Source of the DNA: an uncultured Burkholderiales bacterium
GTDB lineage: Bacteria > Actinomycetota > Acidimicrobiia > IMCC26256 > JAGPDB01
DNA: 64,000 nucleotides
Direction of reading: 5' to 3'
Assembly: GCA_964561855.1 (NCBI GenBank)
Contig: CAZLQP010000005.1
Location: 1,153-65,152, forward strand
Shown: positions 1-64,000 of the stretch, one piece after another
Layout of the letters: each line of letters opens with the position of its first letter
How positions within the stretch are numbered: position 1 is the first letter of the stretch
Notes under the pieces: generated by a model
The model's database searches: none
What the model was told of the DNA's origin: nothing
The model's input: the letters and a program-made list of their open reading frames with translations, nothing else
Program-made: the position numbers and the translations under genes

Positions 1-645
1 GCACAACGCTTTTACGCACAGGCTTGTTTGGATGCAGGTTGCGGATTCGTAAATGCTATTCCAGTATTCATATCTTCAGACCCTGAATTTGCTCGCAAGT
101 TCACCGAAGCGAAACTTCCAATTGTTGGTGACGACATTAAAAGCCAGGTTGGTGCAACAATCGTTCACCGTATTCTTGCTCGTTTAATGGAAGATCGTGG
201 AATGGTTTTAGATCGAACATATCAACTTAATGTTGGTGGAAACATGGACTTTAAGAACATGTTAGAACGAGATCGTTTAGAGTCTAAGAAAATTTCTAAG
301 ACACAAGCAGTAACTTCACAGCTAGAGAACGGAATTAATGCAAACGATGTACACATCGGTCCTTCTGATCACGTTGGCTGGTTAGACGACCGCAAATGGG
401 CTTACATTCGTTTAGAAGGTCGTAACTTCGGTGACGTTCCGTTAAATATTGAGCTAAAGCTCGAAGTTTGGGATTCACCAAACTCTGCAGGCGTTATTAT
501 CGATGCTCTTCGTTGTGCAAAAATCGCAATGGATAAAGGTATCGGTGGACCACTTGAAGGACCAAGTGCTTACTTTATGAAATCACCTGCAAAACAATTC
601 CATGATGATGTTGCTCACCAAATGGTAGAGGACTTCATCTCCTAA
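1..645 (+). CDS. ino1: myo-inositol-1-phosphate synthase (5'-truncated by window edge)
   Basis: Frame is open from base 1 ([21 protein letters not shown]); motifs [38 protein letters not shown] are typical of actinobacterial Ino1. Confidence 0.95.
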
Positions 646-652
646 ATACTTC

Positions 653-699
653 AGTTGGCGCGAAAAAGAATGCAATATGAATCTCTTTTCGCGCCAACT
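653..699. terminator. probable bidirectional intrinsic terminator
   Basis: Perfect 14-bp inverted repeat AGTTGGCGCGAAAA (653-666) / TTTTCGCGCCAACT (686-699) between convergent genes. Confidence 0.7.
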
Positions 700-711
700 C
701 GATAAAAAGGA

Positions 712-1626
712 TCAGATTCCGAGTTCTGGCCCTTCATAAATTTTTTGCTCGGGTGTGTTTAATTTTAAAATCTCGAATTTAAAGTCTGAATATTTTTCAG
801 CAAGCGCCTCAAATAACTCAGCTCTACCTATTTCAATCGCCCACTTTTGTGTGCCTGGAAAAGTAATATCTAACATCGCAGTTTGAGGTGGATAGACAGC
901 TTCAAAATATGTGCTCCAAAAATCTTTGGGTAATTCCCTTTCATAGTTGAGCACAGAAATAAGCGAGTACGGCACAAAATCGCTGTAGTCTGCCAACCCG
1001 AATTCAGGATTACGTTCGAAATTCTGCATCCTTCTTCTCTCAAAAACACTAACCTCACCATAGGTTGTAACAGCTAATAAAATCCCACCAAAAATTGCCA
1101 AGTCAGATCCATGTGCACGATCGACAAGATCTACAACTGGATCTGGCATATTCAAAAACGCTGAAATCAAAACTTCTTCGTTAGAAAACCAAAAGGTTGT
1201 AAGCTCGCTTTGTTCCATATCGCCTTTAGCGAAATCTGAATTAAGTGCACCCGCAATTGAAAACAAACCGACAACTTTTCTATAGATTGGTTCAAGTACA
1301 TCAATTGCCCAAGCGTTGTCATCGTCCATCTCTGCAAGCATCAGAACATCTTTAGCTTGTTGTCCGTAATCAGAGATGCGCAATGAAATTAACTCTGTAA
1401 TTACATTACGTTGCGTTTCACTAAAACTATGGCTTGATCTGTCTATAGGAAAATTGACCGAAAGACCAATAATGTTATTAAACAGACTAGTAATTTCTTT
1501 TGCTTTTAAAGGATGAAGATCAGCAACATTCCCTGAGACTCCATATTGAGATTCAATGTCGTTTTCAATCGACTTAAAAATTTCTCGAGAATGTTGATAG
1601 AGGTCTTGCGCCATTTTGCGGTACAT
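712..1626 (-). CDS. hypothetical protein (304 aa)
   Basis: Long ORF with SD-like AAGGGGG before ATG; no family recognised. Confidence 0.75.
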   Translation of the reverse strand: MYRKMAQDLYQHSREIFKSIENDIESQYGVSGNVADLHPLKAKEITSLFNNIIGLSVNFPIDRSSHSFSETQRNVITELISLRISDYGQQAKDVLMLAEMDDDNAWAIDVLEPIYRKVVGLFSIAGALNSDFAKGDMEQSELTTFWFSNEEVLISAFLNMPDPVVDLVDRAHGSDLAIFGGILLAVTTYGEVSVFERRRMQNFERNPEFGLADYSDFVPYSLISVLNYERELPKDFWSTYFEAVYPPQTAMLDITFPGTQKWAIEIGRAELFEALAEKYSDFKFEILKLNTPEQKIYEGPELGI

Positions 1627-1680
1627 GAATCCCCCTTTGAAGAGAAATCATATACCGCTTATGGCTTTAAGCACAATTAT

Positions 1681-4230
1681 TTATTGAAAGTCATCTGATA
1701 CAACAACTTTTAGTTTGTTTTTAGCAGTCGATGCTGAAATCTGGCTTTTTTCGAGTACAACTGCAGTTATGATCAAAGTTATTGCTCCCGCACCAATCCA
1801 TGCCCAGATTGGAACTGCACTTGCGACTCTAAATATTTCTCTGAGTATAAATACCACAAGGAATAAAGTTCCTAAAACCATCGGTGCTGCAAGTTTTCGC
1901 CAAGCACCAATTGCTATCGCAGCGACAGCTACTACTCCACCAATAAGCGAGTAAATGCTCTCTCCTGATTGAAACGAGTCGCTTAAAACTGCAACTTGAA
2001 ACAATACAATCGGCAAAGCATATGCACTCCAAGAGTTTGGAACCTTTCCTGTGCTTCGATCTTGTCCAGGAAATATTTTTCGTGAATACATTCCTAGTGC
2101 GATAAGCCCTATAGAAATCGGTGCAGCATAAGCTAGTAACAATGTAACTTCTTCGACTATCAACGTTATCCAAAGCCCCATAATCGAGCTTGCAACTCCA
2201 AATGGGATCAATATCGCTCTATTTCTTGCAATACCAATTGCGATTAATATCAAACCAAAGATAAACAGACTTTGACCTAACGAACTTAAGTCATTGAAAG
2301 ATTCAAAGAATCCGAAAATTCCAAACAGCGAAGAATTGACTATGAATCCAGTTGTTGCATATCCGTTGTATGTTGCGCCAAGTAGAGACAAAGAAGCAAT
2401 GACAACAAAAATTGGAGCAACACTAGATTCGAGATTGAATGCGTGTCCAAAAGAGTAAACTCCAGCAATTAATGTAGGAGCAACAAGCATCATTGGTAGT
2501 GACTCTTGTCGTCTCCATGTACCGAACACTCCTGTTAGAGCAACAGTGAATGCAAAAATCACAGCTGGAATATATTCATTGGAGAATCCTATAAACCAAG
2601 TAGAAACATAGCTGAGGATCATTAATACTCTTGCGGGTCTTAAAAACTTAATGCCTGAATTAGTTGTGAAAAGATAACCTGTACCTACGCCTAGAAGCTC
2701 AAAGATTTCTGTGACTACTAATCCAATTAAGAAGATGAAGCTAATTCGTATCAAGTCGAAATTGTCGATGTTCGCTGGAAAAAAGTATTCTAACGAACCA
2801 AATGTAAATGCCAACAGCACAATTGCCGTTGCGCATGAAGCTAGCCAGAAAATATCTTCTCTTGTTCTTCTTATTACATAGAGTCCATAAACCAATGCAA
2901 CGAAGAATCCAATGAATGCTATGAATCTGACAATGTTGTATGTATTTTCTGAAAGAGATACATAAGTTGCAATTAACGTAAGTGGAGATAAAACTGCAAC
3001 AAGATAGTTTTTCTTCAAAACTATACAAGCAAGAGATACCACAGTTGCTGCTATCAACATTCTTACTTCGCGTTGTGATGTATCTATCAGCTGGGTGAGA
3101 TCTAAAAAAGCACCGACTCCGAACATCCCTAAGAATCCTAAGAAGAAATCCTGGATTGTATTTTTTCCATTTAGCCTTACACCTATGCCAACACAGATCA
3201 TAAGTAGCAAGCCAATCGCTGGTCTAAGTTCAAAAAAAGCAACACTATTGTCATAGTTATCTAACAAAAATTCCATGTATCGCAGTGAAATAATCAAAGC
3301 TACATAACCTTGAACAATTAACACCGTTGCGTTGAATCCATTATTAATTACTCGCATGTTATTTTTGAAGAAGTCATCATCTTTCAAGAAGAACAAGAGC
3401 GCTTGAATTATCAACAAAATGACAGGAATCACAAGATAGAAATCATTAACGCCGAAGTTCTCATCTAATAGTGAAAGCAGTGCATAAGGAAGCACTACTG
3501 CTGGTATCAATGAAAGAATTCGAAGACTCTTTTGTGTACGAGCATTTAGAACTGTTGCGACCAACAAACCGAGAGCAACAATGATTGAATAATACCAATC
3601 TACATCTCTACCCAACCCAAATCCTGCAACTACCTCTTTCCCAACTTCCATATAAGGCTGAAAAATAGCAATTGCCGGCGAGAACCCAACAATTATTAAA
3701 GTTGCTATAGAAGCTTTAGTTAGTTTGGGTATGAGTGACAATGCGATAACTACTGGAAGCATATAGATGGCTGCTGGTACAGAGCCTAAAGGTGTTGCTT
3801 CCAAAGAAGCCAAGCCCAATGCAATCATAACTGTTGACAGAATTGCAGCAGAAAGAAAAATTGGAGACTTGATGAATTTGGATGCAACATAAAACAAAAC
3901 AACGCTAAAAATACCTTCAAAGATTAAAAATGGCCGCCACTCGAAAAATCCTTCCATGTTTATCGAAAGCAAAACAATAGGCGTCATAAAGATTGACAGA
4001 TGGGTAAAAATGCTCCCCATTACAGGTAATGATTTTGCTAGCCATTGCCCCATACCGAAACATACAGCAGTAATTAACGCAATGATTCCAAATTTCAACG
4101 CATTATCAAAAGTCTGCCATTGAGACCATACGAAGATAGTCGCACTTAGAATTAACAGAGTTGAACCTGTAACTCCGAGCCAAGCGACTGCTTTGCTCTG
4201 AGGATTTTGATTGTTTGTTTGTGTTTCCAT
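1681..4230 (-). CDS. large polytopic membrane protein (DUF2157-like N-terminus, SCO7613-like C-terminal domain)
   Basis: Many hydrophobic helices; N-terminal GSTLLILSATIFVWSQW and C-terminal GAWRKLAAPMVLG...VPIWAWIGAGAITL pattern; start taken at METQT. Confidence 0.75.
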   Translation of the reverse strand: METQTNNQNPQSKAVAWLGVTGSTLLILSATIFVWSQWQTFDNALKFGIIALITAVCFGMGQWLAKSLPVMGSIFTHLSIFMTPIVLLSINMEGFFEWRPFLIFEGIFSVVLFYVASKFIKSPIFLSAAILSTVMIALGLASLEATPLGSVPAAIYMLPVVIALSLIPKLTKASIATLIIVGFSPAIAIFQPYMEVGKEVVAGFGLGRDVDWYYSIIVALGLLVATVLNARTQKSLRILSLIPAVVLPYALLSLLDENFGVNDFYLVIPVILLIIQALLFFLKDDDFFKNNMRVINNGFNATVLIVQGYVALIISLRYMEFLLDNYDNSVAFFELRPAIGLLLMICVGIGVRLNGKNTIQDFFLGFLGMFGVGAFLDLTQLIDTSQREVRMLIAATVVSLACIVLKKNYLVAVLSPLTLIATYVSLSENTYNIVRFIAFIGFFVALVYGLYVIRRTREDIFWLASCATAIVLLAFTFGSLEYFFPANIDNFDLIRISFIFLIGLVVTEIFELLGVGTGYLFTTNSGIKFLRPARVLMILSYVSTWFIGFSNEYIPAVIFAFTVALTGVFGTWRRQESLPMMLVAPTLIAGVYSFGHAFNLESSVAPIFVVIASLSLLGATYNGYATTGFIVNSSLFGIFGFFESFNDLSSLGQSLFIFGLILIAIGIARNRAILIPFGVASSIMGLWITLIVEEVTLLLAYAAPISIGLIALGMYSRKIFPGQDRSTGKVPNSWSAYALPIVLFQVAVLSDSFQSGESIYSLIGGVVAVAAIAIGAWRKLAAPMVLGTLFLVVFILREIFRVASAVPIWAWIGAGAITLIITAVVLEKSQISASTAKNKLKVVVSDDFQ

Positions 4231-4330
4231 GACCCAATTGTTACACCTAGTCAACTTACAAACAATGCTTTTGCGCTCCCAAAAGTTTGTAGGGGGTCCC
4301 CATTTTCAATTTAATACGCAAGATATGTCT

Positions 4331-4972
4331 CTATTCGTCGAGATTATTTTGCTCGATATAGTTCATTAGCTCGTCTCGCCCCTTTAGATGGAGCTTAGAC
4401 ATTATATTTCTTGTGTGGTTTTCAACTGTTTTTGCAGAGATAAACAACTCTTCGCCTATCGCTTTATATGTCATTCCCCTAGCAATGAAACGTAATACTT
4501 CTTTTTCTCTATCTGATAGCGCTGAATTAGGAGCTTGTTGTGTCTCTGATTTTGACATTCTACGAAACTCAGTTAACACACAAGCGGCAAGATGTGGAGT
4601 AAATGCAGGAACACCATGATGCACATTTATAATTGCATCAATGAGCTCTTGGGCAGTTGCGGTTTTTAAGATATATCCCATGGCTCCAAGTGAAACTACA
4701 TCGAGTAAATCCCGTTCGTGATCTGAAGCAGTAAGAATCAATACTGGAGTATCTTTGGAACATTGTTTCACAACATACTTTCCGCCTCCTCGATCCATAT
4801 TTAAATCTGAAACAATTACATCAGGATTAGTCTTACGAGCAAGCTCTGTAGCTTCGAACGCGTCGCTAGCTTTGGCAACAATATCAAAATGCTCTTGTAA
4901 ATCTTTTTCGATTCCAGATATCCAAAGTGGATGGTCATCCGCAAGAAGAATTTTTAACTTCTCTTCAGACAT
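4331..4972 (-). CDS. NarL/LuxR-family response regulator (MacR-like)
   Basis: Receiver ADDHPLW...DVIVSDLNM...GYILK; C-terminal LSDREKEVLRFIARGMTYKAIGEELFISAKTVENH helix-turn-helix. Confidence 0.93.
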   Translation of the reverse strand: MSEEKLKILLADDHPLWISGIEKDLQEHFDIVAKASDAFEATELARKTNPDVIVSDLNMDRGGGKYVVKQCSKDTPVLILTASDHERDLLDVVSLGAMGYILKTATAQELIDAIINVHHGVPAFTPHLAACVLTEFRRMSKSETQQAPNSALSDREKEVLRFIARGMTYKAIGEELFISAKTVENHTRNIMSKLHLKGRDELMNYIEQNNLDE

Positions 4973-6080
4973 CTGATCTCACTTCCAAAGCAGGAACTAT
5001 TAGCTCAACATTTGTACCCTGTGCAGTTGAAGATATTTTCACTGAACCACCAACTTCATCAATACGCGAAATTATTGATGACTTAATGCCGTGTTGCTTA
5101 TCGCCAGAAATAGCTTTATCGACATCGAATCCTTTTCCATCATCTCGAACATTGAGGCTCAAGTAATCATCAACAGGTTCAACATATATTGAACACGTCT
5201 TTGCATCTGCATGTTTAACAATGTTCATTAACACTTCGTTTAACGTACCAGAAATTGCTTTTAAAACCTCTTTGGAAACCATTGGAGAATCAGGGGCGAT
5301 AACAATAGAAATGTCTATATCTTCTTTCTTGAACTTTAAAGTCGCATCCTTTATAACGTCGTGAATATTGAGAACTTCTTTGGTTACATTCGCTTGATGT
5401 TTGAATAAAAACTCTCGCAATTCCGACTCTTGTTTTTCAGCAAGCTCTACGATTTCTTTCTCTTTTGATCTCTTTTTGATTATTACAAGTGTCTGAAGTA
5501 CTCCGTCGTGCAATGTGCGAGCAATTGAGTCCCTCGCACGAGCTTCGGATAACTCTCCTCCAATTCTTCTAACGACTGAAACAACTCCACCTACTAAAGC
5601 ACCTGCAATTGCATAAGTAAATGCGGTCGATAGTATTGAAAGGATAAAATCAACACTAGATAGATCAACTGTATTTATCGCGCCAGCAAGATATCGTGCA
5701 GCCCCGATTGTTACTCCTGCAACTATCCCGCCCCACATGCCAAATGCGACACCGCACATCAACACACTTACTAAGACGAAATGTGATGCAAAAGCCAGTG
5801 TATTTGCAGAGGTTCCGCTTTGGTAAAGGTACCCGCCTAAGACGGTAATGGTAATGGCAAAACTGAACTCGAAAAGCACAATTCCAGGGCGCAGCAGAAT
5901 TGCTAGGTCAGTCCTTGAAAGATAAAAAATTAGAACAGAAAAAATAATCACAGAACTTATTGCCAAAATTGCAAAAGACTTCTCTTCGATTTTGTCAAAT
6001 GTGACTACAACAATCCCAAGAGCCCAAAAAGCTGTAACTAACCGATACCAGCACAGCCCTCGAATGATTCCGTATTCCAC
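4965..6080 (-). CDS. membrane sensor histidine kinase, HisKA_3/NarX type (MacS-like)
   Basis: Several N-terminal TM helices; H-box IARTLHDGVLQTL; N-box EVLMNIVKHA; G-boxes VRDDGKGF, HGIKSSI; overlaps regulator start. Confidence 0.92.
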   Translation of the reverse strand: MEYGIIRGLCWYRLVTAFWALGIVVVTFDKIEEKSFAILAISSVIIFSVLIFYLSRTDLAILLRPGIVLFEFSFAITITVLGGYLYQSGTSANTLAFASHFVLVSVLMCGVAFGMWGGIVAGVTIGAARYLAGAINTVDLSSVDFILSILSTAFTYAIAGALVGGVVSVVRRIGGELSEARARDSIARTLHDGVLQTLVIIKKRSKEKEIVELAEKQESELREFLFKHQANVTKEVLNIHDVIKDATLKFKKEDIDISIVIAPDSPMVSKEVLKAISGTLNEVLMNIVKHADAKTCSIYVEPVDDYLSLNVRDDGKGFDVDKAISGDKQHGIKSSIISRIDEVGGSVKISSTAQGTNVELIVPALEVRSDV

Positions 6081-6153
6081 AGATTGCCAATTCTAGTGTC
6101 TAATTTGTTGTTGCATTTGCGTTTAGTACCTTTCTTCGGCTTACATTATTTGT

Positions 6154-6840
6154 ATGACAACCTCGTTACAACATGCAATTGAGTACGGTTTTGGAGTTAC
6201 TGACTCAAATATTCGACTTATTAATTCTCTGGATTCAAAAAGGGTTTTGATTTTAGGAGCAGGTGAACTCCTAACTCCGGTGACAATGAACCTAGCTGGA
6301 GCTCATGTGATAGTCGTCGATCCTTCTTTAGAACGTATCAATATGACACAACAATTGGCTCAAGAAAACCAGGCTCGAATTGAAGCACATCAAGGAGACT
6401 TTGCAGATCTCGCGTTTCTTAGAGCTGATTCGATAGATATGGTATTTTCCCCTCTTGTTTTAGATGAAGTCGAGGATCTCGATCGAGTAGTTAGACAAAG
6501 TCAGAGGGTTCTAAGAACTGGTGGAAACTTTATCGCTTCTTTCGAACATCCTTTAGCCAGAATGGTTGAACGCGATGATATTCCTAGCGCTCCAGGAACT
6601 CTTCCTTTAGGCACCCCAAGAATCACTAGAAGCTTTTTTGATGATACAGATTATGAAACCATAAGAAATTCTCAGAGAGTTTCAGTTTATCCTCGCACTA
6701 TCTCACATATTCACGAACTTTTCATGCGTCACGGATTCAAAGTTGATTCAATAAGCGAGCCGAGACCGCAAGAGAATCATGAGCCTGTTGTAATGGTTCC
6801 ACCTGTAGTCATTTTTAGAGGCAAAAAAGAAGGCCTATAG
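6154..6840 (+). CDS. class I SAM-dependent methyltransferase
   Basis: VLILGAGE motif I, VIVVDPS, QGDFADL, SIDMVFS, LRTGGNF. Confidence 0.8.
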   Translation: MTTSLQHAIEYGFGVTDSNIRLINSLDSKRVLILGAGELLTPVTMNLAGAHVIVVDPSLERINMTQQLAQENQARIEAHQGDFADLAFLRADSIDMVFSPLVLDEVEDLDRVVRQSQRVLRTGGNFIASFEHPLARMVERDDIPSAPGTLPLGTPRITRSFFDDTDYETIRNSQRVSVYPRTISHIHELFMRHGFKVDSISEPRPQENHEPVVMVPPVVIFRGKKEGL

Positions 6841-8214
6841 ATTCTCTTTCGCCCATTGATCCAAAACTCTATAAGCTTCAATTTGATCAATAGGTCCATT
6901 TTCTAATCTGTGTTCTAATAAGAAATCTAAAGCGAGCCCAACTTCTCTAGATGGTTTCAAAGACAAATGTTGCATTACCTGAGCTCCATCTAAATGTGGT
7001 TTAATTTTGTTCAGTTCTTCTTGTTTTCTGAGCTCTGCGATTCTATTTTCGAGTTCATCCATCCTGTTTGCTAGTTCTTCTGCGCGCCTTTTGTTTCTAG
7101 TTGTGCAATCACAACGCTGCAGATGATTTAGATCATCTAAGGTTTCGCCTGCATCGCGAACATATCGCCTTACAGCAGAATCGCTCCAGCCCATCTGATA
7201 TGTATGAACTCTTAAATGTAAAAACACCAATTTCGATACGTAATCAGTAATCTCTTTAGAAAAACGTAGTGCCTTCATGCGTTTTCTTGCCATTTTCGCG
7301 CCAACGACTTCATGATGATGAAAAGTCACACCGTGTTCTCCTATAGCGCGCGTTGCAGGTTTAGCAATATCATGAAGCAATGCAGCCAATCGAACTTCTA
7401 GCTTCGGTTTTGTATTAGCTACAACTGCAATTGTATGCACTAGTACATCTTTGTGAGTATGAATCGGGTCTTGTTCTAATTGCATTGCATTAAGTTCTGG
7501 CATGAATTCATCTGAAAGTCCAGTCTCAGTTAAGAAATACAGCCCATTACTAGGATCATCTACAACCAATAATTTACAGAGCTCATCTCTGATTCTTTCT
7601 GCACTTACTATTGATAACCTATTTTTCATTTTCGAAACGGCATTTAAAATTGAATCATCTGGAATGACAGAAAATCTCGCAATGAATCTTGCTGCTCTCA
7701 TCATCCTCAATGGATCATCTGAAAATGAAAGCTCAGGTTCTAATGGAGTCTTTAGTTTTTTATCCATTAAGTCAGCTAAACCATTAAAAGGATCAATCAA
7801 TTCTGCATTAGGTAAAGAAAAAGCCATTGCATTAATCGTAAAATCGCGCCTTGAAAGATCTGTTTGCAGATCATCTCCGAATTGCACTGTAGGCTTACGA
7901 GATTCTTGAACGTAAATTTCTTGCCGATAAGTTGTGATCTCAAAATCGGTTTCTTGATATCTCAATCCTATAGTTCCGAAACTTTCGCCTTGCTTCCAAA
8001 GGTGTTGAGCAATTGGCTCAACAATTTCAACAATTTCATCAGGTCGAGCATTCGTTGCTATATCAAAATCAGCAATCTCATTACCTAATAAAGCATCTCT
8101 AACACTTCCCCCAACTAGGTGAAACTCAAAACCTTTATCCGCAAAAAGCTGCGAGAGCTTATATACGCTTGAATTTGTGTCTGTAAAGGCAGAAAAATTT
8201 TGTTGTGCATTCAT
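6835..8214 (-). CDS. cca: CCA tRNA nucleotidyltransferase with HD domain
   Basis: VGGSVRDALLG, DFDIAT, DLSRRDFTINAMA, DDPLRMMRAARF, LLHDIAKP; start taken at MNAQQ. Confidence 0.95.
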   Translation of the reverse strand: MNAQQNFSAFTDTNSSVYKLSQLFADKGFEFHLVGGSVRDALLGNEIADFDIATNARPDEIVEIVEPIAQHLWKQGESFGTIGLRYQETDFEITTYRQEIYVQESRKPTVQFGDDLQTDLSRRDFTINAMAFSLPNAELIDPFNGLADLMDKKLKTPLEPELSFSDDPLRMMRAARFIARFSVIPDDSILNAVSKMKNRLSIVSAERIRDELCKLLVVDDPSNGLYFLTETGLSDEFMPELNAMQLEQDPIHTHKDVLVHTIAVVANTKPKLEVRLAALLHDIAKPATRAIGEHGVTFHHHEVVGAKMARKRMKALRFSKEITDYVSKLVFLHLRVHTYQMGWSDSAVRRYVRDAGETLDDLNHLQRCDCTTRNKRRAEELANRMDELENRIAELRKQEELNKIKPHLDGAQVMQHLSLKPSREVGLALDFLLEHRLENGPIDQIEAYRVLDQWAKENL

Positions 8215-8240
8215 ATAGTTTCTAATGGCCCTAGTTAAAG

Positions 8241-8270
8241 TTATCCACAAAGATTAGTAAATTATCCCCA
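8241..8270 (+). promoter_or_regulatory. pair of DnaA boxes in the cca / vWA divergent intergenic region
   Basis: TTATCCACA (8241-8249, perfect) and TTATCCCCA (8262-8270, 1 mismatch). Confidence 0.55.
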
Positions 8271-8435
8271 GGATTGAGCAATACAAATCACCAAAAAACG
8301 CACAAAGCGCATTGTCGATAAAATTAAGGCTTTTTTGACAATCGCTATTAAAAATATGTTACCTAATAGTAAAAAAATCGCTTATAAAAACTGCATTATG
8401 GGTCGAAAGGACTATATCGGGAGAAAGAGGAACAG

Positions 8436-9860
8436 ATGAGTGAGATGATGAAACATCGAAGATATCCACAAGCATTTGTTGGTCTATTTCTATGTCTAGC
8501 TTTAATAGCTTCTCTAGCGTTTACTGGAGATGATCAAGTCTCTAACCCTCAAAACATTAAACCAGCATCCGGATTTGTACAACAAGCTTCTGGAACCAAC
8601 ACCCCAAATCCTGAACTCCCCGAAGCTGTATGTGAAAATCTTCAAGTAGTAGTTCTTTTAGACAGAAGTGGATCTGTCGTGAACCAAGGTACATCTACTG
8701 TCCAAAAGTATCGTGATCAAACTAAGAAAATCTGGAGTACATTAAACCAAGTTTCACTTACCTATGAAGGATTTACTAGCGGAACTCTCTGGGCGTTTGC
8801 CGGAAGAACTGCAAATCAAATGCCACTTTTGCAAAACAGCGACAATAACGGCGATGGGATAATCGACGAACAAGACCTAAACCTCGGAAATTCAAGAGTA
8901 TTGAACAAATTCAACGAGATGACACAAAATATACATTTCTCAAGTAATGGAAACCCCGAACATCCAAGTACACAACCATTTTCTATGGGATACAATCCAA
9001 ACAAAGAAGATAGAAGATACTTCACAAGAATCCAATTCACAAACTGGCACGAAGCATTCTTGATGGCACAAGATACAGTTACTTCAACAAATACTGATCC
9101 AAATAAACCAAACCATTCGATTGTATTAATGATCACAGACGGAGTCCCTACAGTAAATGATGGTCCAAATCACCGTTGGGACAACTTTGCACGAAGAGCA
9201 AATATCGATGAACAACACGATGGAAGTCAATATACCTCAAACCACGCCACTAGGACACGAGAAGTAGTAAATGCTTTACGTCAAGGTCACGATGTCAGAA
9301 ACTCCAACAACACTTACGATCCGGTTCAGGTATATGGAATCCTTATCGGAGGAGGATCCTTTGGAGCTAGCAAAATGTCGACCGCATTTGGCGAGGGCAA
9401 CTGGTTCCAGTCACAAGATTTTGACTCCACTATTGGTACACATATCCTAAATGTCGTAGCTAATTCCTGCCCTCCAGCAGCAACACTTGTACCAGAGCTA
9501 CAAGCCGAGTTACTTAATCCAATTTCAACAGCGCTTGAGGGCGACAACATAACATTCACTGTCGACGTGACTAATACCGGAACTGCAGCGCTTGATAATG
9601 TCTCTCTAGCAGGTGGAAGTGTCAGCGCTGTTTATGACAACGAGGACTACTCGAATGAAGGAATATTGTCTCCTGGACAAAAACGTCGATTTATTGTTTC
9701 ATATACAGTAGGAGCAGGTCTTGAACAAGTTAACTTAAACTTAGGTTATTCAGCAGACGTTGCAGATGACCATTCACTCTTGCTACCAGGATCTCCAACT
9801 TCAATAAGTGGCGAGATCTCCACAAGTTTTTCTGTTCAACTGATACCACGACCGGTTTAA
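8436..9860 (+). CDS. exported von Willebrand factor A domain protein with C-terminal Ig-like (DUF11/DUF7507-like) domain
   Basis: N-terminal signal/TM; MIDAS LLDRSGS, TNWHEAF, MITDGVP; EF-hand-like DNNGDGIIDEQD; C-terminal TFTVDVTNTGTAALDNVSL. Confidence 0.8.
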   Translation: MSEMMKHRRYPQAFVGLFLCLALIASLAFTGDDQVSNPQNIKPASGFVQQASGTNTPNPELPEAVCENLQVVVLLDRSGSVVNQGTSTVQKYRDQTKKIWSTLNQVSLTYEGFTSGTLWAFAGRTANQMPLLQNSDNNGDGIIDEQDLNLGNSRVLNKFNEMTQNIHFSSNGNPEHPSTQPFSMGYNPNKEDRRYFTRIQFTNWHEAFLMAQDTVTSTNTDPNKPNHSIVLMITDGVPTVNDGPNHRWDNFARRANIDEQHDGSQYTSNHATRTREVVNALRQGHDVRNSNNTYDPVQVYGILIGGGSFGASKMSTAFGEGNWFQSQDFDSTIGTHILNVVANSCPPAATLVPELQAELLNPISTALEGDNITFTVDVTNTGTAALDNVSLAGGSVSAVYDNEDYSNEGILSPGQKRRFIVSYTVGAGLEQVNLNLGYSADVADDHSLLLPGSPTSISGEISTSFSVQLIPRPV

Positions 9861-9913
9861 TTTAATACCCACGTATAACATTATTGCAACAAATGCGCCT
9901 AATCTATTAGGCG

Positions 9914-11929
9914 ATGGTATCAGGAATAAATCAAGTTTCAATAAAAGGGCAAGCTAAAAATGTTGCTCTATTATTAGTCTTGATAATTTCATCTTTGTTC
10001 TTAGATAACCAACCAACTAACGCACAAGAGTCTGATACAAGATCTGGATTTTCAATTGAATCTTCTACACCTTTTTTGATTGGAACAAGCGTTTTCAATT
10101 TAGGAATTTCATCTGAATTAGAGCCCCAAAGCATAAAGATAAATGTATTACGATCTCTAAATTCCAGATCTCAATTATTTGATTTTTTTGAATCTGTAGA
10201 CAATCGAAGAATTGTAAGTACTTTCGAAACAGCGATCCAAGACCTACCTACTACAGACCAAAACCGAATTAATCTTGAAATCCCAATAAACGACAGTGAA
10301 GTAAATTCGCTGCAAATCCCGTCAAACGGAGTATATCCCTTAGCAGTAACTCTTGAGGCTGACTCCAAGAGTTTTACTCAATATACGTTTGTAACGTATG
10401 TGTCTTCTGTTAATGAAGCGGGTCAAACTTTTGACGCAAAATTAAGCGTAGCTCCACTTATAAAATTTGAACCATTTGTAAATAGATTAGACCTATTTGA
10501 TACTCAAAATAACTTAACAAACTTTGGATTAAGAGTATTTGAAAAAACTTCTGACGCTAGTGAAACATTTAGTCAACTAAATGGCAGCTCATTTCCTTCC
10601 ACTTTTGTACTGAGCCCCGAAGCAATTGAGTTGAATCAAATACTAAATAGGGCATCAAATATTGAACAAGAAATTGGCGATCTCATCCCATTAGAAGCTA
10701 GCGCAAGCGTTAATTACATCGCTGATATTTATTCTCCCACCAATTTCAGTCAAGTCTCTTCCTCTGGTTTTTTACCTGAATTCGACGAAGTAACTACAAT
10801 TTCCAATCAAGTTCTGAACGCAAATGGGTACAACAACGAAATTGGAAACACTCTGATAACTAAAGCAATAAATACTGGAAACACTAGCGAACTCATCGAT
10901 CGAGGTTTTACACGAGTAATAGCAGATCGGACTACTTTCCCCAACAATGCGCAACCGAGCTTTTCTCCAATTGAAATCCGAAATGGAGATGATGAAACAC
11001 TAGTTGCGCCGAGCGATGATTCGATTATCGAAAACATGCCAGCAGGATTATCTGACTCAAGCAAAGCAAGTTTCATTCTGGCAGGCTTAAGCGTAGTAGC
11101 ACTAGAGTCGCCTAGTATCGCAAGAGGATATATAGTTCCATTAAATCTTTATGAATTATCTCCTGAAACAATGCTGCAAGTCGCTTCAGGCCTTCGATCA
11201 AACCCGCTAGCCCAGTCCATAACACTTGATGAGTACTTTAATCTCTTTGAACCTGATCAAAATCTTTCACAAAGAATTAACCGATTAAATTTTCCATCTC
11301 AACCTTCTTTAGGATTTAGCGAAGAGGAACTCGAAGAAGTAAAAACTACGTCTAGGGCTACTATGTCCATGTTTGAAGAAGACTCGACACTATTTCTTAA
11401 TGCTCGCTGGTACCAGTTAGCTGCTGTTTCGGATTCAACACGAAATGTTCAACGAGTTATCAGCGCAGAGTCGAATCGAGCTTTAATTGAAAGTTCACTG
11501 GACTATATTGCATTGCCTGAAAGCAGAACTCTTACATTAACTTCACGAGAAACATCATTGCCTGTGACTTTAAGAAATACTTCAAATACTCCAATCACTG
11601 TAACAGTACAAGTATCATCTAACCGTCTCGCGTTCCCTGAAGGTAGTAGCTCTCAAGTAACTCTCGCCGACGAGAACACGACTGTTCAGATTCCAGTAAT
11701 AGCTCGAACTTCTGGCGTATTTCCGATCACGATTTCTTTGGTAACACCTAAAGAAGAGATTGAAATAATTAGGGAATCCGCAACTGTTAGATCTACGGCT
11801 TTTTCCGGGGTAGGAATTGCCATCGCGGCGCTTTCGTTATTGTTTCTAGCATTTTGGTGGATATCTCATCATAAAAAGACTAAAAAACAACCAGTTGCTC
11901 AAGTATTATCTCTTACTAATAAGAAATGA
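9914..11929 (+). CDS. DUF6049-family cell-surface protein
   Basis: Signal peptide, GVYPLAV, TLTLTSRETSLPVTLRN, IPVIARTSGVFPITISL, C-terminal TM plus basic tail; usual position before murJ. Confidence 0.82.
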   Translation: MVSGINQVSIKGQAKNVALLLVLIISSLFLDNQPTNAQESDTRSGFSIESSTPFLIGTSVFNLGISSELEPQSIKINVLRSLNSRSQLFDFFESVDNRRIVSTFETAIQDLPTTDQNRINLEIPINDSEVNSLQIPSNGVYPLAVTLEADSKSFTQYTFVTYVSSVNEAGQTFDAKLSVAPLIKFEPFVNRLDLFDTQNNLTNFGLRVFEKTSDASETFSQLNGSSFPSTFVLSPEAIELNQILNRASNIEQEIGDLIPLEASASVNYIADIYSPTNFSQVSSSGFLPEFDEVTTISNQVLNANGYNNEIGNTLITKAINTGNTSELIDRGFTRVIADRTTFPNNAQPSFSPIEIRNGDDETLVAPSDDSIIENMPAGLSDSSKASFILAGLSVVALESPSIARGYIVPLNLYELSPETMLQVASGLRSNPLAQSITLDEYFNLFEPDQNLSQRINRLNFPSQPSLGFSEEELEEVKTTSRATMSMFEEDSTLFLNARWYQLAAVSDSTRNVQRVISAESNRALIESSLDYIALPESRTLTLTSRETSLPVTLRNTSNTPITVTVQVSSNRLAFPEGSSSQVTLADENTTVQIPVIARTSGVFPITISLVTPKEEIEIIRESATVRSTAFSGVGIAIAALSLLFLAFWWISHHKKTKKQPVAQVLSLTNKK

Positions 11930-11935
11930 GCAATC

Positions 11936-13528
11936 GTGTCATTAACTAATTCGGCGAAACAAAGCAGCTATGTATTTTTAGGGACGCTTTCTTCAAGAAT
12001 TTTAGGTTTCATCCGCGTAATATTGCTTGCTACAACTTTGGGTTTTACAAGACTTAGTGACTCTTATTCGTTAGCGAACAATACTCCTAACATGATGTTT
12101 GAGTTGATTTTAGGAAGTGTAATTGCTTCCACGATGGTGCCGTTTTTTGTAGCTCAACTCAAGAAGAAAGATGATCAAGCAGACGCAGCATTGATCACAT
12201 TTGCTACGTTAACCGCATTAGTTCTCACAGTCATCACACTTTTGCTATCACCTCTGATTGCAAAGCTAATGACGATAATGAACAACGACTCTTCTGCTGA
12301 AGCTCAGAGTCAGCTTGTATTGTTTTTCTTACTGTTCTTTTTACCGCAGATTTTCTTTTATGCATTAACTGCAGTAATGCAAGCATATCTTTCTGCACGT
12401 AAACGTTTTGTTGCTGCTGCTTTTGCGCCAATTGCCAACAACGTTATTGTAATTTCAACACTTTTGTATTTGAAAACTAAAACTTCGGATTTCCAAGGAC
12501 CACTAAATAGCTTAACTTCAAAAAATTCAATCTGGATCTTGGCAACTGCTACAACATTAGGCGTTGTGGCCGTTACATTTATTGTTTCAATCGCGTTTTT
12601 ACGAGCTGGCGGAAAGCTCAAGTTCGTTTCAATAAGGCACCCGAACGTGAAGTTGCTTTTATCGCGTTCAAAATGGATGGTTGCATATGCCGTTGCCAAC
12701 CAAATCTCGCTTTTCATTGTAGTTACACTTGCAAACTCTACTGAAGGTGGTGTGCTGATGTACACGACTGCGTTTTTGTTTAGCCAACTTCCACATGGAC
12801 TTCTTGCCGTGACCTTAATGACTACCTTGATTCCCAGAATTGCATATAGCGTTGAACATCCCGAAGAAGGCTATGAAGAATTTAAGATAACTCAAGATAC
12901 AATTGAAAAATCCAATTCTGCATCTACTGCCTTATTCGTGTTAATGAGTATCGTAAGCTCGCTCTTGATTGCAGTTGCAGTACCGGCATTGGTAATACTT
13001 ACTGCTTATGGGCAAGTCAGTGCAGAACAGTCAGAAAAAACCGCTCATGTGCTGATCGCATTTACAGCGTTTCTGCCAATGTACTCGTTGTATCTTTTCA
13101 TCGTGCGGCTAGGCAATGTTTTTCATAAAACTAAAGAATTGTTTTTGATTAATATTGCACAAAATGTTCTAAATGTTGTCTTGGCAATTGCATTGTTGAA
13201 CATCTTTGGAACACTTGGTTTGGCAATAGCATTTTCTGTCTCATATTTTTTAATAATTCCGTTTTCTTTGAGACTCTGTAAGAAAGTAATGAATTCTTCG
13301 CTGCTTAATAAGAAGATTGTTTCAAATGCTTTCATCTTTTGCGCCATTGCTGCTTTAGTTGGATATATGGCTTCCTCTCAAATATCCAACACCTACCTAG
13401 CTGTCGCATTTGGGGCATTTGTCTGCCTTTCGATCCAGCTTGTCGGAGGAATTTTAATTAAAGAGGACCTAAAACAACTATCGAAATTAGCTTATTCTCG
13501 CTCAAATAGTTCTCGAAATGTTGACTGA
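11936..13528 (+). CDS. murJ: lipid II flippase MurJ/MviN
   Basis: GTLSSRILGFIR, SYSLANNTPNMMFELILG, FFLPQIFFY, FAPIANN, SQLPHGL; about 14 TM helices. Confidence 0.93.
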   Translation: MSLTNSAKQSSYVFLGTLSSRILGFIRVILLATTLGFTRLSDSYSLANNTPNMMFELILGSVIASTMVPFFVAQLKKKDDQADAALITFATLTALVLTVITLLLSPLIAKLMTIMNNDSSAEAQSQLVLFFLLFFLPQIFFYALTAVMQAYLSARKRFVAAAFAPIANNVIVISTLLYLKTKTSDFQGPLNSLTSKNSIWILATATTLGVVAVTFIVSIAFLRAGGKLKFVSIRHPNVKLLLSRSKWMVAYAVANQISLFIVVTLANSTEGGVLMYTTAFLFSQLPHGLLAVTLMTTLIPRIAYSVEHPEEGYEEFKITQDTIEKSNSASTALFVLMSIVSSLLIAVAVPALVILTAYGQVSAEQSEKTAHVLIAFTAFLPMYSLYLFIVRLGNVFHKTKELFLINIAQNVLNVVLAIALLNIFGTLGLAIAFSVSYFLIIPFSLRLCKKVMNSSLLNKKIVSNAFIFCAIAALVGYMASSQISNTYLAVAFGAFVCLSIQLVGGILIKEDLKQLSKLAYSRSNSSRNVD

Positions 13529-13545
13529 TTTGTCGAAGTATAAAT

Positions 13546-14532
13546 ATGCGTACTTCCGAAATTATCGATTCTAGATATAGAGTCGATACACCGATATCTC
13601 TAAAAGGTTATAGAAGTCGCTTTCTAGGCACAGACTTAAAGTCTGGCCATCGAGTAATAATCGAAACTTTGCATGACACTGTCGTTAAAGATCCAATTGC
13701 ATTAAAAGGGATTCGGTACGAAATTGAGTTAACCCAAAAACTCAAAAGTCCGTACTTTATGCAAATCACCGACACAATTAAACAAGATTCGAGAATTTTC
13801 TTGATTTGGCAATATATCGATGCTGCCCCTCTAACCCACAATCAAGCATTCAAATCATTAACGCAAAGAGACATATGTAGATTTATAGGTCTAACTGTTA
13901 AAGGCCTAGAGTTCGCACATCATAAAGGGGTAATACATGGAGCCCTTTCTACAGATAATATATTGATCACATCATCGTTAACCCCAATCATTACGGGCTT
14001 TGCCTTGCCTGGACAACCTATTGAGACGGACCCAGGAACTCACGGGGGAATCAGTTCGTATCAAGCGTGTGCTCCTGAGCTTATCGAAGGGACACCTATA
14101 GATGAGAGCTGCGACTTTTATTCAGTAGGTGTAATAGCACTTCATCTTCTGAAACTAAACGATGAATATCAAAGTTCTAAAAAACGACATCCAACACAAG
14201 CTAATCGACAATTTTATAAGACTGATGAGTTTATTAATGCCGAGAGATTATTTCGTGGATTATGTTCCAAAGATCGATCGGTAAGAATGCTTTGCGCCCA
14301 AGCCATATCAGACACTGCGTTTTTTGACTCCATGGCTACTCCTGCACATGGAGTTGAAGTACTTAAGTTAAGCAAAAAAGACATTCGACGAATTCGGAAA
14401 CAACATAAGCAAAGATTCGAGATCAACTCAAATATTAGACATCAGACAAACATGATATTAAAAGCAATTGCAATGGCATCGATTGGGCTTTCAATTATTC
14501 TATTTATGTACCTTATCTTTGGATTGAATTAA
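13546..14532 (+). CDS. Ser/Thr kinase-fold protein, probably a pseudokinase, with C-terminal membrane anchor
   Basis: Kinase-fold remnants IHGALSTDNILI, ACAPE, DFYSVG; catalytic Lys and Asp motifs substituted; located between murJ and sigM. Confidence 0.75.
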   Translation: MRTSEIIDSRYRVDTPISLKGYRSRFLGTDLKSGHRVIIETLHDTVVKDPIALKGIRYEIELTQKLKSPYFMQITDTIKQDSRIFLIWQYIDAAPLTHNQAFKSLTQRDICRFIGLTVKGLEFAHHKGVIHGALSTDNILITSSLTPIITGFALPGQPIETDPGTHGGISSYQACAPELIEGTPIDESCDFYSVGVIALHLLKLNDEYQSSKKRHPTQANRQFYKTDEFINAERLFRGLCSKDRSVRMLCAQAISDTAFFDSMATPAHGVEVLKLSKKDIRRIRKQHKQRFEINSNIRHQTNMILKAIAMASIGLSIILFMYLIFGLN

Positions 14533-15140
14533 TGAGCACCGAATTATATCTCGACATTAGTGATCTAGATGTTTCTCGTGCACAAAAAAATCGTGGAACT
14601 GAACTGGAAAAACTCCTTTGGGTGACTACCCCGTATGTGATCAATTTGAGTAAAAAGTGGACACGACCGCCTCTAGATCCTTTCGATATTTCTCAAGAAG
14701 CTCTTTTGCGGATAGCTCAAAATATTGAATCATTTAAATTCAAATCAAAATTTAGTACGTGGGTCTATACGATTACATATAGAACTTTTTTAGATGAATC
14801 ACGCAAAATTAAAAGGCGCGAAAAAATTGCACAGATAATTCCTTTGGAAAATGAAACAGACAAAGCACTAAAAGAAAATGAAGAAGAAGATATTTTTGCG
14901 ATTGTTCATGATTTGATCGAAAAACTTCCTCCCCAAATGCAAGAAGTAATAGTAATGATAGATGTGCAAAATCTTAGTTACCAACAAGCATCACAGGAAT
15001 TGAAAGTTCCCATAGGAACAGTGCGTTCAAGGCTTGCAAGAGCGCGAATAGCGATCAAGGCATTATTAGAAAAAGATGGAACTTTTCAGGCCGGAAAAGG
15101 CGTCTTAATTGATGAGGTGAATAATGAAATTTCCGATTAG
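14532..15140 (+). CDS. sigM: ECF RNA polymerase sigma factor (SigM-like)
   Basis: Region 2 DISQEALLR...FSTWVYTI; region 4 LPPQMQEV...SYQQASQELKVPIGTVRSRLARAR; conserved murJ-sigM-trxB synteny. Confidence 0.85.
   Translation: MSTELYLDISDLDVSRAQKNRGTELEKLLWVTTPYVINLSKKWTRPPLDPFDISQEALLRIAQNIESFKFKSKFSTWVYTITYRTFLDESRKIKRREKIAQIIPLENETDKALKENEEEDIFAIVHDLIEKLPPQMQEVIVMIDVQNLSYQQASQELKVPIGTVRSRLARARIAIKALLEKDGTFQAGKGVLIDEVNNEISD
15078..15104 (+). promoter_or_regulatory. putative ECF (SigM-type) promoter inside the 3' end of sigM
   Basis: GGAAC (15078-15082) - 18 nt - CGTC (15101-15104), just upstream of the anti-sigma start codon. Confidence 0.5.
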
Positions 15141-15996
15141 ATCCGAAGACTTACTGGGTTTAGATGTACTAAACGACGAAGAAGCGACAATGGTTGTCAT
15201 CGAAGCGATCGTATCAGATGATTCTGAGTCATTGGAATTTATTGAACCCTCCAAAAAGGAGGATCTACTAGAACAAGCTCGCCAATGGGAGAGATTTGAA
15301 GAATATGCTTCACAGATTGATTCTCAAAAACGACTTTTTAGCTTAACCGTCAATAACAGCTCAAAAAACGACTCTGGTACAACAGATGATGAGATTCGCG
15401 AAGTTAACAAACAAGTTTTTGAAAGGCTTTCTGAGAGAAAATCTGAGAAAAGCTACCGTAGGCTTTCTTTTGTTGCAAGCTTTTTATTGTTCGCTCTTAT
15501 CTCTTCTACTTTGACTTTAAATATGTTCAATCAATCGACTGAATCAGATTATTCGCAAAACTCAGCTATCGAAGGACCTCGTTCAGGCATTTCAACAGAT
15601 AATAGTGGCAACAATAGCGCTGAGTCTGGAGATTTTAATCGTCCGTCGGTTACCGATTCGACAGATGAAAAAACTCTCGAGAGGTCAATTGGGAATTCCA
15701 TCGATTCGAATTCTTCTATTAACTTTTCCACAGTCTACGATTTAGGTCCCTCTCCTACTGAAACCGTTTTTAGAAGTAAAATACTGATATCTCAAATAGC
15801 TGATAACCAATATGTTAAATCAACTAGGCCTGAAGTATTCGCAAAAGTAATCGAACAATTTAGAAGTGAGTGCACCATAGATTCTGGATTCATTACAGAC
15901 CCGATCTTTGTCAGTGAAATCGAAGGTGATTTAGCAATCGGAGGATTTGTGCAAAATCAAAAGGGAGTTAGAACTCCCGTGGTGCTTGATTGTTAA
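15124..15996 (+). CDS. putative membrane-bound anti-sigma factor
   Basis: Overlaps the sigM stop; acidic cytoplasmic N-terminus, single TM (RLSFVASFLLFALISSTL), Ser/Thr-rich linker and extracellular domain. Confidence 0.6.
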   Translation: MKFPIRSEDLLGLDVLNDEEATMVVIEAIVSDDSESLEFIEPSKKEDLLEQARQWERFEEYASQIDSQKRLFSLTVNNSSKNDSGTTDDEIREVNKQVFERLSERKSEKSYRRLSFVASFLLFALISSTLTLNMFNQSTESDYSQNSAIEGPRSGISTDNSGNNSAESGDFNRPSVTDSTDEKTLERSIGNSIDSNSSINFSTVYDLGPSPTETVFRSKILISQIADNQYVKSTRPEVFAKVIEQFRSECTIDSGFITDPIFVSEIEGDLAIGGFVQNQKGVRTPVVLDC

Positions 15997-16066
15997 AGAA
16001 TCCATAGCCTAGTTTCCAAATCGATGACTAAAAACGTCTAACATAGGTGTCGGTAAAGGAGAATAT

Positions 16067-16330
16067 ATGTCGAGCTGGACGAAATCAGTAATTTCAACAA
16101 TAGATGAAGTTGTTGATTTTGTACGATCAAAAATTGTCGCTCCGGCACATAAAGCTGCCAGAGCTAGTGTTTATTCATTGGTAATTGGCTTATTACTTCT
16201 TCTATCTTTCATATTTGTTCTAATTTCAGCTTTCAGAGTTACCACTTTGGCAGTTGATACCCACTGGGCTTATATGATTTGGGGCGGAATATTCTTTGCT
16301 GTTGGCCTGTTACTATGGTCAAAGAAATAG
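16067..16330 (+). CDS. small two-TM membrane protein
   Basis: SD GGAG; two hydrophobic helices, ends LLWSKK. Confidence 0.75.
   Translation: MSSWTKSVISTIDEVVDFVRSKIVAPAHKAARASVYSLVIGLLLLLSFIFVLISAFRVTTLAVDTHWAYMIWGGIFFAVGLLLWSKK
16286..16311 (+). promoter_or_regulatory. putative SigH/SigR-type promoter for trxB-trxA
   Basis: GGAAT (16286-16290) - 18 nt - GTT (16309-16311), about 45 nt upstream of trxB; trxBA is a known SigR/SigH target in actinobacteria. Confidence 0.6.
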
Positions 16331-16354
16331 TTTTTAACTGATTTTGAGGTTTTG

Positions 16355-17284
16355 ATGACAATTCGAGAGGTAATTATTGTTGGCTCTGGTCCTGCAGGAT
16401 TAACTGCAGCTATTTATAGTGCAAGAGCAAATTTAAAGCCATTAGTAATTGAGGGCGCTCAAGCCGGTGGACAACTTATGACCACCACAGACGTAGAAAA
16501 CTTTCCAGGATTCGCCGATGGAATTATGGGTCCAGAATTAATGGATCAGTTTCGTAAACAAGCTGAACGTTTCGGCACAGAGTTCTTGACTCAAGACGTA
16601 ACTAAAGTGGAGTTAGAAGGCCCTGCTAAAAAAGTTTATGTTGGAGATGAAGTATTTGACACCAAAGTCGTAATTATCTCTACAGGCGCTAAGGCAAAGA
16701 TGCTTGGGTTAGAAAGCGAATCTAAGTTGTTAGGTTACGGAGTATCAACATGCGCTACCTGCGATGGATTCTTCTATTCCGGACATGATATTGCTGTAAT
16801 TGGCGGCGGAGACTCGGCAATGGAAGAAGCTATTTTCCTAACACGATTCGCAAATAGCGTCACAGTAATCCATCGTCGAGAAGAATTACGAGCCTCAAAG
16901 ATTATGCAAGATCGCGCTAAGGCTAATGAAAAAATTACGTTTCGGTTTAACGAAGAAGTCGACGAAGTTCTAGGCGACGAGAAGGTATCAGGACTTAGGC
17001 TTAGAAATAATGTAAGTGGTGAAGAATCTGAGTTAGCCGTTACAGGAGTGTTCGTAGCAATTGGTCATATCCCTAATACATCTTTGTTCTCTGAAATTAT
17101 TGATACAGATGAGTTTGGTTATATTGTTACAAAAGCGCACAGCACTGCTACAAATATAGATGGTGTTTATGCTGCAGGAGATGTTGCTGACAGGGTCTAC
17201 AGGCAAGCAATTACAGCAGCTGGAACAGGAGCAATGGCTGCAATCGAAGCCGAACGCTACATTGAATCTTTAGAAGCCATATAA
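16355..17284 (+). CDS. trxB: thioredoxin-disulfide reductase
   Basis: GSGPAGLTAA, CATCDGF active site, GGGDSAMEEA, YAAGDV. Confidence 0.98.
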   Translation: MTIREVIIVGSGPAGLTAAIYSARANLKPLVIEGAQAGGQLMTTTDVENFPGFADGIMGPELMDQFRKQAERFGTEFLTQDVTKVELEGPAKKVYVGDEVFDTKVVIISTGAKAKMLGLESESKLLGYGVSTCATCDGFFYSGHDIAVIGGGDSAMEEAIFLTRFANSVTVIHRREELRASKIMQDRAKANEKITFRFNEEVDEVLGDEKVSGLRLRNNVSGEESELAVTGVFVAIGHIPNTSLFSEIIDTDEFGYIVTKAHSTATNIDGVYAAGDVADRVYRQAITAAGTGAMAAIEAERYIESLEAI

Positions 17285-17338
17285 ACTACAATAGAAAGAT
17301 ACAAGGCACCCTTGATGGGTGTCGATGGAAGGAAAAAC

Positions 17339-17662
17339 ATGAGCTCAATAACTACCTTGACCGTTGATTCATTTGACGAAGCGATTTCTAGTGCATCTAA
17401 ACCGATAGTTGTAGACTTTTGGGCTGAATGGTGCGGACCTTGCAAGATGATTGCCCCGGTTTTAGAAGAAATTGCAGCTGAAAACTCAGAGAAGCTCGCT
17501 ATTGGCAAGGTTAATGTAGATGAAAACCCAGATTTAGCTCGTAAATTCGAAGTTATGAGTATCCCTACATTGATTGTTTTTAAGGATGGACAGCCAGTTA
17601 AGCGCCTAGTCGGTGCTAAAAACAAAGCTGGCCTATTGGATGATTTATCTGATATAATCTAA
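17339..17662 (+). CDS. trxA: thioredoxin
   Basis: [11 protein letters not shown]; SD GGAAGG before MSSIT start. Confidence 0.98.
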
Positions 17663-17704
17663 TCTTCCGATTTGTCCGTATTGCGCATTAGTTAGGGAGA
17701 GGTA

Positions 17705-18685
17705 ATGACATCAACAAATGACTCCTCCATAATTGAAGCTCAAAAGAAATTAAATCAGCTCGGGTACGAAATCCCTGAATCCGAACTAGGATATTTGGGA
17801 GATAAAACTAAAGAAGCTCTATCCTCTTTCCAAGAAGTAAACGGTCTAGCACCTAGCGGAAATATCGACGATCATACTTGGATAGAGCTTTCGACTTCTT
17901 CATTTAACTTAGGTGATCGACTACTTTATGAACGGCAACCTATGTTTAGAGGCGATGATGTAACTGAACTCCAGCATCGTTTGAATTCCTTAGGCTTTGA
18001 TGCCGGAAGAGAAGACGGCTTTTTTAGAGCTGAAACAGCTCAAGCACTGAGAGAATTTCAGAGAAATGTTGGGTTGAGCTCCGATGGAATTTGTGGACCT
18101 AATACAGTGATTGCTTTAGGAAGAGTATCTACCTTCGCTGAAAGTTCTGCTACAAATCTAAGAGAAGAAATAAAGTGGAAATACCGCAACAGCCTTTCAA
18201 ACTATCGAGTCGGAATTTATATTGATCCGACTTTTACCCTTATTGGTGATCGACTCACAAAAGCATTATTCGAAAAAGGTATCAAAATTCCCCTCTATTA
18301 TGAAGATGGATTTGAACTTGACATCGCTACAGAAGCGAATGAAAACGATATTGACTTCTTGTTCAGCATTTCTTCTTCATTTGCTGCAACTACACGATGC
18401 GTATTTTTCTCCACTAATAGATACCGATCGATACTCGGAGCTTCCTTAGCTGGAGCTATTCAACATGAATTGGCAAATGAAATTAAGTGTGATCCAGACG
18501 ATGTAGTAGGAAGACAATACAAGCTTCTCCAAGCTTCAAAAATGCCTTCAGTAGTTATCGAATTGTGTGATACAACTGATATATCGATGGTTAGACAAAT
18601 TAATGAAAAAAGTGATGCCATTGCTAAATCAATAGCGAATGGCATCTCTAGTGTGATTACAGCAGACGAAATAGTTTTGACTTAA
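17705..18685 (+). CDS. cwlM: peptidoglycan-binding protein with degenerate amidase_3 domain (CwlM-like)
   Basis: Two PG_binding_1 repeats (TKEALSSFQ, TAQALREFQRNVGLSSDGICGPNT), MFRGDDVTELQHRLNSLGF; position after trxA. Confidence 0.8.
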   Translation: MTSTNDSSIIEAQKKLNQLGYEIPESELGYLGDKTKEALSSFQEVNGLAPSGNIDDHTWIELSTSSFNLGDRLLYERQPMFRGDDVTELQHRLNSLGFDAGREDGFFRAETAQALREFQRNVGLSSDGICGPNTVIALGRVSTFAESSATNLREEIKWKYRNSLSNYRVGIYIDPTFTLIGDRLTKALFEKGIKIPLYYEDGFELDIATEANENDIDFLFSISSSFAATTRCVFFSTNRYRSILGASLAGAIQHELANEIKCDPDDVVGRQYKLLQASKMPSVVIELCDTTDISMVRQINEKSDAIAKSIANGISSVITADEIVLT

Positions 18686-19563
18686 GCCATTACATCCTGC
18701 GATTGTTGTTCTGCCATTAAAAGATAGATTCTCTCTAAGTCTTCCAATGTCGAAAAATCGATTGTGATTTTACCTTTGTCACCCTTCATCGAGATGTTGA
18801 CTCTCGTATTCAACCGATCTCCAAGTAGGCTTTCAAGTTCAATTAAGCCTGGAGCTCTCAGAGGTGTGGACCTGTCTTTCTTTGTAAGATCGACTTCAGC
18901 TTCGGTAGCATCTCTAACTGCTTCTTCAATTGCTCTAACAGACCAACCTTCAGAAACAGCCTTTTTGGCTATCTGTTCTTGGAACACTCTATCGGGGGTT
19001 CCAAGCAAAGCTCGAGCATGTCCCATTGACAATTTATTGTCCCTGACCATTTTTTGTATAGACGGAGGAAGTACCAAAAGTCTCAAGATGTTGGTGATTG
19101 TTGTTCGAGACTTTCCGACACGTTTAGCAACTTGATCATGAGTAAGATTAAAATCCTCAATAAGCTGTTGGTAAGCTGTTGCTTCTTCCATTGGGTTCAA
19201 ATCACTACGCTGAACATTTTCAACTATTGCTTGTTCCAATGAAACTGAATCATCTACATCTGTAACAATAACAGGAATACTGGAAAGGCCTACCCGTTTC
19301 GAGGCTCTCCATCGTCTTTCCCCTGCAATAATTTCAAAGGTATTTCCTCGACGTCGAACCAGGATTGGCTGAAGAACTCCAAGTTCTCTTATTGAATCCG
19401 CCAAAGTTGATAACGATGCTTCATCGAAGTACTTCCTCGGCTGATTAGGGTTTGGAGATATTTCAGAAACACTTATTTCTTCAATACCTGCTGATGCCTT
19501 TGGTTGTTGCTGTGAGGGTATAAGAGAGCCTAGCCCTTTACCCAATCCGCTTGCTTTCCCCAT
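18682..19563 (-). CDS. parB: chromosome partitioning protein ParB
   Basis: GLGKGLGSLI, PNPNQPRKYF, GVLQPILVR, IIAGERRWRA, ENVQRSDLNPMEEA. Confidence 0.97.
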   Translation of the reverse strand: MGKASGLGKGLGSLIPSQQQPKASAGIEEISVSEISPNPNQPRKYFDEASLSTLADSIRELGVLQPILVRRRGNTFEIIAGERRWRASKRVGLSSIPVIVTDVDDSVSLEQAIVENVQRSDLNPMEEATAYQQLIEDFNLTHDQVAKRVGKSRTTITNILRLLVLPPSIQKMVRDNKLSMGHARALLGTPDRVFQEQIAKKAVSEGWSVRAIEEAVRDATEAEVDLTKKDRSTPLRAPGLIELESLLGDRLNTRVNISMKGDKGKITIDFSTLEDLERIYLLMAEQQSQDVMA

Positions 19564-20545
19564 TTGTTACTTCCTTTGCTAGTTCGCGATAGGCGATTGC
19601 CCCGCGCGAAGTTGGATCGAATGTAGTAATCGGCTGACCAAATGATGGCGCTTCCGACAATCTAACAGTTCTAGGTATTACAGTTCTATAAACCTTAGCC
19701 CCGAAATGTTCCCGAACTTCTGCTTCGACTTGCTCGGCCAGCTTAGTCCTTGCGTCGTACATAGTAAGGACAATTCCTCTCATTTCTAGCTCTGGATTTA
19801 GGTTAGATTTAACAAGCCCCACATTTCGTAGTAGCTGACCCAATCCTTCAAGTGCATAGTATTCACACTGAATTGGAACTATTACATCGTCTGAAGCAGC
19901 TAGTGCGTTTACCGTCAATAGCCCCAGAGAGGGAGGACAGTCGATTAGAATATAGTCATAATCTGATTTAACTTCATCGATGGCCTTCTTTAACTTCATT
20001 TCCCTAGAGAATGCAGGGACTAGCTCGATCTCAGCTCCTGCTAGATCGATCGTCGCCGGAACAACAAAAAGATTTCTAACAGATGTTGGTTCAGTGCAAT
20101 CATCGAGCGATTTATCATTAACAATTACATCATATACTGACCCCTCAAGGTCTCGGTGCTGAATACCTAATCCAGTCGTCGCATTACCTTGAGGATCTAA
20201 ATCCACGACAAGGACCCGGTGACCACTCTCAGCCAACGATGCCCCTAGATTAACCGAGGTAGTTGTTTTACCCACACCACCTTTTTGGTTCGCAATCGAA
20301 ACGACTCGAGGTAGAGGGAACTCTACTTGTTCCTCCGATGTGCTAACAGCTTCGGACTTGACTGCATCTCCTGTTGTAGCGCTCACACTTGAGGTGGTAG
20401 AGATTTGTGCGCTCTGCTCTTCTTGGTTTTCAATACCAATTCCGCCTGACTGGGGTGTCTGGTTTGACTCCTCACGTGTTTCTTCATGGTCTCGTTTGAC
20501 GTGCGAAAAAATCCTCATACTGCGTCGTTTTAAATTATCACTCAC
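19538..20545 (-). CDS. parA: chromosome partitioning ATPase ParA/Soj with N-terminal extension
   Basis: ANQKGGVGKTT deviant Walker A, IDCPPSLGLLT, IQCEYYALEGL; SD AAAGGAGG places the start at GTG 20545. Confidence 0.96.
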   Translation of the reverse strand: MSDNLKRRSMRIFSHVKRDHEETREESNQTPQSGGIGIENQEEQSAQISTTSSVSATTGDAVKSEAVSTSEEQVEFPLPRVVSIANQKGGVGKTTTSVNLGASLAESGHRVLVVDLDPQGNATTGLGIQHRDLEGSVYDVIVNDKSLDDCTEPTSVRNLFVVPATIDLAGAEIELVPAFSREMKLKKAIDEVKSDYDYILIDCPPSLGLLTVNALAASDDVIVPIQCEYYALEGLGQLLRNVGLVKSNLNPELEMRGIVLTMYDARTKLAEQVEAEVREHFGAKVYRTVIPRTVRLSEAPSFGQPITTFDPTSRGAIAYRELAKEVTNGESKRIG

Positions 20546-20608
20546 GACTGCCTCCTTTAACACGTTAAAGAATAGCTGGTTTTCAATTAGAATCCAAATA
20601 GAGCCAAA

Positions 20609-20624
20609 TGTTTCACGTGGAACA
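20609..20624. promoter_or_regulatory. parS: parS centromere site 1
   Basis: TGTTTCACGTGGAACA, matching the TGTTTCACGTGAAACA consensus with one change; upstream of parA. Confidence 0.93.
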
Positions 20625-20646
20625 TTAAATTAGTTTCACTGCAGGA

Positions 20647-20662
20647 TGTTTCACGTGGAACA
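20647..20662. promoter_or_regulatory. parS: parS centromere site 2
   Basis: Identical TGTTTCACGTGGAACA, 38 bp from site 1. Confidence 0.93.
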
Positions 20663-20663
20663 T

Positions 20664-21296
20664 CTACCACAGAGGAGAATTTTTCATGGCTGCCGCTCTC
20701 CTTGGGTACTTTGGATTTTCCAAAGAAAATTTATAGAGCACTGCAGCGTGAGCCGATTCAAAATTTTTCAAGCTATCGAATCTAAGTCCTAGTGGAGCTA
20801 GGCCATCGTTACTCCACCTTAGTTCTTCATCCTCTGGACGTCCGCTTACGATTAAATATCCTCCAACCTTAAGAAACCTCGTAGCGCACTCTGCTGTAAC
20901 CTGAGGGCTGCCAAAACCTCTTGCCGTAACCACGTCAAAGAAATGCTGGAATTGGGATTCGTGGCATGCAATCTCAGCCCTAGCATTGACAACATTCAAT
21001 CTGTCTTTGATTGATGGATTCTTGGATATGACACTGTATAAAAAGTCAGTTCGTTTTTTCATGGAATCCAAGGCAGTTATTGAATGAGTGGGAAATTGTC
21101 GGAGAAAAACTAAAGAAGGTAATCCGCCCCCGGATCCTATGTCAATTATGTTTTTGAATTCAGTAGGCAAAGCCTTTAAAAAATCCTGAGAATGTTTAAT
21201 CTGTATCTCAAGAGATTGATCTGAGATAAATCCGAAAGATCTCGATTGCTCCAAACTAGCCAGCAGATCGGCATCGGAGAAGCTTGTTGAGTTCAT
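20664..21296 (-). CDS. rsmG: 16S rRNA m7G527 methyltransferase
   Basis: IIDIGSGGGLPSL, LDSMKKRTDFL, ARAE, VTARGF; the longer ORF-track start overlaps jag, so start taken at MNSTS. Confidence 0.92.
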   Translation of the reverse strand: MNSTSFSDADLLASLEQSRSFGFISDQSLEIQIKHSQDFLKALPTEFKNIIDIGSGGGLPSLVFLRQFPTHSITALDSMKKRTDFLYSVISKNPSIKDRLNVVNARAEIACHESQFQHFFDVVTARGFGSPQVTAECATRFLKVGGYLIVSGRPEDEELRWSNDGLAPLGLRFDSLKNFESAHAAVLYKFSLENPKYPRRAAAMKNSPLW

Positions 21297-21345
21297 AGCA
21301 ATAGAATCTAAATAGGGCTGAACAAAAGCAGCCCCGTAGGTATTT

Positions 21346-22164
21346 CTACTCTGTTTCTTCCAGCATGACCACAACTCGGCGCTTAGGATCATAGCCTTCA
21401 GAGGTAGTCGTAACACCTTCAATTTCAGCAATAGTATCATGTACTATTTTTCGGTCTGGAGATACCATAGGCTCGAGAACTTGCTCTACGCCTGTTTCTT
21501 TCACTTTATCCGCCAAAGACTTTGCAAACTCAGCTAGTGCTTCTTTTCTCTTCTCTCGATATTCTCCAATATCTAGATACATCCTTGCTGTGTACCCTCC
21601 AACTTTTGCTTGAACAACTGCTCTCATCAGTTCTTCAATAGAGAACAATGTCGCACCTCGAGAACCAATGAGCAATCCAACTTGATTTCCTTTGACTGCT
21701 ATATTGATCATATCTTCTTCAAGTTCATAAGTTATTGAGCAGCTATCGTCAAAGTACTTAACTAATCCAGACAAGAATTCTTGAGCATATTTTGCTTGAG
21801 TCTCGATTGGCTCTGCATATTCCTTTTTGGTTTCCTCTTCATTAGTTTGAGGCTCTTGTTCAGACATCTTTTCAACTTTCTTTGTTGGTTTTGGTTTCTT
21901 TTCAGACTTAGCTTGCTGCGAGCGACTAGATTTCTTATTTCTTTGGTCGCTCTTCTTCCTGTTATTTCTATCTCTTGGTTTCTCCCGAGAAACCGGTTTT
22001 ACCCTTGCTTTAATTCTAGCCGGTGTAGCTCCAATACCAAAAACTCCCTTTTTTGGCTCTGACAAAATCTCATACTCGATCTCGTCCTTGTGAATTCCAA
22101 GTTCATCAAGAGCATTATCTACTGCATCTTTCACTGATTCGGCAGAAACTTCAATCCATTCCAT
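21346..22164 (-). CDS. jag: Jag/KhpB (EloR) RNA-binding protein
   Basis: Jag_N MEWIEVSAESVKDAV, KH GLLIGSRGATL, R3H PDRKIVHDTI...SEGYDPKRRVV. Confidence 0.95.
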   Translation of the reverse strand: MEWIEVSAESVKDAVDNALDELGIHKDEIEYEILSEPKKGVFGIGATPARIKARVKPVSREKPRDRNNRKKSDQRNKKSSRSQQAKSEKKPKPTKKVEKMSEQEPQTNEEETKKEYAEPIETQAKYAQEFLSGLVKYFDDSCSITYELEEDMINIAVKGNQVGLLIGSRGATLFSIEELMRAVVQAKVGGYTARMYLDIGEYREKRKEALAEFAKSLADKVKETGVEQVLEPMVSPDRKIVHDTIAEIEGVTTTSEGYDPKRRVVVMLEETE

Positions 22165-22182
22165 TTTTTATCCTTTCTAAAC

Positions 22183-23112
22183 CTATTTTTTCTTTCGCTT
22201 TTTACGAGCCTGCCCCGGCTGATAATTTTCAATAGGTCCTGTGTTCTCTGGCTCAATGTCTTTTGTATCACTCTTCTTATTCTGTTTCTCATGGTGGGGA
22301 ATAATAATCTTTCGATATAAGAACTCTTGTTGGACAGCTCTCCAAGTCGAGCTGGTAAGAATATATAAGTTTGCTCCAGCAGGAAGAATTATTGGTGAGA
22401 TCGAAACAGCAAAAGGCATCACATACTTTAAAAACTTCATCTGCTGTGAAGCATTCGGATTTAGACTCTGGGAACGAGAAATAGAAATGTATGCAGCAAC
22501 AGCAATGAGAACAATTAATACAATATATGCAAACAATACTGATGGTGTGATACTGCCTTCATCAATAAGTCTCCAAAGGCTTTTGGAAAGTTGCAGTCCA
22601 AAAAATTCCTTACCTTCTGGTAACCTGGCGGCTTCAGCTTCAGCGACTGAAGGATCAAAACCTGCTTCTACTAGACCACCTGCATTAGCAACACAAACTT
22701 CATATGTTTTAGCCGGTGAACAAATACTTTGAAACAGTCTTGTAGATTCATCAACATATTTAGGAATATTGGAGGTAACTCTAAATATCGCAAAGAAAAA
22801 TGGCATCTGAACTAATAAGGGAAGACAACCACCTAAAGGATTTACTCCAGCTTCCTTATATAACTTCATAGTCTCTTCAGAAAGTTTTTGCCGATCGTCT
22901 TTATACTTTGCCTGAAGTTCTTTCATTTGAGGCTGCAACGCCTGCATTGCCAGCATTGACTTTGTCTGCTTGTGAGTTAGAGGAAAAACCAGCAACATCA
23001 CTAACATAGTCACCAAAATAATCGCAAAACCGACATTTGGTATATACTCATATATATTGGTCATGAGAAAGGCGATTAAGTCTTCAAACGGTTTTAAAAT
23101 TGTTTCCATCAA
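22183..23112 (-). CDS. yidC: membrane protein insertase YidC
   Basis: MQALQPQMKELQAKYK, GVNPLGGCLPLLVQMPFF, PAGANLY. Confidence 0.96.
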   Translation of the reverse strand: MMETILKPFEDLIAFLMTNIYEYIPNVGFAIILVTMLVMLLVFPLTHKQTKSMLAMQALQPQMKELQAKYKDDRQKLSEETMKLYKEAGVNPLGGCLPLLVQMPFFFAIFRVTSNIPKYVDESTRLFQSICSPAKTYEVCVANAGGLVEAGFDPSVAEAEAARLPEGKEFFGLQLSKSLWRLIDEGSITPSVLFAYIVLIVLIAVAAYISISRSQSLNPNASQQMKFLKYVMPFAVSISPIILPAGANLYILTSSTWRAVQQEFLYRKIIIPHHEKQNKKSDTKDIEPENTGPIENYQPGQARKKRKKK

Positions 23113-23251
23113 TAAACTTTCTTTATCAAATTTGAATCCAAGAAGATTTCCATGTTTATCTCATCATAGATACTCAGTAGCGAAATCATGAAAATTTCTT
23201 GATACTACATTGTACTGACATTAACTGATAGATATTCACTTCAACTACAAA

Positions 23252-23473
23252 TTATGCTTTGTCAACTCCGCCTGGGTGAAATGGGTGACATTTTGAAATT
23301 CTAATAACTGTTTTAAAAATAGCTTTGAAAAAACCATATTTTTCGAAACAATCTAGAGAATACTGCGAGCAACTCGGGTAAAACCTGCATCTGTTAGGCA
23401 ATTTCGATGAAAAAATACGGTAAAACTTAATAAGATAAACACTCATCCACCAAAGTGGATTTAAATGTTTCAT
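23252..23473 (-). CDS. yidD: membrane protein insertion efficiency factor YidD
   Basis: RCRFYPSCSQY, RISKCHPFHPGGVD. Confidence 0.95.
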   Translation of the reverse strand: MKHLNPLWWMSVYLIKFYRIFSSKLPNRCRFYPSCSQYSLDCFEKYGFFKAIFKTVIRISKCHPFHPGGVDKA

Positions 23474-23495
23474 TTTCAAGTCATTGCCCTTGCTG

Positions 23496-23864
23496 TTATT
23501 CATTTAATGTCACGTTTTCAGCTATATATTCCAGGCTATTTTTAATCTCAGCATACGTTAGTTCTTCAGAATTTCTGTTATTTGTTCCAATCAATAACAC
23601 TAGGTTATTTGGAAACAAATCACCTTGTAAAAGTTCTATTACGGAATTCTTAACTCGTCGTTTAAGCCTATTTCTTTTTACGGCATTGCTATATTTTCTT
23701 GAAACCACAAATCCTAGTTCTAGTGGAGAATCATCAGTCTTAAAATGATACTTAGCCCACAATTTATCTGATCTAATGAAACTAGAATTAGATATCAATT
23801 TCCAAGAGTTTGTACCTCTAATTTTCCATATCGTAAAGGTTTTATATTTATTTGAACTGGCCAT
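23496..23864 (-). CDS. rnpA: ribonuclease P protein component
   Basis: LGFVVSRKYSNAVKRNRLKRR (RNR motif); between rpmH and yidD. Confidence 0.92.
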   Translation of the reverse strand: MASSNKYKTFTIWKIRGTNSWKLISNSSFIRSDKLWAKYHFKTDDSPLELGFVVSRKYSNAVKRNRLKRRVKNSVIELLQGDLFPNNLVLLIGTNNRNSEELTYAEIKNSLEYIAENVTLNE

Positions 23865-23877
23865 TGAGACCAATCCC

Positions 23878-24018
23878 TTAAGCGCTAAGGCGTTTACGAC
23901 CTTTAAGACGACGGCGCTTTAAAACATTTCGTCCAGCTTTGGTGCTCATACGAGACATAAAGCCATGTTTACGAGACCGTTTACGGTTACTTGGCTGAAA
24001 TGTTCTTTTTGTAGACAT
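23878..24018 (-). CDS. rpmH: 50S ribosomal protein L34
   Basis: [46 protein letters not shown]. Confidence 0.98.
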
Positions 24019-24129
24019 GATTACCTCAAAATATTCTATTTGGAAATGCTTATTTTTCCAGACCGTACATCCTAACAGGTGAGAGGAATCTTGTTCCAAT
24101 CCACACTTTATACACATGATCAAGCCAGC

Positions 24130-24293
24130 TGTGGTTAACTATTGATCCACAGGGGTGGATAACTTTTATTTGGACGTGAAAAGATATTCGTGATATTTTC
24201 TATCAACGCTAACAATAGCTGCCATTACAGAGAGTGATCTTAGAATGGCTGAACTAGACAAATATCCACAAGTGTGGATAAGACTGTGGATTA
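24130..24293. promoter_or_regulatory. DnaA-box cluster in the rpmH-dnaA intergenic region (dnaA promoter/autoregulation)
   Basis: TGTGGTTAA 24130, TGATCCACA 24143, GGTGGATAA 24154, ATATCCACA 24262, TGTGGATAA 24273 (perfect), TGTGGATTA 24285; TAGAAT -10-like at 24241. Confidence 0.88.
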
Positions 24294-24296
24294 ACT

Positions 24297-25805
24297 ATGG
24301 AAAGTCCGTTACTGATAACTTCACCACAACAAGTTTGGGGTCTGATATCAACACATATCAAAGATCAGTTATCTGATGCTTCATGGAACACTTGGTTTGC
24401 TAGTTGTAAAGTAGATCCTGAGTCTGAGATCGAAAATATTACAATACTTGTTCCATCCTCTGTTGCATACGAAAAAATTACTTCTACGTTTTCTTCCATA
24501 ATTGATGATGCTATCGACAATATTTCAGATTTGGATATAAAAATCAGTTTTGTGATAGCGACCAGAACCAGAGATGAAGATAGCGAAATAGACTTAAGAG
24601 ACGAATCTAATTCGATTAATAACGCTAGTGAATTTCAAGATGGGATTAATAGAAAACCACTTGAAAATCAACTGAATTCAAATTTTTCTAACCAACAAAT
24701 ATCTGACTACGTACAGTCTGATTCATCGGGATTAAATCCAAGATATACCTTTGACCATTTCGTAATTGGAACATCCAATCGTTTCGCTCATGCCGCTGCA
24801 TTAAGTGTTGCAGAATCTCCTGCTAGAAGCTACAACCCTTTGTTTATATATGGTTCAGCAGGTTTAGGAAAAACTCACTTGCTCCATGCAATTGGACATT
24901 ATGTTAAGAAAATGTATCCAAATAAAAGAATCCGATATGTATCTACCGAAACATTGATGAACGAATTCGTTGAAGCTATCCAGACTAACTCCACTCCTGC
25001 ATTTAAAAAGCGCTATCGTGAAGTTGATGTTCTTTTAGTGGATGACATTCAGTTTTTAGAACGAGCTCCTCAGCTACAAGAAGAATTTTTCCATACATTT
25101 AATTCGCTTCATCAAGCTGCCAGCCAGATAGTTTTGAGTTCTGATAGACCGCCAAAATCGATTCAGACATTAGAAGACAGACTTAGATCACGATTTGAAT
25201 GGGGATTAATTACAGACGTTCAGCCTCCGGAGTTTGAAACAAGACTTGCTATTTTGAGAAAAAAAGCTTTTGCTGAAGGATTACATAACATTCCTGATGA
25301 GGTAATGACTTTCATTGCAAGCAATATTTCAGACAACGTCCGTGAATTAGAAGGAGCACTTATTCGAGTAGCTGCTTATTCTTCATTACATCGGGCAGTG
25401 TTAAATGAAGAAGTCGCAAAAGATGTTTTATCAGACTTGTTGCCTGCAAATAAAACAAGAGTAATCACTCCAGATATTATTTTCGAAGAAACTGCGACCA
25501 TGTTTGGATGGACTATAGATGATTTAAAGGGTTCATCAAGAAGAAGACCTCTAGTTACAGCAAGACAAATTGGAATGTATGTATTTAGGGAGTTAACTGA
25601 CTATTCATTTCCTCGTATTGGAGAAATTTTTGGAGGAAGAGACCACACAACAGTGATGCATGCAGTCGAAAAAGTTAAACAACAAATGACTGAAAAAGCT
25701 CAAGTATTTGAGCAAGTAAATGAGCTAATCGGGCGAATAAAGATGGGCCCTGAATCCAAGGTTGATCAGAACAGCTCCTATTCAGGAGGTGGCATCAGTG
25801 GATAA
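24297..25805 (+). CDS. dnaA: chromosomal replication initiator DnaA
   Basis: LNPRYTFDHFVIG, YNPLFIYGSAGLGKTHLL, LLVDDIQF, GGRDHTTVMHA. Confidence 0.99.
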   Translation: MESPLLITSPQQVWGLISTHIKDQLSDASWNTWFASCKVDPESEIENITILVPSSVAYEKITSTFSSIIDDAIDNISDLDIKISFVIATRTRDEDSEIDLRDESNSINNASEFQDGINRKPLENQLNSNFSNQQISDYVQSDSSGLNPRYTFDHFVIGTSNRFAHAAALSVAESPARSYNPLFIYGSAGLGKTHLLHAIGHYVKKMYPNKRIRYVSTETLMNEFVEAIQTNSTPAFKKRYREVDVLLVDDIQFLERAPQLQEEFFHTFNSLHQAASQIVLSSDRPPKSIQTLEDRLRSRFEWGLITDVQPPEFETRLAILRKKAFAEGLHNIPDEVMTFIASNISDNVRELEGALIRVAAYSSLHRAVLNEEVAKDVLSDLLPANKTRVITPDIIFEETATMFGWTIDDLKGSSRRRPLVTARQIGMYVFRELTDYSFPRIGEIFGGRDHTTVMHAVEKVKQQMTEKAQVFEQVNELIGRIKMGPESKVDQNSSYSGGGISG

Positions 25806-26005
25806 GGTTGTGGATAACTGTGGATTATTTAGTGGATTTTGTGGATCATACCCCACTATGTCTGTGACCATTAGTCAAAGGTTGTGGATAACTGTGGATA
25901 GCCTGTGGACTAAAAAACGTGCTTTGATCAGGGAAAACTATACTTTATCCAGTTTCCACAGCACTATTACTAATAATGAATCTTTATTAAATACTATTAA
26001 CAATG
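25797..26005. other. oriC: oriC: DnaA-box array, DnaA-trios and AT-rich unwinding element
   Basis: Boxes at 25797, 25809 (perfect), 25819, 25831, 25840, 25883 (perfect), 25893, 25904, 25945, 25952; TTTCCACA-GC-ACTATTACTAATAATG (25953-25978) has the box-GC-trio layout of the B. subtilis basal unwinding site. Confidence 0.93.
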
Positions 26006-26015
26006 GAGAAACGAA

Positions 26016-27113
26016 ATGAAAATTCAAATAGAGAGAGATACATTCCTTGAAGCATTAACAAGTGCTTCACGTGCAGTTGCTAATAGAGCGGGTTCTTTGC
26101 CAGTCCTGAGTGGTCTACACATAAATGCTCGTGGAAATGATGTAACCATTACAGGGTCTGATTTGGATCTCACAGTAAAAGTAAATGTTATGGCTCATAC
26201 CCAAGGCGAGGGTGTTGTAGTCCTGAGTGCAAAATTGTTATCTGACATTGTGCGATCGTTAGAAGAAGGAACAATAACTCTTGAAGTAAAGGACAATAAC
26301 GCAACTCTTACCTCTGGACGTTCTAATTTTACTTTACGAACACTCAATGCTGATGAGTATCCTCGATTAAATGAACTTGAAGGACAAGGCGTTCGTATTG
26401 AGGCAGAACAATTTAACGAAGGTCTAAAGCAGGTAATTGTTGCTGCTTCAAAAGATGAAGCACGTCCAATACTTTGTGGTGTTTTATTAGCTTCAACTGA
26501 AAAAGGTTTACGTTTTGTAGCAACTGATTCATATCGTTTAGCACTGCGTGATGTAGATGGACTTTCAATTTTGAAGAGTGGAACATCAGTTTTGGTTCCG
26601 GCAAAAGGTTTGACTGAAGTTCAAAGGCTTCTAGGAAAAAGCGAAGTTGAAGTTATTTTAGGTGAGCGAGAAGTTAGCTTTAGCGTTGATAATGCTGTAA
26701 TTACAATGCGGTTAATCGATGGAGAATATCCAAACTACGAACAACTAATTCCTAAAAACTATCCAAATAGAATTACTATTTCACGCGAAGCATTAGAACA
26801 AGCAGTTAAGCGTGTAAGACTTGTGGCTCAGGATAGAAATTCTCAGCCAGTTAGATTGATTGTAAAAACTGATGGTGTTGAACTGCGACAAGTTGCACAA
26901 GAAATTGGTGAAGCTCAAGAACACATCGATGCGAAATGCGAAGGTGATGAACTCGAAGTTGCATTTAATTCAGAATATCTTCTTGATGGCTTAAGTGCAT
27001 CAGGAAGCGAAGAAGTAGTTATCGAAACTATTGATCCACTAAAGCCTGCAACCCTTCGTGGTACAGATCAAGAATCCTTTACATATTTGTTGATGCCTGT
27101 CCGCGTGAGTTAA
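26016..27113 (+). CDS. dnaN: DNA polymerase III beta sliding clamp
   Basis: LPVLSG, TGSDLDL, FVATDSYRLA, RLIDGEYPNY, YLLMPVR. Confidence 0.99.
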   Translation: MKIQIERDTFLEALTSASRAVANRAGSLPVLSGLHINARGNDVTITGSDLDLTVKVNVMAHTQGEGVVVLSAKLLSDIVRSLEEGTITLEVKDNNATLTSGRSNFTLRTLNADEYPRLNELEGQGVRIEAEQFNEGLKQVIVAASKDEARPILCGVLLASTEKGLRFVATDSYRLALRDVDGLSILKSGTSVLVPAKGLTEVQRLLGKSEVEVILGEREVSFSVDNAVITMRLIDGEYPNYEQLIPKNYPNRITISREALEQAVKRVRLVAQDRNSQPVRLIVKTDGVELRQVAQEIGEAQEHIDAKCEGDELEVAFNSEYLLDGLSASGSEEVVIETIDPLKPATLRGTDQESFTYLLMPVRVS

Positions 27114-27115
27114 TA

Positions 27116-28237
27116 ATGTTCATTACATCGTTAAAACTAGATGATGTAAGGATTATTGAACATTGCGAATTAAATCTGTCTCAGGGCGTTGTAGCCCTTG
27201 TTGGAGATAATGGACAAGGTAAAACAACAGTTTTAGAGTCAATTTTTTGGGCTTGCCATCACAAGAGTTTTAGACAAGTTGCGTCAAGTGACATGATTTC
27301 AGCTAAGTGCGATACTTCAAAAATATATCTAGAACTTACAGACACAATAAGAAAACAAGATATTGACATAACTCTAAATAGGATTGGTCGCGATGTAGTT
27401 TTTGTTAATGGGCAAAAGCTAAAGAGAAATCGTGATTTATTAGGTACATTGAGAGTAACAATATTTACTCCTGATGATCTTGAAATAATCAAAGGCTCTT
27501 CACAATTAAGACGCGATGTTTTAGATGACACTCTTACTCAAGTATCTAAAAAATTCGTAGCAGTTAATGGCGACTATTCGAAGTTGATAAAGCAAAAGAA
27601 TGCACTATTAAAAGAACAATTTATTGATGCTGATTTGTTGGAAGTTCTAAATGAATCGATATCGATCAGTGGATCTGAGCTTTTACATCTTCGACTTAAT
27701 GTTTTAAGTAAAGTGAGAGAACATTTTTCTGATGCATATCGAATAATTTCTGATGGTAATAATCAAGTTTCATTGAAATATATCTCGAAAATTTTTGGAA
27801 ATGATAAAGATGAAAATATTTCAGTAAATGAACAACTTAGTGTGGATCAGATACGCGAGATTTTCAGTTCAAAACTGACTGAATTTAATGATATTGAAAG
27901 ACTTAGACGCCACAGTGTCATTGGGCCACATCGAGACGACATTGTGATTGCTATTGATGATAGAAACTCAAGAACACAAGCATCTCAAGGAGAACAACGC
28001 TCACTAGCATTAGCGATAAAAATGGCTACACATTCTGTGGTTAGAGACATTACTTCAGATAATCCAGTTCTTTTATTAGATGACGTATTTTCGGAACTAG
28101 ATATTGGGCGTACGCATAGGCTCATAGATTGTCTACCTGCGTCACAGACCTTTATTACATCGGCAATTGAGTTACCTGCTTCACTAAAGGTAGATGAAAC
28201 ATACAACGTTAATGCAGGTAAAGTGATTTTGTCGTAG
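27116..28237 (+). CDS. recF: DNA replication/repair protein RecF
   Basis: GDNGQGKTT, IGPHRDD, ASQGEQRS, PVLLLDDVFSELD. Confidence 0.97.
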   Translation: MFITSLKLDDVRIIEHCELNLSQGVVALVGDNGQGKTTVLESIFWACHHKSFRQVASSDMISAKCDTSKIYLELTDTIRKQDIDITLNRIGRDVVFVNGQKLKRNRDLLGTLRVTIFTPDDLEIIKGSSQLRRDVLDDTLTQVSKKFVAVNGDYSKLIKQKNALLKEQFIDADLLEVLNESISISGSELLHLRLNVLSKVREHFSDAYRIISDGNNQVSLKYISKIFGNDKDENISVNEQLSVDQIREIFSSKLTEFNDIERLRRHSVIGPHRDDIVIAIDDRNSRTQASQGEQRSLALAIKMATHSVVRDITSDNPVLLLDDVFSELDIGRTHRLIDCLPASQTFITSAIELPASLKVDETYNVNAGKVILS

Positions 28238-28258
28238 TATCGTCTTAGGATTATTGTT

Positions 28259-28627
28259 ATGACACGAATGAAAACCATACCTCAAAATGAAATTCTAAAA
28301 TTGGATAATGAGCTTTCAAGTAGTGCAGACACAATGTACCTTTTGAAAGATAGCGTTACTCAATATGTAGATAATTCGGTTGTAAGTGAAGCAATAGTTG
28401 TAAGTTCATTACATGATATTTGGGAAAATATTGTAGGCAAAGATATATCGAAACATGTACAAATTAGGCATATCAAAAATGAAGTATTACATGTTGTTGC
28501 CGATCATCGAGCTTGGTCAACGCAGCTGAAATATATAACAAAAGACATAATTGAGAAAATTAACTCGGAGTTAAAAGATCAAAAAATCAGTTCAATTTCA
28601 CTATCAATTTCGAGCAAAAAAAGTTAG
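28259..28627 (+). CDS. dciA: DUF721 / DciA-family protein
   Basis: WENIVGKDISKH...LHVVADHRAWSTQLKY; position between recF and gyrB. Confidence 0.85.
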   Translation: MTRMKTIPQNEILKLDNELSSSADTMYLLKDSVTQYVDNSVVSEAIVVSSLHDIWENIVGKDISKHVQIRHIKNEVLHVVADHRAWSTQLKYITKDIIEKINSELKDQKISSISLSISSKKS

Positions 28628-28655
28628 ATTTTTGTGCCTTAAAAAGCGCCTCTAA

Positions 28656-30626
<1,971 letters not shown>

Positions 30627-30657
30627 AGTAGTTTTCAGGCAATAGGCGGAGAAAATA

Positions 30658-33171
30658 ATGGCAGATGATAACAATTCAGGTGAAGAAAATCAGCAAGACA
30701 ATGTTGATTTAACTGAATCAGACACTCTGGTTTCGATCGAACCAATTGAAATTCAAGAAGAGATGGAACGCTCGTTTCTTGATTATGCTATGTCTGTTAT
30801 TGTCTCGCGAGCACTTCCAGATGTTCGTGATGGCCTAAAGCCAGTACATAGAAGAATCCTTTATGGAATGCACGATGCAGGCCTTCGACCTGATCGACCA
30901 CATACAAAATGTGCACAAGTTGTTGGTGCAGTAATGGGTAAATTTCATCCTCACGGAGACAGTGCAATCTATGATGCATTGGCTCGAATGGTGCAAGATT
31001 TCTCTTTGCGCCATCCTTTGATTGATGGTCACGGAGCTTTTGGTTCTCCTGATCCTGATTCACAGCCTGCAGCTATGCGTTATACAGAGTGTCGAATGGC
31101 TCCAATGGCGATGCAGATGCTGAGAAGCATTGATGAAGATACTGTGGATTTTGTTGATACTTACGATGGCCGTGAAAAAGAGCCAACTGTATTACCTGCA
31201 AGATTTCCTAACCTTCTAGTTAATGGTTCTCAAGGCATTGCTGTTGGGATGGCTACTAACATTCCTCCACATAATTTAGGTGAAGTAATTGATGCGGTAG
31301 TACACACATTAGATAACCCTCAAGCAACATCAGATGATCTCATGCAATTTGTTCCAGGTCCAGATTTCCCTACCGGTGCAACCATTTTAGGACGTGCAGG
31401 AATTTTGGATGCATATAGAACAGGCCGTGGTTCTATCAAGATGCGAGCTGTTACTGAAATTGTTGAAAATAAGAACAACTCAAGCATTATTGTTACTGAA
31501 CTTCCTTATCAAACAGCAGTTGAAACTATTGAACGTAAAATTGCTGAGCTTGTTAACAATGGACAGCTTGAAGGTATTCGTGGTTTGAGAAACGAATCAG
31601 CAAAAGGTTCAACGCGTCTTGTAATAGAACTAAAGCGTGATGCAAATGCAAATGTCGTGTTGAATAATCTCTACAAAATGACTCCATTGCAAACCAGCTT
31701 CGGGGTTAATATGCTTGCATTGGTAGACGGTATTCCAAGAACACTTAATCTTGCTGAAGCAATTAAGGCTTATATAGAACATCAAGTTGAAGTCATTACC
31801 AGAAGAAGCCAATTCAGATTAAAGAAAGCTCAAGATAGGCTTCATATTGTTCAAGGTTTACTCAAAGCATTGGATATGCTCGAAGAAGTTATTGCAACTA
31901 TTCGAGGATCTCAAGATGTAGAAGAAGCTAGAACTGCATTAATGGCAGCGCCTTTTGATTTCACAGAAATTCAAGCAAACCATATTTTAGATATGCCACT
32001 TCGTCGATTGACTGGTTTGGAACGTCAGAAATTGATCGATGAAAATGAAGCGCTAGAAGCAACAATTGCTGGACTTCAATCAATTTTAGATGATGACGTA
32101 AAACTTAGAGGTGTAATCAAAACAGAGATTGGTGAGATCAGAGAACAATTTGCAAACGAACGTCGGACGGAAATTACAGCAGATGCTGCTGATATTAATG
32201 TACTTGATTTGATTGAAGATGAAGAGATAGTCGTGATGTTGACTTCTAATGGTTACATCAAAAATGTTGCGATGGATTCTTTCAAATCTCAAGGTCGTGG
32301 TGGACGAGGTGTTTCTGGAGGAAAGCTAAAAGATGAAGATTATGTAACGCATCTTTTGACTACAACAGCACATTCGTATCTATTGTTCTTTACTAACCGA
32401 GGGCGTGTATATCGTCTTCGTGCACATGAGATTCCAATGAAAGAGAGAACAGCTAGAGGTACTGCCTTAGTCAACTTGTTACCACTGGACAATGAGGAGT
32501 TTGTACAAGCAATTATTGATACAAGAACATACGAAGATGGTTCTTATCTATTGTTTGCAACGAAACATGGAATTGTTAAGAAAACAAAGATGAATGATTA
32601 CAATTCAAGAATTTCTTCAGGGCTTATCGCAATAAATCTTCGTGATGAAGATGAACTTGTAGCTGTAGTGCAAACAAATGGTAATGATGATATTTTCTTA
32701 ACATCAAGAGATGGAATGACAATTCGATTCAGCGAAGATAATGTTCGTCCTATGGGACGTAATGCATCTGGTGTTAGGGGAATGAAACTGAAGAACGCTG
32801 ACGATAGAGTTGTTGGTTGTGATGTTGCACGCGAGAATGCTGTGATGCTGTTTGTTTCTTCTAAGGGATATGGAAAACGTACTGAACAAAGTGCATTTAA
32901 TACTCAAGGTCGTGGCGGCCAAGGTGTCAGAGGAGTGAAAGTATCTGACGACAGAGGTTATGTTGTAACAGCGTTTAGCGTTGAAGAAAATGATGAAATA
33001 CTTGTTTTCTCAAGTGCAGGAAATATTATCCGAACAAACGTGAAAGACATATCTTTACAAGGACGTGCAGCTTCTGGAGTAAGAGTTGCTAAACCAGGAG
33101 ACAACGATCATATAGTTGCAGTTGCTAGAGTGTTAGAACGCGAAGATAAAAATACTGACGCTGAAAGTTAG
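30658..33171 (+). CDS. gyrA: DNA gyrase subunit A
   Basis: RALPDVRDGLKPVHRR, HPHGDSAIY, AAMRYTE, GyrA-box QGRGGRG. Confidence 0.99.
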   Translation: MADDNNSGEENQQDNVDLTESDTLVSIEPIEIQEEMERSFLDYAMSVIVSRALPDVRDGLKPVHRRILYGMHDAGLRPDRPHTKCAQVVGAVMGKFHPHGDSAIYDALARMVQDFSLRHPLIDGHGAFGSPDPDSQPAAMRYTECRMAPMAMQMLRSIDEDTVDFVDTYDGREKEPTVLPARFPNLLVNGSQGIAVGMATNIPPHNLGEVIDAVVHTLDNPQATSDDLMQFVPGPDFPTGATILGRAGILDAYRTGRGSIKMRAVTEIVENKNNSSIIVTELPYQTAVETIERKIAELVNNGQLEGIRGLRNESAKGSTRLVIELKRDANANVVLNNLYKMTPLQTSFGVNMLALVDGIPRTLNLAEAIKAYIEHQVEVITRRSQFRLKKAQDRLHIVQGLLKALDMLEEVIATIRGSQDVEEARTALMAAPFDFTEIQANHILDMPLRRLTGLERQKLIDENEALEATIAGLQSILDDDVKLRGVIKTEIGEIREQFANERRTEITADAADINVLDLIEDEEIVVMLTSNGYIKNVAMDSFKSQGRGGRGVSGGKLKDEDYVTHLLTTTAHSYLLFFTNRGRVYRLRAHEIPMKERTARGTALVNLLPLDNEEFVQAIIDTRTYEDGSYLLFATKHGIVKKTKMNDYNSRISSGLIAINLRDEDELVAVVQTNGNDDIFLTSRDGMTIRFSEDNVRPMGRNASGVRGMKLKNADDRVVGCDVARENAVMLFVSSKGYGKRTEQSAFNTQGRGGQGVRGVKVSDDRGYVVTAFSVEENDEILVFSSAGNIIRTNVKDISLQGRAASGVRVAKPGDNDHIVAVARVLEREDKNTDAES

Positions 33172-33177
33172 GAAAGC

Positions 33178-33633
33178 GTGCCTACACAACAAAGAACTCG
33201 TACAACATCTAAAACTCCCACTAAGAGTTTTCAGAAGAAGACTACTAAGTCTGCAAAGAGTACAAAAAATGCTCGAGCATATCGACAATCAATTGCGAAG
33301 ATCGACACTTGGTCTGTTTTAAAACTTTCTTTGTGTTTTCATACTGGAGCGATGCTTACAACGATTGTGATGTTCAGCGTTACTTGGATAACAGCTTCTT
33401 CTGTTGGTATTGTGAGAAACATCGAAAGCTTTATGGGTACAATCTTTGAGATTGAAGATTTCAGCTTCATGAGCTTTGATGTATTAATTGGTGTGATATT
33501 AGTAGGGCTAGTTTTTGTGGCAATTCTGACCATAATCTCCGTGATGGCCTCGGCTTTATATAACATTTTTGCTGAAGCAGTTGGTGGAGTAGAGATCTAT
33601 ATTGTAGAAGAGACTGCTAGCTCAAAAATCTGA
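33178..33633 (+). CDS. DUF3566 membrane protein
   Basis: IAKIDTWSVLKLS...LYNIFAEAVGGVEI; actinobacterial gene following gyrA. Confidence 0.88.
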   Translation: MPTQQRTRTTSKTPTKSFQKKTTKSAKSTKNARAYRQSIAKIDTWSVLKLSLCFHTGAMLTTIVMFSVTWITASSVGIVRNIESFMGTIFEIEDFSFMSFDVLIGVILVGLVFVAILTIISVMASALYNIFAEAVGGVEIYIVEETASSKI

Positions 33634-33714
33634 GTAAAATTTCGGAACCAAAAATCTGCTCGATATCAGACATCAATTGTATTCATGCTACGATTTTTAA
33701 CTTGCTATTTGATA

Positions 33715-33791
33715 GGGGCTATAGCTCAGTCGGTTAGAGCGCATCCCTGATAAGGATGAGGTCGCTGGTTCGATTCCAGCTAGCCCCACCA
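33715..33791 (+). tRNA. tRNA-Ile(GAT), CCA encoded
   Basis: GGGGCTA/TAGCCCC acceptor stem, GCTC/GAGC D arm, CATCC-CTGATAA-GGATG anticodon arm, GCTGG-TTCGATT-CCAGC T arm, ACCA end. Confidence 0.98.
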
Positions 33792-33817
33792 CTTAATTCT
33801 CTGGATAGAGGTGGGCT

Positions 33818-33955
33818 ATGAGACATTATCAGCGAGGATTTATTGTCGCGATATTGGGAGTAGTTTTCACAACTTTGGTGAAAATTTTAGGTGAAAGTTC
33901 ACCCAGCCAAGAATCTTCTGGATGGAAGAAATTAAAACCAGAAAAATTTGAATAA
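33818..33955 (+). CDS. small single-TM protein (45 aa), below the ORF-track cutoff
   Basis: SD GAGGTGG; MRHYQRGFIVAILGVVFTTLVKILGESSPSQESSGWKKLKPEKFE; stop abuts the next ATG. Confidence 0.65.
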   Translation: MRHYQRGFIVAILGVVFTTLVKILGESSPSQESSGWKKLKPEKFE

Positions 33956-33956
33956 C

Positions 33957-35003
33957 ATGAAAATCAACTTAGATACAGTTTTCGAAGATTTAGCTATGCC
34001 AAATATTTTGGTAGTGGGCTGTGGAAATATTGGTTCACAAATTGTTAAGTCTTATGTCGATAGTGATTTGAGTGCAAAATCCAAAGTGTATATAACTGAC
34101 AGCGATAAAGACAAAGCTAGAAGATTAAGTGAATATCGCCTTAGTTCCATAACTCCAATAAAGTTCAAATCAGCAAAAGATACTCCTGATGATGTAGATG
34201 TAATTGTTGTTGCAGTTGATTTTGAGTCAGAACATAAAATTTTGGAAAGACTAGTTGAATCAGGCAGAGCTTTCATTTCACTTACGGATTCTTCCAAAGT
34301 TGCAGATCAGTATTATGAATTGGAAGAGGACTTCATTGCTGGTGGCGTCAATGCAATCCTAGGAACTGGACTAGTCCCGGGACTGTCAGATGTCTTGGCG
34401 GAAAAATGTATTGAGAATTTAGATCAAGTTCTCGATATTTCGCTTCAAAGACTTGGTTTTGTTTCAAAGGCTTCTTTGTCGAGCGTGAAAAATTCTTTAA
34501 AAGAACAACCTTTACGCGTAATTGATGGATGTCTTGAGGAAATCAAAGGCCAAAGTGGATCTCAAATATTTTGGTTTCCCCCTCCTTGGGGATCTACTGA
34601 ATGTCATCCAGTTGGGGTAGGAGTTAAGGCATTAAAAGACAGGTATAAATCTGTTCACAATATCTCTGTAAAATATGCTGAACCAAAGTTGCCAACCTTT
34701 AGAGAACGAGTCGAGAACATATTTCTAAAAACTCCAATGACAACTACGCAGGCATGTATTAGAGCACAAGCTTATGGTTTAAAGGACGATCAGCTGGTAA
34801 CAAATGTTAGAGCGGTAATTGGAGATGCAATGTCAATGATTGTGGCTACTTCAATCATAAGTGTTGTCGGGATCTCTCGAGTGGACTCCGTGCTAGATGC
34901 CAATAAAAAATCCTTCTATGGTGTAAATGAAGTTATCGGTACTAACCAATATTTAAACGTCTTATATAACCTCGGTTGTGACATCCTAAAATTCGACCCT
35001 TGA
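33957..35003 (+). CDS. saccharopine dehydrogenase-like NAD(P)-binding oxidoreductase
   Basis: ILVVGCGNIG Rossmann motif, ILGTGLVPGLSDVL, FWFPPPWGS. Confidence 0.7.
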   Translation: MKINLDTVFEDLAMPNILVVGCGNIGSQIVKSYVDSDLSAKSKVYITDSDKDKARRLSEYRLSSITPIKFKSAKDTPDDVDVIVVAVDFESEHKILERLVESGRAFISLTDSSKVADQYYELEEDFIAGGVNAILGTGLVPGLSDVLAEKCIENLDQVLDISLQRLGFVSKASLSSVKNSLKEQPLRVIDGCLEEIKGQSGSQIFWFPPPWGSTECHPVGVGVKALKDRYKSVHNISVKYAEPKLPTFRERVENIFLKTPMTTTQACIRAQAYGLKDDQLVTNVRAVIGDAMSMIVATSIISVVGISRVDSVLDANKKSFYGVNEVIGTNQYLNVLYNLGCDILKFDP

Positions 35004-35074
35004 TCTTTTGACTTTGGGTTGGTTTAGATTCAGATATCGAGTCCAAACCAACCTATCGCTGGTAGGATGTTGGC

Positions 35075-35644
35075 ATGACTGACCCTTTCAATGATGATAT
35101 TTTTGCGTCGGATCCTGATTTAGAAGCAATGGCTCGCCAGTTCCGACAGACTTTAAAAGAAGAACAGCTAGAAATTGAAGAGATAGCTGCAGAGGAATTT
35201 GAATCTAGCGTTGATTTGGCATTTGCTTTTTTGGAGTTAATGTGGAGTGGATCTCAAACAAGGGTTAGTGTAGGAGATACTTTTTTCGAAGGAACAATAA
35301 ATCACGTAGGCAAGGACATTGTGCAAATGGCCACAAGGCCCGGAACATTTGTGGATATCCAAATTCCATTTATCGATAATGTTTTTGTTGTCGAACACTA
35401 TAAAGGAAAAGGTAAATCGATTCTCCAGCGAGACCCTCGTACTTTTGTCGCAAGAATGCGAGAGTTAGCCTCGATGCCAATGCAAGAAGTTGAAATTGGC
35501 ACTAACTCAACGTCAGCATCAATATCTGGAATATTAAAGCTTGTTCGTAGCGATCATTTGGTCCTTACAAATCGCGAGAAGAAGCAGTGGTTAGTTCCAT
35601 TAACGAATGTTGGATATTGCCTAACTAGAGCAAAAGTTAGATAA
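35075..35644 (+). CDS. hypothetical protein (189 aa; two similar beta-rich halves)
   Basis: SD AGGA; acidic N-terminal helix, then GTINHVGKDIV and GILKLVRSDHLV halves. Confidence 0.75.
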   Translation: MTDPFNDDIFASDPDLEAMARQFRQTLKEEQLEIEEIAAEEFESSVDLAFAFLELMWSGSQTRVSVGDTFFEGTINHVGKDIVQMATRPGTFVDIQIPFIDNVFVVEHYKGKGKSILQRDPRTFVARMRELASMPMQEVEIGTNSTSASISGILKLVRSDHLVLTNREKKQWLVPLTNVGYCLTRAKVR

Positions 35645-35662
35645 AGGACTCCAAACATGGAA

Positions 35663-35688
35663 AAATCCGCCTGCAGCTAGGCGGATTT
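35663..35688. terminator. probable intrinsic terminator between convergent genes
   Basis: AAATCCGCCT-GCAGCT-AGGCGGATTT perfect 10-bp stem. Confidence 0.75.
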
Positions 35689-35706
35689 CGAAATCCATTG
35701 TTTAAG

Positions 35707-35739
35707 TTATCCACAGTCGCTTGTGGAAAATGTGGATAA
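35707..35739. promoter_or_regulatory. isolated cluster of three DnaA boxes
   Basis: TTATCCACA 35707 (perfect), TGTGGAAAA 35722 (1 mismatch), TGTGGATAA 35731 (perfect). Confidence 0.7.
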
Positions 35740-35750
35740 TCTTGTGTTGA

Positions 35751-35996
35751 TTATGCTTCGTTTGCGTATTCTTGTTCTAATAGCTCAACTTTAGGCATTG
35801 AGTGTTCAATAAAGTTAGAGATATCTTGCTTTAAAAAGCGGTAACCTCGAACTCCAGGAATCTGCATTGCTGGAAGTCGGCCATCTTTCGCCATGAGCTG
35901 AATCATGCGAGGGCTTAACCTCAACCATGCTGCCACCTCTGAAGGCTTCAAGATCGCTGGATAATCATCTGGATCGAAGGGTGTTTGTGCTGCCAT
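35751..35996 (-). CDS. HTH_17 / BldC-like (MerR/Xis-type) DNA-binding protein
   Basis: LKPSEVAAWLRLSPRMIQLMAKDGRLPAMQIPGVRGYRF resembles BldC-type winged HTH; divergent from the Tad operon. Confidence 0.85.
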   Translation of the reverse strand: MAAQTPFDPDDYPAILKPSEVAAWLRLSPRMIQLMAKDGRLPAMQIPGVRGYRFLKQDISNFIEHSMPKVELLEQEYANEA

Positions 35997-36383
35997 GTCC
36001 GTATCCTACCATTTCTATGTTAAATTGTAAACCTTGCGAATCGAACGAATATTTTGTAATATCATATTGTGAAATGCTATTACTAGGTACTACGTCCAAT
36101 TCTTAGAAGTTTTCGGCACGTAGATCGCCAACTTGAGCATTTCTCGAAAAAAATATCAAAAATCATGGATGACAAGCCCAAATCCCATGGAAAAGCCCAA
36201 AATTAGTCCGAGATTAGAAAATTAATCACTTTATATTAGTTATAAATAAGACGAATAAAGCCTAGCTGTAGCGTCTTTAACAAGATGTTTCGGCCGACAC
36301 AACAATCGTATTCGTAACGATCATCTCCAAGGAGGGCGATGCCACGTTAGATGCCTATTTGTAAAACAAATAAGGAGCCCCAG

Positions 36384-37124
36384 GTGACAGATCCAACATA
36401 CGCCATAGCAAACTCTCAAGCACCCGTACCAAAAAGAAATGTTGGTTCAAGAATTACTTTTGGTCACTTGATGATTGTGGTCAGTGGTTTACTTGCGTTT
36501 TTGTTAACCATTACAGTCATCAATCAATTTAGAGGAGATCAAACTGAAGTCTTGGTAGCGAGAGACAACATAGTTGCTGGTGAAAGTTTAGAGATATCAA
36601 AATTTGAAGTAAGACAAATTCCATCAAACGTATTGAACGATGAATTCGCAACTCGAGAAATGATTCAAAATGGCAATAACTTTGCCGCTCGTTCAATTCT
36701 TGAAGGTGAACCTTTGACTAGAGCTGCAATGACACCAGATGTTGAAGACGCTAATGTTTGGCTTCAATCGATTCCGATTTCAAGATCTTTAGCAGTCAAT
36801 GGAAGCATTTCACGAGGCGACCGAGTTGACATTATTGCAACCCCTGATGGCACTTGTGCATATCGTGCATTGAGAAACATTGAAGTTGTTTCAGCTCCTA
36901 CAACTTCATCAGGTGGAGTACTTTCGTCAAACACTAGAGAATTTACAATTACGGTATCTCTTGAGCAAGCCGGTGATGATCTTATCTTGGCTGGAGTAAT
37001 TGCAACTGGTCAATTCCAAATAGTTAAATCTACTGGTGATCGAGACCGAGGTGTTGTGATCGAAGATCCACAATGTGGTAATCCGCCAACTGCTTCTAAC
37101 TCTGCTGGATCTGGTGGTGCATAA
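36384..37124 (+). CDS. cpaB: Flp pilus assembly protein CpaB/RcpC (SAF domain)
   Basis: N-terminal TM, EVLVARDNIVAGE, AARSILEGEPL, GSISRGDRVDII; SD AAGGAG before GTG 36384 (alternative ATG 36351). Confidence 0.85.
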   Translation: MTDPTYAIANSQAPVPKRNVGSRITFGHLMIVVSGLLAFLLTITVINQFRGDQTEVLVARDNIVAGESLEISKFEVRQIPSNVLNDEFATREMIQNGNNFAARSILEGEPLTRAAMTPDVEDANVWLQSIPISRSLAVNGSISRGDRVDIIATPDGTCAYRALRNIEVVSAPTTSSGGVLSSNTREFTITVSLEQAGDDLILAGVIATGQFQIVKSTGDRDRGVVIEDPQCGNPPTASNSAGSGGA

Positions 37125-38975
37125 ATGACAATAACGATCGGTATCGTAGCTAGCTCTCGCGAGTGGAGAAGTATTTTACAAGCACATGTACGTGACCATG
37201 TTGCAGATGTAAAGGTACAAATACTTCGTGAACCTCGCATGGCTTTAGAGCTAGAGCTCGATGTTGTTGTAATTGATGATGTTTCAAGTTTCTTAACACG
37301 AGATAAAGTTGTTCGCCTTCGCGAAAAAGGTACACGTGTAGTTGGAATATACGATCCCGAAGGTCAAGAAGGCTTAGGAATTACGTTCTTAGAGAATCTT
37401 GGGGTTGATCTATCACTGCCTTCAAACATTTCACCTGAAGAGATGATCAGTGCAGTTTCTCAACTTCAACCTAGAGAAAACTACTCCAACGTTTTCGACC
37501 ATGCTGTTGCGGACTTCTCTTCAACTCAAACTCCTACTGTGGAGCCTGGTAATTCTGCAATTATTACGGTTGCGGGTCCAGCAGGTACTGGATCTACTGA
37601 AATTGCTATTGCATTAGCGGATCTTTTGGTTGCAAGACGCACTGCAACATTATTGATTGATTGCGATGAAGTAGGTCCTAGCGTTGCTCGAAGAATTGGT
37701 TTTCATTTACACCCGAATATTTTGACTGCTATGGATGCAGTAGCAAATGTTACAAAACCATTAACAGAAATGGTTGGAAGACCCAGCGACAGAGTTGCAA
37801 ATTCCGTTAACTTTGATGTGATTCCTGGAATTGCTAATCCAGAAGATTGGTCACAGTTACGTTCTAGCGACATTGCTGATTTATTTACCGCTGCAAGAAA
37901 GTCTTGGAGATATATTGTATGTAATACCGGTCCATTTACTGAAGACCTATCGGGTTATGGAATGGAAAGATTTGGTGGTACTCGAGCTGCACTTGAATAT
38001 GCAGATGTAATTATAGGAGTGATGTCACCAACGACAACAGGTTATATGAGATTCTTAGACTGGCTTTCTTCGCTGAGAAGTTTAGGCCATGATCGAGCTG
38101 TATATGTTGTGGTTAATCGAGCTCCAAAGTCTGGCTATATTCGAAAAGAAATCGAATCGCAACTTACTAGAGATGTTGATTCTCGCTACATTGCAGGATT
38201 GTTTTTTGTAGCTGAAGATGAAAAAGTAACAAAAGCAGAATGGGAAGGTCAGCTCGTATCTAGAGGACCTTTTCTCAACACAGTTGCTGAAGTCGCTACT
38301 TTTGCAATACCAGCTAGGTATGTGAAGAAAAATTCAAAAGGCGCCCAAGGGGTTGTGCAAACTTCTGCTGGAACAGCATTTTCAGGAGCACCTATTGCTG
38401 CTCCCAATCAGATGCCTTCACAAGCACAAGGTATATCTTGGGATGATCCTGATATTGCAGGAGCTCCTCAAGTTCCAATGCCTCCGCAAGCTCCAGCTCA
38501 AAGTGTGATGGAACCTCAACCATTAGCTTCAGAAGTTAGTCCATACATTACAGAGCAACCTCAGAATTTAAACATTGATTCGATAGATCAAATTGATGAA
38601 ATTGAGAATTCGATCGCGCATAGCATGCAACAGTCTGACTACGAAACTCAAGCGCAACAACCAACTCCTCAAGATAACTCGTATTCATTTTCTCCACCTA
38701 TTCATTCAGTCGAACATGTTACACCTAGCCCGGCACAGGTTCCGCAATCTCCAGCAGATCCAACAAGCCAGTCTTATGTACCAGCATATAAACGAGATTC
38801 CCAAGAACAAATTCCTGATGCAAATGAACAGTTTGTGAATGCTCAACCGCCAGAACCAACAAATCAAGGTTACGTCAACCAAGAAAATGTTGCTCAACAA
38901 GGGAAGGGTTACGTGCCTGGATATGTTGAAGAAGATAAGGAAGAAAATCCTGACGACAAGTTTTGGGGTAACTAA
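37125..38975 (+). CDS. tadZ: CpaE/TadZ-like pilus localisation protein with long Gln/Pro-rich tail
   Basis: Receiver-like N-terminus, MinD-like domain (TVAGPAGTGSTE, LLIDCD); between cpaB and tadA. Confidence 0.7.
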   Translation: MTITIGIVASSREWRSILQAHVRDHVADVKVQILREPRMALELELDVVVIDDVSSFLTRDKVVRLREKGTRVVGIYDPEGQEGLGITFLENLGVDLSLPSNISPEEMISAVSQLQPRENYSNVFDHAVADFSSTQTPTVEPGNSAIITVAGPAGTGSTEIAIALADLLVARRTATLLIDCDEVGPSVARRIGFHLHPNILTAMDAVANVTKPLTEMVGRPSDRVANSVNFDVIPGIANPEDWSQLRSSDIADLFTAARKSWRYIVCNTGPFTEDLSGYGMERFGGTRAALEYADVIIGVMSPTTTGYMRFLDWLSSLRSLGHDRAVYVVVNRAPKSGYIRKEIESQLTRDVDSRYIAGLFFVAEDEKVTKAEWEGQLVSRGPFLNTVAEVATFAIPARYVKKNSKGAQGVVQTSAGTAFSGAPIAAPNQMPSQAQGISWDDPDIAGAPQVPMPPQAPAQSVMEPQPLASEVSPYITEQPQNLNIDSIDQIDEIENSIAHSMQQSDYETQAQQPTPQDNSYSFSPPIHSVEHVTPSPAQVPQSPADPTSQSYVPAYKRDSQEQIPDANEQFVNAQPPEPTNQGYVNQENVAQQGKGYVPGYVEEDKEENPDDKFWGN

Positions 38976-40297
38976 TGGCAAAGGAACGCTCGGTAACAGC
39001 ATATGAACATATAAGGTTAAAACTTCTAGATCGAATTAAAGAAGGAAAAATAGATCCTGAAAGCGATCCTGAAGGTGTTAGGGGTTTAATTAAGTCTGAA
39101 GTTGCAGCGTATCAACGACAAAGTCAAAGCGGAATTGGCGGAAGAACTTTAGCAAATCCAACTGATGTTGCAGAACGACTTGAACGAGCAATTCTTGGTT
39201 TTGGTGTACTTGGTCCGTTGTTAGAAGACGATAGTGTCGAGGAAATTTTTGTTTCAGGTGGAGATGTTTCTTATGTAGATGCAAACGGTCGTTTGGCTTC
39301 GGTTGAAGATCCTACAACTGAAGATGAATTATTTCACTTGATAAATAGATTGTTACAAACCTCAGGCCGTGAAGTATCAAGACGTAGTCCAATTGTTCAG
39401 GCTCGAGTTCTAGATGGCGCTGCGCGTTTAGGTGTTGTTGTTCCCCCAATTGCAGATGAGTTAAGCGTCACACTGAGAAAATATACAATGCGTCATGAAG
39501 ATTTAAATGATCTTGTGCGTTTTGATTCTCTTTCTCCTGCAGCTGCCGCCTTGTTGCATGCTGCGATGTTAACTCGAACAGGAATTGTTGTTAGTGGTAT
39601 TCCTGCTGCTGGTAAAACTACTTTGGTAAATGCTTTATTAAGAGCGGTTCCACCTTCGCACCGAATTTTAGGTTGTGAAGAAACTCGCGAACTTTCTGCT
39701 CCTGTGATGCACGGTGCTTATTATCAAACTCGCGCATCAAGTAATGATTCATCATCAGATTCTGAAGTTTCGTTACGAGATTTGGTGAGAATTTGTTTAG
39801 GTATGCGACCTGATTTATTAGTCGTAGGTGAAGTTCGAGGTGAAGAAGCTTTTGAACTTACACGTGCAGGTAATGCAGGTTGTGGAGTTTTGTGTACTGT
39901 TCACTCGAATAATGCAAGTGATGCACTTCAAGCACTGACGTCTACTGCAATTATGGCGGGACAAAATGTTCCAGAAAAACAAGTTCGCTCGATTTTTTCA
40001 AATGTATTTGATCTAGTGATTCATTGTGACCGAGAAGATGTGCAGTTTAAAACTGAAGAATCAGGAAAGATCAAACGTCAGATCATGGAAATTGCAGCTG
40101 TCCCTTCTATTCAAGGAGGCGATAGCGATTATACGATTGAGCCAATCTTTGTTCGTGAAGGTTTCGGGCAACCTCTTAGATGGACCGGTGCTCCTTTGCC
40201 CGAGAACTTACGTAAGAGGTTAGACAACGTTCTATCACGTCATGGTACAAGCGTTCAAAGGATATTGGAAGGTTCGAACCAAAGGATGACAGCATGA
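38975..40297 (+). CDS. tadA: Tad pilus assembly ATPase CpaF/TadA
   Basis: LGPLLEDDSVEEIFVSG, GIPAAGKTT Walker A, GCEETREL, MRPDLLVVGEVRGEEA, CTVHSN. Confidence 0.95.
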   Translation: MAKERSVTAYEHIRLKLLDRIKEGKIDPESDPEGVRGLIKSEVAAYQRQSQSGIGGRTLANPTDVAERLERAILGFGVLGPLLEDDSVEEIFVSGGDVSYVDANGRLASVEDPTTEDELFHLINRLLQTSGREVSRRSPIVQARVLDGAARLGVVVPPIADELSVTLRKYTMRHEDLNDLVRFDSLSPAAAALLHAAMLTRTGIVVSGIPAAGKTTLVNALLRAVPPSHRILGCEETRELSAPVMHGAYYQTRASSNDSSSDSEVSLRDLVRICLGMRPDLLVVGEVRGEEAFELTRAGNAGCGVLCTVHSNNASDALQALTSTAIMAGQNVPEKQVRSIFSNVFDLVIHCDREDVQFKTEESGKIKRQIMEIAAVPSIQGGDSDYTIEPIFVREGFGQPLRWTGAPLPENLRKRLDNVLSRHGTSVQRILEGSNQRMTA

Positions 40298-41253
40298 ATG
40301 TTTTAGCTGCACTCTTTGTTGCAATCTTCGTTTTTCTTTTAGGTGCACAAATTACAGGTAATATGCCTGAAAGATTTAACCGAGTGCAAGAACGGAAAAA
40401 ACGCCATACTAAAAGAGAACAAAGACAAAGCTGGTTGAATCAAAGCGGTGCTGGAGTTACTCCTTTGCAGTTCTGGGGTATTTCAATCGGAACTGGACTA
40501 GCTAGTTTTCTACTCGTTTTTGCTTTAACGCAAGTGTTTATTATTTCGGCTGTTCCCTCTATCATGTTGGGACTTTTACCCAGAACGTATTTTGCTCGCA
40601 AGCGAATAAAAGGACGAGAAGAACGAGTGCAGGCTTGGCCAGATGCACTAAGAACTCTAATTGCAGGGATCTCTTCAAGTCAGTCATTGCATCAGTCCCT
40701 ACGTTCGCTTGGAACAGGCGGACCTGTACCATTAAGACCTGTCTTTCAAAAATATGCACGACTAACACAAGCGTTAGATCAGCGAAGTGCGTTAGAAGTT
40801 ATCAAAGAAGATTTAGCCGATCCAATGAGTGATCGCATTATCGAAATTTTGATTGCAGCAACTGAAGCAGGTCCTGGTGTTGTTTTAGATATCTTACGAG
40901 ACTTAGCTGATTCAACAACAAGAGATTTACAATTAAGAGAACATATTGAAACTATGCAGACTGAACAAAAGCTAAATGCTCGAATTGTTTTTGTTATGCC
41001 TTATCTGTTGCTGATAATGATGGTTATGGCATCTGAAGAGATTAAAGATTTTTACCGCACTCCGGCAGGAGTTTTCATTATAGTCTTAGGTACTTTGATT
41101 TTGTCGGCAGGTATGTTGTTTATTCAAAAACTTGGTGTAATCCCGATGGAGCAAAGAGTTTTTGCACAATCAGTAACTGATGATAAGGAAAGAAAGATCA
41201 TTGAACAGTCGAATCGTAAACAAGGCGATTCGCCTTTGGAGCAATTCTCATGA
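40294..41253 (+). CDS. tadB: Tad platform protein TadB (T2SSF family)
   Basis: TM, WPDALRTLIAGISSSQSLHQSL, second TM pair; overlaps tadA stop. Confidence 0.88.
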   Translation: MNVLAALFVAIFVFLLGAQITGNMPERFNRVQERKKRHTKREQRQSWLNQSGAGVTPLQFWGISIGTGLASFLLVFALTQVFIISAVPSIMLGLLPRTYFARKRIKGREERVQAWPDALRTLIAGISSSQSLHQSLRSLGTGGPVPLRPVFQKYARLTQALDQRSALEVIKEDLADPMSDRIIEILIAATEAGPGVVLDILRDLADSTTRDLQLREHIETMQTEQKLNARIVFVMPYLLLIMMVMASEEIKDFYRTPAGVFIIVLGTLILSAGMLFIQKLGVIPMEQRVFAQSVTDDKERKIIEQSNRKQGDSPLEQFS

Positions 41254-42188
41254 GTTCTATGATTTTCTTTATTGGCTTGTTGATGGCATTTTGTGTCGGT
41301 TCAATTGCTGCACTCTTTTTCAAACCTCCAAGAAAACTTTCTTCTAGAGTCGCGCCATATACTCAATTGAATCGTTCAAGGCTAGGAAAAGGTGCAGATC
41401 TAACTGCAATCGGTTCGCTAGATAGCGCTGCTCCTCAGACTGCATTTGGAAGGATTTTTGGGCCTATCGGACAGTCGTTGGCAGATTTCTTGGGCCAAAT
41501 TATTGATGCAGGAGATGATGCATTCTTAGCTTTGCGTCTTCGTCAGGCTGGATTTTTAGATACTTCTCCTTCACAGTATCGAATGCGTCAACTTTCGTAT
41601 ACGCTTGGAGGAGCAGGTGCATGTACAGCATTGGGCTTGTTTGCTGGTAGCACATCTTTAACACTGCTTGGCTTTTTTGGTGGTGGACTTTGGGGTGCGA
41701 CTGCATGGCGAGGAAAAGTAAACAAAGCTATTAAATCTCGTCGCGAGCGAATGCGAATCGAACTATATACAGTTTCGCAATTGATCGCGATGCAAATGCG
41801 GACAGGTCAAGGATCTGTTGCTGCAGTGCAAGAAGTTACTCGTCGAGGAAGAGGACCTGTTGTTAGAGAATTGGCTGAAGCACTCAACTGGATGAGCTCA
41901 GGTATGGAACAATCTGAAGCGTACGAAAGACTCGGAGTTGAAACTCCCGAACCTGCAGCTGCAAGGTTGTATCGCGCTTTGGCTGATGGTGTTCGAAGTG
42001 GTGGAGACTTAGCGTCAACGCTGTTGACAATTTCAGATGATCTTCGTAGTGAAAGACGAGAAGAATTAGAGCGCAATGCAACAAAAAGACGAGGTGCGAT
42101 GTTGATACCAACAATTGTTATTATGTCTCCAGTAGTTCTTCTTTTCTTGATAGCACCAATACCTAGACTTCTCGCAGGGGGTGGCTAA
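41250..42188 (+). CDS. tadC: Tad platform protein TadC (T2SSF family)
   Basis: LRLRQAG, ELYTVSQLIAMQMRTG, SDDLRSERREE...MLIPTIV. Confidence 0.88.
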   Translation: MSSMIFFIGLLMAFCVGSIAALFFKPPRKLSSRVAPYTQLNRSRLGKGADLTAIGSLDSAAPQTAFGRIFGPIGQSLADFLGQIIDAGDDAFLALRLRQAGFLDTSPSQYRMRQLSYTLGGAGACTALGLFAGSTSLTLLGFFGGGLWGATAWRGKVNKAIKSRRERMRIELYTVSQLIAMQMRTGQGSVAAVQEVTRRGRGPVVRELAEALNWMSSGMEQSEAYERLGVETPEPAAARLYRALADGVRSGGDLASTLLTISDDLRSERREELERNATKRRGAMLIPTIVIMSPVVLLFLIAPIPRLLAGGG

Positions 42189-42294
42189 AAGTGTTTTTTA
42201 AGCCCCGAAATATAACGCTTGTAAGATTTTCTGATGCCAATCAACGAATGATGAATAATTATGCGAATAATGCGAAAAGCTACAAAAATAATTC

Positions 42295-42323
42295 TTGTCA
42301 AGAGCTAGAATATGTCCGACAAT
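42295..42323 (+). promoter_or_regulatory. putative sigma70-type promoter of the flp pilin gene
   Basis: TTGTCA - 17 nt - GACAAT, 45 nt upstream of the flp ATG. Confidence 0.45.
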
Positions 42324-42367
42324 ATAGAAAACCAGCTAGTTGCCCAGGTTGGTTATAAGGAGCCCCA

Positions 42368-42598
42368 ATGTTAAAGCTATATGTTGATTGTTTAACTTAC
42401 ATCAATTCAGCTAAGAGTTCTTTTAAACGTAGAGCTGATGAAGAAGGCTTCGTTAGTGCTGAAACTATTGCGATTGCTGTTGCGGGTGTTGTGATTGTTG
42501 GTTTGTTGTTTGGGATTTTTAGGGATCAACTAACAGGATTTGCAGATGGAATAATGGAACGCATCGGCGGTTTTGAAGATACTGAACCAACTCCGTAG
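42368..42598 (+). CDS. flp: Flp major pilin
   Basis: Leader ending RRADEEG, then FVSAET plus hydrophobic helix; predicted mature pilin 49 aa; strong SD AAGGAG. Confidence 0.85.
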   Translation: MLKLYVDCLTYINSAKSSFKRRADEEGFVSAETIAIAVAGVVIVGLLFGIFRDQLTGFADGIMERIGGFEDTEPTP

Positions 42599-42631
42599 TG
42601 GTTTTAATTTGATTCTTAATTGAGGTGTGAC

Positions 42632-43159
42632 GTGAAATTTCGCTTAGCTAAAAGAGCGAAAGATACGAATCAGCTCGGCTTTGTATCCGCTCAGTTTTTA
42701 GGCCTAATTGCTATCACTTTGTTTTTCTTATCAGGTGTAGTTCAAATTTTATTCATTGAGTATTCTCGTCAAGCAGCTATTACTGCAGCAAATGAAGCAG
42801 CACGCGCAGGATCTCAGAGTATTGACTTTCGACGAGCATTTGAAGCTCTTGAATCTACCGATCAAAGTGTGCGTGATGAAGCAGCAATTCAAATTGCTAA
42901 TGCAGAACAAGTTTGTGTTGAGCGGCTTACTTCTGCTGCAGATGACTTATTAGGCGTAAGTGCAGAAATTGAAGAGGATGGTATTTCTTGTGAAGTTCTA
43001 TCCAATAACGAAGTCGATCCTGCAAACGCTACGAGATTCTATATGCAAGCAAATTACTCTGCGACTGCGAGTGCGTTCATTCCATGGGCAAAACCTTTTG
43101 CAGACAATCGCCTAAAGAATCTCAGTGCAGTATATGAACAGCGTCAGGCGGCAGAATGA
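42632..43159 (+). CDS. tadE: TadE-like pseudopilin
   Basis: QLG/FVSAQF plus hydrophobic helix, AAITAANEAARAGS, two Cys. Confidence 0.75.
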   Translation: MKFRLAKRAKDTNQLGFVSAQFLGLIAITLFFLSGVVQILFIEYSRQAAITAANEAARAGSQSIDFRRAFEALESTDQSVRDEAAIQIANAEQVCVERLTSAADDLLGVSAEIEEDGISCEVLSNNEVDPANATRFYMQANYSATASAFIPWAKPFADNRLKNLSAVYEQRQAAE

Positions 43160-43653
43160 TTATTCAATGGCCACGTCGCGACGAAATTTCTGCAGATGAA
43201 AGCGGTTTTATGTCTGCTGAATGGTTGGCAGCTTTTGGTGTTTTGGTTATTCCAGTTTTTATTTTGGTTGTATCTTTAATCCAAGTACCGCCGAGGGTTT
43301 CTGCGGGTAACAATGCCGCTTCGCAAGCAGCGCTAGCTTACGTTGGAGCACTTGATCAAAGTCAGGCAATCGATCAGGCCGAAGAAGCTGCAGAAGATGC
43401 AATTACTTCGAGAAACTTAGGGATATCTGCATCCGAAATAAGAGTTGAAGTCGTTGAATCAAATGGATATTGTCCGGGCAGAGAAGTAACAATAGAAGTA
43501 ACAATCCCAATACCGGTTTCGATCAATCCATTTGGTGATTCTGCTTTGTTTGAGTTCGGCTCGCTTAGCTCTCGTTCAACTGAACGAATAGATGATTATG
43601 CAGAACTTGCTAATGTTGGCGACATGGCTAGTGGGTTATGTGATACGCCATGA
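43156..43653 (+). CDS. tadE: TadE/TadF-like pseudopilin
   Basis: DESG/FMSAEW plus hydrophobic helix, AASQAALAY, CPGREVTIEV, ERIDDY. Confidence 0.8.
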   Translation: MIIQWPRRDEISADESGFMSAEWLAAFGVLVIPVFILVVSLIQVPPRVSAGNNAASQAALAYVGALDQSQAIDQAEEAAEDAITSRNLGISASEIRVEVVESNGYCPGREVTIEVTIPIPVSINPFGDSALFEFGSLSSRSTERIDDYAELANVGDMASGLCDTP

Positions 43654-44120
43654 ATATGAAGTTGAAGGATTCGGGTTTTGCATCTTCTTGGATGCTCGGT
43701 TTTGTCGCAATCATTTTGTTTATGGGGGTTTTCTTTTTCGAACTTGGGTCAATATATATCGAACGACAAAAGCTAGTTGATACAGCAGATCGCGCAGCTG
43801 CAGCCGGAGCAACCGCCATTGACGAAGATCAGTTGATTGCGACAGGAAACATTGTCCTTGATGCCGATGAAGCAAATATTCGTTGTACACAATCTCTTAA
43901 TAGCTCCATTGAAGATGCTTTTTCAGATGGCGGCTCCGAATTAATTATTGAACCAGGAGTTTGTGCTGCCGAACCTGGGGTGATGGTTGTAAACGCAAAA
44001 GCAGAGTTAGAGTTTGGCCCAGTTTTTAGGATTCTTGGCTTTCCAAATCGAACCTTTGAGATCCAAGCACAAGCTCGGCCTAGCTGTAGTGATGACCAGT
44101 CTTTGTCTGCAGATTGTTAA
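43650..44120 (+). CDS. tadG: TadG-like (Tad/TadE-G) pilin-associated protein
   Basis: DSG/FASSW plus TM, ERQKLVDTADRAAAAGA typical of the Tad domain. Confidence 0.82.
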   Translation: MNMKLKDSGFASSWMLGFVAIILFMGVFFFELGSIYIERQKLVDTADRAAAAGATAIDEDQLIATGNIVLDADEANIRCTQSLNSSIEDAFSDGGSELIIEPGVCAAEPGVMVVNAKAELEFGPVFRILGFPNRTFEIQAQARPSCSDDQSLSADC

Positions 44121-44294
44121 CTAAAAATCGGCCTGAAAATAACTACAAAAAGTACTTGTATATTTGTAATTGATGCTTCACAATTAGAAATAGCAATATT
44201 GCGAATAACGCGTTACAAAAACGACGTTTTTGCGTGCCTTTATGCCATGTAATTGGCCTAGTGGCTGATATTACTTTGGAATGAGAGGAAATCA

Positions 44295-45272
44295 ATGCCG
44301 GAAGTAATGCATATCGAGGTTGATGAAGATTTTGACCCTCGCCCGAAAGAGGCTCCATTTAGCCTGCGTGACCCCGAAGGCAACCCGAATTGGCCGATTA
44401 TCGGTGGTATTGCATTAGCCATAGTACTTGTCTTGGCGATAATCATTGTCTTAGTGAATCCATTTGGCTCGAAAGAAGAAGTCGTCCAACGTTCAGAGTG
44501 GACTCCATCTGACCCGACTATTGCAGTTAATTTTTTAGATACTTATCCTGTAGATGATCCCATGGTTAAATCAATCCAAGATTCTTTTGATGCTTTGGCT
44601 GAATTTCTTGCAACTGGCGATATTGAGGTTGTTCAAAGTACTTTTGACTTAGCGGGTCGTCAATATGCCTTACTAGTTGAAGAGCAGCCCAAAATTGCAG
44701 CAAATCCAGATACTGAAGGTCCAGCTGTAGTGAGATTGGGCCCTGTGGGCAAGGTCTCTCAGGTAGACAATACGTTTGTTGTTAGAGTAGTTATTCGCTG
44801 GACTATTCCTGGGAAAGAAGGTCAGGACCTCGAATATGACCTTACTATGTTAAGGGAAAACAATAACACTTACCTCTTAAGTGTTATATCAGAAACAAAT
44901 CCAATAGAGCCAAAGCCTATTAGTTTCTGTACGGCAGCAGATGTAATTGCAGGGTTGGATCCTTTCGAGACTGTTGCAAAAGAGCTAGAGAGTTTTTCAA
45001 CTAGCGATCAAATCGCATTAACTCTGGAAGTAATTGATATAAGACTAAAGGCATGGAACCTAATGAAAACCGCTACTAGCGGGACAAGTGATAGGGAAAA
45101 TGTTGATGCAATAATCGATGAATACTCCAAGGTGCAAGGAGAGGCAGACGCTGCAGCGACATATGAAGAGCTGTTCGTAAGGCAGGACTTTGATCGACTT
45201 ACAAGCAATCAAAAGATTATGCAAGATCGAGTTCGTTCTCAGTGTGACGGGCTGGATATTAGTGACAGGTAA
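44295..45272 (+). CDS. membrane-anchored hypothetical protein between the Tad and T4SS genes
   Basis: SD GAGG; single TM (WPIIGGIALAIVLVLAIIIVLV), beta-rich middle, helical C-terminus with two Cys. Confidence 0.75.
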   Translation: MPEVMHIEVDEDFDPRPKEAPFSLRDPEGNPNWPIIGGIALAIVLVLAIIIVLVNPFGSKEEVVQRSEWTPSDPTIAVNFLDTYPVDDPMVKSIQDSFDALAEFLATGDIEVVQSTFDLAGRQYALLVEEQPKIAANPDTEGPAVVRLGPVGKVSQVDNTFVVRVVIRWTIPGKEGQDLEYDLTMLRENNNTYLLSVISETNPIEPKPISFCTAADVIAGLDPFETVAKELESFSTSDQIALTLEVIDIRLKAWNLMKTATSGTSDRENVDAIIDEYSKVQGEADAAATYEELFVRQDFDRLTSNQKIMQDRVRSQCDGLDISDR

Positions 45273-45383
45273 GATAAAAAAGCAATATTTAGAATGTCAT
45301 ATTGCGAATAAAAAGAATAGAAGTTCATCTTGCGTTATTTGGAGGTCTATGTTATATTTAAACTACTTTCACAAGGAGGAGCC

Positions 45384-45734
45384 ATGTTGTCGAACTTATA
45401 TCTAGGGGCCATTGGTCTTGCACAACAGGTAAATAATGGTACAGATCGAATATCGAACTCTCGAAATCAGTTTGACGATACTGCACCTGGTCAAGCTCAG
45501 CTAACTGAACTGATTGGGACTATTAGGTCATGGGCTATCATTGCCTGTGTTCTTGCAATCATTATTGCTGCGATTATTTGGGCATGGGGTTCACAAAGCC
45601 AGAATGCCGCACAAGCAACACAAGGTAAAAAAGGTATGATTATCGCAGTTGCGGCTGCCGCAATCATATTTGCCGCTGAACCACTCATTGACTGGGGTAT
45701 CAGACTCGGCTCTGGAGTTAGAGACGGCGGATAA
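45384..45734 (+). CDS. VirB2/TrbC-like T4SS pilin (DUF6112-like)
   Basis: SD AAGGAGG; PGQAQLTELIGTIRSWAIIACVLAIIIAAIIWAWGSQSQN...GKKGMIIAVAAAAII two-helix pattern of actinobacterial conjugative pilins. Confidence 0.78.
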   Translation: MLSNLYLGAIGLAQQVNNGTDRISNSRNQFDDTAPGQAQLTELIGTIRSWAIIACVLAIIIAAIIWAWGSQSQNAAQATQGKKGMIIAVAAAAIIFAAEPLIDWGIRLGSGVRDGG

Positions 45735-45773
45735 CCAAAAGTACTTGGCTTCAAACCTTACTAAAGTTCTAAA

Positions 45774-45806
45774 GCGCGCCCGTGAAATTTCACGAGCGCG
45801 TTTTTT
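45774..45806 (+). terminator. intrinsic terminator after the VirB2-like pilin
   Basis: GCGCGCCCGTGAAATTTCACGAGCGCG hairpin followed by TTTTTT. Confidence 0.8.
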
Positions 45807-45821
45807 GCAGGGAGGCAAAAA

Positions 45822-46700
45822 ATGACAACACCCGCTGATCAGCTCAAAGACCTATTTGATTCCAAAGATGACAAAGGGAAGCTGGATTTCGAAAAGCATA
45901 TCGTAACGCGATTAGATTTGAACCGACAAGAGATATTAGCTCTACAAATGGATCAGATTGAGAATCCATCGCCAGAGAATGCCCGCAATATTGCTGTGTT
46001 AGAAGTTCGTGCATCACAATATCGAGAAGTGATGCAATATATAGCTCCAGAGATTGCGCGTATTCATGAACAGACTCAAGGGCAAGAACAGACACAGCAA
46101 AATGATCAAGTAGAACAAGGTGTTCAAGCCGATCCGGGTCAAAAGAAATTTCCGAAATGGGTTGCTTATACGGCAATTGCTACAACTGGTCCATTTGCAG
46201 CAGTGTTGTTGATTCCAAAAGTAAAAGATGCAGTTACTGAAAAATTTGGAACTCCAGTGCAAGATGCATCTGATCAAGAAGGGCCAAAATCTCAGCAGAC
46301 CAAAAAATGGTATCAACCTACCGTCAAAAAAGCGATTGTGGGATTGGTTGCGGTAGGAGTATTGTCTCAAGGTGGAAGATGGTATAACGATCAGCAAGCT
46401 GAACAAGAAAATCTGGAGCAGGATCCAAATGGTCAAGTAGTTGGTATACCTACCCCGACGATACCTGAGGGTTATTGCGAGATAGAACCAGGTGAGGGCT
46501 TGCTTGAGTATGAAGCTGAAATGGCTCTTTTGGAGGCCGAAGGCGATCTTGACCAAGCGCTTCTCGATCTAGAAATAGCTCTCGATGGTTATGCATCTGA
46601 AAGATGTACGCTTGATGATATAGCTACTGCTAAGGAAGTCGGAGCGCAGGAATTGACTCGTTTGGCACAACAGCCTCAGGGTCGTGGTTTGGGCGACTAG
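45822..46700 (+). CDS. hypothetical membrane protein, paralogue A
   Basis: SD GGAGG; coiled/Gln-rich N-terminus, two hydrophobic segments, C-terminal two-Cys domain. Confidence 0.75.
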   Translation: MTTPADQLKDLFDSKDDKGKLDFEKHIVTRLDLNRQEILALQMDQIENPSPENARNIAVLEVRASQYREVMQYIAPEIARIHEQTQGQEQTQQNDQVEQGVQADPGQKKFPKWVAYTAIATTGPFAAVLLIPKVKDAVTEKFGTPVQDASDQEGPKSQQTKKWYQPTVKKAIVGLVAVGVLSQGGRWYNDQQAEQENLEQDPNGQVVGIPTPTIPEGYCEIEPGEGLLEYEAEMALLEAEGDLDQALLDLEIALDGYASERCTLDDIATAKEVGAQELTRLAQQPQGRGLGD

Positions 46701-46722
46701 AAAACATTTTAGGAGAGTTCGA

Positions 46723-47172
46723 ATGGGAGCCTATAACAATATTCAAAGAAAATTTTTTAGAGCTATTGGTCGAGAGGTAGTCGAATCTGTGAATCAACCA
46801 GAGGTCCAGTTTAGTGGCGAAACACAAGGCGAACCTTCAAAAAAGCAGCCATCAAAATTGAGAATATTCTTATTGACACTTGCTGCTGGAGTGGGTGGCA
46901 CTTGGGGATACACACAATTATCGAATCCTGATGGTTTAGGTTGTGATCTCGATGTAAACGTCGGGGTTGAACTTGTAAAAGATAGAGTTCAAGAACTTGA
47001 AGATCAAGGTGTTGAAATTACACTGCAAGATCTTGATCAAATTAATCATGAAACTAGAGTTAAAACTATGCAATATGGTTCAGCATACAACTGCCCTCAG
47101 AGCACCAAACGATTCGCGGAACAAGGAAGAATTGAAGAAATGAATCGCCAATATAAAGATCTTGGTCGCTAG
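46723..47172 (+). CDS. hypothetical membrane protein, paralogue B
   Basis: SD AGGAG before ATG 46723; single TM then a two-Cys domain resembling that of the previous gene. Confidence 0.72.
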   Translation: MGAYNNIQRKFFRAIGREVVESVNQPEVQFSGETQGEPSKKQPSKLRIFLLTLAAGVGGTWGYTQLSNPDGLGCDLDVNVGVELVKDRVQELEDQGVEITLQDLDQINHETRVKTMQYGSAYNCPQSTKRFAEQGRIEEMNRQYKDLGR

Positions 47173-47185
47173 TTCTTTTAAACCA

Positions 47186-47920
47186 TTAAGCGTTCGGAAC
47201 TTGTGATAGCAACTTAGGAATTAAGGTTCCATTTACATTTTCAAAGTAGACATTGATTTGTTGAGATATAGTTGTTGATCCACTTGGTGTTGGACATTTT
47301 GCAGAATATCTCACATAGGTGACAATCCAATTTTTACTTTGAGGTAATGGTAAAGAAATTGCTCCTGCGATGTCGCTTTTGAATTCAGTACAGATTCCCT
47401 TTGGTTGTCCTGCAAAATACTCTGGCCATTTATTCGTGCCTACTCCAGTTACCTCTGCTTTCGTTACTTCAATAGCAGTTGTTCTTGCTTTTAAAAATAT
47501 GCTTTCGGGCAGATCGCTATTTGCTGGATTGTTAAGTTCAGAAATTGGGATCCCAGAAGATGTGTCTCCTCCAAGTATGGCTTCGTATCTAGGAGACACA
47601 TAATCGAATATTAAACCTGAATCGAGGGTACCGGTTGTTGGAAGTGCAGCGAGTTCTTCTTTCGCTACTCGATCAAAAGGAAGTCTAAAAGTCTGATCTT
47701 CGGATGAAGAAGTTGTCGGTACAACGTTGTTTTGAGAGCCTTCTGCGTTGTTCGATTCAAGGTCATCTGAATTCCTTTGAGAGGATTCGAATAATTCACT
47801 ACTACTTTCATTTGATGAATCAGAACTTGATGGCCAAAATGCAACAGCAAGTACAACTACTAGAACAGCTATAGACAACACTCCTGCAATTTTCTGATTG
47901 CGTGTTACCTGCGAAGACAT
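47186..47920 (-). CDS. membrane-anchored hypothetical protein downstream of the NlpC/P60 gene
   Basis: N-terminal TM (IAGVLSIAVLVVVLAVAFW), Ser/Asn-rich linker, globular domain with two Cys. Confidence 0.75.
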   Translation of the reverse strand: MSSQVTRNQKIAGVLSIAVLVVVLAVAFWPSSSDSSNESSSELFESSQRNSDDLESNNAEGSQNNVVPTTSSSEDQTFRLPFDRVAKEELAALPTTGTLDSGLIFDYVSPRYEAILGGDTSSGIPISELNNPANSDLPESIFLKARTTAIEVTKAEVTGVGTNKWPEYFAGQPKGICTEFKSDIAGAISLPLPQSKNWIVTYVRYSAKCPTPSGSTTISQQINVYFENVNGTLIPKLLSQVPNA

Positions 47921-47935
47921 TAGATATCCTTTTCC

Positions 47936-49180
47936 CTAAACAACTGCTGCAGTATTGGTTATGTTAGGCGCATAGTAGCCGTTGTAGTTACCACCGTATT
48001 TTGTTCTTACATTGGAAACATCGCCACACTTTGAAGTGTGTATTATGTTCCCGTCAGCCAGCAACATCACAACGTGTCCTGTAGATGGCAGATATAGATC
48101 TCCGGGACGTGCTGCTGATTCTGAAATTTTTGTGGCTCTCCAATTTCCTGCACGCATTAATGCAGTTGTCGGATTTCCGCCTAAATCAGTTCCTGTATCT
48201 TTATATGCAGAAGTTACAAATCCGCTGCAGTCATAATGAGAAGGACCAGTTCTTGTCGTATTGGTTGCACATTTACCATCTGGTCTTCCGTAGGGAATAC
48301 CTAAGTGATGGAAAGCCCAGATGATTGCGCGACCTGCTTCGGGAGTTCTTGCTTGTTGTACTGACTTGACGCAAAGTTCATTTGCGCTGATACTTACGCG
48401 ATATGAACCGCTTGGTATTGCTGAATCTGGAGGACAATCACTTGGATCTCCACCGCCACCGGCATATTGTGCGCATTGTGGGTTATCGGGGTTGCTAACC
48501 AAAACAGTTTGGCCTGATTGTAATGCAGGTAAAATTGATTGAACTAGACCAGCTCCGGTTGCTAGAACTCTTTCATATCGGTCTGGATGGGCTGAACGCT
48601 GCACTTTTTGTGCAGCTTCACCATGTCCCATTGATTGCCAGTTCGGTAGTGCCAAGAGTCCTTCATAGAATTTTGTAGAGGAATAGACCGGATCCATGAT
48701 CTGTTCAGGAGTTCCCCATCCTTGAGATGGTCTTTGCTGAAATAATCCTAGAGAATCCCTATCTCCACCGTTTTTGTTTTCAAATTGATCTTCAACAAGT
48801 GCTGTAATCAGTGCAATGATCAGACCCTTTTCTGGTACAGGAGGTTGCATTTGTAGACCAGTTTGTACAATTATTTGTGCGTGAGCCATCTTATGTTCTG
48901 TGATTGTGCCCGTAGAAGGTGGATTTGAGGGGTACATGTACGTTGAACCCACATTTACAGGTCCATCGGTTGCCAAAGCTGAGATTGCCATTGGTCCGCT
49001 GTCGGTGCATTGACTTGCTCCAGCTCCTGTTATCGCGGTGAGGATGCCTCCGATAAGCATCGCAAAGCCAATCATTACAATAATAAGCAATATAATGACA
49101 ACTGGTACCACTTTTTTAACAAAAAATATGATCGCTTTTTTCTTTGCTACTGCTGCAACTGCAGCAACTGGTGCTGGCAT
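47936..49180 (-). CDS. bifunctional cell-wall hydrolase: lysozyme-like domain plus NlpC/P60 (VirB1-equivalent)
   Basis: TM anchor; IALITALVE...DRDSLGLFQQRPSQGWGTPEQIMDP; catalytic YDCSGFV Cys and GHVVM His; SD AGGAGG. Confidence 0.9.
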   Translation of the reverse strand: MPAPVAAVAAVAKKKAIIFFVKKVVPVVIILLIIVMIGFAMLIGGILTAITGAGASQCTDSGPMAISALATDGPVNVGSTYMYPSNPPSTGTITEHKMAHAQIIVQTGLQMQPPVPEKGLIIALITALVEDQFENKNGGDRDSLGLFQQRPSQGWGTPEQIMDPVYSSTKFYEGLLALPNWQSMGHGEAAQKVQRSAHPDRYERVLATGAGLVQSILPALQSGQTVLVSNPDNPQCAQYAGGGGDPSDCPPDSAIPSGSYRVSISANELCVKSVQQARTPEAGRAIIWAFHHLGIPYGRPDGKCATNTTRTGPSHYDCSGFVTSAYKDTGTDLGGNPTTALMRAGNWRATKISESAARPGDLYLPSTGHVVMLLADGNIIHTSKCGDVSNVRTKYGGNYNGYYAPNITNTAAVV

Positions 49181-49233
49181 TTCTCCTCCTTTGCCTGATT
49201 ATACATTAGTAATTAGAAAATCGAAAGAACATA

Positions 49234-49262
49234 TTGCGAATTTGGGAAATAAAACGTATAAT
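49234..49262 (+). promoter_or_regulatory. sigma70-type promoter for the virB8-like to virD4 operon
   Basis: TTGCGA (49234-49239) - 17 nt - TATAAT (49257-49262), 21 nt before the ATG. Confidence 0.65.
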
Positions 49263-49282
49263 GCGAAATAAGAGGTATTTCA

Positions 49283-50029
49283 ATGAGCAGAAAAGTTAAA
49301 GTAAAACGCATCTCCCCAGCAGGAGTGCCATCTCCTGATACAGGAAAATATGTGCTTTATATATTTCTAGTCATGCTCATTTTGCTTGCGGGATTTGGTC
49401 TCGGTAGATATACATCTTCTAAGGGTTCATCCAGCTCCGATTTGGCTATTGCGGAAAGGACTCCTATTGGGGAGGCTTACTCGGCTTACGGACCCAGTGA
49501 TGTTAAAGGAATTGTTCCTGTTGGGTTTAAACGAGAACTTCAAGGAGCAGTAACTGCAGCTACTGCTTATGTTGGAATGACGCCACGTTTATTTTTTGCG
49601 GAAGACAATGTATTTGAAGTCTCTGCAATCCAACTAACAACACCTACTTTTACACAAGAGTTTATTGATGGAATCGCAACTCCTAGAAGTGAAGCTCGCA
49701 GATATTATCGAACTGATCGAGATGCATTTATGAGGGAATTTCCAGTTGGTTATACAATCCAATCCGCAGAGCAAGATAAAGTTACAGTTGCGGTTTGGTC
49801 AGTATTGATGGTCGCTGCAAAGCCCGAAATTCAAGGTGCTACTGAATCAAAAGTGCATTTAATTGATCTTGAGTGGTATAACAACGATTGGAAAGTTGCT
49901 GGATGGGTAACTGGTCCTGGTCCAACGCCGAACTGGCAAGCACCATCTAGTTCAATTCTTTCAGTCGATGAGTTTTTAGAAGTTATCAAACCATTTGATG
50001 GAGGGTATGATTATGTACCTAGTTTCTAG
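49283..50029 (+). CDS. conjugation-type T4SS membrane component (VirB8/TcpC-like, tentative)
   Basis: Single TM; GIVPVGFKRELQGAVTAATAY and VAVWSVL...HLIDLEWYNNDWKV resemble actinobacterial ICE proteins. Confidence 0.6.
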   Translation: MSRKVKVKRISPAGVPSPDTGKYVLYIFLVMLILLAGFGLGRYTSSKGSSSSDLAIAERTPIGEAYSAYGPSDVKGIVPVGFKRELQGAVTAATAYVGMTPRLFFAEDNVFEVSAIQLTTPTFTQEFIDGIATPRSEARRYYRTDRDAFMREFPVGYTIQSAEQDKVTVAVWSVLMVAAKPEIQGATESKVHLIDLEWYNNDWKVAGWVTGPGPTPNWQAPSSSILSVDEFLEVIKPFDGGYDYVPSF

Positions 50030-52322
50030 ACTAAAAACTTCTGTAGCGCTTTTATTTGTACTGGTGTTAGTCTCGACGATTGTTTTATTTGCAACGCCAG
50101 AAAAAGCTGAGGCAACAACCTTGTCATCTGGCAGGTCATTAACATATTTTTCTGCATCTACTTTTGGTGCGATGCCAGCAGAGTATCCAGCGAGCTTGCA
50201 AGCCTTCGGTGGGGTAAGACCTGTAAGTTGGTGGGATTCTATTGCTTCACTTGGAAACAATATTGCATGTTTTAATGCGATTGGAGCAGCGTTGTCAGCA
50301 ACTACTGGAGTTTGTGACGATTCGGTTATGGGATCTGTGGTTGAAAAAATTGAAGAAGCTCTTGATTGCGTGAAAGAGCCTATGGATTGTATCACTAAGT
50401 ATATTTTCGACGTTTTAGGTGGGGCAGTTGGTTGGGCTGTAAATGGAGTAGTGACTCTTGTAACTGGGACCAATGCGGAGTGTATTCGTCCAGGAGATGA
50501 ATCTCCTACATTTAATGATGATGCAAGAGCAAGAGAAACTCTAGATCAGAGGTTGGCAGGTTTTGACTCTTCTGGAGCATGGACAGCTGCACAAGATTTT
50601 AGATGTTCTGAACGAATCTCGCTAGATTATTTCGGACCTGGTGCTGGAGAGACTCAAGATATTTTTGCAGCGATTAATGATGCTAGAGCTACAGAGTTAA
50701 GGCAGATCAGACAGCAAATGAGTGATCTTAGCCAACAGGGAATTACTTCAGGTGAAGAATACGAGGCGTTGGTCGCGAGACAAGCTTTGCTAAATGAAAC
50801 GGCCGGAGATGTTTCAGAAGCTGATGCAATTACTAGAGGGCAAGCTGTCAACAGCGTTTTTTGGACACCTAAATCAACAGTAAGCACAGAAACTTTCAAG
50901 AGAGAGTATGGAAAGTATGTTCTTATTTCGGTCATGATAATGGTTCCAATGATTATCGCAGCTGCATTGCAGTCGCTGATCACAGGAAAAGCTGCATTGA
51001 TGATGCGTGGAGTTTTCATTCATATGCCAGTTGCTATATTTGGAATGATTATTGCGCCTTATCTTGTACGCACGCTAATGGCCATAACAGATACGTTTTC
51101 GTCATTCATCATTGCTGATGTGTCAAACGATGTGCAAGGTTTCTTTACTAATTCGTCTGAATTAATGACAGGGCTGTTTATTTCAATGGGGGTTTATGTG
51201 CTCCTACCCGCTTTCTTGATCGTGCTGGTGTTTTTGTTCGCGTCCTTGATGGTGTGGTTTATTCTCAACGTCCGTGAAGCTTCCATTTCTTTGGTCGCAG
51301 TGTTTTTGCCAATCGCATTAGCTGCGAGCATCTGGCCAGCTCTTGGAAGTTGGGCGATTAAAGCAATCAAGCTATTGGTGGCTTCAATAATTTCGAAGAT
51401 ATTTATTGTCGGTGCAATAAGTTTGGGTATTGGAATTTTTACTGGAGGTGCAGATACTGAAGGGATAGCATTTTCGCTTTCTCACTTAGTTTATGGTTCA
51501 GTTATCTTCTTGATCGCCGCATTTCAGCCAATGTTGGTCTTGAGATTCATGGATGAAATTGGTGACTCGATGACCAACGAAGGTAAGTCTGGTGGTTTTG
51601 CTAAGGGTGTTGCAATTGGTAATGGGCTTCAAGCATTAACTGGTAAGACCCCGTTGGGTGGATTATTAGGTAAAGGTGGTAGTGCTGCTTCAAGTTTAGC
51701 TAGCCCTTCTGGTGCAAGCCCTACCTCAGGTACGGGATCCGCACCTGGTGGTTCATCTGGTGGCCCGGCAAAGTTGTCTCCAGCGGCAAAAGCTGCAGTA
51801 AATGCAGCTACCTCTCCAAAAGGAACAGGCGGAGGAACTTCCCCAGGTGGAGGAAACTCAAGCCCTAAAGGCGGAAATACAAGTCCTGGAGGTACGAATG
51901 GAGGAAGTACCCCACTACCTGCTGGCGCTAATGGTGGGCATGATATTTCAGGACAACGAAATAGCGGATTATTGGTGCCATCAAGCATGAGTGAAAACAG
52001 CGGAGGTGGAGGTGATTCTGGAGGCTATCCCGATGGTTCTAGTTCAAATTTCAACACCGGAGAATACCAGGCGCCTGGACAAGCAAGTGCTCCGGATCTA
52101 GGCCAGATAAGTGCAAATCTCGCAAACTTCTCAGGTGGAGGGGGTGGAGGAGCTCCGACTTCTACGACAGGTGGAGGCAATGTGGGTGCTACTGCACCTA
52201 GAAAAGGATTGATAAATCGCGGGCTAACAAGAGCTGCGAAAGACGGAGGCAAAGCAGGCGTATTAGGAGCGATGGCAAGATTAACTATGGGCGATCCGCG
52301 CAATCAGCAACAGGGCGCATAA
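50013..52322 (+). CDS. VirB6/TrbL-like T4SS channel protein with Cys-rich N-terminal domain and Gly/Ser-rich tail
   Basis: Signal-like N-terminus; central multi-TM region with VAVFLPIALAASIWP...W...LLVASIISK typical of TrbL/VirB6; SD GGAGGG before ATG 50013. Confidence 0.78.
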   Translation: MYLVSRLKTSVALLFVLVLVSTIVLFATPEKAEATTLSSGRSLTYFSASTFGAMPAEYPASLQAFGGVRPVSWWDSIASLGNNIACFNAIGAALSATTGVCDDSVMGSVVEKIEEALDCVKEPMDCITKYIFDVLGGAVGWAVNGVVTLVTGTNAECIRPGDESPTFNDDARARETLDQRLAGFDSSGAWTAAQDFRCSERISLDYFGPGAGETQDIFAAINDARATELRQIRQQMSDLSQQGITSGEEYEALVARQALLNETAGDVSEADAITRGQAVNSVFWTPKSTVSTETFKREYGKYVLISVMIMVPMIIAAALQSLITGKAALMMRGVFIHMPVAIFGMIIAPYLVRTLMAITDTFSSFIIADVSNDVQGFFTNSSELMTGLFISMGVYVLLPAFLIVLVFLFASLMVWFILNVREASISLVAVFLPIALAASIWPALGSWAIKAIKLLVASIISKIFIVGAISLGIGIFTGGADTEGIAFSLSHLVYGSVIFLIAAFQPMLVLRFMDEIGDSMTNEGKSGGFAKGVAIGNGLQALTGKTPLGGLLGKGGSAASSLASPSGASPTSGTGSAPGGSSGGPAKLSPAAKAAVNAATSPKGTGGGTSPGGGNSSPKGGNTSPGGTNGGSTPLPAGANGGHDISGQRNSGLLVPSSMSENSGGGGDSGGYPDGSSSNFNTGEYQAPGQASAPDLGQISANLANFSGGGGGGAPTSTTGGGNVGATAPRKGLINRGLTRAAKDGGKAGVLGAMARLTMGDPRNQQQGA

Positions 52323-52381
52323 AACGAAATTCTTAAATGACCAAAAGCGGCTGACACAGAAACATGAACAAAGGGTGATAT

Positions 52382-53830
52382 ATGGCACAAGGTTATAAAC
52401 TTGGTGGCGCTGAGCCAAAGAAACTATTCATGGGATTCAGAACATCTCAAGTAGTTATTTTAGCTATTGGCGTGATGTTAGGTTTTATTGCTGTTGCTGC
52501 AAATCAACTTCTTTTAGTTTTAGTTATATTCGGTTTTGCAGTCGCAATTGCTTTTTTGCCTTTTGGCGGGAGAAATTTAGATGAGTGGATCCCAATTTTT
52601 GCGCGTTGGACAATAACAGGATCCAAAGGAAGACAACATCATAGCGTTGCTCCGCTTTTAGGTCACACAGATAAAAAAAGTCAGATGATTGGGCCTCCAC
52701 CTTTTCTTAAAGGCGTGAAACTTTTAAAGGTTGTCAACTCTGATAATCGCGAGATTGCTGTGATTAAAGATGCACAAGCAGGAACATATTCTGGCGTGCT
52801 ACAAATAAGTGGTGGTTCTTTTGTGCTTTCGTCTTCTGCTGACCAAGAAGTTCAACTAGCAAATTGGGGATCAGTTTTAGCAAGATTTTCTAGAGAAGGT
52901 TCACTAATAAATAGAGTGCAATGGATAGAGCGAGCAATACCTGAAAACTCTCAAGCAATGCACGAGTATTTTGATGGTGCAGCAGCACTTGGCGAAGATA
53001 ATCTTGCAACTCAATCTTATCTAGAGCTTATTGATTCAGCAGCACCGATTACAACATCACACGAAGTCTTTTTGGTTATACAAATTTCTCAACTTAAATG
53101 TGCAAAACAAATAAAGCAAGCCGGCGGTGGAGATGATGGCGCATGTGAGGTTCTAATCAGAGAGCTAACGCATGCTGCAAATCAAGTAGCGAGTGCTGGC
53201 TTTAATGTATTGAAAGTTTTAAATCGAGATGATGCGGTAAGACTCATTCGCACATCTTTTGAACCAGATGTAAACGAGGAACTAGTAAAGAAACAGGCAC
53301 AAGGTTATTCAATGAATGAAATCTGGCCTGTAACTACAGAAACCGAATGGGATCTATTTCACTCTGATGGATCTTTTCATAGAACATTTTGGATTTCTGA
53401 TTTTCCTCGAACAGAAGTGGGTGCAGACTTTCTATCAAACTTGATGCTGCAGAGTCAGATCACCCGGACGGTCAGCGTTGTGATGGAACCGCTCTCACCC
53501 ACTAAAGCCTTGCACGAAGTAGAAGTAGCGCGCACCTCTTTCTTAGCGGATCAAGATATCCGAGACAAAGCAGGTTATGTTACAAACGCTACTCGTCAAC
53601 GAGAGTTTGAAAAACTCCAACAACGAGAACAAGAACTCGCAGATGGACACGGTGCATATCGATTCTCTGCTTACTTAACATGTTCAGCGCCAGATGAAGA
53701 ATCTCTAGAGTATGCCTCACAAGCATTAGAACAAGCAGCACACCAATCGCACCTAGTATTGCGAACATTATATGGTGAACAAGACAATGCATTTGCTACA
53801 CGCTTGCCTTTCGGAAGAGGTCTGGTATGA
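52382..53830 (+). CDS. SCO6880-family protein (PrgI/VirB3-like N-terminus)
   Basis: LFMGFRTSQV plus two TM, LPFGGRNLDEW, WGSVLA, VQWIER, HRTFWISDFPR, QQREQELADGH, GEQDNAFATRLPFGRG. Confidence 0.85.
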   Translation: MAQGYKLGGAEPKKLFMGFRTSQVVILAIGVMLGFIAVAANQLLLVLVIFGFAVAIAFLPFGGRNLDEWIPIFARWTITGSKGRQHHSVAPLLGHTDKKSQMIGPPPFLKGVKLLKVVNSDNREIAVIKDAQAGTYSGVLQISGGSFVLSSSADQEVQLANWGSVLARFSREGSLINRVQWIERAIPENSQAMHEYFDGAAALGEDNLATQSYLELIDSAAPITTSHEVFLVIQISQLKCAKQIKQAGGGDDGACEVLIRELTHAANQVASAGFNVLKVLNRDDAVRLIRTSFEPDVNEELVKKQAQGYSMNEIWPVTTETEWDLFHSDGSFHRTFWISDFPRTEVGADFLSNLMLQSQITRTVSVVMEPLSPTKALHEVEVARTSFLADQDIRDKAGYVTNATRQREFEKLQQREQELADGHGAYRFSAYLTCSAPDEESLEYASQALEQAAHQSHLVLRTLYGEQDNAFATRLPFGRGLV

Positions 53831-55113
53831 GCGCTGTTCCTGATGTAAAGCTCAAGTGGATTGATCCAACTGCTGTATTTGTTCCACCACATCGTGCAAC
53901 CACAGCACACCTTCAAGCTGTGTTTCCTTTAATGTACTCTCCAGGCTTAGGTTCGCGAGGAACATACATTGGCCGCGAGCTAATGGGCGGATCGTTTTGT
54001 TATGACCCTTGGGAACTTTATGCGCAAGGTTTATTGACCAACCCAAACATGTTAATTATCGGACAAGTTGGTCGTGGTAAGTCTTCACTTGTAAAGAGTT
54101 TATTGGTTCGACAACAAGTTTTTGGTCGACGTGCAGCAGTATTGGATCCAAAAGGTGAATATGAAGGACTAGCAAAGGTTTTAGGAGCTCCTGTTGTAAA
54201 AATTGCACCTGGAGGAAATGTTCGAATCAATCCTCTAGATCCGGGACTTAGCATTGGTTTGGTTGAACATGATGAAATCTTTCGACGACAAACCACTTTG
54301 CTTCAAGCCTTAGCTGCATCTTCTTTGAATCGAGAATTATCACCAGAAGAACGAACTGCCTGTGATTTAGCGTTAGCGGACTTTCACGAATTCAATCACG
54401 GCAAAGTTCCAACAATTCCAGACATAGTCGAGTGGTTATTACATCCTCGAGAAGAAGCGGCATTAACTGTAGGTGCTACTGCAGATCAAATCGCTCATGG
54501 AGTGAGAGAGGTTGCTCTTGAACTTCGTCGAATGTGTCACGGTGATTTAAAAGGTATGTTCGATGGTCATACAAATATCACAGTTGATTGGGATGGACCA
54601 TTGGTTGTAATTGACCTATCTGCAGTGTTCTCTTCTTCTGCATTAGGGTTGTTGATGACATGTGCAACTGCTTGGATGCAAAGTGCAATCGTTAGACCTA
54701 ATGCTGGTCGACGATTCATAGTTGTAGATGAGGCTTGGGCTGTTTTAAGTAACGTCGGTGTAGCTCGATGGTTACAGCAGTCTTACAAACTTTCTCGTGC
54801 ATATGGTATCTCTAACGTTGCAGTTATGCACCGTGTTAGCGACCTTCAAGCTTCAGGTGCAGTAGGTTCCGAAGCTTATGCGCTTGCAAGAGGTTTGTTA
54901 TCTGATACAGAAACTAGAGTGATATATGGACAACCGCACTCTGAAGTTGAAATGGCACAAGAACTTTTAGGTTTGTCAGAGTCAGAAGCAGGATTACTTC
55001 CTCAACTAGGTAGAGGACAAGCGCTATGGAAGGTCGGCTTGAGATCATTTTTGATCGAACATATATTAGGAGAGACCGAACTAGCAATAGTTGACACAGA
55101 CGCAAGAATGTAA
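53827..55113 (+). CDS. virB4: VirB4-like T4SS ATPase
   Basis: HRATTAHL, GQVGRGKSS Walker A, VLDPKGEY, RRFIVVDEAW Walker B, KLSRAYG; overlaps the SCO6880 stop. Confidence 0.9.
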   Translation: MSAVPDVKLKWIDPTAVFVPPHRATTAHLQAVFPLMYSPGLGSRGTYIGRELMGGSFCYDPWELYAQGLLTNPNMLIIGQVGRGKSSLVKSLLVRQQVFGRRAAVLDPKGEYEGLAKVLGAPVVKIAPGGNVRINPLDPGLSIGLVEHDEIFRRQTTLLQALAASSLNRELSPEERTACDLALADFHEFNHGKVPTIPDIVEWLLHPREEAALTVGATADQIAHGVREVALELRRMCHGDLKGMFDGHTNITVDWDGPLVVIDLSAVFSSSALGLLMTCATAWMQSAIVRPNAGRRFIVVDEAWAVLSNVGVARWLQQSYKLSRAYGISNVAVMHRVSDLQASGAVGSEAYALARGLLSDTETRVIYGQPHSEVEMAQELLGLSESEAGLLPQLGRGQALWKVGLRSFLIEHILGETELAIVDTDARM

Positions 55114-55148
55114 ACAGCCCTGGGGGTCTGATCCCCCAAAAGGAAACG

Positions 55149-57854
55149 ATGAATCAAACGCCAGCAGGGACAACAAGGAACTTGGGACTCACCCCCATGG
55201 AGTCCATAATTTTTGCTGTCGTAGTTATCTTTTTAGGGCTTGGAGTTTTACTTTTCGTTGCCGGTGAACTCTCTGGTGTGATCTTTAATCAAGATCGACC
55301 TGCTGCATCTGCTGCAAACATTCCATCAATTGCTGCAGGCGTTGTTAGTAACCTCGGCGATCCTGCACAAGCGTGGCCTGAAGAATCTCGAGATGCTGTT
55401 CCGGGTCCTATTCCTTATTATTTCACTTTGCTTTTCATTATTGTAGGTTTAGTAATTGGCGCTAAATATGCTCATGGTTTTTGGACGGGTACATTTGGAA
55501 ACAAAGATCTCAACAATGCACAATGGGCAAAAGCTCGGGACTTAAAACCTTTAATTGTGCAACAAGCTGGAATTCGTGGACGACTTGTTCTTGGTCGAAG
55601 TAGCGGAAAGCTAATTGCGACTGAACCTCGAATGAGTGTCATCGTTTTGGGTCCTACACAGACTGGTAAAACAACTGGTTTTGCTGTTCCTGCAATTTTG
55701 GAATGGGACGGACCAGTAATTGCTGCTTCGGTGAAGAACGACCTTGTTAAAGACACGTTCAAATGGCGCAAAACACAAGGTGATGTTTGGCTATTTGACC
55801 CAACACGTTCTACAGGTTTTGATTACGAAGAAGTGCGTGCAGGTTGGTCGCCATTGTCTCAAGCAATTGAATGGGGCGGAGCGAGAAAAGTTGCTTCTTG
55901 GTTGTGTAAAGCCAATAAAGCTGCAGGTAATAATTTAAGTGATGGTGACTTTTGGTTTTCAGCTGCTGAAAAATTAATGTCTCCTTATCTTTTTGCTGCT
56001 GCTGTTGGCGGAAAAGATATGTCAACAATTCTTCGTTGGATTGACACGCAAGAAGAACGTGAAGTTTTGTCTATCTTGCAACGCGCAGGTGTTGGTGAAG
56101 CAATGACTGCTTTTGAAGCAAATATGAAACGTGATGAACGAACAAAGTCATCTATCTTTACAACTGCCGAAACAATTATCGATGCTTATAACGATCCACT
56201 TGTTTGTGAGTCAGCAGCAAACCCCACAATTTTCTCAAGTGAATTATTAAACGGTGGAAAAAATACACTTTACATTTGTGCGCCTTCGCATGAGCAGGAA
56301 CGTTTGCAATCTATCTTTACAGCAATTGTTTCTCAGATGAAATCTGCAGCGTATGAGCTAGCCGGTAAACAAAACCGACCGATCGATCCACCGCTTCTAA
56401 TATGTATTGACGAGGCTGCAAATATTGCACCTCTTTCGGATCTAGATGCAATCGCATCTACGGCTGCTGGTATTGGTATTCAGCTAGTAACAATTTTCCA
56501 GGATATGGCACAGATCGAATCTCGCTATAAAGATCGTGCGAGAACAGTGGTAAACAACCACCGTGCAAAAGTGGTGCTGTCAGGTATTTCGGACTCAGGA
56601 ACTTTAGAATATGTTTCAAAGATTTGTGGTGAAGAAGAAGTAGAACAAACATCCACAAACATTTCTGCACAAGGTGAACGTTCTACTACTGAATCGAAGC
56701 AACAACGCACACTTGCAAGTGGCTCTTACTTACGTCGTATGAAATTTGGTGAAGGAATTGTTGTTTACGGTCAACTTGCTCCTGCGAAATTAGTTTTACG
56801 TCCTTGGTATAAGGATCGCGTATTAAAACACATGGTGGAACACGGATCAAAGCCCGGAGTTATGGGCGGTTCTTCTGGAGCCAACACATTTGCAGGTGCC
56901 GATAAAATCGTCAAAGATCCAAAGTCTCAAGAAGTTCTCTCTAGCGTTCCTCGTGATTCAACTCAGTTCTCAAATCAATCAGCTAATGAAATGAGTCCTA
57001 CGGGAAGTCCCTATGCGTCGAAACAATTAGGCTCTGTTGCAACCGATCCTTCGTTTGCTCAACAAAGCTCGCCTCAAGCTGATGGTCAACTTTCCGCATT
57101 TGATAAAGCGCTAGCTGAATTGCGAGCAAGAGATACCACAACTCCGCCGCAGCCAGAGCAACCTAGCGGTGATATATCATCTCAGCCGCCACAGTTTCCG
57201 GCAACGGCGCCAACGCCATCTCCAAGTTTTGGCGATATGCCACAGACTGGTGTTGCGCCTGCACCGAGCAGTTTTTCCGCAACTCCAACATCAGAACCAA
57301 AATATACTCCTGGTGTACCTTTAATTTCTGAAGAGCCACAAGTGTCATCTGCTAGTCCATCTAAATGGAAACCGACATCTGGGGGAGTACCTGAAGAGCC
57401 AAGCGTTCCTTCTGGTTTCGCTGCTGTTGCTAAACCTGTTACGCCATCTCCAACACCTGCAGTCGAAACTCCTTTAGCTCCAACTATACCGACAGACACA
57501 ACATCGGCAACATCTGCATCAAGTGCGACTTCGTCAAAGTGGTCAAAAGGTTCGCATCCAAAATTTAAATCAAGTGATACGACGGCTCCTCAAGTCCCGA
57601 CTCCGCCACAAGCTGCACCACCACAATCTTCGCCAACACAAGCTACTCCGCCAACAGCTCCTGTACCGCCAACTACACCTGCGCCTTCGGTACAAACTCC
57701 ACCAGTAGATGTATCAGATTTGTTTGCTCAGTATTCGTCCACAGGGGTAGTTCCATCAGCTAATGAGGATGAAGAAGAGGACAAGCCGACAAATGAGTCC
57801 GTGCTTTCTCAACCAGAATCCCAACCTCCTGCGCCAAAATCAAAATGGAAATAG
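55149..57854 (+). CDS. virD4: VirD4/TraG-like type IV coupling protein with long Pro/Ser/Thr-rich tail
   Basis: Two N-terminal TMs, VLGPTQTGKT Walker A, WLFDP, CIDEAANIAPL Walker B, IFQDMAQI, NNHRAKV. Confidence 0.92.
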   Translation: MNQTPAGTTRNLGLTPMESIIFAVVVIFLGLGVLLFVAGELSGVIFNQDRPAASAANIPSIAAGVVSNLGDPAQAWPEESRDAVPGPIPYYFTLLFIIVGLVIGAKYAHGFWTGTFGNKDLNNAQWAKARDLKPLIVQQAGIRGRLVLGRSSGKLIATEPRMSVIVLGPTQTGKTTGFAVPAILEWDGPVIAASVKNDLVKDTFKWRKTQGDVWLFDPTRSTGFDYEEVRAGWSPLSQAIEWGGARKVASWLCKANKAAGNNLSDGDFWFSAAEKLMSPYLFAAAVGGKDMSTILRWIDTQEEREVLSILQRAGVGEAMTAFEANMKRDERTKSSIFTTAETIIDAYNDPLVCESAANPTIFSSELLNGGKNTLYICAPSHEQERLQSIFTAIVSQMKSAAYELAGKQNRPIDPPLLICIDEAANIAPLSDLDAIASTAAGIGIQLVTIFQDMAQIESRYKDRARTVVNNHRAKVVLSGISDSGTLEYVSKICGEEEVEQTSTNISAQGERSTTESKQQRTLASGSYLRRMKFGEGIVVYGQLAPAKLVLRPWYKDRVLKHMVEHGSKPGVMGGSSGANTFAGADKIVKDPKSQEVLSSVPRDSTQFSNQSANEMSPTGSPYASKQLGSVATDPSFAQQSSPQADGQLSAFDKALAELRARDTTTPPQPEQPSGDISSQPPQFPATAPTPSPSFGDMPQTGVAPAPSSFSATPTSEPKYTPGVPLISEEPQVSSASPSKWKPTSGGVPEEPSVPSGFAAVAKPVTPSPTPAVETPLAPTIPTDTTSATSASSATSSKWSKGSHPKFKSSDTTAPQVPTPPQAAPPQSSPTQATPPTAPVPPTTPAPSVQTPPVDVSDLFAQYSSTGVVPSANEDEEEDKPTNESVLSQPESQPPAPKSKWK

Positions 57855-57927
57855 GGATTTTAAATCTAGAATCCAATAAACTGGAAACCTTTTTGTAGAG
57901 CAAGTAGGATCTAGAAAAGGCAAATTA

Positions 57928-58356
57928 ATGCAAAGTAGAACTATGAGTGAAGAAATTTCAGAAGAACTCGAAGAGATAGCAAATAAGCTGACTTCCAGGC
58001 GCGGAGCTCCTGAACAAGAGCAGAATAATTCAGGCTCTACTGGAGATGTCGTAAATCGCCTTGAAAAAATTGGTATTCACACTCATAAGGCAAAAGTCGC
58101 AGAAGTGGCTGACCTGTTATTTGGTGGAGACGTCCGTACTCGACCTGGTGCGCACCGAAGAATTGATGATCAACAGTTTGAAATTCTGGCTAGGGCATTT
58201 TTGCTTTACGTTAATTTTAGCTATGAATTCGAAGAAATCGCTGATTTTATTAATGGAAAATCGAGCTACGATGACGTTTTGTTCCGATTGAAAGCTGGAC
58301 TTGTTCTTATCGATGAAATTGCTGAACAAGCTGGTATTTCGCCTCAAAATAGCTAA
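57928..58356 (+). CDS. hypothetical protein directly downstream of virD4
   Basis: 142-aa ORF (possible start ATG 57943); acidic and helical; no family recognised. Confidence 0.65.
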   Translation: MQSRTMSEEISEELEEIANKLTSRRGAPEQEQNNSGSTGDVVNRLEKIGIHTHKAKVAEVADLLFGGDVRTRPGAHRRIDDQQFEILARAFLLYVNFSYEFEEIADFINGKSSYDDVLFRLKAGLVLIDEIAEQAGISPQNS

Positions 58357-58524
58357 AAATTGGCTAGATTCTATTTTTAGAGCAGATCTCTCAAAATATT
58401 GTATAAAATTGTGAATAAATACTGAATTTCGCCTTGTAATATGCCGAAAAACCAGGCAAAATAACAGTACAAATAATATTGAATTGGAAAATTCTATTTT
58501 GAAATTGAAAAGATCAGGTGTCAA

Positions 58525-59631
58525 ATGACAAGATTTGCGACTATGCCAGCGAGCCGTATCGGTGGAGCGTTCAAGCTATTTGTTCTTTTCGCTGTTCAGA
58601 TAGGTTTTGTTGTAGTTTTTCACGCGCTCGGTTCAATTGATTCGTTAGCGGTTAATTTTTCTGATCTGTCCACTTGGCTAGAAGAAACATCACCTGAAAT
58701 TGCATTAGTTGCATCTGTGCGATTGCTGGCACTTGTATTTTCATATTGGATGTTAGCTACTTCTGTGATCTACATGCTTGCAAGGTCATTCCACTTAACT
58801 GGATTAATTCGAGCTATGGAATTTACAACGATTCCAGGAGTTCGAAAAATTATCGATGCAGGTTTAGCTGCCGCAATTGTTGGTGGAACAGTTTTTGGTG
58901 GCGCTGCTGCAGTATTTGCAAAACAAGCTGATGCAGGAAAAATTGCGACTCCGGCTGCTGCTACAAGAGTTCTATACAATCCGGGAGTACAAGCTGTTGG
59001 TACTACAACAGGTTCTCCATTAGTTAATCCCAATGCAACTGCAAGTGACACCTTGATTCCTATTGTTAACTCTGAAACCAATGTCAGCGCTCCGAACAAA
59101 AAAGTAGTTCAACCTTCTCAGTCAACTGATCAGGCACAAACTACTGACAATACAGGTCCTACGAAAAATGACGATGGAAATTACATTCCTACACCAGCAG
59201 AGCGATATGTTGCACCCTCTGTCGACGAAGGAGATATTCCACAGCCAGCTCAAACCAATACATCTCCTAAAGTTGTTTTACCGACAGATGATGAGGCACC
59301 TACAACAACGTCTCCAAAAATTACGGTTCCACCTACAACTGCTCCGATCACAAGTGATCCAAATGTAGAAGTCGGCGGAAAGCAAGTTATTCGAGATGAT
59401 GCTCCAGATACCCAGCAAGAGCAACAAGAAGGTTCTTATACAGTTGTTTCAGGAGATAATTTTTGGAAGATCGCAAGACAACAAGTTCGTGATGCAAAAG
59501 GCGAAGAACCATCTAATGCTGAAATTGCGAATTACTGGGTAAGATTGATCGATGCAAATAGAGACAATATTCGTTCAGGCGATCCAGATTTGATTTTCCC
59601 GGGTGAAGTTTTTGTTCTTCCTCCTGTTTAA
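58525..59631 (+). CDS. LysM peptidoglycan-binding membrane protein
   Basis: N-terminal TMs, Pro/Thr-rich linker, C-terminal YTVVSGDNFWKIA...GDPDLIFPGEVFVLP. Confidence 0.9.
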   Translation: MTRFATMPASRIGGAFKLFVLFAVQIGFVVVFHALGSIDSLAVNFSDLSTWLEETSPEIALVASVRLLALVFSYWMLATSVIYMLARSFHLTGLIRAMEFTTIPGVRKIIDAGLAAAIVGGTVFGGAAAVFAKQADAGKIATPAAATRVLYNPGVQAVGTTTGSPLVNPNATASDTLIPIVNSETNVSAPNKKVVQPSQSTDQAQTTDNTGPTKNDDGNYIPTPAERYVAPSVDEGDIPQPAQTNTSPKVVLPTDDEAPTTTSPKITVPPTTAPITSDPNVEVGGKQVIRDDAPDTQQEQQEGSYTVVSGDNFWKIARQQVRDAKGEEPSNAEIANYWVRLIDANRDNIRSGDPDLIFPGEVFVLPPV

Positions 59632-59633
59632 TA

Positions 59634-60293
59634 TCAAAACAATCTAAGTAAAGAACTATCAGAATCTCTTAATTCCTCTATATCAAGTTCAACGCATTTT
59701 ATATCTCTGCTTTGAGCATACACTTTCGCTTGTTCTTTAATCTTTGTAGCCACAAACATTCCTTTGACTTTTCCGTAACGATTATCTCGTTCGATACGTT
59801 CGATGTATCGTAACAATTGATCTACTCCAGCTATCTCTCCGATCCGCTTTATTTCAACTGCGACACATGTTCCTTCTTCGTCGCGACACAAAAGATCGAC
59901 TGGACCTATATCAGTTGGGAACTCTCTTCGGATAAGTTCAAAATCCTCTTGTAGTTTTGTTACTCGATCAGCAATAAGTTCTTGTAATTCTTTTTCGACT
60001 CCATCTTTTTCTAAACCAGGTTCATCGCCTAACTCAATCTCATATTCGTGAATTCTTTGTGCAATATCAACTACGAGCTCTTCACCTTTTTTATTTGAAA
60101 CAGAAATAGTATTTTCATCTTCCGTGATAACACATGGAGGAGTCATCCAATTCAGTGGTTTAAATGCTTTTGAGTCTGAATGTACTGCAAAGCTCCCATC
60201 GGATTTGAACATCAAAAGCCTTCTAGCTAGCGGTAAACGAGCACCTAGTCGGCCTTTGTAAGTTACAATACAATCTGCAATTAATATTCTCAT
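59634..60293 (-). CDS. nucS: mismatch-specific endonuclease NucS/EndoMS
   Basis: MRILIADCIVTYKGRL, YKPLNWM-like FKPLNWMTPP, LEKDGVEKELQ, REFPTDIGPVDLL, AVEIKR. Confidence 0.95.
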   Translation of the reverse strand: MRILIADCIVTYKGRLGARLPLARRLLMFKSDGSFAVHSDSKAFKPLNWMTPPCVITEDENTISVSNKKGEELVVDIAQRIHEYEIELGDEPGLEKDGVEKELQELIADRVTKLQEDFELIRREFPTDIGPVDLLCRDEEGTCVAVEIKRIGEIAGVDQLLRYIERIERDNRYGKVKGMFVATKIKEQAKVYAQSRDIKCVELDIEELRDSDSSLLRLF

Positions 60294-60458
60294 CTGGGAA
60301 AATGCTACACGAGTGAAATTTGAAGTTAATAAATGAGCTACATGATTTTGAGTTTTGCTCACAGTAGTTTGCGACATAAGTCGCATTCGTAACTGTTGTG
60401 CCATAATAATGGAGCAACTCTAAATTTGCTCTGAGAAATATGTCAATAAGGATGTTAA

Positions 60459-61859
60459 GTGGAAATCCAAACTACTGCAGGTTACCGATTATTTATAACT
60501 TTAAAAGCCAAAAGCGCTGATGCAAAAGAAATTCGTAAAGTCGCCGATCTTGCTATCGAAAAAATAACCGCTGATTCAGGAGATGTTCGTTTTACCTCAA
60601 TTAGTTCTGATGACGGAACAATCCTTTTACATGTAGATGCGAACTCAACCGAACACCAGATGAAGATTTCTAAAACGGTTGAGCAATTAGAAATTGAACA
60701 TGACATTGAATTGGTGTCGCTTTTAGATGGCGTACAAGATATTCATAAAGGTGGAAAGATCGATGTTGTATCTAGGATTGAACTGAAAAATGAAGATGAT
60801 CTTGCAATGGCGTATACTCCAGGTGTTGGACGTATCTCGTCGATGATTGCAGAAAATCCGGATCAAGTTTGGGAACTGACCGGCAGAAGAAATGCCGTTG
60901 CTGTTCTGAGCAATGGTACAGCAGTATTAGGTCTAGGCGATATAGGGCCAGAAGCTGCAATGCCGGTAATGGAAGGTAAGGCTGTTTTATTTAGAGAGTT
61001 TGCATCAATTGCTGCATATCCAATTTGTGTTAATGCACAAACTGCAGATGAGCTCTTAGAAATCGCGAAAGCATTAGAGCCTACCTTTGGAGGAATCAAT
61101 CTAGAAGACATTGCTGCTCCTGTATGTTTTGAAGCTGAAGAAAAGATGAGACAAGAACTTTCTATTCCTGTCTTTCATGATGATCAACATGGAACCGCAG
61201 TAGTTACCTTGGCTGCTATGTACAATGCTTGCAAGGTTGTGAACAAATCGCTTTCTGATATTCGAGTAGTAATGCTCGGAGCTGGAGCTGCTGGTGTTGC
61301 TTGCGCAAAACTATTGCTTAGCGCGGGCGTTGGCGATGTAGTTGTAGTTGATCGAGAAGGCGCAATCCATGAGAGCAGAGAAGATCTAACTGGTGAAAAA
61401 CTTTGGTTGGCACACAATTCAAACCGATCTGCCATTACGGGATCTCTTGAAGTCGCACTAAAAGAAGCTGATGCATTTATGGGTCTTTCGGGTCCAAACC
61501 TAGTCGAGCCGAGTTGGCTTGAGTCAATGGCAAAGGATGCAATTGTTTTTGCTATGGCTAATCCGGTACCTGAAATCATGCCTGAGTTAGTGCCAAGTAA
61601 TGTAAAAGTAATAGCAACAGGTAGAAGCGACTACCCGAATCAGATTAATAATGTTTTAGTTTTCCCGGGATTCTTTAGAGGGCTTTTGGATTCACGAGCA
61701 AAAATGGTGACTGACAATATGAAGTTGGCTGCAGCTAAAGCTCTAGCAGATGTGGTAGATGAAAAGGACCTTAGTCACACAAACATCATTCCATCAGCAT
61801 TCAATAAAGAAGTTGCCAATATTGTTGCAAATGCTGTGAAATCAAGCGTGCTGAGCTAA
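60459..61859 (+). CDS. NAD-dependent malic enzyme with N-terminal ACT-like domain
   Basis: AYTPGVG, VMEGKAVLF, INLEDI, FHDDQHGTA, GAGAAG, TGRSDYPNQINN. Confidence 0.93.
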   Translation: MEIQTTAGYRLFITLKAKSADAKEIRKVADLAIEKITADSGDVRFTSISSDDGTILLHVDANSTEHQMKISKTVEQLEIEHDIELVSLLDGVQDIHKGGKIDVVSRIELKNEDDLAMAYTPGVGRISSMIAENPDQVWELTGRRNAVAVLSNGTAVLGLGDIGPEAAMPVMEGKAVLFREFASIAAYPICVNAQTADELLEIAKALEPTFGGINLEDIAAPVCFEAEEKMRQELSIPVFHDDQHGTAVVTLAAMYNACKVVNKSLSDIRVVMLGAGAAGVACAKLLLSAGVGDVVVVDREGAIHESREDLTGEKLWLAHNSNRSAITGSLEVALKEADAFMGLSGPNLVEPSWLESMAKDAIVFAMANPVPEIMPELVPSNVKVIATGRSDYPNQINNVLVFPGFFRGLLDSRAKMVTDNMKLAAAKALADVVDEKDLSHTNIIPSAFNKEVANIVANAVKSSVLS

Positions 61860-61914
61860 AGAAAAGAACCAATAGCGCTATAAAATTGATCCTCTAACTT
61901 CCTAAAGGGTCGAC

Positions 61915-62772
61915 ATGCTTTTTAAAGGTAAATACATTATCGGACACATTCTCGTGCTTATTGTATTTATCACATGTTCGATTTTGAGTTTTTGGCAATT
62001 TAGTCGTCTTAGTGAACGCAAAGAACTTAACAGCCAAATTGAAGCAGCGATGCAAGCAGATCCGGTCAAGCTAGATTCAATATTGTTGCCGGGTGATAAA
62101 GATGAAGTCGTCGATGAGTTTGAATACCGTCGAGTTAATGTGATTGGTAATTATCAACAAAAAGGTGAAGTACTCATTTTGGGAAGATCAAAAGATCAAG
62201 AACCAGGGTATTTGGTTGTTACTCCGTTTGCAATAAATGCTGATTTGTCATCTGGAAATGCTTTGGAAGGAGATATTGTTTATATCAATCGCGGTTGGAT
62301 TCCTCAGGTTTTGGGAGATGGACTTTTGAATGAGAGCATATCCAGAACTGAGATAGAGCCGAACTTGGGATATGAAACCTTACGAACAGTATCTGGTCTG
62401 GTAAGAGCAAACGAAGCTCCGATGTTGTTAGCTCAAAAAGATCAGATTGAAAAAGGAGTTGCGAATCGAATTGATACAGGATTATTTCTAGAACTTAGCA
62501 ATACTTCAGAGAATTTCATGTATCCATTGTGGATACAAAAAGTAAGCGAAACGCAAAATGGTAAAGTCACTACTGCAAAGGACCAGCAAGAAAATGATTT
62601 TCCAAAAATATTGGACCTGCCTGAGCTCACAGAAAGAAATCATTTGTCATATGCAATCCAATGGGCAATTTTTGGGATTATTGCTATTGTGACTTGGACT
62701 GTTATTTGTTATCAGGCTGTGAAAAAATCTTCTCGACAAAAGAGTACCCAAAATAAGGAACAACAAAATTGA
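61915..62772 (+). CDS. SURF1-family protein
   Basis: LSFWQFSR, EYRRVNVIG, PGYLVVTPF, INRGWIP, NHLSYAIQW. Confidence 0.92.
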   Translation: MLFKGKYIIGHILVLIVFITCSILSFWQFSRLSERKELNSQIEAAMQADPVKLDSILLPGDKDEVVDEFEYRRVNVIGNYQQKGEVLILGRSKDQEPGYLVVTPFAINADLSSGNALEGDIVYINRGWIPQVLGDGLLNESISRTEIEPNLGYETLRTVSGLVRANEAPMLLAQKDQIEKGVANRIDTGLFLELSNTSENFMYPLWIQKVSETQNGKVTTAKDQQENDFPKILDLPELTERNHLSYAIQWAIFGIIAIVTWTVICYQAVKKSSRQKSTQNKEQQN

Positions 62773-63902
62773 AAGTACTTCAAGTATTAGCGAAATCGGT
62801 TGGCGGAATTCGACAACATGTCGCGACTCTTAATAAAGAACTAAATGTGCAAGGTGTTAGTTCAGATATTGCGGGGCCCGACAATGTAATGGAGGGACTC
62901 TGCGATCAAGAATTTAGTTTTTCATCTCCTAGTATGAAAAATCCTCTGAGCATACTTAAAGCTGTCGACTTTTTGGCATCAAAAATCGCACACTATGACG
63001 TGGTTCATGCTCATGGACTAACAGCTGCCAAGCTCTCATCAATGGTAATTAAGAAAGCTGGAAAACAAATTCCACTAGTAGTTACTGCTCATAATGTTGT
63101 TGACCCATTTGCAAATGGAAAAAAATATCGATTAATGAAATCCTTTGAATCACATGTGTTTAGGATTGCTGATTCAATTATCTTTCCGAGCAACTTTGCT
63201 TTACAACAGTCTTCTTTGGCGCAAGCAGATTTGCACAAATCAAAAGTAATTCTTCCCGTAGGTAGAACTATAGAAGATATAGATGTTCAAAAAGCTTTAG
63301 ACAATAGGGAAAAAATAAGAAGTAGCTACATGTCAAACACCAGTGATCCTTTAGTTGTAAGTATCGCGAGGTACTCAAAACAAAAAGATCTAGAAACATT
63401 AATCGTGGCGTTTTCTAAGGTTCTTAAACAGATTAAAAACGCGAAGCTGATAATCGGAGGTTCAGGATCAGAAACTTATAAGTCAGACTTGGCTTTTTTG
63501 GTAGAAAAGTTAGAAATAAAGGACTCAGTAGTTCTATCAGGATTTGTTGAAAGTCCGAATGAACTAATAGCTGCTGCAGATGTGTTGGCTATTTCATCGC
63601 GGTTTGAGACTGTGCCTTTTGTGCTGTTGGAATCTTTGAGACTGGGCACCCCAGTTGTAACAACTGATACTGGAATTGCTGCTGAACTATCAGATATTGA
63701 ATCAGTAAAAGTGGTCGATGTGGCAAATGCTAAAGAAATGTCTAACTCGATGATTTCGCTATTGCAAAATAACTCGCGTGACAACATTTCTATTGCTAAA
63801 GATTGCGCAGAGAATAAAGTGTTTCAAAAATATATCAATCATAAAGACCTCATAATCGACATTATTCAGCAATATGAAGCAATACTTAAGCCTGCTGTGT
63901 AA
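62769..63902 (+). CDS. glycosyltransferase family 4 (GT-B)
   Basis: GGIRQHV, DVVHAHG, VVTAHN, ARYSKQKD, SSRFETVPFVLLES...GTPVVTTD. Confidence 0.88.
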   Translation: MKVLQVLAKSVGGIRQHVATLNKELNVQGVSSDIAGPDNVMEGLCDQEFSFSSPSMKNPLSILKAVDFLASKIAHYDVVHAHGLTAAKLSSMVIKKAGKQIPLVVTAHNVVDPFANGKKYRLMKSFESHVFRIADSIIFPSNFALQQSSLAQADLHKSKVILPVGRTIEDIDVQKALDNREKIRSSYMSNTSDPLVVSIARYSKQKDLETLIVAFSKVLKQIKNAKLIIGGSGSETYKSDLAFLVEKLEIKDSVVLSGFVESPNELIAAADVLAISSRFETVPFVLLESLRLGTPVVTTDTGIAAELSDIESVKVVDVANAKEMSNSMISLLQNNSRDNISIAKDCAENKVFQKYINHKDLIIDIIQQYEAILKPAV

Positions 63903-63927
63903 ATCACTGCTTATAGAATAGAGAAGT

Positions 63928-64000
63928 ATGTTCTTCGCGAAAAAACAAGGTTTATTGATTTCGTTTATATTCCTTATTGTCTTTGCAATGTCTAGTTCCG
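63928..64000 (+). CDS. exported protein, 3'-truncated by window edge
   Basis: ATG 63928, MFFAKKQGLLISFIFLIVFAMSSS signal-peptide-like; frame open to the window end. Confidence 0.5.
   Translation, partial: MFFAKKQGLLISFIFLIVFAMSSS

Follow-up and report, generated by a model that had tools for sequence, protein, structure and literature searches.

The block at positions 35751-59631 of the window (the whole stretch of DNA that was analysed, 64 kb from a low-GC Acidimicrobiia bacterium) comprises a Tad/Flp pilus operon and a conjugation-type secretion system, and is probably one chromosomally fixed, vertically inherited unit of an Acidimicrobiia clade. In this unit, the Tad operon would be fused head-to-tail with a type IV secretion system (T4SS) of the actinobacterial SCO6880 class (44295-59631) from a conjugative element, with the relaxase, integrase and att sites lost or never kept, and pilus contact would be combined with VirD4-dependent delivery. 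Relatives carry the block at the same place, which argues for a host-owned cell-contact machine and not a mobile element.

The block lies between housekeeping genes, as the first-pass annotation had described, with gyrA (30658-33171), a DUF3566 gene and tRNA-Ile(GAT) (33715-33791; 2.6 kb upstream of the block start) following one another on the left and nucS (59634-60404, minus strand) and the malic enzyme gene (60459-61859) on the right. The positions of dnaA (24297-25805), two DnaA-box clusters (24108-24293 and 25797-25901) and the minimum of the cumulative GC skew (23-25 kb of the window) place the block start 10.5-12 kb from oriC; the first-pass annotation had given 10 kb.

The Tad/Flp operon is complete (36351-44120, plus strand throughout), and its reading as cpaB-tadZ-tadA-tadB-tadC-flp-tadE-tadE-tadG is borne out by profile matches and class-III signals. 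It begins with a bitopic CpaB/RcpC-like protein with one TM segment (36351-37124; RcpC 8e-4 and SAF 3e-3, both weak), which has orthologues at the matching position in L088-L090, followed by a TadZ/CpaE-like ParA-type ATPase (37125-38975; CbiA 7e-4 and Ssd, both weak; NCBIfam CpaE_hom_Actino 2e-4) ending in a 200-residue Pro/Gln-rich tail. The TadA/CpaF pilus ATPase (38975-40297; T2SSE 6e-25) carries the Walker A motif GIPAAGKTT and has counterparts of 84-90% identity in relatives, falling to 76% in the 67%-GC L007/L093, with a dN of 0.09. The platform proteins TadB (40294-41253; T2SSF 6e-7) and TadC (41250-42188; T2SSF 2.5e-14) precede the Flp-type major prepilin (42368-42598; Flp1_like 1e-3; sequence ...EEG|FVSAETIAIAVAGVVIVGLLFGIF) and three minor pilins or pseudopilins, TadE1 (42620-43159), TadE2 (43156-43653) and TadG (43650-44120; Tad PF13400 4e-9 and TIGR03816). 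Flp, TadE1 and TadE2 share the class-III signal G|F[VM]SA[EQ] and a subsequent hydrophobic helix; the minor-pilin signals read G|FVSAQ and G|FMSAE, with the variant G|FASS in TadG, each with a hydrophobic helix after it. As noted before, no scanned ORF of the window matched a prepilin-peptidase family.

The T4SS portion starts with u325 (44295-45272, plus strand), a bitopic membrane protein whose AF2 model (pLDDT 82) shows an ectodomain of NTF2-like fold together with a bundle of helices; it stands between the Tad and T4SS genes in L084, L093 and L095. Among the 50 Foldseek matches listed for this protein were NTF2-like folds (SgcJ, CaMKII hub and NTF2-like transpeptidase; probabilities of 0.87-1.00, E values of at least 1.6e-3), with an inner-membrane-complex chain of the R388 T4SS at rank 36. 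From the model, u325 is a candidate VirB8/TcpC-like component and would be a better VirB8 fit than the bitopic protein at 49283-50029. A DUF6112/VirB2(TrbC)-like small membrane protein with two TM segments (45330-45734, plus strand; DUF6112 4e-12, TrbC 1e-4) and a hypervariable slot with two genes (45822-46700 and 46684-47172, plus strand) for membrane or secreted proteins come next. The two slot genes gave no tblastn match in any relative, and the slot of the relatives holds duplicated, weakly related genes (24-26% identity, E 4e-5 to 8e-3). The NlpC/P60 cell-wall hydrolase (47936-49180; NLPC_P60 5e-10) and its bitopic partner (47186-47920) are both on the minus strand, and the type of hydrolase varies by lineage: L001 and L003 have NlpC/P60 that also weakly matches Lipase_GDSL_2, L084 has VanY, and L094 and L080 have SLT_2.

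The bitopic protein at 49283-50029 (plus strand, one TM segment) had no match in direct Pfam and PDB searches; DUF8175 (PF26526) is listed in precomputed Pfam hits on its orthologues in L001, L003, L095 and L096, and it is possibly a second VirB8-like component. The polytopic protein that follows (49995-52322, plus strand) has an N-terminal TM segment, a 280-residue ectodomain, six TM segments and a Gly/Ser-rich tail, and is a VirB6-like channel candidate; no Pfam or PDB sequence match was found for it, and its gene always directly precedes the SCO6880-family gene in about 60 loci. Of the labels assigned earlier, VirB6-like and VirB8-like are therefore weak, the former resting on position and topology and the latter (49283-50029) on bitopic topology and the DUF8175 of relatives, whereas the VirB2-, NlpC/P60-, SCO6880-, VirB4- and VirD4-like assignments are confirmed by profile matches. 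VirB4 is split over two genes, encoding the SCO6880-family protein (52382-53830, plus strand; NF042935 9e-90), in which a VirB3-like double TM is joined to the VirB4 N-terminal half (residues 259-479 align with the N-terminal halves of VirB4 models), and the C-terminal ATPase half (53827-55113, plus strand; CD1110 VirB4 positions 413-728, 9e-25; TraG P-loop). The latter contains Walker A (GQVGRGKS) and Walker B (VVDEAW) motifs and is 81-85% identical in relatives, with a dN of 0.13-0.15.

The VirD4 type IV coupling protein (55149-57854, plus strand, two TM segments; T4SS-DNA_transf 8e-44, TraG-D_C 4e-25) has a Pro/Ser/Thr-rich C-terminal tail of 340 residues, and the called product is 695-964 residues long in the Tad-linked clade compared with 504-550 in relaxase- or integrase-linked homologues. 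Always next after virD4 is the gene for u142 (57928-58356, plus strand), a clade-specific cytoplasmic all-helical protein of 142 residues (AF2, pLDDT 78) that is 75-89% identical clade-wide, even where SCO6880 identity is 42%. Only nine representatives of u142 were found among 1.84 billion proteins, and no significant fold match was obtained with its AF2 model. The last gene of the unit encodes a membrane protein (58525-59631, plus strand; LysM 1.4e-4, NCBIfam PRK11198 peptidoglycan-binding LysM 9e-7) that combines three TM segments with a Thr/Pro linker and, at the C-terminus, a LysM domain. Orthologues are encoded in L001, L003, L005, L006, L084, L093 and L095; the sister group (L045, L056 and L080) also has them, there on the opposite strand.

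No ORF of at least 100 residues in the 64 kb matched a relaxase, recombinase, replication protein or prepilin peptidase, and TrwC relaxase, tyrosine integrase and ArdC from homologous loci gave no match when used as tblastn queries against the window, nor was any repeat of the tRNA-Ile 3′ end found in it. The previous statement that the window holds no relaxase, recombinase or replication gene and no tRNA-end duplication stands, with the correction that a gene of the excisionase-family HTH_17 type is present at the left edge (35751-35996, minus strand). The absence of mobility genes applies to 64 kb of the source genome and, for the relatives, to at most 21.7 kb each, extending 10 kb from the matched gene in both directions. 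The analysis brought to light no substrate, no effector-immunity pair and no DNA-processing enzyme. Distant homologues with TrwC are found at L010, L011/L094, L013, L018, L022, L023, L033 and L046, with an integrase and ArdC at L085 and ParA and a Type ISP restriction enzyme at L096.

The genomes, that of the window included, are all MAGs or metagenome contigs. The left flank (gyrB-gyrA-DUF3566-tRNA-Ile-oxidoreductase-unk189-HTH_17) is kept in L088 and L090, and the right flank (u142-LysM-nucS-malic) in L001, L005, L006 and L095, up to nucS in L003, and also in L084, at a SCO6880 identity of 42%; the right flank thereby outlasts a fall in SCO6880 identity to 42-50%, and four sublineages retain nucS as the neighbour on the right. 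L093 (GC 0.667) keeps the order Tad-u325-T4SS-u142-LysM with a different right flank, and Tad-T4SS adjacency and order hold over lineages of 39% to 67% GC, even with changed flanks. The host had been characterised as a low-GC actinobacterium; the composite is not confined to low-GC genomes, being shared by an Acidimicrobiia MAG of 67% GC, with some of its parts present in a sister group of 72% GC. A neighbor-joining tree of SCO6880 and VirB4C, computed without support values, places the Tad-linked loci in one clade that includes the 67%-GC genome.

All block ORFs are intact in at least eight genomes, and the pN of 0.08-0.14 for TadA and VirB4C is the same as for gyrA and gyrB, at a pS of 0.63-0.86, which is saturated. 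The block is under purifying selection, and both flanks are conserved in independent genomes with saturated synonymous sites. The pilins are 32-52% identical while the motor ATPases are conserved, and fast-evolving pilins and a variable slot beside conserved motors are to be expected of an exposed working machine. The codon composition of the block is ameliorated, with a GC3 of 0.276 against 0.279 in the rest of the window, and the modest rise in block GC (0.42-0.45 versus 0.38-0.40) stems from GC1 and GC2, that is, from amino-acid composition. The first-pass annotation had proposed a domesticated attach-and-deliver or attach-and-import machine; the domestication is supported by synteny, GC3, low dN, monophyly and the distant homologues that bear a relaxase or an integrase with ArdC, and attachment with delivery or import is what we infer for its function.

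The conserved adjacency of the Tad and T4SS halves suggests that they work together. Transport would be outward, by VirD4, as the presence of this coupling protein argues for export and not for a machine restricted to import, of the ComB or Ced type. A relaxase is absent from all sublineages examined, although the coupling protein persists, which leads us to suggest, tentatively, that the substrate may be a protein, either an effector or signalling cargo. In the proposed mechanism, TadZ would position the TadA/TadB/TadC motor, which would polymerise Flp and the three minor pilins after their processing by a prepilin peptidase presumably encoded elsewhere. The pilus could then catch a neighbouring cell and, by retraction, pull it close, with the NlpC/P60 hydrolase and the LysM protein opening and anchoring a passage through the wall. 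The split VirB4 and the VirB6-like, NTF2-type (VirB8-like) and VirB2-like DUF6112 proteins would form the channel, and VirD4, which has a long disordered tail, would recruit a cytoplasmic substrate for outward transport together with the 142-residue clade-specific partner.

A serious but somewhat unlikely alternative is that the machine exchanges DNA, by relaxase-free transfer or import of chromosomal DNA or nucleoprotein between conspecifics, comparable with the Ups and Ced systems of Sulfolobales, an experimentally known case, cited in PMC12102498, of a type IV pilus combined with a VirB4 system that has no relaxase. The fast-evolving slot and pilins would fit partner recognition, and the right neighbour in the four sublineages, nucS, is a mismatch endonuclease gene; however, this adjacency is lost in L093 and may be coincidental, and no ComEC, ComEA or nuclease gene lies within the block. 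To our knowledge, Ced and ComB lack a coupling protein, unlike the T4SS of the block, and we know of no DNA transfer by a T4SS that has a coupling protein but no relaxase.

It is rather improbable that the halves are independent neighbours whose adjacency is a matter of history, the Tad pilus serving adhesion or DNA uptake alone and the T4SS genes a non-transfer role in the envelope or cell cycle. The cmdABCDEF genes of Streptomyces set a precedent for a chromosomal paralogue with a host role (PMC2782261), the Tad pilus by itself is reported to be enough for pilus-dependent transformation of Micrococcus luteus (PMC4322843), and in L045, a locus of the sister group, the cluster is broken by an acyl-CoA-synthetase-type gene. 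Against this, adjacency and order are kept from 39% to 67% GC despite the flank changes, the bitopic NTF2-type gene always bridges the halves, and the block has a coupling protein, which would make little sense if there were no substrate to translocate, where the cmd operon is described as comprising five membrane proteins and one ATPase.

That the block is a mobile element after all, whether as a relic or with its mobility genes far away, is very unlikely. A still-mobile ICE or mobilisable island, with mobility genes and att sites outside the window or a relaxase unrecognised among the ORFs without annotation (35075-35644, 45822-47172 and 57928-58356), would be consistent with the retention of VirD4 with intact Walker motifs, and relaxase profiles are known to overlook divergent families (PMC3429521). 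This version is nonetheless highly improbable, as the block is flanked by core origin-region genes that are syntenic in relatives (dnaA to gyrA on the left; nucS, malic enzyme and SURF1 on the right), so that a mobile element would have to contain the origin region itself, the ORFs in question encode membrane proteins or the 142-residue all-helical protein and not an HUH-type alpha/beta fold, and no TrwC-like tblastn match is present in the window. A decaying ICE that landed at tRNA-Ile beside a Tad operon unrelated to it, and that is now in the course of loss, is barely credible and already largely refuted, since, despite a T4SS class shared with actinobacterial ICEs and plasmids, the nearby tRNA gene, the excisionase-family HTH_17 gene and the slightly raised GC, the ORFs are intact, pN is as low as for gyrase at saturated pS, GC3 matches housekeeping genes, both flanks are syntenic, the tRNA end is not repeated and the HTH_17 gene is the best conserved of the region.

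Actinobacterial T4SS-type ICEs and plasmids (Ghinet et al. 2011, PMC3218068; Bordeleau et al. 2012, PMC3429521) share with the block a collinear homologous core of DUF6112, (DUF8175), VirB6-like, SCO6880-family, VirB4 C-terminal ATPase and VirD4 genes, with a cell-wall hydrolase nearby. These elements are defined by an integrase and a TrwC/MOBF relaxase and mostly reside at tRNA 3′ ends (PMC3218068, PMC3429521), whereas the block lacks integrase, relaxase and tRNA-end integration, is flanked by syntenic core genes and adds the Tad operon, the 142-residue protein, the LysM protein and the long VirD4 tail. Analogues of the chromosomal unit proposed here are the relaxase-less T4SS of Patescibacteria, Streptomyces cmdABCDEF and Ups/Ced. 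The Patescibacteria T4SS is a monoderm, conjugation-type, chromosomal and monophyletic system. Most genomes have no relaxase for it, some lineages encode it close to dnaA, and it has been read as co-opted beyond conjugation, with type IV pili discussed as partners (PMC12102498). It resembles the block in being chromosomal, monophyletic, relaxase-less and near dnaA, but belongs to another phylum and another VirB4 lineage and is not described as fused to a Tad operon; its hosts are episymbionts, whereas nothing at the Acidimicrobiia block shows an epibiotic lifestyle.

The cmdABCDEF genes of Streptomyces coelicolor (SCO4126-4131) are a chromosomal paralogue of the SCO6878/6880/6881 genes, with a VirB4-like CmdB and with cmdC and cmdD resembling SCO6880 and SCO6881; they affect sporulation and chromosome segregation and do not substitute for plasmid transfer genes (PMC2782261). 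Like the block, they are conserved chromosomal conjugation-family genes, in their case recruited to a host function, but they number six, have no described coupling protein and no pilus genes, and belong to a mycelial host. Ups with Ced and the IncI R64 thin pilus also pair a type IV-family pilus with a VirB4-based system, the pilus bringing cells into contact for DNA translocation (summarised in PMC12102498). Ups and Ced differ from the block in being archaeal and encoded apart, with no VirD4 in Ced, and R64 in being a plasmid with a relaxase. Linear plasmids of Cutibacterium acnes carry a tad locus with VirB4, TcpC and FtsK-like transfer genes, for which the authors raised the possibility of a functional link (PMC5696575); here too an actinobacterial Tad/Flp locus adjoins conjugation-type genes, but on a strain-variable, recently transferred plasmid, with an FtsK/TraB-type translocase instead of VirD4 and no vertical fixation.

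The HTH_17 gene at the left edge encodes a DNA-binding protein of 81 residues (Pfam HTH_17 2e-8; NCBIfam 'excise' 27.6 bits; also a BldC family match) that is 91-97% identical in L088, L089 and L090, and a homologue with 40% identity is found on the opposite strand upstream of the T4SS in the Miltoncostaea ICE L085. The gene and the Tad operon are divergently transcribed, and its product is a candidate regulator of the operon that would control the Tad promoter region. The HTH_17 gene and cpaB are separated by a divergent control region (35997-36350), in which the first ∼160 nt are much better conserved than synonymous sites in four genomes, RNA structure is not supported, and a promoter-like TTTACA-17-TAGGAT would put the transcription start at the HTH_17 ATG. 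The same region contains three copies of TATTCGT, compared with 15 in the entire window on both strands.

The window carries the replication-origin region of an actinobacterium with a GC content of about 0.39, with a unit at 35751–59631 composed of a gene for an HTH_17 protein, a Tad/Flp pilus operon (36351–44120) and a type IV secretion system (T4SS) of the actinobacterial SCO6880 class (44295–59631). The left part of the window runs, in order, through a pcnA-like gene, DUF6049, murJ, a Ser/Thr kinase, a sigma factor, trxB, trxA and a CwlM-like amidase, followed on the minus strand by parB, parA, rsmG, jag, yidC and rnpA. Next come dnaA (24297–25805), dnaN, recF, dciA, gyrB, gyrA (30658–33171) and DUF3566, then a tRNA-Ile(GAT) at 33715–33791 (the sole match in an Rfam search), an NAD(P)-binding oxidoreductase-like gene (33948–35003) and a gene for an unannotated cytoplasmic protein of 189 residues (unk189, 35075–35644). 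DnaA-box clusters at 24108–24293 and 25797–25901, taken with the cumulative GC-skew minimum at 23–25 kb of the window, place oriC near dnaA. Five more DnaA-box-like sites, of which one is perfect, cluster 16 kb from dnaA at 8135–8470, covering both the start region and the 3′ part of the pcnA-like gene as well as the gap to the next gene. To the right of the unit are nucS on the minus strand, malic enzyme, SURF1 and a GT4 glycosyltransferase. The longest nucS ORF (59634–60404) encodes 256 residues compared with 219–223 in relatives and its Pfam NucS_N match begins at residue 36; translation probably begins at an internal Met some 37 codons further in.

The Tad/Flp operon encodes CpaB-like, TadZ-like, TadA, TadB, TadC, Flp and three pilin-like proteins. 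The TadA/CpaF secretion ATPase (T2SSE, 6e-25; Walker A intact) and the TadB/TadC platform pair (T2SSF, 6e-7 and 2.5e-14) all score above the Pfam cut-offs, as does a Tad match (PF13400), with the Flp1_like match falling below. Support for the TadZ/CpaE-like and CpaB/RcpC-like genes is weak and below curated cut-offs (CbiA, 20 bits; RcpC, 19.8 bits; CpaE_hom_Actino, 20.6 bits), and both fit by position and size; the TadZ-like protein bears a 200-residue Pro/Gln tail. A class-III signal, sought as a Gly followed by a hydrophobic helix with Glu or Gln at position +5, was read from the sequences of Flp and the first two pilin-like proteins as G|FVSAE, G|FVSAQ and G|FMSAE, so that G|F[VM]SA[EQ] preceding a hydrophobic helix is common to all three, and the third pilin-like protein has a variant, G|FASS. 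These signals require a prepilin peptidase and none is encoded within the window, where no ORF of 100 residues or more matched Peptidase_A24 (TadV/CpaA). In some actinobacteria, for example Bifidobacterium breve, tadV lies away from the tad locus. The Tad machine appears complete apart from the peptidase, and the family matches bear out the first-pass annotation, which had described a Tad operon with no prepilin peptidase in the window.

The T4SS starts with a bitopic protein (44295–45272) having an NTF2-like ectodomain in its AlphaFold model (pLDDT 82), the fold class of VirB8 and TcpC; the fold is a common one and the Foldseek matches have E values of at least 1.6e-3. It is followed by a VirB2-like DUF6112 protein, two poorly conserved membrane proteins (45822–47172) and, on the minus strand, an NlpC/P60 cell-wall hydrolase (NLPC_P60, 5e-10), which would supply the VirB1 function, with its bitopic partner. 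A second bitopic protein (49283–50029), whose homologues in relatives' loci are labelled DUF8175, precedes a 775-residue polytopic protein (49995–52322). VirB4 is present but split over two ORFs: the SCO6880-family protein (52382–53830; 9e-90) contains a VirB3-like double transmembrane segment and the VirB4 N-terminal half, and the ORF after it (VirB4C, 53827–55113) encodes the C-terminal ATPase, spanning positions 413–728 of the CD1110 VirB4 model (9e-25). VirD4 follows (T4SS-DNA_transf, 8e-44; TraG-D_C, 4e-25), with two N-terminal transmembrane segments and a 340-residue Pro/Ser/Thr tail, then a 142-residue cytoplasmic protein (57928–58356) and, as the last gene, a protein with three transmembrane segments and a LysM domain at its C terminus (58525–59631). 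TadA, VirB4 and VirD4 retain intact Walker motifs, VirD4 having both Walker A and B. A monoderm-type T4SS, coupling protein included, appears complete, and the VirB4, VirD4 and hydrolase matches establish that the T4SS genes initially seen as joined to the Tad operon are real. The VirB6- and VirB8-like labels given at that stage hold as far as topology goes, the proteins at 49995–52322 and 49283–50029 fitting polytopic VirB6-like and bitopic VirB8-like roles, and gain no sequence-level support, PDB and Pfam searches having returned no match for either.

The coupling protein of this system is extended: VirD4 has 695–964 residues in the clade of Tad-linked loci and 504–550 in relaxase- or integrase-linked homologues, with the extra length made up by a disordered tail. 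In the VirD4 tail a SAFDKALAELRARD segment is conserved and SKWK recurs, including at the extreme C terminus. Long, disordered, Pro-rich tails close both VirD4 (56840–57854) and TadZ (38380–38975) and have short motifs in common, namely APQVP and PPQA in the window and DPFATP in the L088/L001 pair (L numbers designate homologous loci from relatives), and these common k-mers may be mere composition; TadZ proteins terminate in FWGN or FWK. The neighboring 142-residue protein is restricted to the clade, in which it is 75–89% identical throughout, with nine representatives found by an exhaustive profile search of 1.84 billion proteins; more distant hits in that search were spurious repeat proteins. 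It is predicted to be all-helical, with no significant structural neighbor and no match in the PDB, Pfam or NCBIfam, and MerR/CbpM/RacA-like matches at E ≥ 0.4 are not taken as evidence. That it might be a hidden relaxase was rejected, the confident model being all-helical with the invariant H-T-H tripeptide in a loop.

The window shows no sign of a mobile element. No ORF of 100 residues or more had a Pfam or NCBIfam match to a relaxase, recombinase or replication initiator, and tblastn searches of the window with the tyrosine integrase of the Miltoncostaea oceani locus (L085), the TrwC relaxase of L094 and ArdC from a homologous locus returned no match; the same TrwC query detects TrwC in eight other homologous loci. 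The attL/attR direct repeats of integrated elements usually represent a duplicated tRNA 3′ end. A direct and inverted repeat search of 33000–61000 found no repeat involving the tRNA-Ile; all its matches were either short and due to chance or Pro-rich repeats of low complexity. The original observation of no relaxase, recombinase, replication gene or tRNA-end duplication is thus upheld in the window by profile, tblastn and repeat searches. Nor was variable presence with element-like boundaries seen, the boundaries and flanks being the same in all relatives retrieved. Recent acquisition, suggested by a raised GC content, was rejected because GC3 equals that of the flanks (0.276 inside the unit and 0.279 outside); the slight rise is confined to codon positions 1 and 2 of a block rich in Ala, Gly and Pro, found in membrane segments and disordered tails. 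Published descriptions of actinobacterial T4SS-type integrative and conjugative elements (ICEs), from whose gene family the T4SS core comes, specify an integrase, a TrwC/MOB relaxase and att sites (PMC3218068, PMC3429521). As no integrase, TrwC relaxase or att sites were found in the window and no variable presence among the relatives retrieved (four tests of four), the unit is not filed with these elements.

Comparison with relatives, drawn from MAGs and contigs at up to 21.7 kb per relative (10 kb on each side of the matched gene), reveals a fixed location. Look-ups with proteins encoded in the window, aimed at lengthening its contig, yielded just short Logan contigs. SCO6880-family homologues are 62–78% identical on metagenome contigs and 40–44% identical on MAGs labelled Acidimicrobiia. 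Three loci of about 70% identity (L001, L005 and L006) share the order Tad, T4SS, 142-residue protein gene, LysM gene, nucS on the minus strand and malic enzyme, and L003 has the same order up to nucS with other genes beyond. On the left, L088 and L090, found via TadA, have gyrB, gyrA, DUF3566, tRNA-Ile, oxidoreductase, unk189 and HTH_17 on the minus strand, then cpaB onward; the oxidoreductase-like gene and unk189 (33948–35644) are syntenic in these two loci at 38–45% and 54–63% identity. L095 (50% identity) and L084 (42% identity, GC 0.39) keep the right flank. In loci of much higher GC content (L093/L007, 0.667), where TadA is 76% and the SCO6880 protein 41–42% identical to those of the window, the order is TadA-B-C, pilins, NTF2-type gene, hydrolase, DUF6112, VirB6-like, SCO6880, VirB4C, VirD4, 142-residue-like and LysM-like, with SURF1 downstream and no nucS. 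Two of these loci come from GTDB records: L005 (CAZFAO010000010.1) and L006 (CAYMMG010000011.1). The records are titled “uncultured Burkholderiales bacterium”, yet they share the Tad-T4SS-nucS-malic arrangement, with proteins 70–85% identical to those of the Acidimicrobiia-type window; that label is probably wrong.

Both selection and phylogeny are consistent with vertical inheritance. Synonymous sites among these genomes are saturated (pS 0.63–0.86), so that dN/dS ratios are only rough and pN relative to housekeeping genes was used instead; nucS divergence values for some pairs are artefacts of minus-strand ORF extraction. The dN values of TadA (0.09), VirB4C (0.12–0.15) and the 142-residue protein (0.12–0.19) are the same as those of gyrA/gyrB (0.14–0.16), and no gene of the unit is disrupted in any genome compared. 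In a neighbor-joining tree of concatenated SCO6880 and VirB4C from 63 loci, without support values and standing alone with no species tree for comparison, all Tad-linked loci form one clade. Its sister group (L045, L056 and L080; GC 0.72) has no relaxase among the ORFs scanned and housekeeping-type neighbors (leuS in L045, FAD oxidase in L080), with TadE/TadG-like genes in L080, an NTF2-type gene upstream in L045 and a LysM-type gene downstream in all three. Homologues at a greater distance resemble typical conjugative elements: L010, L011/L094, L013, L018, L022, L023, L033 and L046 have TrwC within 10 kb, the M. oceani locus carries a tyrosine integrase together with an HTH_17 gene and ArdC, and in Salsipaludibacter albus (L096) the neighbors are ParA, a Type ISP restriction enzyme and an ImmA-like regulator. 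The most economical history is that an ancestor of the clade captured an ICE- or plasmid-type T4SS once, after which the T4SS became associated with Tad and descended vertically. The first-pass annotation had read the block as domesticated and proposed synteny and dN/dS as checks: the left flank is shared by L088 and L090 and the right flank by other relatives, down to 42% SCO6880 identity, and TadA and VirB4C evolve at the gyrase level with no disrupted genes, the ratios themselves being rough because of the saturation. With GC3, monophyly and the mobility-gene nulls, that reading is well supported, and the unit is fixed at one chromosomal site under purifying selection.

The unit belongs with the host-co-opted, relaxase-free T4SSs, a kind already known and well studied in diderm pathogens. 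To our knowledge such systems have been recognised in monoderms only recently, in Patescibacteria, and cmdABCDEF is the one actinobacterial case, of obscure mechanism. The Patescibacteria T4SS likewise lacks a relaxase, resides on the chromosome, is monophyletic and sometimes lies close to dnaA (PMC12102498), and tad adjoins VirB4 and TcpC genes on Cutibacterium acnes plasmids (PMC5696575). Known pairings of a pilus with a T4SS are the R64 thin pilus and Ups with Ced (PMC12102498). Searches of literature full text on SCO6880 and on Acidimicrobiia T4SS, VirB4, VirD4, Tad or Flp found no description of the composite. It is distinctive in its conserved physical union with a Tad pilus, its retained and extended coupling protein, its clade-specific accessory genes and its origin-proximal position.

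Within the unit, motors and cytoplasmic parts are conserved and exposed parts are quick to diverge, with identities of 32–52% for the pilins, 38–50% for the VirB6-like protein and 37–54% for the NTF2-type protein. Between DUF6112 and the hydrolase partner (45822–47172) lies a hypervariable slot: neither of its two genes had a tblastn match in any relative, and elsewhere the slot genes are duplicated and, between genomes, only 24–26% identical (window 45822–47172; L001 1163–4158; L003 2678–4161). They encode membrane proteins with Cys-containing C-terminal domains, the L001 paralogues being 42% identical. The hydrolase also differs by lineage, being NlpC/P60 (accompanied in L001 and L003 by a weak lipase-type match), VanY or SLT. 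Sublineages also differ in where the DUF6112 gene lies with respect to the hydrolase, and L095, of the 50%-identity lineage, has two DUF6112 genes (1533–1889 and 3237–3548), one on either side of the NTF2-type gene.

From this gene content we infer that the Tad pilus and the T4SS act together. The pilus would make contact with another cell and then shorten the contact, the hydrolase and LysM protein would breach the wall and anchor the passage, and the assembly of VirB4, VirB6-like, VirB8-like and DUF6112 proteins would form the channel, through which VirD4, perhaps with the 142-residue protein as adaptor or cargo, would drive a substrate from the cytoplasm outward. The presence of a coupling protein speaks against a machine of the ComB or Ced type that only imports, and the consistent absence of a relaxase against canonical conjugation. 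As to the substrate, protein delivery is tentatively preferred, at somewhat below even probability. Exchange of DNA or nucleoprotein is possible and less probable than delivery of protein. One specific form of exchange, itself unlikely, is a host-encoded mating apparatus in which a retractile Tad pilus finds conspecifics, the T4SS, powered by VirD4 and needing no relaxase, transfers chromosomal DNA or nucleoprotein to them, the fast-evolving surface slot sets partner specificity and NucS polices incoming DNA; if true, it would be a bacterial counterpart of archaeal Ups/Ced exchange, owned by an Acidimicrobiia clade that includes low-GC lineages. It is doubtful that the two halves are independent systems or serve an envelope role like that of Streptomyces cmdABCDEF, a same-family chromosomal paralogue with a developmental phenotype, for which no coupling protein is described (PMC2782261), whereas one is present here. 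A mobile element, relic or active, is the least probable of these readings.

The unit presents an apparently complete monoderm T4SS with its coupling protein, fused to a Tad pilus and maintained by purifying selection near the origin in genomes of 39% to 67% GC. ICE-detection pipelines keyed on VirB4 and a coupling protein will call such loci degenerate ICEs. If the halves cooperate, they would provide a compact set of about 23 genes for studying how a Gram-positive T4SS gains access to a target cell and a test case for coupling-protein recognition without a relaxase, and would bear on contact-dependent exchange or antagonism in uncultured planktonic and wastewater Acidimicrobiia.

The unit is headed by the gene for an 81-residue HTH_17 “excisionase-family” protein (35751–35996, minus strand), the most conserved of the region at 91–97% identity. 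The regulator was probably inherited together with the T4SS, since a 40%-identical homologue holds the same relative position in the Miltoncostaea ICE (L085). About 160 nt upstream of its start are far more conserved than synonymous sites in four genomes; an RNA structure there is unsupported (−8.6 kcal/mol, with a positive covariation term). Promoter and terminator scans gave counts at or below shuffled expectation and were not used to define operons, with the exception of a promoter-like site upstream of HTH_17, which would imply a leaderless mRNA. The divergent region between HTH_17 and cpaB (35997–36350, 354 bp) contains three copies of TATTCGT, where the window as a whole has 15 counting both strands; one of the three lies within the near-palindrome ATCGTATTCGTAACGAT directly upstream of cpaB. 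At the other end of the gene, in the 106-bp gap between it and the convergent gene at 35075–35644, three DnaA-box-like 9-mers at 35707–35739, of which two are perfect (TTATCCACA), form an inverted pair. This arrangement, conserved in L088 and L089 and not seen in L090, could be a candidate DnaA-binding site, an operator for another protein or the stem of a bidirectional terminator.

Follow-up and report, generated by a model that had tools for sequence, protein, structure and literature searches.

BldC of Streptomyces venezuelae and S. coelicolor (PDB 6AMK, 6AMA) assembles head to tail on 9-bp direct repeats whose number varies, with 2 repeats at whiI and 4 at smeA-sffA, and the positions of its sites vary from 5' of the -35 to overlap with the core promoter (PMC5859096). 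Its DNA contacts are made by Lys26, Arg30, and His46, and binding is abolished by the R30A and H46E substitutions (PMC5859096). The unit consensus is AATTXXXX(C), and the whiI site TGTGTCCGAATTGCTCGGATTG contains a CGAAT (ATTCG) core (PMC5859096). RdfS, an excisionase-family winged helix encoded by the Mesorhizobium element ICEMlSym R7A (PDB 8DGL), is another HTH_17 protein that oligomerises head to tail; it represses its own promoter and controls the expression of conjugative-transfer genes (PMC11963761). Cooperative binding to direct repeats in tandem is also a property of the excisionases of phages and ICEs (lambda Xis, Pukovnik Xis 4J2N, TIGR01764).

The window, by which we mean the whole 64,000-nt stretch of DNA analysed, belongs to an uncultured Acidimicrobiia bacterium and derives from a subsurface metagenome; a look for RNA-seq or metatranscriptome runs containing it found none. 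It carries a block of Tad pilus genes and T4SS-like genes, the latter including a VirB2-like pilin, VirB4, VirD4, NlpC/P60, and an EccE-like protein. The gene order of this block is the same in lineages of 40-69 % GC, and its copy at locus L080 adjoins dnaA-dnaN-recF-gyrBA. No integrase or relaxase domains were found among the 30 proteins encoded from 33948 to 63902, and no att site was seen at the block. In the window and in relatives, a GCGAAT word that forms a 9-base repeat precedes the pilus genes, the secretion-system genes, and the gene for a small DNA-binding protein. Judging from these upstream sequences, the three are very probably switched together, and the switch protein is most likely the neighbouring HTH_17 protein.

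In the block's spacers, an unbiased + strand count places TGCGAA first among over-represented 6-mers (7 seen versus 0.34 expected, P = 8e-8) and TGCGAAT first among 7-mers (5 versus 0.14), so the enrichment that the initial annotation of this DNA had proposed to check is present within the window. TGCGAA occurs 33 times on both strands of the window, 8 times in its 4.0 kb of intergenic DNA; 7 of these 8 copies fall in the block's 1.39 kb of spacers, all on the + strand. The significant core is (T)TGCGAA(T), and the unit is a 9-nt element with the consensus wTGCGAATa and a hard core of CGAA. Arrays contain 2-4 units head to tail in a 9-nt register, which matches the published 9-bp mode (PMC5859096) and agrees with the BldC-style repeats that had been invoked. 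CGAA core-to-core distances peak at 9, 19, and 27 nt and the arrays can be read in 9-nt frames, with 8-nt or out-of-phase spacings present in some. A matrix built solely from relatives gives 19 matches that score 11 bits or more across the window, 7 of them in block spacers (1391 nt) and none in the other intergenic DNA (2587 nt), consistent with the earlier remark that the motif was not noticed in housekeeping spacers. A matrix built solely from the window sites gives 13 intergenic matches in 6521 nt of block spacers in the relatives and none in 2693 nt of their other spacers.

The motif had first been described as a 13-mer recurring in six intergenic regions, and all six sequences are indeed present (at 44196, 45299, 42258, 49231, 58406, and 36064). 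The exact 13-mer matches twice, at 44196 and 45299, which none of 100 shuffles reproduced. A chance origin, with an AT-rich word recurring in spacers that are themselves AT-rich, could draw on the degenerate form, since with 2 mismatches the enrichment across the whole window is weak and about twofold (12 matches versus 6.4 expected, with 2 of 100 shuffles reaching 12), and on the 2 of 6 listed sites that are unsupported. It is effectively refuted by the P value of the core, by the conservation of sites at orthologous positions, and by the presence of units in genomes of 65-69 % GC.

The features of the region, with operator meaning a putative binding site, are the following:

35751 to 35996, - strand: HTH_17 gene, 81 aa, BldC/Xis-like winged helix, candidate regulator (Pfam HTH_17 E = 2e-8)
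36003 to 36031, - strand: predicted HTH-gene promoter, TTTACA-17-TG-n-TAGGAT, from the promoter scan; stretch invariant in all relatives
36034 to 36050, + strand: operator dimer TTGCGAATCGAACGAAT, made of TTGCGAATC and GAACGAAT, two units in 9-nt register; best-conserved site
36064 to 36074, + strand: ATATTGTGAAA, doubtful, outside the 9-nt register
36250 to 36258, + strand: single unit GACGAATAA, 5' of cpaB; conserved block GACGAAtAA in the alignment
36307 to 36316, - strand: inverted unit preceding cpaB, CGTATTCGTA on the + strand and TACGAATACG on the - strand
42243 to 42279, + strand: 3-4 units arrayed 5' of the flp promoter, AACGAATGA.., then ATGCGAATA and ATGCGAAAA
42295 to 42323, + strand: predicted flp promoter TTGTCA-17-GACAAT (promoter scan 9/12); CTTGyCA and CACAAT blocks kept in relatives
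44156 (TTGTAT), N17, 44179 (CACAAT): predicted linker-gene promoter
44196 to 44208, + strand: exact 13-mer copy, 12 nt 3' of the predicted linker-gene promoter
45299 to 45319, + strand: operator dimer, TTGCGAATA and AAAAGAATA, just 5' of the VirB2-like pilin promoter
45330 to 45358, + strand: predicted VirB2-like (DUF6112) pilin-gene promoter, TTGCGT-N17-TATATT, TG-extended
49231 to 49270, + strand: four units in 9-nt register, TTGCGAATT, TGGGAAATA, AAACGTATA, and ATGCGAAAT, at the promoter of the DUF8175…VirB4/VirD4 operon
58406 to 58418, + strand: AAATTGTGAATAA before LysM, doubtful

The initial annotation did not contain the 36034-36050 site, the second unit beyond the -10 at 49262, or the 9-nt register as a general feature.

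Several of these units lie in or near predicted promoters. The array at 49231-49270 covers a promoter that scores 10/12 in the scan, from its -35 (TTGCGA, 49234) through the spacer and the -10 (TATAAT, 49257) to the start region, and the divergent nlpC/P60 promoter (TGTATAAT, 49198-49205, - strand) is about 30 nt away. The 36034-36050 dimer adjoins the -35 of the predicted HTH promoter and overlaps a weaker + strand candidate promoter, TTGCGA-N17-TAATAT, that faces cpaB. It could be asked whether the motif is promoter sequence only, with TTGCGA serving as a -35 hexamer, GCGAA after TATAAT as start-site or discriminator context, and no dedicated regulator. TTGCGA-17-TATAAT at 49234-49262 is the region's best sigma-70-type match, so the caveat originally attached to 49234, that the core there is also a -35 element, was correct; together with 36034 this makes two sites where a unit coincides with a -35 hexamer, and the pilin promoter's own -35 is TTGCGT/TTGCGG. 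Such an explanation does not cover the units that precede the flp and pilin promoters, however. No -10 lies 16-18 nt after the units of flp (42262, 42271), the pilin (45302), or the linker gene (44199), and separate conserved promoters are found downstream or upstream of these units. Conservation also exceeds the hexamer, reaching the phased second, third, and fourth units, and in the 40 kb beyond the block, spacers with promoters have no TGCGAA save for a single opposite-strand copy at 28664. We consider a promoter-only origin quite unlikely.

Arrays are kept at four places in 6 to 10 syntenic Acidimicrobiia genomes, namely the start of the HTH gene and the promoters of flp, the VirB2-like pilin, and DUF8175…VirD4. 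Motif columns at the HTH, pilin, and DUF8175 sites are 72-82 % invariant, compared with 32-46 % in the rest of the same spacers: 14 of 17 versus 32 % at 36034-36050, 13 of 18 versus 46 % at the pilin dimer (consensus TATTGCGAATAnnnnGAATG in 7 genomes), and 28 of 36 versus 36 % at 49231-49270. Relatives carry 2-5 GCGAAT/GCGAAA units at the same place upstream of flp, with variable number and arrangement. Footprinting in relatives, which had been suggested as a check, thus upholds these sites. Conservation extends to CTTGCG and TGnTAnnnT in the pilin promoter and to TTTCACAAGGAGGA before the ATG; the true start codon of the pilin gene is the ATG at 45384, after AAGGAGG. Before cpaB, the inverted unit at 36307-36316 lies just 3' of a conserved GGCCGACA element (36292-36299), and its TCGTATTCG is invariant across all aligned genomes.

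Since the sites are phylogenetic footprints, co-regulation of the Tad and T4SS-like genes is well supported, and this part of the single regulon originally proposed stands. The inclusion of LysM has no such support: its variant scores 9.8 bits (58408) with 5 of 13 columns invariant against a background of 35 % (3 genomes), and what is conserved close by is a promoter-like TTGTAA-N17-CAmAAT (58434-58462). The stretch at 36064-36074 is partially conserved as TTrTkAAwTGC and contains no CGAAT unit; both TGTGAA variants (36064 and 58406) have low scores and are conserved no better than their surroundings. Relatives do not keep the exact 44196 copy in place (1 of 13 columns invariant), and its position is specific to the window. 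CGAAT-type units occur at other places in the linker-gene spacer, at the -35 in L008, as an inverted pair in L003/L005, and as the direct dimer GCGAATTCTGCGAAA in L080, which suggests site turnover. The motif is found at promoters of the Tad part, at flp and in the HTH/cpaB divergent region, and of the T4SS-like part, at the VirB2-like pilin and in the nlpC/DUF8175…VirD4 divergent region.

The strict + strand bias would also be expected of an RNA-level motif, such as a leader, processing, or protein-binding site, which would explain why the copies are all on the coding strand of the downstream gene, and read-through from upstream genes could transcribe the flp and pilin sites. A head-to-tail binding protein produces strand bias too, however, and units overlap or precede the -35 in both divergent spacers, where they are not expected in RNA. 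Units form inverted DNA pairs in L081 and L003/L005, and the motif matched no Rfam family, a tRNA being the sole match in the scan. We regard a role in RNA as very unlikely.

Every lineage examined, from 40 to 69 % GC, has CGAAT-type units 5' of the HTH gene. In most lineages the units are in 9-nt register, and even at high GC they lie 20-40 nt before the start codon. They include repeats in L080, L081, L082, L087, and L088 (GC 54-69 %), among them AACGAATTTGTCGAAT in L080 (65 % GC) and CGAATGCTACGAACCAGACGAAC, three units 9 nt apart, in L087/L088 (69 % GC); in L081 the units are inverted rather than direct. Protein and sites are thus linked across lineages. At 68 more distant VirB4-like loci (L012-L079, mostly 61-76 % GC, from Acidimicrobiales, Gaiellales, Thermoleophilia, and a few Streptomycetales), there is no GCGAAT enrichment, so the motif does not accompany T4SS-like genes beyond the clade with the HTH protein. 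The spacers of those loci, 84 kb in total, contain a single intergenic CGAAW-N3-4-SGAAW dimer, and an HTH_17 paralogue, a weak one, lies within 10 kb in L075 only. Homologues were reached via a protein database and exact-protein look-ups; a GTDB genome search with the linker protein alone gave no matches. The scans cover 64 kb of this genome and pieces of about 20 kb from relatives, and the regulon may be larger.

The 81-aa protein is a small MerR/Xis-like winged helix only, with an HTH_17 match at residues 16-64 and no effector or coiled-coil domain. Its PDB sequence match is BldC (6AMK, E = 1.4e-4). The AF2 model (pLDDT 74) shows a helix-turn-helix, a wing, and short C-terminal helices, and its top 7 Foldseek matches against the PDB are chains of BldC-DNA complexes (TM 0.77-0.85). 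The protein is 91-94 % identical in relatives, where the linker protein is 42-51 % identical, and residues 6-66, the DNA-binding part, are nearly invariant among 18 homologues. It is limited to a small Acidimicrobiia clade (8 species representatives), and its gene adjoins cpaB in all lineages examined. The mRNA is probably leaderless, as 6 nt separate the end of the -10 from the ATG in the predicted HTH promoter. No other DNA-binding domains were found among the block's proteins. A conserved 189-aa neighbour (35075-35644) was rejected as regulator, with no Pfam or PDB match and an insignificant SdpR-like match (E = 0.03). A tRNA-Ile lies nearby (33715), and an ICE/excisionase reading of the HTH gene was likewise rejected: the gene after the tRNA encodes an oxidoreductase, not an integrase, and the synteny is chromosomal.

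The initial annotation had named this BldC-like gene as the regulator. With a BldC-like fold and units upstream of its own gene, it is a good candidate, but by the curated threshold it does not belong to the BldC family: it scores 24.9 bits against NCBIfam HTH_BldC (NF033787), whose cut-off is 77. Its score against TIGR01764 ('excise', excisionase DNA-binding domain) is 27.6 bits, with a cut-off of 28.8. In a HMMER alignment to 6AMK, whose chain numbering offset of 4 was inferred from residue names in PMC5859096, the contact residues Arg30 and His46 of BldC are replaced by Leu34 and Val49, while Lys26 aligns with Arg30. This replacement means that the binding chemistry cannot be copied from BldC, and the common CGAAT core may be coincidence.

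These residue differences, together with the score below the BldC cut-off, would allow the motif to be a genuine operator of a transcription factor encoded elsewhere, for example a response regulator or another direct-repeat binder, with the HTH_17 protein doing something else. The enrichment and conservation concern the DNA rather than its binder, and the genomes were examined as fragments. We find this somewhat unlikely, however: all lineages have units directly 5' of the HTH gene, a pattern typical of autoregulation, the spacing of 9 nt agrees with BldC rather than with the 10-11 nt of OmpR/PhoB-type regulators (PMC5859096), and the motif is absent at the T4SS-like loci of the distant high-GC relatives, which apart from L075 have no nearby paralogue.

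We think it rather probable that a sequence-specific DNA-binding protein uses the motif as its operator and that the most likely binder is the 81-aa HTH_17 protein, acting head to tail like BldC. We infer that one protomer would occupy each 9-bp unit and polymerise head to tail, as in Streptomyces, and that the sign of regulation would differ with array position. Arrays immediately upstream of the -35 at the flp and VirB2-like pilin promoters would suit activation or DNA bending. The array across the DUF8175…VirB4/VirD4 core promoter, near the divergent nlpC/P60 promoter, would suit repression, as would the units against the -35 of the HTH_17 gene's own promoter, where repression would be autoregulatory. 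Because arrays stand at both Tad and T4SS-like promoters, both gene sets would be wired to one switch.

A more tentative possibility is that the Tad and T4SS-like genes form one chromosomally fixed, co-regulated machine, for example an apparatus for pilus-assisted DNA transfer or uptake, run by a new subfamily of sequence-specific, filament-forming BldC/Xis-like regulators that may descend from the excisionase of an ancient conjugative element. For a large and uncharacterised Tad-plus-T4SS-like block of uncultured Acidimicrobiia, the analysis thereby offers a concrete, testable code of regulation, wTGCGAATa units at 9-nt intervals, together with a named candidate for the regulator. Co-regulation is the strongest available argument that the pilus and secretion/transfer genes work together, and it frames the question of what is transported by a block with no detected relaxase. 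If the 81-aa protein does bind the arrays, it would be the first BldC-like protein with a defined regulon outside Streptomyces and Actinoplanes, and its unusually sharp consensus would be useful for learning how minimal winged-helix proteins read DNA.

Among known systems, the excisionases share the fold but act with a recombinase at an attachment site, neither of which is seen here, and the repeats of this block stand at several promoters instead of one recombination site. RdfS is among the top fold matches; its mobile element carries an integrase and att sites, and no consensus motif is defined for RdfS, whereas this block has conserved chromosomal synteny and no integrase, relaxase, or att site was seen. 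BldC, also a small single-domain HTH_17 winged helix, is the best structural match at about 26 % identity. On the DNA side, 9-nt direct repeats in variable number occur here too, and the reverse complement of the unit, TATTCGCAA, has an AT tract and following CG as in the BldC whiI site (AATTCGGAC). The ninth position of the unit is A/T, in contrast to the C read by BldC Arg30, and the unit consensus is much sharper than AATTXXXX(C). The targets differ as well, being developmental regulators for BldC and pilus and secretion genes here.

The Tad and T4SS-like genes lie in one block, from 35.7 to 59.6 kb of the window, in the following order:

35751-35996, minus strand: first gene, a small HTH_17 protein of 81 aa (the HTH protein)
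Next, the Tad pilus set: CpaB-like, ParA/CpaE-like, CpaF, TadB, TadC, Flp and three TadE-like proteins
After the Tad set: a 325-aa linker protein, a DUF6112/VirB2-like pilin, several unknown membrane proteins and an NlpC/P60 hydrolase (minus strand)
Block end: DUF8175, a 775-aa protein, an EccE-like protein, a VirB4-like ATPase, a VirD4 coupling protein and a LysM protein
Housekeeping flanks: tRNA-Ile, NucS, malic enzyme and SURF1

No domain of a relaxase or integrase turned up in the block (window 35700-59650), which appears to be fixed in the chromosome rather than part of a mobile element. One subsurface-metagenome run covers 99 % of the window DNA, and a run search found no RNA runs with the window sequence.

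The initial annotation had proposed a motif shared by six spacers of this block, and all six sequences are present, at 36064, 42258, 44196, 45299, 49231 and 58406. The exact 13-mer occurs twice in the window, a count reached by none of 100 shuffles; with 2 mismatches there are 12 matches versus 6.4 expected, only about a twofold enrichment. The signal is carried by the core TGCGAA, which has 33 copies in the window with both strands counted. Eight of these fall within the 4.0 kb of intergenic DNA, and seven of the eight are in the block spacers (1.39 kb), all on the plus strand. In unbiased counts TGCGAA is the top 6-mer of the block spacers (7 vs 0.34 expected, P = 8e-8) and TGCGAAT the top 7-mer. 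When the window was scanned with a matrix built from relatives only, 19 matches scored 11 bits or more; 7 of them fall in block spacers, and the remaining 2587 nt of spacer sequence has none. The reciprocal scan of relatives with a matrix from the window sites only gave 13 spacer matches in the block and none in flanking spacers. Within the available sequence, therefore, the motif is not equally frequent in unrelated intergenic DNA.

The repeated element is a 9-nt unit (consensus wTGCGAATa), and units stand in a 9-nt register at four sites:

36034: TTGCGAATC, GAACGAATA
42261: ATGCGAATA, ATGCGAAAA, with more units upstream
45302: TTGCGAATA, AAAAGAATA
49234: TTGCGAATT, TGGGAAATA, AAACGTATA, ATGCGAAAT

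When six genomes are pooled, plus-strand distances between CGAA cores peak at 9 (10 pairs), 19 (7) and 27 (6), and the reverse strand of the same genomes has no such spacing pattern.

Among 5.8 billion clusters no more than ten relatives of the linker protein turned up, and six of these gave syntenic contigs (44-49 % GC) for footprinting. The relatives are Acidimicrobiia MAGs; identity to the window proteins in the six contigs is 42-51 % for the linker, 84-86 % for the VirB4-like protein and 91-94 % for the HTH protein. The aligned spacers consist of identity islands within DNA that is otherwise hard to align. Invariant motif columns, versus the rest of the same spacer, are as follows:

HTH site: 14/17 vs 32 %
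Pilin site: 13/18 vs 46 %
DUF8175 site: 28/36 vs 36 %
44196 copy: 1/13 vs 20 %
LysM site (58406): 5/13 vs 35 %

Upstream of flp, every aligned genome has a GCGAAT/GCGAAA array of variable unit number and arrangement. In L008, L003/L005 and L080, CGAAT-type units occur elsewhere in the linker spacer; L080 has GCGAATTCTGCGAAA before its linker gene. We read this pattern as site turnover, not absence. Membership of the LysM gene, claimed through 58406, did not hold up on these figures, and the site reported at 36064 is out of register and only partly conserved, as a different word. Both sites, and LysM membership, should be dropped.

VirB4-like homologues with 50-57 % identity occur widely among MAGs of Acidimicrobiales, Gaiellales and Thermoleophilia (L013-L079), and in L080 the block lies a few genes away from dnaA-dnaN-recF-gyrB-gyrA. 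Two public MAGs titled 'uncultured Burkholderiales bacterium' (L009/L084, CAZFAO010000010.1; L011/L086, CAYMMG010000011.1) carry this actinobacterial-type locus with HTH_17, DUF6112, EccE-like and NucS neighbours, and these MAGs are probably mislabelled.

Promoters were predicted from conservation and a consensus scan:

flp: TTGTCA(42295)-17-GACAAT, units about 20-50 nt upstream of the -35
VirB2-like pilin: TTGCGT(45330)-17-TATATT with TG extension, operator ending 10 nt before the -35
DUF8175 operon: TTGCGA(49234)-17-TATAAT, four units from the -35 to about +8
nlpC/P60, divergent: extended -10 TGTATAAT, about 30 nt off, adjoining the DUF8175 array
HTH gene, minus strand: TTTACA-17-TGgTAGGAT, operator dimer beginning 3 nt past its -35

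The motif could in part be promoter sequence, as the initial annotation cautioned for 49234. That caution is borne out there (TTGCGA-17-TATAAT), and a -35 overlap possibly exists also at a weak plus-strand promoter at 36034. A -35 sequence cannot explain the flp and pilin sites, since their units lie upstream of those predicted promoters. Taken as a whole, the motif is very probably a real, conserved cis-regulatory element linking the Tad and T4SS-like promoters.

Several further features were seen around these promoters. The longest pilin ORF begins at TTG 45330 (window 45330-45734), which lies within the promoter -35; by conservation the true start is ATG 45384, after TTTCACAAGGAGG. Directly 3' of the pilin gene, a GC-rich hairpin and T run (CGCGCCCGTGAAATTTCACGAGCGCGTTTTTT, 45775-45806), with an equivalent in all relatives, is probably a terminator or attenuator separating the pilin from downstream genes. 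The extended -10 of the HTH gene (TGgTAGGAT, window 35994-36008) ends 6 nt before the ATG in a stretch invariant in relatives, which suggests a leaderless mRNA; N-terminally extended homologue annotations (MVWYK…) are translated promoter region. In the linker leader (44209-44232), the stretch ACGyyAC-AAAAA-nGACGT is kept across relatives, as an inverted repeat in L001 and an imperfect one in the window.

The cpaB, EccE-like, flp, linker and LysM genes share another conserved element, CGGCYGACA(C) or sGACAAT/CACAAT, placed 25-45 nt before their start codons (window 36292-36299 and 52349-56; also 42316-42323, 44179-44184 and 58455-58462; L080-L082). Before the EccE-like gene GGCTGACA is invariant in 6/7 aligned genomes (L010 has GGCCGACA), and relatives of 54-65 % GC carry the element as well. 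An atypical -10-type element is one possibility, a site for a different factor another; in Streptomyces, GACAC is known as the WhiA motif. The HTH-cpaB spacer also holds conserved blocks TTTTCGGCAC and CCAACTTGAGCATTTCT (36100-36150), which have no obvious promoter, operator or Rfam match.

The HTH protein matches Pfam HTH_17 and, weakly, PDB chains of the Streptomyces regulator BldC (E = 1.4e-4). The seven best PDB fold matches of its AlphaFold model (pLDDT 74) are chains of BldC-DNA complexes (TM 0.77-0.85, rmsd 1.5-2.4 Å), followed by P2 Cox-type, RdfS, RacA and Xis proteins. Among 18 homologues, residues 6-66 hardly vary. Orthologues are confined to 8 GTDB species representatives, each an Acidimicrobiia-type MAG, and the gene is divergent from cpaB in every contig long enough on that side. 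Each lineage has CGAAT-type units between 20 and 40 nt in front of the start codon of this gene:

Close relatives, 44-49 % GC: TTGCGAATCGAACGAAT
L082, 54 % GC: TTGCGAATATTGGGAAG
L081, 61 % GC: inverted pair ATTCGCAATTTGCGAAT
L080, 65 % GC: AACGAATTTGTCGAAT
L087/L088, 69 % GC: ATTCGCGAATGCTACGAACCAGACGAAC, three units 9 nt apart

By our estimate from base composition, CGAAT-N4-CGAAT would arise by chance in the 364-nt L080 spacer with a probability of about 2e-4. More distant high-GC T4SS-like loci have no motif, and no HTH protein within reach except one weak paralogue in L075.

The best-supported mechanism is that the neighbouring HTH protein binds the motif in the manner of BldC, which we hold to be somewhat probable on the grounds of its linkage to the sites, an operator in front of its own gene, the 9-nt register and the predicted fold; TTGCGAATATTACGAATG is the operator DNA considered for such a complex. 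Binding would be expected to repress the DUF8175/nlpC promoters and the regulator's own, and to activate those of flp and the pilin. We found no paper in the literature tying a BldC-like protein to Tad or T4SS genes, and the protein would be a regulator of a known kind with a new target set, the Tad and T4SS-like genes.

BldC occupies 9-bp direct repeats in head-to-tail order, with a single protomer on each; whiI has two such repeats and smeA-sffA four, and their positions relative to the promoter vary. The minimal site at whiI is TGTGTCCGAATTGCTCGGATTG, and the units follow the consensus AATTXXXX(C) (PMC5859096). The other strand of the unit described here, TATTCGCAA, has ATTCG in common with whiI but lacks the ninth-position C, consistent with Leu34 in place of BldC Arg30, the reader of that base pair. 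BldC His46 corresponds to Val49, and Lys26, near the guanines after the AT tract, to Arg30. The HTH protein fails the NCBIfam HTH_BldC cut-off (24.9 bits vs 77) and falls just under that of an excisionase-domain model (27.6 vs 28.8 bits). Since the HTH_BldC cut-off is failed and the contact residues differ, we would say by analogy that it is BldC-like in its working, yet not a BldC. RdfS, an HTH_17 protein from a Mesorhizobium ICE, assembles into head-to-tail filaments, represses transcription from its own promoter and governs the conjugation genes of the element (PMC11963761). Although no integrase was detected here and the synteny is chromosomal, RdfS is the closest functional analogy of the 81-aa protein.

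Follow-up and report, generated by a model that had tools for sequence, protein, structure and literature searches.

Two tandem genes, ORF1 and ORF2, occupy an accessory slot of a gene cluster for a Tad pilus and a type IV secretion system (T4SS) in the window, that is, the whole stretch of 64,000 nucleotides that was analysed. Both are predicted to be real and co-transcribed genes that fill this slot. ORF1 and, probably, ORF2 belong to a slot protein family that is new: it is unannotated, defined here and specific to the cluster of this lineage. Sequence change in the slot is far faster than in its flanks. Judged from their sequences, the slot genes quite possibly encode polymorphic surface determinants of specificity, exclusion or identity in a hypervariable accessory slot, and this is the reading that we tentatively favor.

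Genomic context of the slot

The cluster was compared among approximately 13 related lineages carrying this uncultured Acidimicrobiia-type Tad-pilus and T4SS cluster. These lineages have a common gene order: Tad genes, a gene for a 324-aa protein, the DUF6112 pilin gene, the slot, a gene of 231–269 aa on the minus strand, a hydrolase gene on the minus strand, DUF8175, a VirB6-like gene, SCO6880 and the VirB4 ATPase gene. The slot of every complete locus is bordered by the DUF6112/VirB2-like pilin gene on one side and by the convergent hydrolase module on the other, and it contains one or two plus-strand genes encoding 135 to 650 aa each. A VirD4 homologue is encoded in the same locus.

In the window, the slot is flanked upstream by a conserved gene for a DUF6112/TrbC-VirB2-like pilin of 116 aa (45384–45734, plus strand), whose product matches Pfam DUF6112 (2.9e-12) and TrbC (5e-5) and shares 50–84% identity with its homologues (n = 32). 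Between this gene and ORF1, folding predicts an intrinsic-terminator-like, G+C-rich hairpin of 14 bp with one mismatch, followed by U6 (45771–45806, plus strand). An equivalent G+C-rich hairpin with a U tract is located 3' of the pilin gene in 11/11 lineages examined. The conserved downstream flank is a convergent gene for a membrane protein of 244 aa (47186–47920, minus strand; 34–52% identity in relatives), which is followed by an NlpC/P60 hydrolase gene identified by its Pfam match (47936–49180, minus strand). Both ORF1 and ORF2 are thus located between the terminator of the DUF6112 pilin gene and the convergent 231–269-aa gene.

Database and structure searches

ORF1 and ORF2 each matched itself alone in a word-indexed search of 5.8e9 proteins. 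An exhaustive phmmer search of ORF1 against 1.84e9 representatives returned, besides ORF1, a single protein, P0035, which has TPR repeats (E = 9e-4); this second match is driven by 'GDxxQALxDL' repeats, and P0035 was rejected as a relative. No match to ORF1 or ORF2 was found in Pfam, NCBIfam, PHROGs and PADLOC, and none of the 17 slot proteins matches a Pfam family. Profile searches of the PDB with the ectodomain and with the N-domain of the a-type proteins gave nothing below E = 0.15. Neither ORF matches a known conserved component of ICEs or T4SSs in the profile and PDB searches, and both genes are orphans. AlphaFold2 models built without an alignment have a mean pLDDT of 48 (ORF2) and 50 (ORF1). 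Only the N-terminal hairpin of ORF1 is reliable, and the ectodomain models of both ORFs are unreliable (pLDDT 30–50). A Foldseek search with the ORF1 model retrieved generic helical hairpins only.

ORF1 encodes an a-type slot protein

ORF1 (45822–46700, plus strand; ORF list) encodes a protein of 292 aa, here called an a-type slot protein. Its Shine-Dalgarno sequence, GGGAGG (45810–45815, plus strand), can be read from the sequence 6 nt before the ATG. Residues 1–98 (45822–46115, plus strand) are modeled by AlphaFold2 as a helical hairpin (helices 17–47 and 51–98) with a single-sequence pLDDT of ~90 over residues 1–90. This hairpin is predicted to be cytoplasmic, and the N-domains of other a-type proteins align with it. 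A hydrophobic segment at residues 113–131 (46158–46214, plus strand; Kyte-Doolittle mean 1.61) has a conserved central Pro and is followed by the motif PKV(K/R)xA; K109, P124 and A137 are invariant in the a-type alignment. The last membrane segment, residues 168–186 (46323–46379, plus strand), is weak, with a short hydrophobic core. It aligns with the transmembrane (TM) helix of the relatives and is predicted to be N-in/C-out, with three K/R residues on its N-side vs none on its C-side. Residues 219–283 (46476–46670, plus strand) form a predicted acidic helical ectodomain module, in which Cys219, G241-D and Cys262 with a following helix are in register with the family in both HMM and hhalign alignments. 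The ectodomain of ORF1 has a pI of 4.05.

ORF1 is a weak but significant member of the slot family by sequence comparison. With a family HMM built without the window sequences, it scores E = 2e-5 and ranks first among the 578 window ORFs, and its family-profile score was reached by 0/2000 and 4/5000 shuffles in two tests. Its hhalign alignment with the profile of the Cys-helix-G(D/N)-helix-Cys-helix module gives P = 0.001–0.004. Pairwise comparisons also relate ORF1 to the family, with a BLASTP E-value of 7e-4 against L005_a and Smith-Waterman z-scores of 2–5 against seven relatives, and a juxtamembrane motif is common to ORF1 and its relatives.

ORF2 encodes a probable b-type slot protein

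ORF2 (46723–47172, plus strand; ORF list and frame check) encodes a b-type slot protein of 149 aa. Its start is most likely the ATG at 46723 rather than the GTG at 46684, and a Shine-Dalgarno sequence, GGAG (46712–46715, plus strand), can be read 7 nt before this ATG. Residues 46–63 (46858–46911, plus strand) form a weakly hydrophobic, Gly-rich segment (Kyte-Doolittle mean <1.5), which coincides with an AlphaFold2 helix at 45–65, aligns with the TM helices of the family and is predicted to be N-in/C-out, with three K/R residues on the N-side and none on the C-side. The helical ectodomain module, with Cys74, G96 and Cys124 followed by a helix, is predicted at residues 74–136 (46942–47130, plus strand) from an HMM alignment over residues 69–134, and AlphaFold2 places helices at 78–94, 101–118 and 126–147. 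The ectodomain has a pI of 4.61 and exactly two cysteines, 50 residues apart. The TM segments noted for the two proteins in the preliminary description are weak in both ORFs; hydrophobic stretches do precede the cysteines, however, and they align with clear TM helices in the relatives.

The resemblance between the two proteins centers on 23 residues following the first cysteine, CEIEPGEGLLEYEAEMALLEAEG in ORF1 (residues 219–241) and CDLDVNVGVELVKDRVQELEDQG in ORF2 (residues 74–96), with identities at 5/23 positions. The residues and cysteine pairs are present as originally described, as are the terminator and the separate Shine-Dalgarno sequences of both genes. The ungapped match, reported as evidence of paralogy, stands in part. 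When anchored on the cysteine it scores 22, which is matched by 0.3% of anchored shuffles (p about 0.003), and it is the top of the 5460 possible 23-mer pairings; an unanchored search finds little, with a BLASTP E-value of 4.2 for the stretch and Smith-Waterman scores of the two ectodomains close to those of shuffles (z = 1.3–1.5, p about 0.1). The resemblance is real at the sequence level but unconvincing alone, and it becomes convincing once the related loci are added.

The profile comparisons place ORF2 probably in the family, as an extremely diverged member. Its family-profile score was reached by 2/2000 and 27/5000 composition-matched shuffles, with both cysteines in register, and an hhalign comparison with the family gives P = 0.018, again with both cysteines aligned. 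It ranks third of the 578 window ORFs with the family HMM (E = 0.5–2.1). Direct comparison of the two ORFs gave no significant homology by BLASTP and Smith-Waterman, and the relation rests on the family, to which ORF1 belongs weakly but significantly and ORF2 with a weak signal that is in register. ORF2 also shares its position, size class and tail with L005_b. One alternative is that ORF1 alone belongs to the family and ORF2 is an unrelated orphan, namely a small membrane protein of de novo or captured origin or else a decayed remnant, whose 23-residue resemblance to ORF1 arose by chance. The poor unanchored scores against ORF1 agree with this, as do the HMM E-values of ORF2 among the window ORFs, the lack of any significant pairwise Smith-Waterman score between ORF2 and any relative, and an hhalign P of 0.18 against A3, an ectodomain-only profile built without the TM region and L005_b. 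We regard a chance resemblance as improbable, however, given the shuffle tests and the anchored 23-mer. The N-in/C-out anchor, the two cysteines, the acidic helical ectodomain and the LGR tail are common to ORF2 and the family. Furthermore, in all other two-gene lineages whose 'a' gene is of the cysteine family (L001/2, L003, L005, L008 and L028), the second gene belongs to the slot family.

The slot family in related loci

The a and b slot genes are clearly paralogous in L001 (E = 2.5e-51) and in L008 (8e-8). With one or two copies per slot and a/b paralogues in sister loci, the earlier suggestion of a duplicated and diversifying family tied to this type of locus is borne out. As read from their sequences, the members share a plan in which a basic N-side is followed by a single N-in/C-out membrane span, then by a small acidic ectodomain that is helical and has two conserved cysteines, and finally by a short tail of the Gly-Arg type. 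The two conserved cysteines probably form a disulfide. The slot proteins of L012 are without the cysteine module.

In most relatives this plan is extended by a stalk rich in Thr and Pro and by a second module, of beta type and with two cysteines (C-x-DG-x-IVY ... C-x-V-x-PG); four cysteines and a near-terminal Gly are invariant in the two-module members. The stalk and the second cysteine module are absent from ORF1 and ORF2, each of which has only the two cysteines of the ectodomain module. The second module is optional within the family, because it is also absent from L005_b, L009_a and L020_a. The ectodomains of the window pair are short (86–106 aa) and without a stalk, and by sequence the pair is the minimal form of the family plan.

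A tail of the form G[RNKEQ]x0-3 is found at the C-terminus of 11/17 slot proteins vs 12.9% of background ORFs. ORF2 (...KDLGR) fits the pattern hydrophobic-x-G-[RNKEQ] with its DLGR end, and ORF1 (...QGRGLGD) fits it more loosely. The possibility that the tail merely encodes the ribosome-binding site of the next gene was rejected, since no gene follows on the same strand in the case of b-type and single-gene members. A lipoprotein reading was also rejected. In some b-type proteins the span ends in a cysteine, but the motifs deviate from a canonical lipobox, and ORF2 lacks such a motif altogether.

Predicted topology

In all 17 slot proteins, 2–6 K/R residues precede the last TM segment and 0–2 follow it. 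The ectodomain pI is 4–4.8 in 15/17 proteins, and 13/17 have two or four ectodomain cysteines. The N-terminal tails ahead of the hydrophobic segment are 112 residues long in ORF1 and 45 in ORF2. The charge and cysteine patterns imply a C-terminal domain that is predicted to face outward. No LPX[TSA]G motif was found in ORF1 or ORF2.

This topology bears on the proposal in the preliminary description that the two proteins are candidate effectors. In that case the VirD4 coupling protein would recognize them by Arg-containing C-terminal signals, and they would be its substrates, either translocated effectors or a toxin/immunity pair. In favor of this, Arg is present in both tails, tails of the G-R type are enriched among family members, a VirD4 homologue is encoded in the locus, and the genes are orphan and variable, as effector genes often are. 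However, the positive-inside charge pattern of the last TM segment predicts that the C-terminal domain and its tail lie outside the cell in all 17 slot proteins, so VirD4 would be unable to read the tails. Exported surface proteins typically have such conserved cysteine pairs, acidic stalks rich in Thr and Pro, and beta modules, and searches of Pfam, NCBIfam, PADLOC and PHROGs revealed no toxin, enzyme or immunity domain. We therefore consider the effector proposal highly improbable. The preliminary description also listed specificity proteins among its options, and these are the most plausible of them, with a minor pilin or pilus-tip protein as a rival.

If the slot genes are surface determinants of specificity, their products would be located at the cell surface beside the secretion machine. 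There they may set the specificity of cell-cell contact, either by discriminating self from partner (exclusion or identity) or by recognizing the recipient. The 'a' copy, with its predicted cytoplasmic helical hairpin and its Pro-containing hydrophobic segment, could couple contact to the cytoplasmic side. The short, stalkless ectodomains of the window pair fit better with a membrane-proximal role than with that of a long-range adhesin.

Divergence of the slot and its flanks

The proteins encoded in the flanks share substantial identity between the window and its relatives (87–90% for T2SSE, 63–84% for the pilin and 30–67% for others), whereas the slot proteins share ≤26% identity with those of the window or have no detectable similarity. 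The same contrast can be seen over a short evolutionary distance between L001 and L002, which are 99% identical in nucleotide sequence. The two slot genes contain 29/33 of the nonsynonymous differences between them and 84/113 of the indel codons, with the remaining 29 indel codons located in the adjacent gene of 240 aa. The pN/pS values are 0.19 and 0.51 for the slot genes, about 0 for ten upstream genes, and 0.04 for the 240-aa gene downstream of a breakpoint; the level of identity shifts inside slot gene b. Since pN/pS is <1, relaxed constraint accounts for the variability of the slot as well as diversifying selection does. No co-varying partner of the slot proteins was identified.

Comparison with known systems

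Exclusion proteins of conjugative elements include TraT/TraS of F, TrbK of IncP, Eex of SXT/R391 and YddJ of ICEBs1. As judged from sequence features, the slot proteins resemble them in being small, membrane-associated, polymorphic, and encoded in a transfer cluster and outside the core channel. The sequence variants of exclusion proteins define specificity groups. A difference is that the slot combines two paralogous genes in a cassette whose products have a helical, cysteine-paired ectodomain and, optionally, a stalk and beta module; the slot proteins also have no sequence or profile similarity to exclusion proteins. Surface and entry exclusion proteins have been described as a class (PMC9040860).

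A second parallel is the mid locus of M. smegmatis, in which Msmeg0069 and Msmeg0070 determine self-identity and conjugal compatibility (PMC9040860). Msmeg0070, which sets conjugal self-identity, has one predicted TM segment and is proline-rich (PMC9040860), as are the stalks of the slot-family relatives. By description, both loci belong to a secretion system and contain orphan genes in tandem, which are extremely polymorphic between strains and form the least conserved part of the locus. They differ in the secretion system, ESX-1 in the one and T4SS with Tad in the other, and the function of mid was assigned by genetics whereas ours is deduced. By analogy, the slot could conceivably be a cassette for mating identity (kin recognition) that serves a chromosomal Tad and T4SS contact apparatus without a relaxase in Acidimicrobiia, and allelic pairs of outward-facing a/b proteins would then decide which cells engage; we consider this specific version doubtful.

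Alternatively, the slot proteins may be fast-evolving structural accessory subunits, either a VirB5-like minor pilin or tip protein or, for the a-type, a VirB10-like relay linking the ATPases to the outside. VirB5/TrbJ minor pilins and tip adhesins are also encoded near the VirB2 pilin gene, are small, mainly helical and extracytoplasmic, vary between systems and have been implicated in target recognition. The slot directly follows the pilin gene, the a-type proteins run from a cytoplasmic hairpin through one span to an ectodomain, and relatives carry the Thr/Pro-rich stalk and beta module. In addition, Gram-positive T4SSs are without VirB10 and, in general, without pili, and another component probably provides the link between inside and outside (PMC12857230). 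However, the gene number varies from one to two and modules are gained or lost, the slot proteins of L012 are devoid of the cysteine module, and none of the 17 members matches a VirB5/TrbJ or VirB10/TrbI Pfam family, nor do ORF1 and ORF2 match one in NCBIfam. In place of a cleavable signal peptide, ORF2 and the a-type proteins carry a long N-terminal tail and a membrane anchor. The closest cultured T4SS of this type also speaks against a structural subunit. This system, encoded on plasmid NZ_CP050950.1 of Iamia sp. SCSIO 61187, resembles the cluster in its DUF6112, DUF8175-like, VirB6-like, SCO6880, VirB4-like ATPase, VirD4-like and cell-wall hydrolase genes, and it differs in having a MobF relaxase and no Tad genes. 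Its DUF8175 homologue (E = 7e-10) directly follows the DUF6112 gene, with no slot between them, and no slot-family member was found in this T4SS. We consider a structural subunit less likely than a surface determinant of specificity, though a better candidate than an effector. The slot proteins also differ from sortase-anchored adhesins of the PrgB type, as their anchor is N-terminal to the ectodomain and they have no LPXTG-type C-terminus.

Conjugation in single-membrane bacteria is poorly understood at the cell surface. In the present cluster a T4SS is coupled to both a Tad pilus and a VirB2-like pilin, and the only hypervariable element of the cluster consists of two predicted membrane-anchored proteins with cysteine-paired ectodomains. 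If these proteins do determine partner specificity or exclusion, they would provide a handle for predicting the DNA exchange partners in an abundant uncultured actinobacterial lineage, and they would define a new family, so far unannotated, for use in T4SS annotation. Should they be merely fast-drifting accessory proteins, the result would be a useful annotation and little more.

Distribution

Scans with the pilin profile retrieved four loci from the metagenome collection and four from the genome collection. Neither the pilin nor ORF1 had a match in the plasmid collection, and no att-site repeat of the tRNA-Ile 3' end was found within the window. The sole sequencing run containing the sequence is a subsurface DNA metagenome.

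Slot genes downstream of the pilin gene

ORF1 and ORF2 occupy what we call the slot, the interval between a DUF6112 pilin gene with its terminator and a convergent membrane-protein/hydrolase gene pair. In the window, the DUF6112/TrbC-VirB2-like pilin gene (45384–45734, +) is followed by a 14-bp G+C-rich hairpin with a U6 run (45771–45806, +), then by ORF1 (45822–46700, +; 292 aa), with GGGAGG 5′ of its start, and ORF2 (149 aa, +), which runs from ATG 46723 to 47172 and is preceded by GGAG. A GTG start for ORF2 at 46684 would overlap ORF1, and ATG 46723 is the best reading. Two further ORFs look spurious and show no conservation among the other loci: a 180-aa antisense ORF inside ORF1 (46014–46556, −) and a 134-aa Gly-rich gene called 3′ of the pilin gene in related locus L003 (8389–8793, −).

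A total of 32 pilin homologues (50–84% identity) were retrieved. After their contigs were fetched and near-duplicates dropped, about 13 lineages with shared gene order remained. In all complete loci, a strong terminator hairpin lies 3′ of the pilin gene, and one or two plus-strand slot genes precede the convergent gene. Two-gene slots encode 292 + 149 aa (window), 379 + 574 aa (L001), 396 + 650 aa (L002), 280 + 198 aa (L003), 396 + 135 aa (L005), 429 + 186 aa (L008), 364 + 235 aa (L012), and 322 + 200 aa (L028); the single genes of L004, L009, L016, L020, and L023 encode 216, 298, 330, 302, and 451 aa, respectively. Flanking proteins share 87–90% (T2SSE), 63–84% (pilin), and 30–67% (remaining neighbours) identity with those of the window, and the relatives' slot proteins share at most 26% or undetectable identity with ORF1. 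In one lineage, a second DUF6112 pilin gene lies upstream of the gene for a 328-aa protein (L012 6297–6653, L013 901–1257, L014 1870–2226). The cell-wall hydrolase adjoining the slot (window 47936–49180; L001 12219–14138; L004 9942–11261; L009 3444–4790) is likewise modular and variable, with catalytic domains swapped between lineages (NlpC/P60, GDSL lipase plus NlpC/P60, VanY, or transglycosylase plus VanY).

A modular protein family

Judged by sequence similarity, the two slot genes of sister loci are clear paralogues (E = 2.5e-51 over 260 residues in L001; E = 8e-8 in L008). With one or two copies per slot, this agrees with the preliminary description, which had proposed a duplicated, diversifying family at such loci. 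In the alignment, the family plan comprises a membrane span, a short linker, and an acidic helical module (Cys, helix, G-(D/N)-P, helix, Cys, helix). Most members add a Thr/Pro-rich stalk and a second module, C-x-DG-x-IVY ... W-x-G-x-x-C-x-V-x-PG, and the plan ends with a terminal strand closing in G-R/N/E/K. The eight members with two modules all share four cysteines and the near-terminal glycine. The first-gene (a-type) proteins have in addition an N-terminal helical domain and a hydrophobic segment in which one proline is invariant and after which comes PKV(R/K)xA; this proline-containing segment is also present in ORF1. Modules were lost and gained between lineages, and the L012 slot proteins have no cysteine module. 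We consider this architecture and family assignment likely. No Pfam family was matched by any member, and searches of the PDB with the family profiles found nothing.

The tail, hydrophobic-x-G-R/N/E/K, is kept even where all other family features are lost, as in the first L012 protein (...TTIGR). ORF1 ends in QGRGLGD and ORF2 in KDLGR (tails at 46674–46697 and 47158–47169, +). A ribosome-binding site of a downstream gene cannot explain this tail.

Membership of ORF1 and ORF2

The 23-residue match between ORF1 (residues 219–241) and ORF2 (residues 74–96), from which the two had been described as tandem paralogues, contains the residues as quoted, with 5/23 identities; the second cysteines are residues 262 and 124. 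Its significance alone is weak, however (BLASTP E = 4.2; ectodomain Smith-Waterman z = 1.3–1.5 against 1000 shuffles). It improves when anchored on the cysteine, since 0.3% of shuffles match or exceed the ungapped score, which is the top of 5460 possible pairings. Taken alone, the match barely exceeds chance. Among 5.8 billion clustered proteins, each ORF matches itself only. An exhaustively read search of 1.84 billion representatives with ORF1 returned itself and one TPR protein, which is a spurious match.

A membership HMM was built from non-window modules only and scored on 578 stop-to-stop window ORFs. ORF1 ranks first (E = 2e-5), a score reached by 0/2000 and 4/5000 composition-preserving ectodomain shuffles; hhalign gives P = 0.001–0.004, and pairwise z-scores are 2–5 against seven relatives. 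By these comparisons, ORF1 is a slot-family member. ORF2 ranks 3–5 among the same ORFs (E = 0.5–2.1), its score is reached by 2/2000 and 27/5000 shuffles, and both its cysteines align with family cysteines. hhalign gives P = 0.018 when the profile includes the membrane span and P = 0.18 when it covers the ectodomain alone, and pairwise comparison of ORF2 with the relatives gave no signal. ORF2 resembles the second slot protein of L005, the locus with flanks closest to the window, in position and size class, in having one N-in/C-out span and two cysteines, in its predicted helices, and in its LGR tail. ORF2 is probably an extremely diverged family member.

Predicted topology

All 17 slot proteins carry 2–6 K/R within the 15 residues on the N-terminal side of the last span and 0–2 within the 15 on its C-terminal side. 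Ectodomain pI is 4.0–4.8 in 15/17, and 13/17 have two or four ectodomain cysteines. Together, these features point to a domain that faces outward and is stabilised by disulfides. Exported actinobacterial proteins are known to form disulfides. The topology is a prediction, because the ORF1 and ORF2 spans are weakly hydrophobic and their ectodomain models unreliable. Residues 1–95 of ORF1 form a confident helical hairpin in the structure model, which should be cytoplasmic since a signal peptide is absent.

Evolution and possible function

Over 10 kb, the DNA of L001 and that of L002 share 99% identity. Each of the ten genes 5′ of the slot has 0–1 nonsynonymous differences, and a 240-aa gene downstream has three and a 29-codon length difference. 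The first slot gene has three and a 9-codon indel, and the second has 26, a 75-codon repeat expansion, and a pN/pS of 0.51. Identity shifts within this second gene: its N-terminal part has expanded Pro/Glu-rich tandem repeats (L001 10095–10355, L002 10347–10616), from which DNA identity falls from 99% to 96% onward. This drop suggests a recombination junction within the slot. In the nearest cultured T4SS of the same type, on an Iamia plasmid that also encodes a MobF relaxase, a DUF8175 homologue instead comes directly after DUF6112, and no slot-family member is present. Given these differences, the module turnover, and the Iamia absence, slot proteins are the accessory, lineage-specific, and fastest-evolving part of the cluster.

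The earlier suggestion of effectors was not borne out, as a predicted outward-facing C-terminus does not fit that role. Slot proteins are membrane-anchored, predicted to be surface-exposed, polymorphic, variable in copy number, and non-core yet position-fixed in a transfer cluster. Such a combination characterises the determinants of exclusion, adhesion, or identity in conjugation systems, and we tentatively propose that the slot proteins may act as such specificity determinants. A structural role, as a VirB5-like protein or as the missing VirB10-like relay (PMC12857230), is a serious rival. The closest analogue in kind, on the specificity reading, is Msmeg0069/0070, a polymorphic pair in the mycobacterial esx1 locus that sets conjugal self-identity (PMC9040860). 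Lacking a stalk, the ectodomains of ORF1 and ORF2 point to action close to the membrane (exclusion or identity) more than to long-range adhesion.

Genomic setting of the cluster

The window, from a subsurface metagenome, is a chromosomal origin region (parB, parA, gidB, jag, yidC, dnaA, dnaN, recF, dciA, gyrB, gyrA, tRNA-Ile). The cluster begins with an excisionase-like HTH gene and a Tad pilus operon (RcpC-like, ParA/CpaE-like, T2SSE, two T2SSF, Flp-like pilin, three TadE-like genes). Next come the gene for a 325-aa membrane protein, the pilin gene, ORF1, ORF2, and the convergent genes for a 244-aa membrane protein and the NlpC/P60 hydrolase. Beyond these lie, in order, genes for DUF8175, VirB6-like, and SCO6880-family proteins, the VirB4-like ATPase, and VirD4. 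No relaxase, integrase, or att repeat was found within the window, and the cluster may not be a classical ICE but a chromosomal system that lacks a relaxase. It spans 33715–58400, 2.5 kb downstream of tRNA-Ile and adjoining the dnaA–gyrA region, with ordinary housekeeping genes (NucS, malic enzyme, SURF1) beyond it. The pilin relatives are labelled Acidimicrobiia. Two public MAGs with this actinobacterial-type cluster (L020, CAYMMG010000011.1; L021, CAZFAO010000010.1) are titled 'uncultured Burkholderiales', probably a binning or labelling error.

A 189–191-aa protein and an 81-aa excisionase-like HTH_17 gene lie on the minus strand 5′ of the Tad operon (35075–35996); they belong to the conserved unit, because two distant relatives have the same arrangement (L026 1–499, L027 1–530). 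VirB4 function is split over two genes (52382–55113): the SCO6880-family protein (482 aa) has weak VirB4 N-terminal and EccE-like similarity, and a separate 428-aa P-loop ATPase, overlapping it by 4 bases, matches the VirB4 C-terminal half. The VirB6-like protein (775 aa; 556 to 769 aa in relatives) has a ~250-residue Gly/Ser/Pro-rich low-complexity tail (about 51550–52322). Between the T2SSF and TadE-like genes, a 76-aa ORF (42368–42598) with the hydrophobic core GFVSAETIAIAVAGVVIVGLLFGIF is a candidate for the Tad system's Flp-type major pilin.
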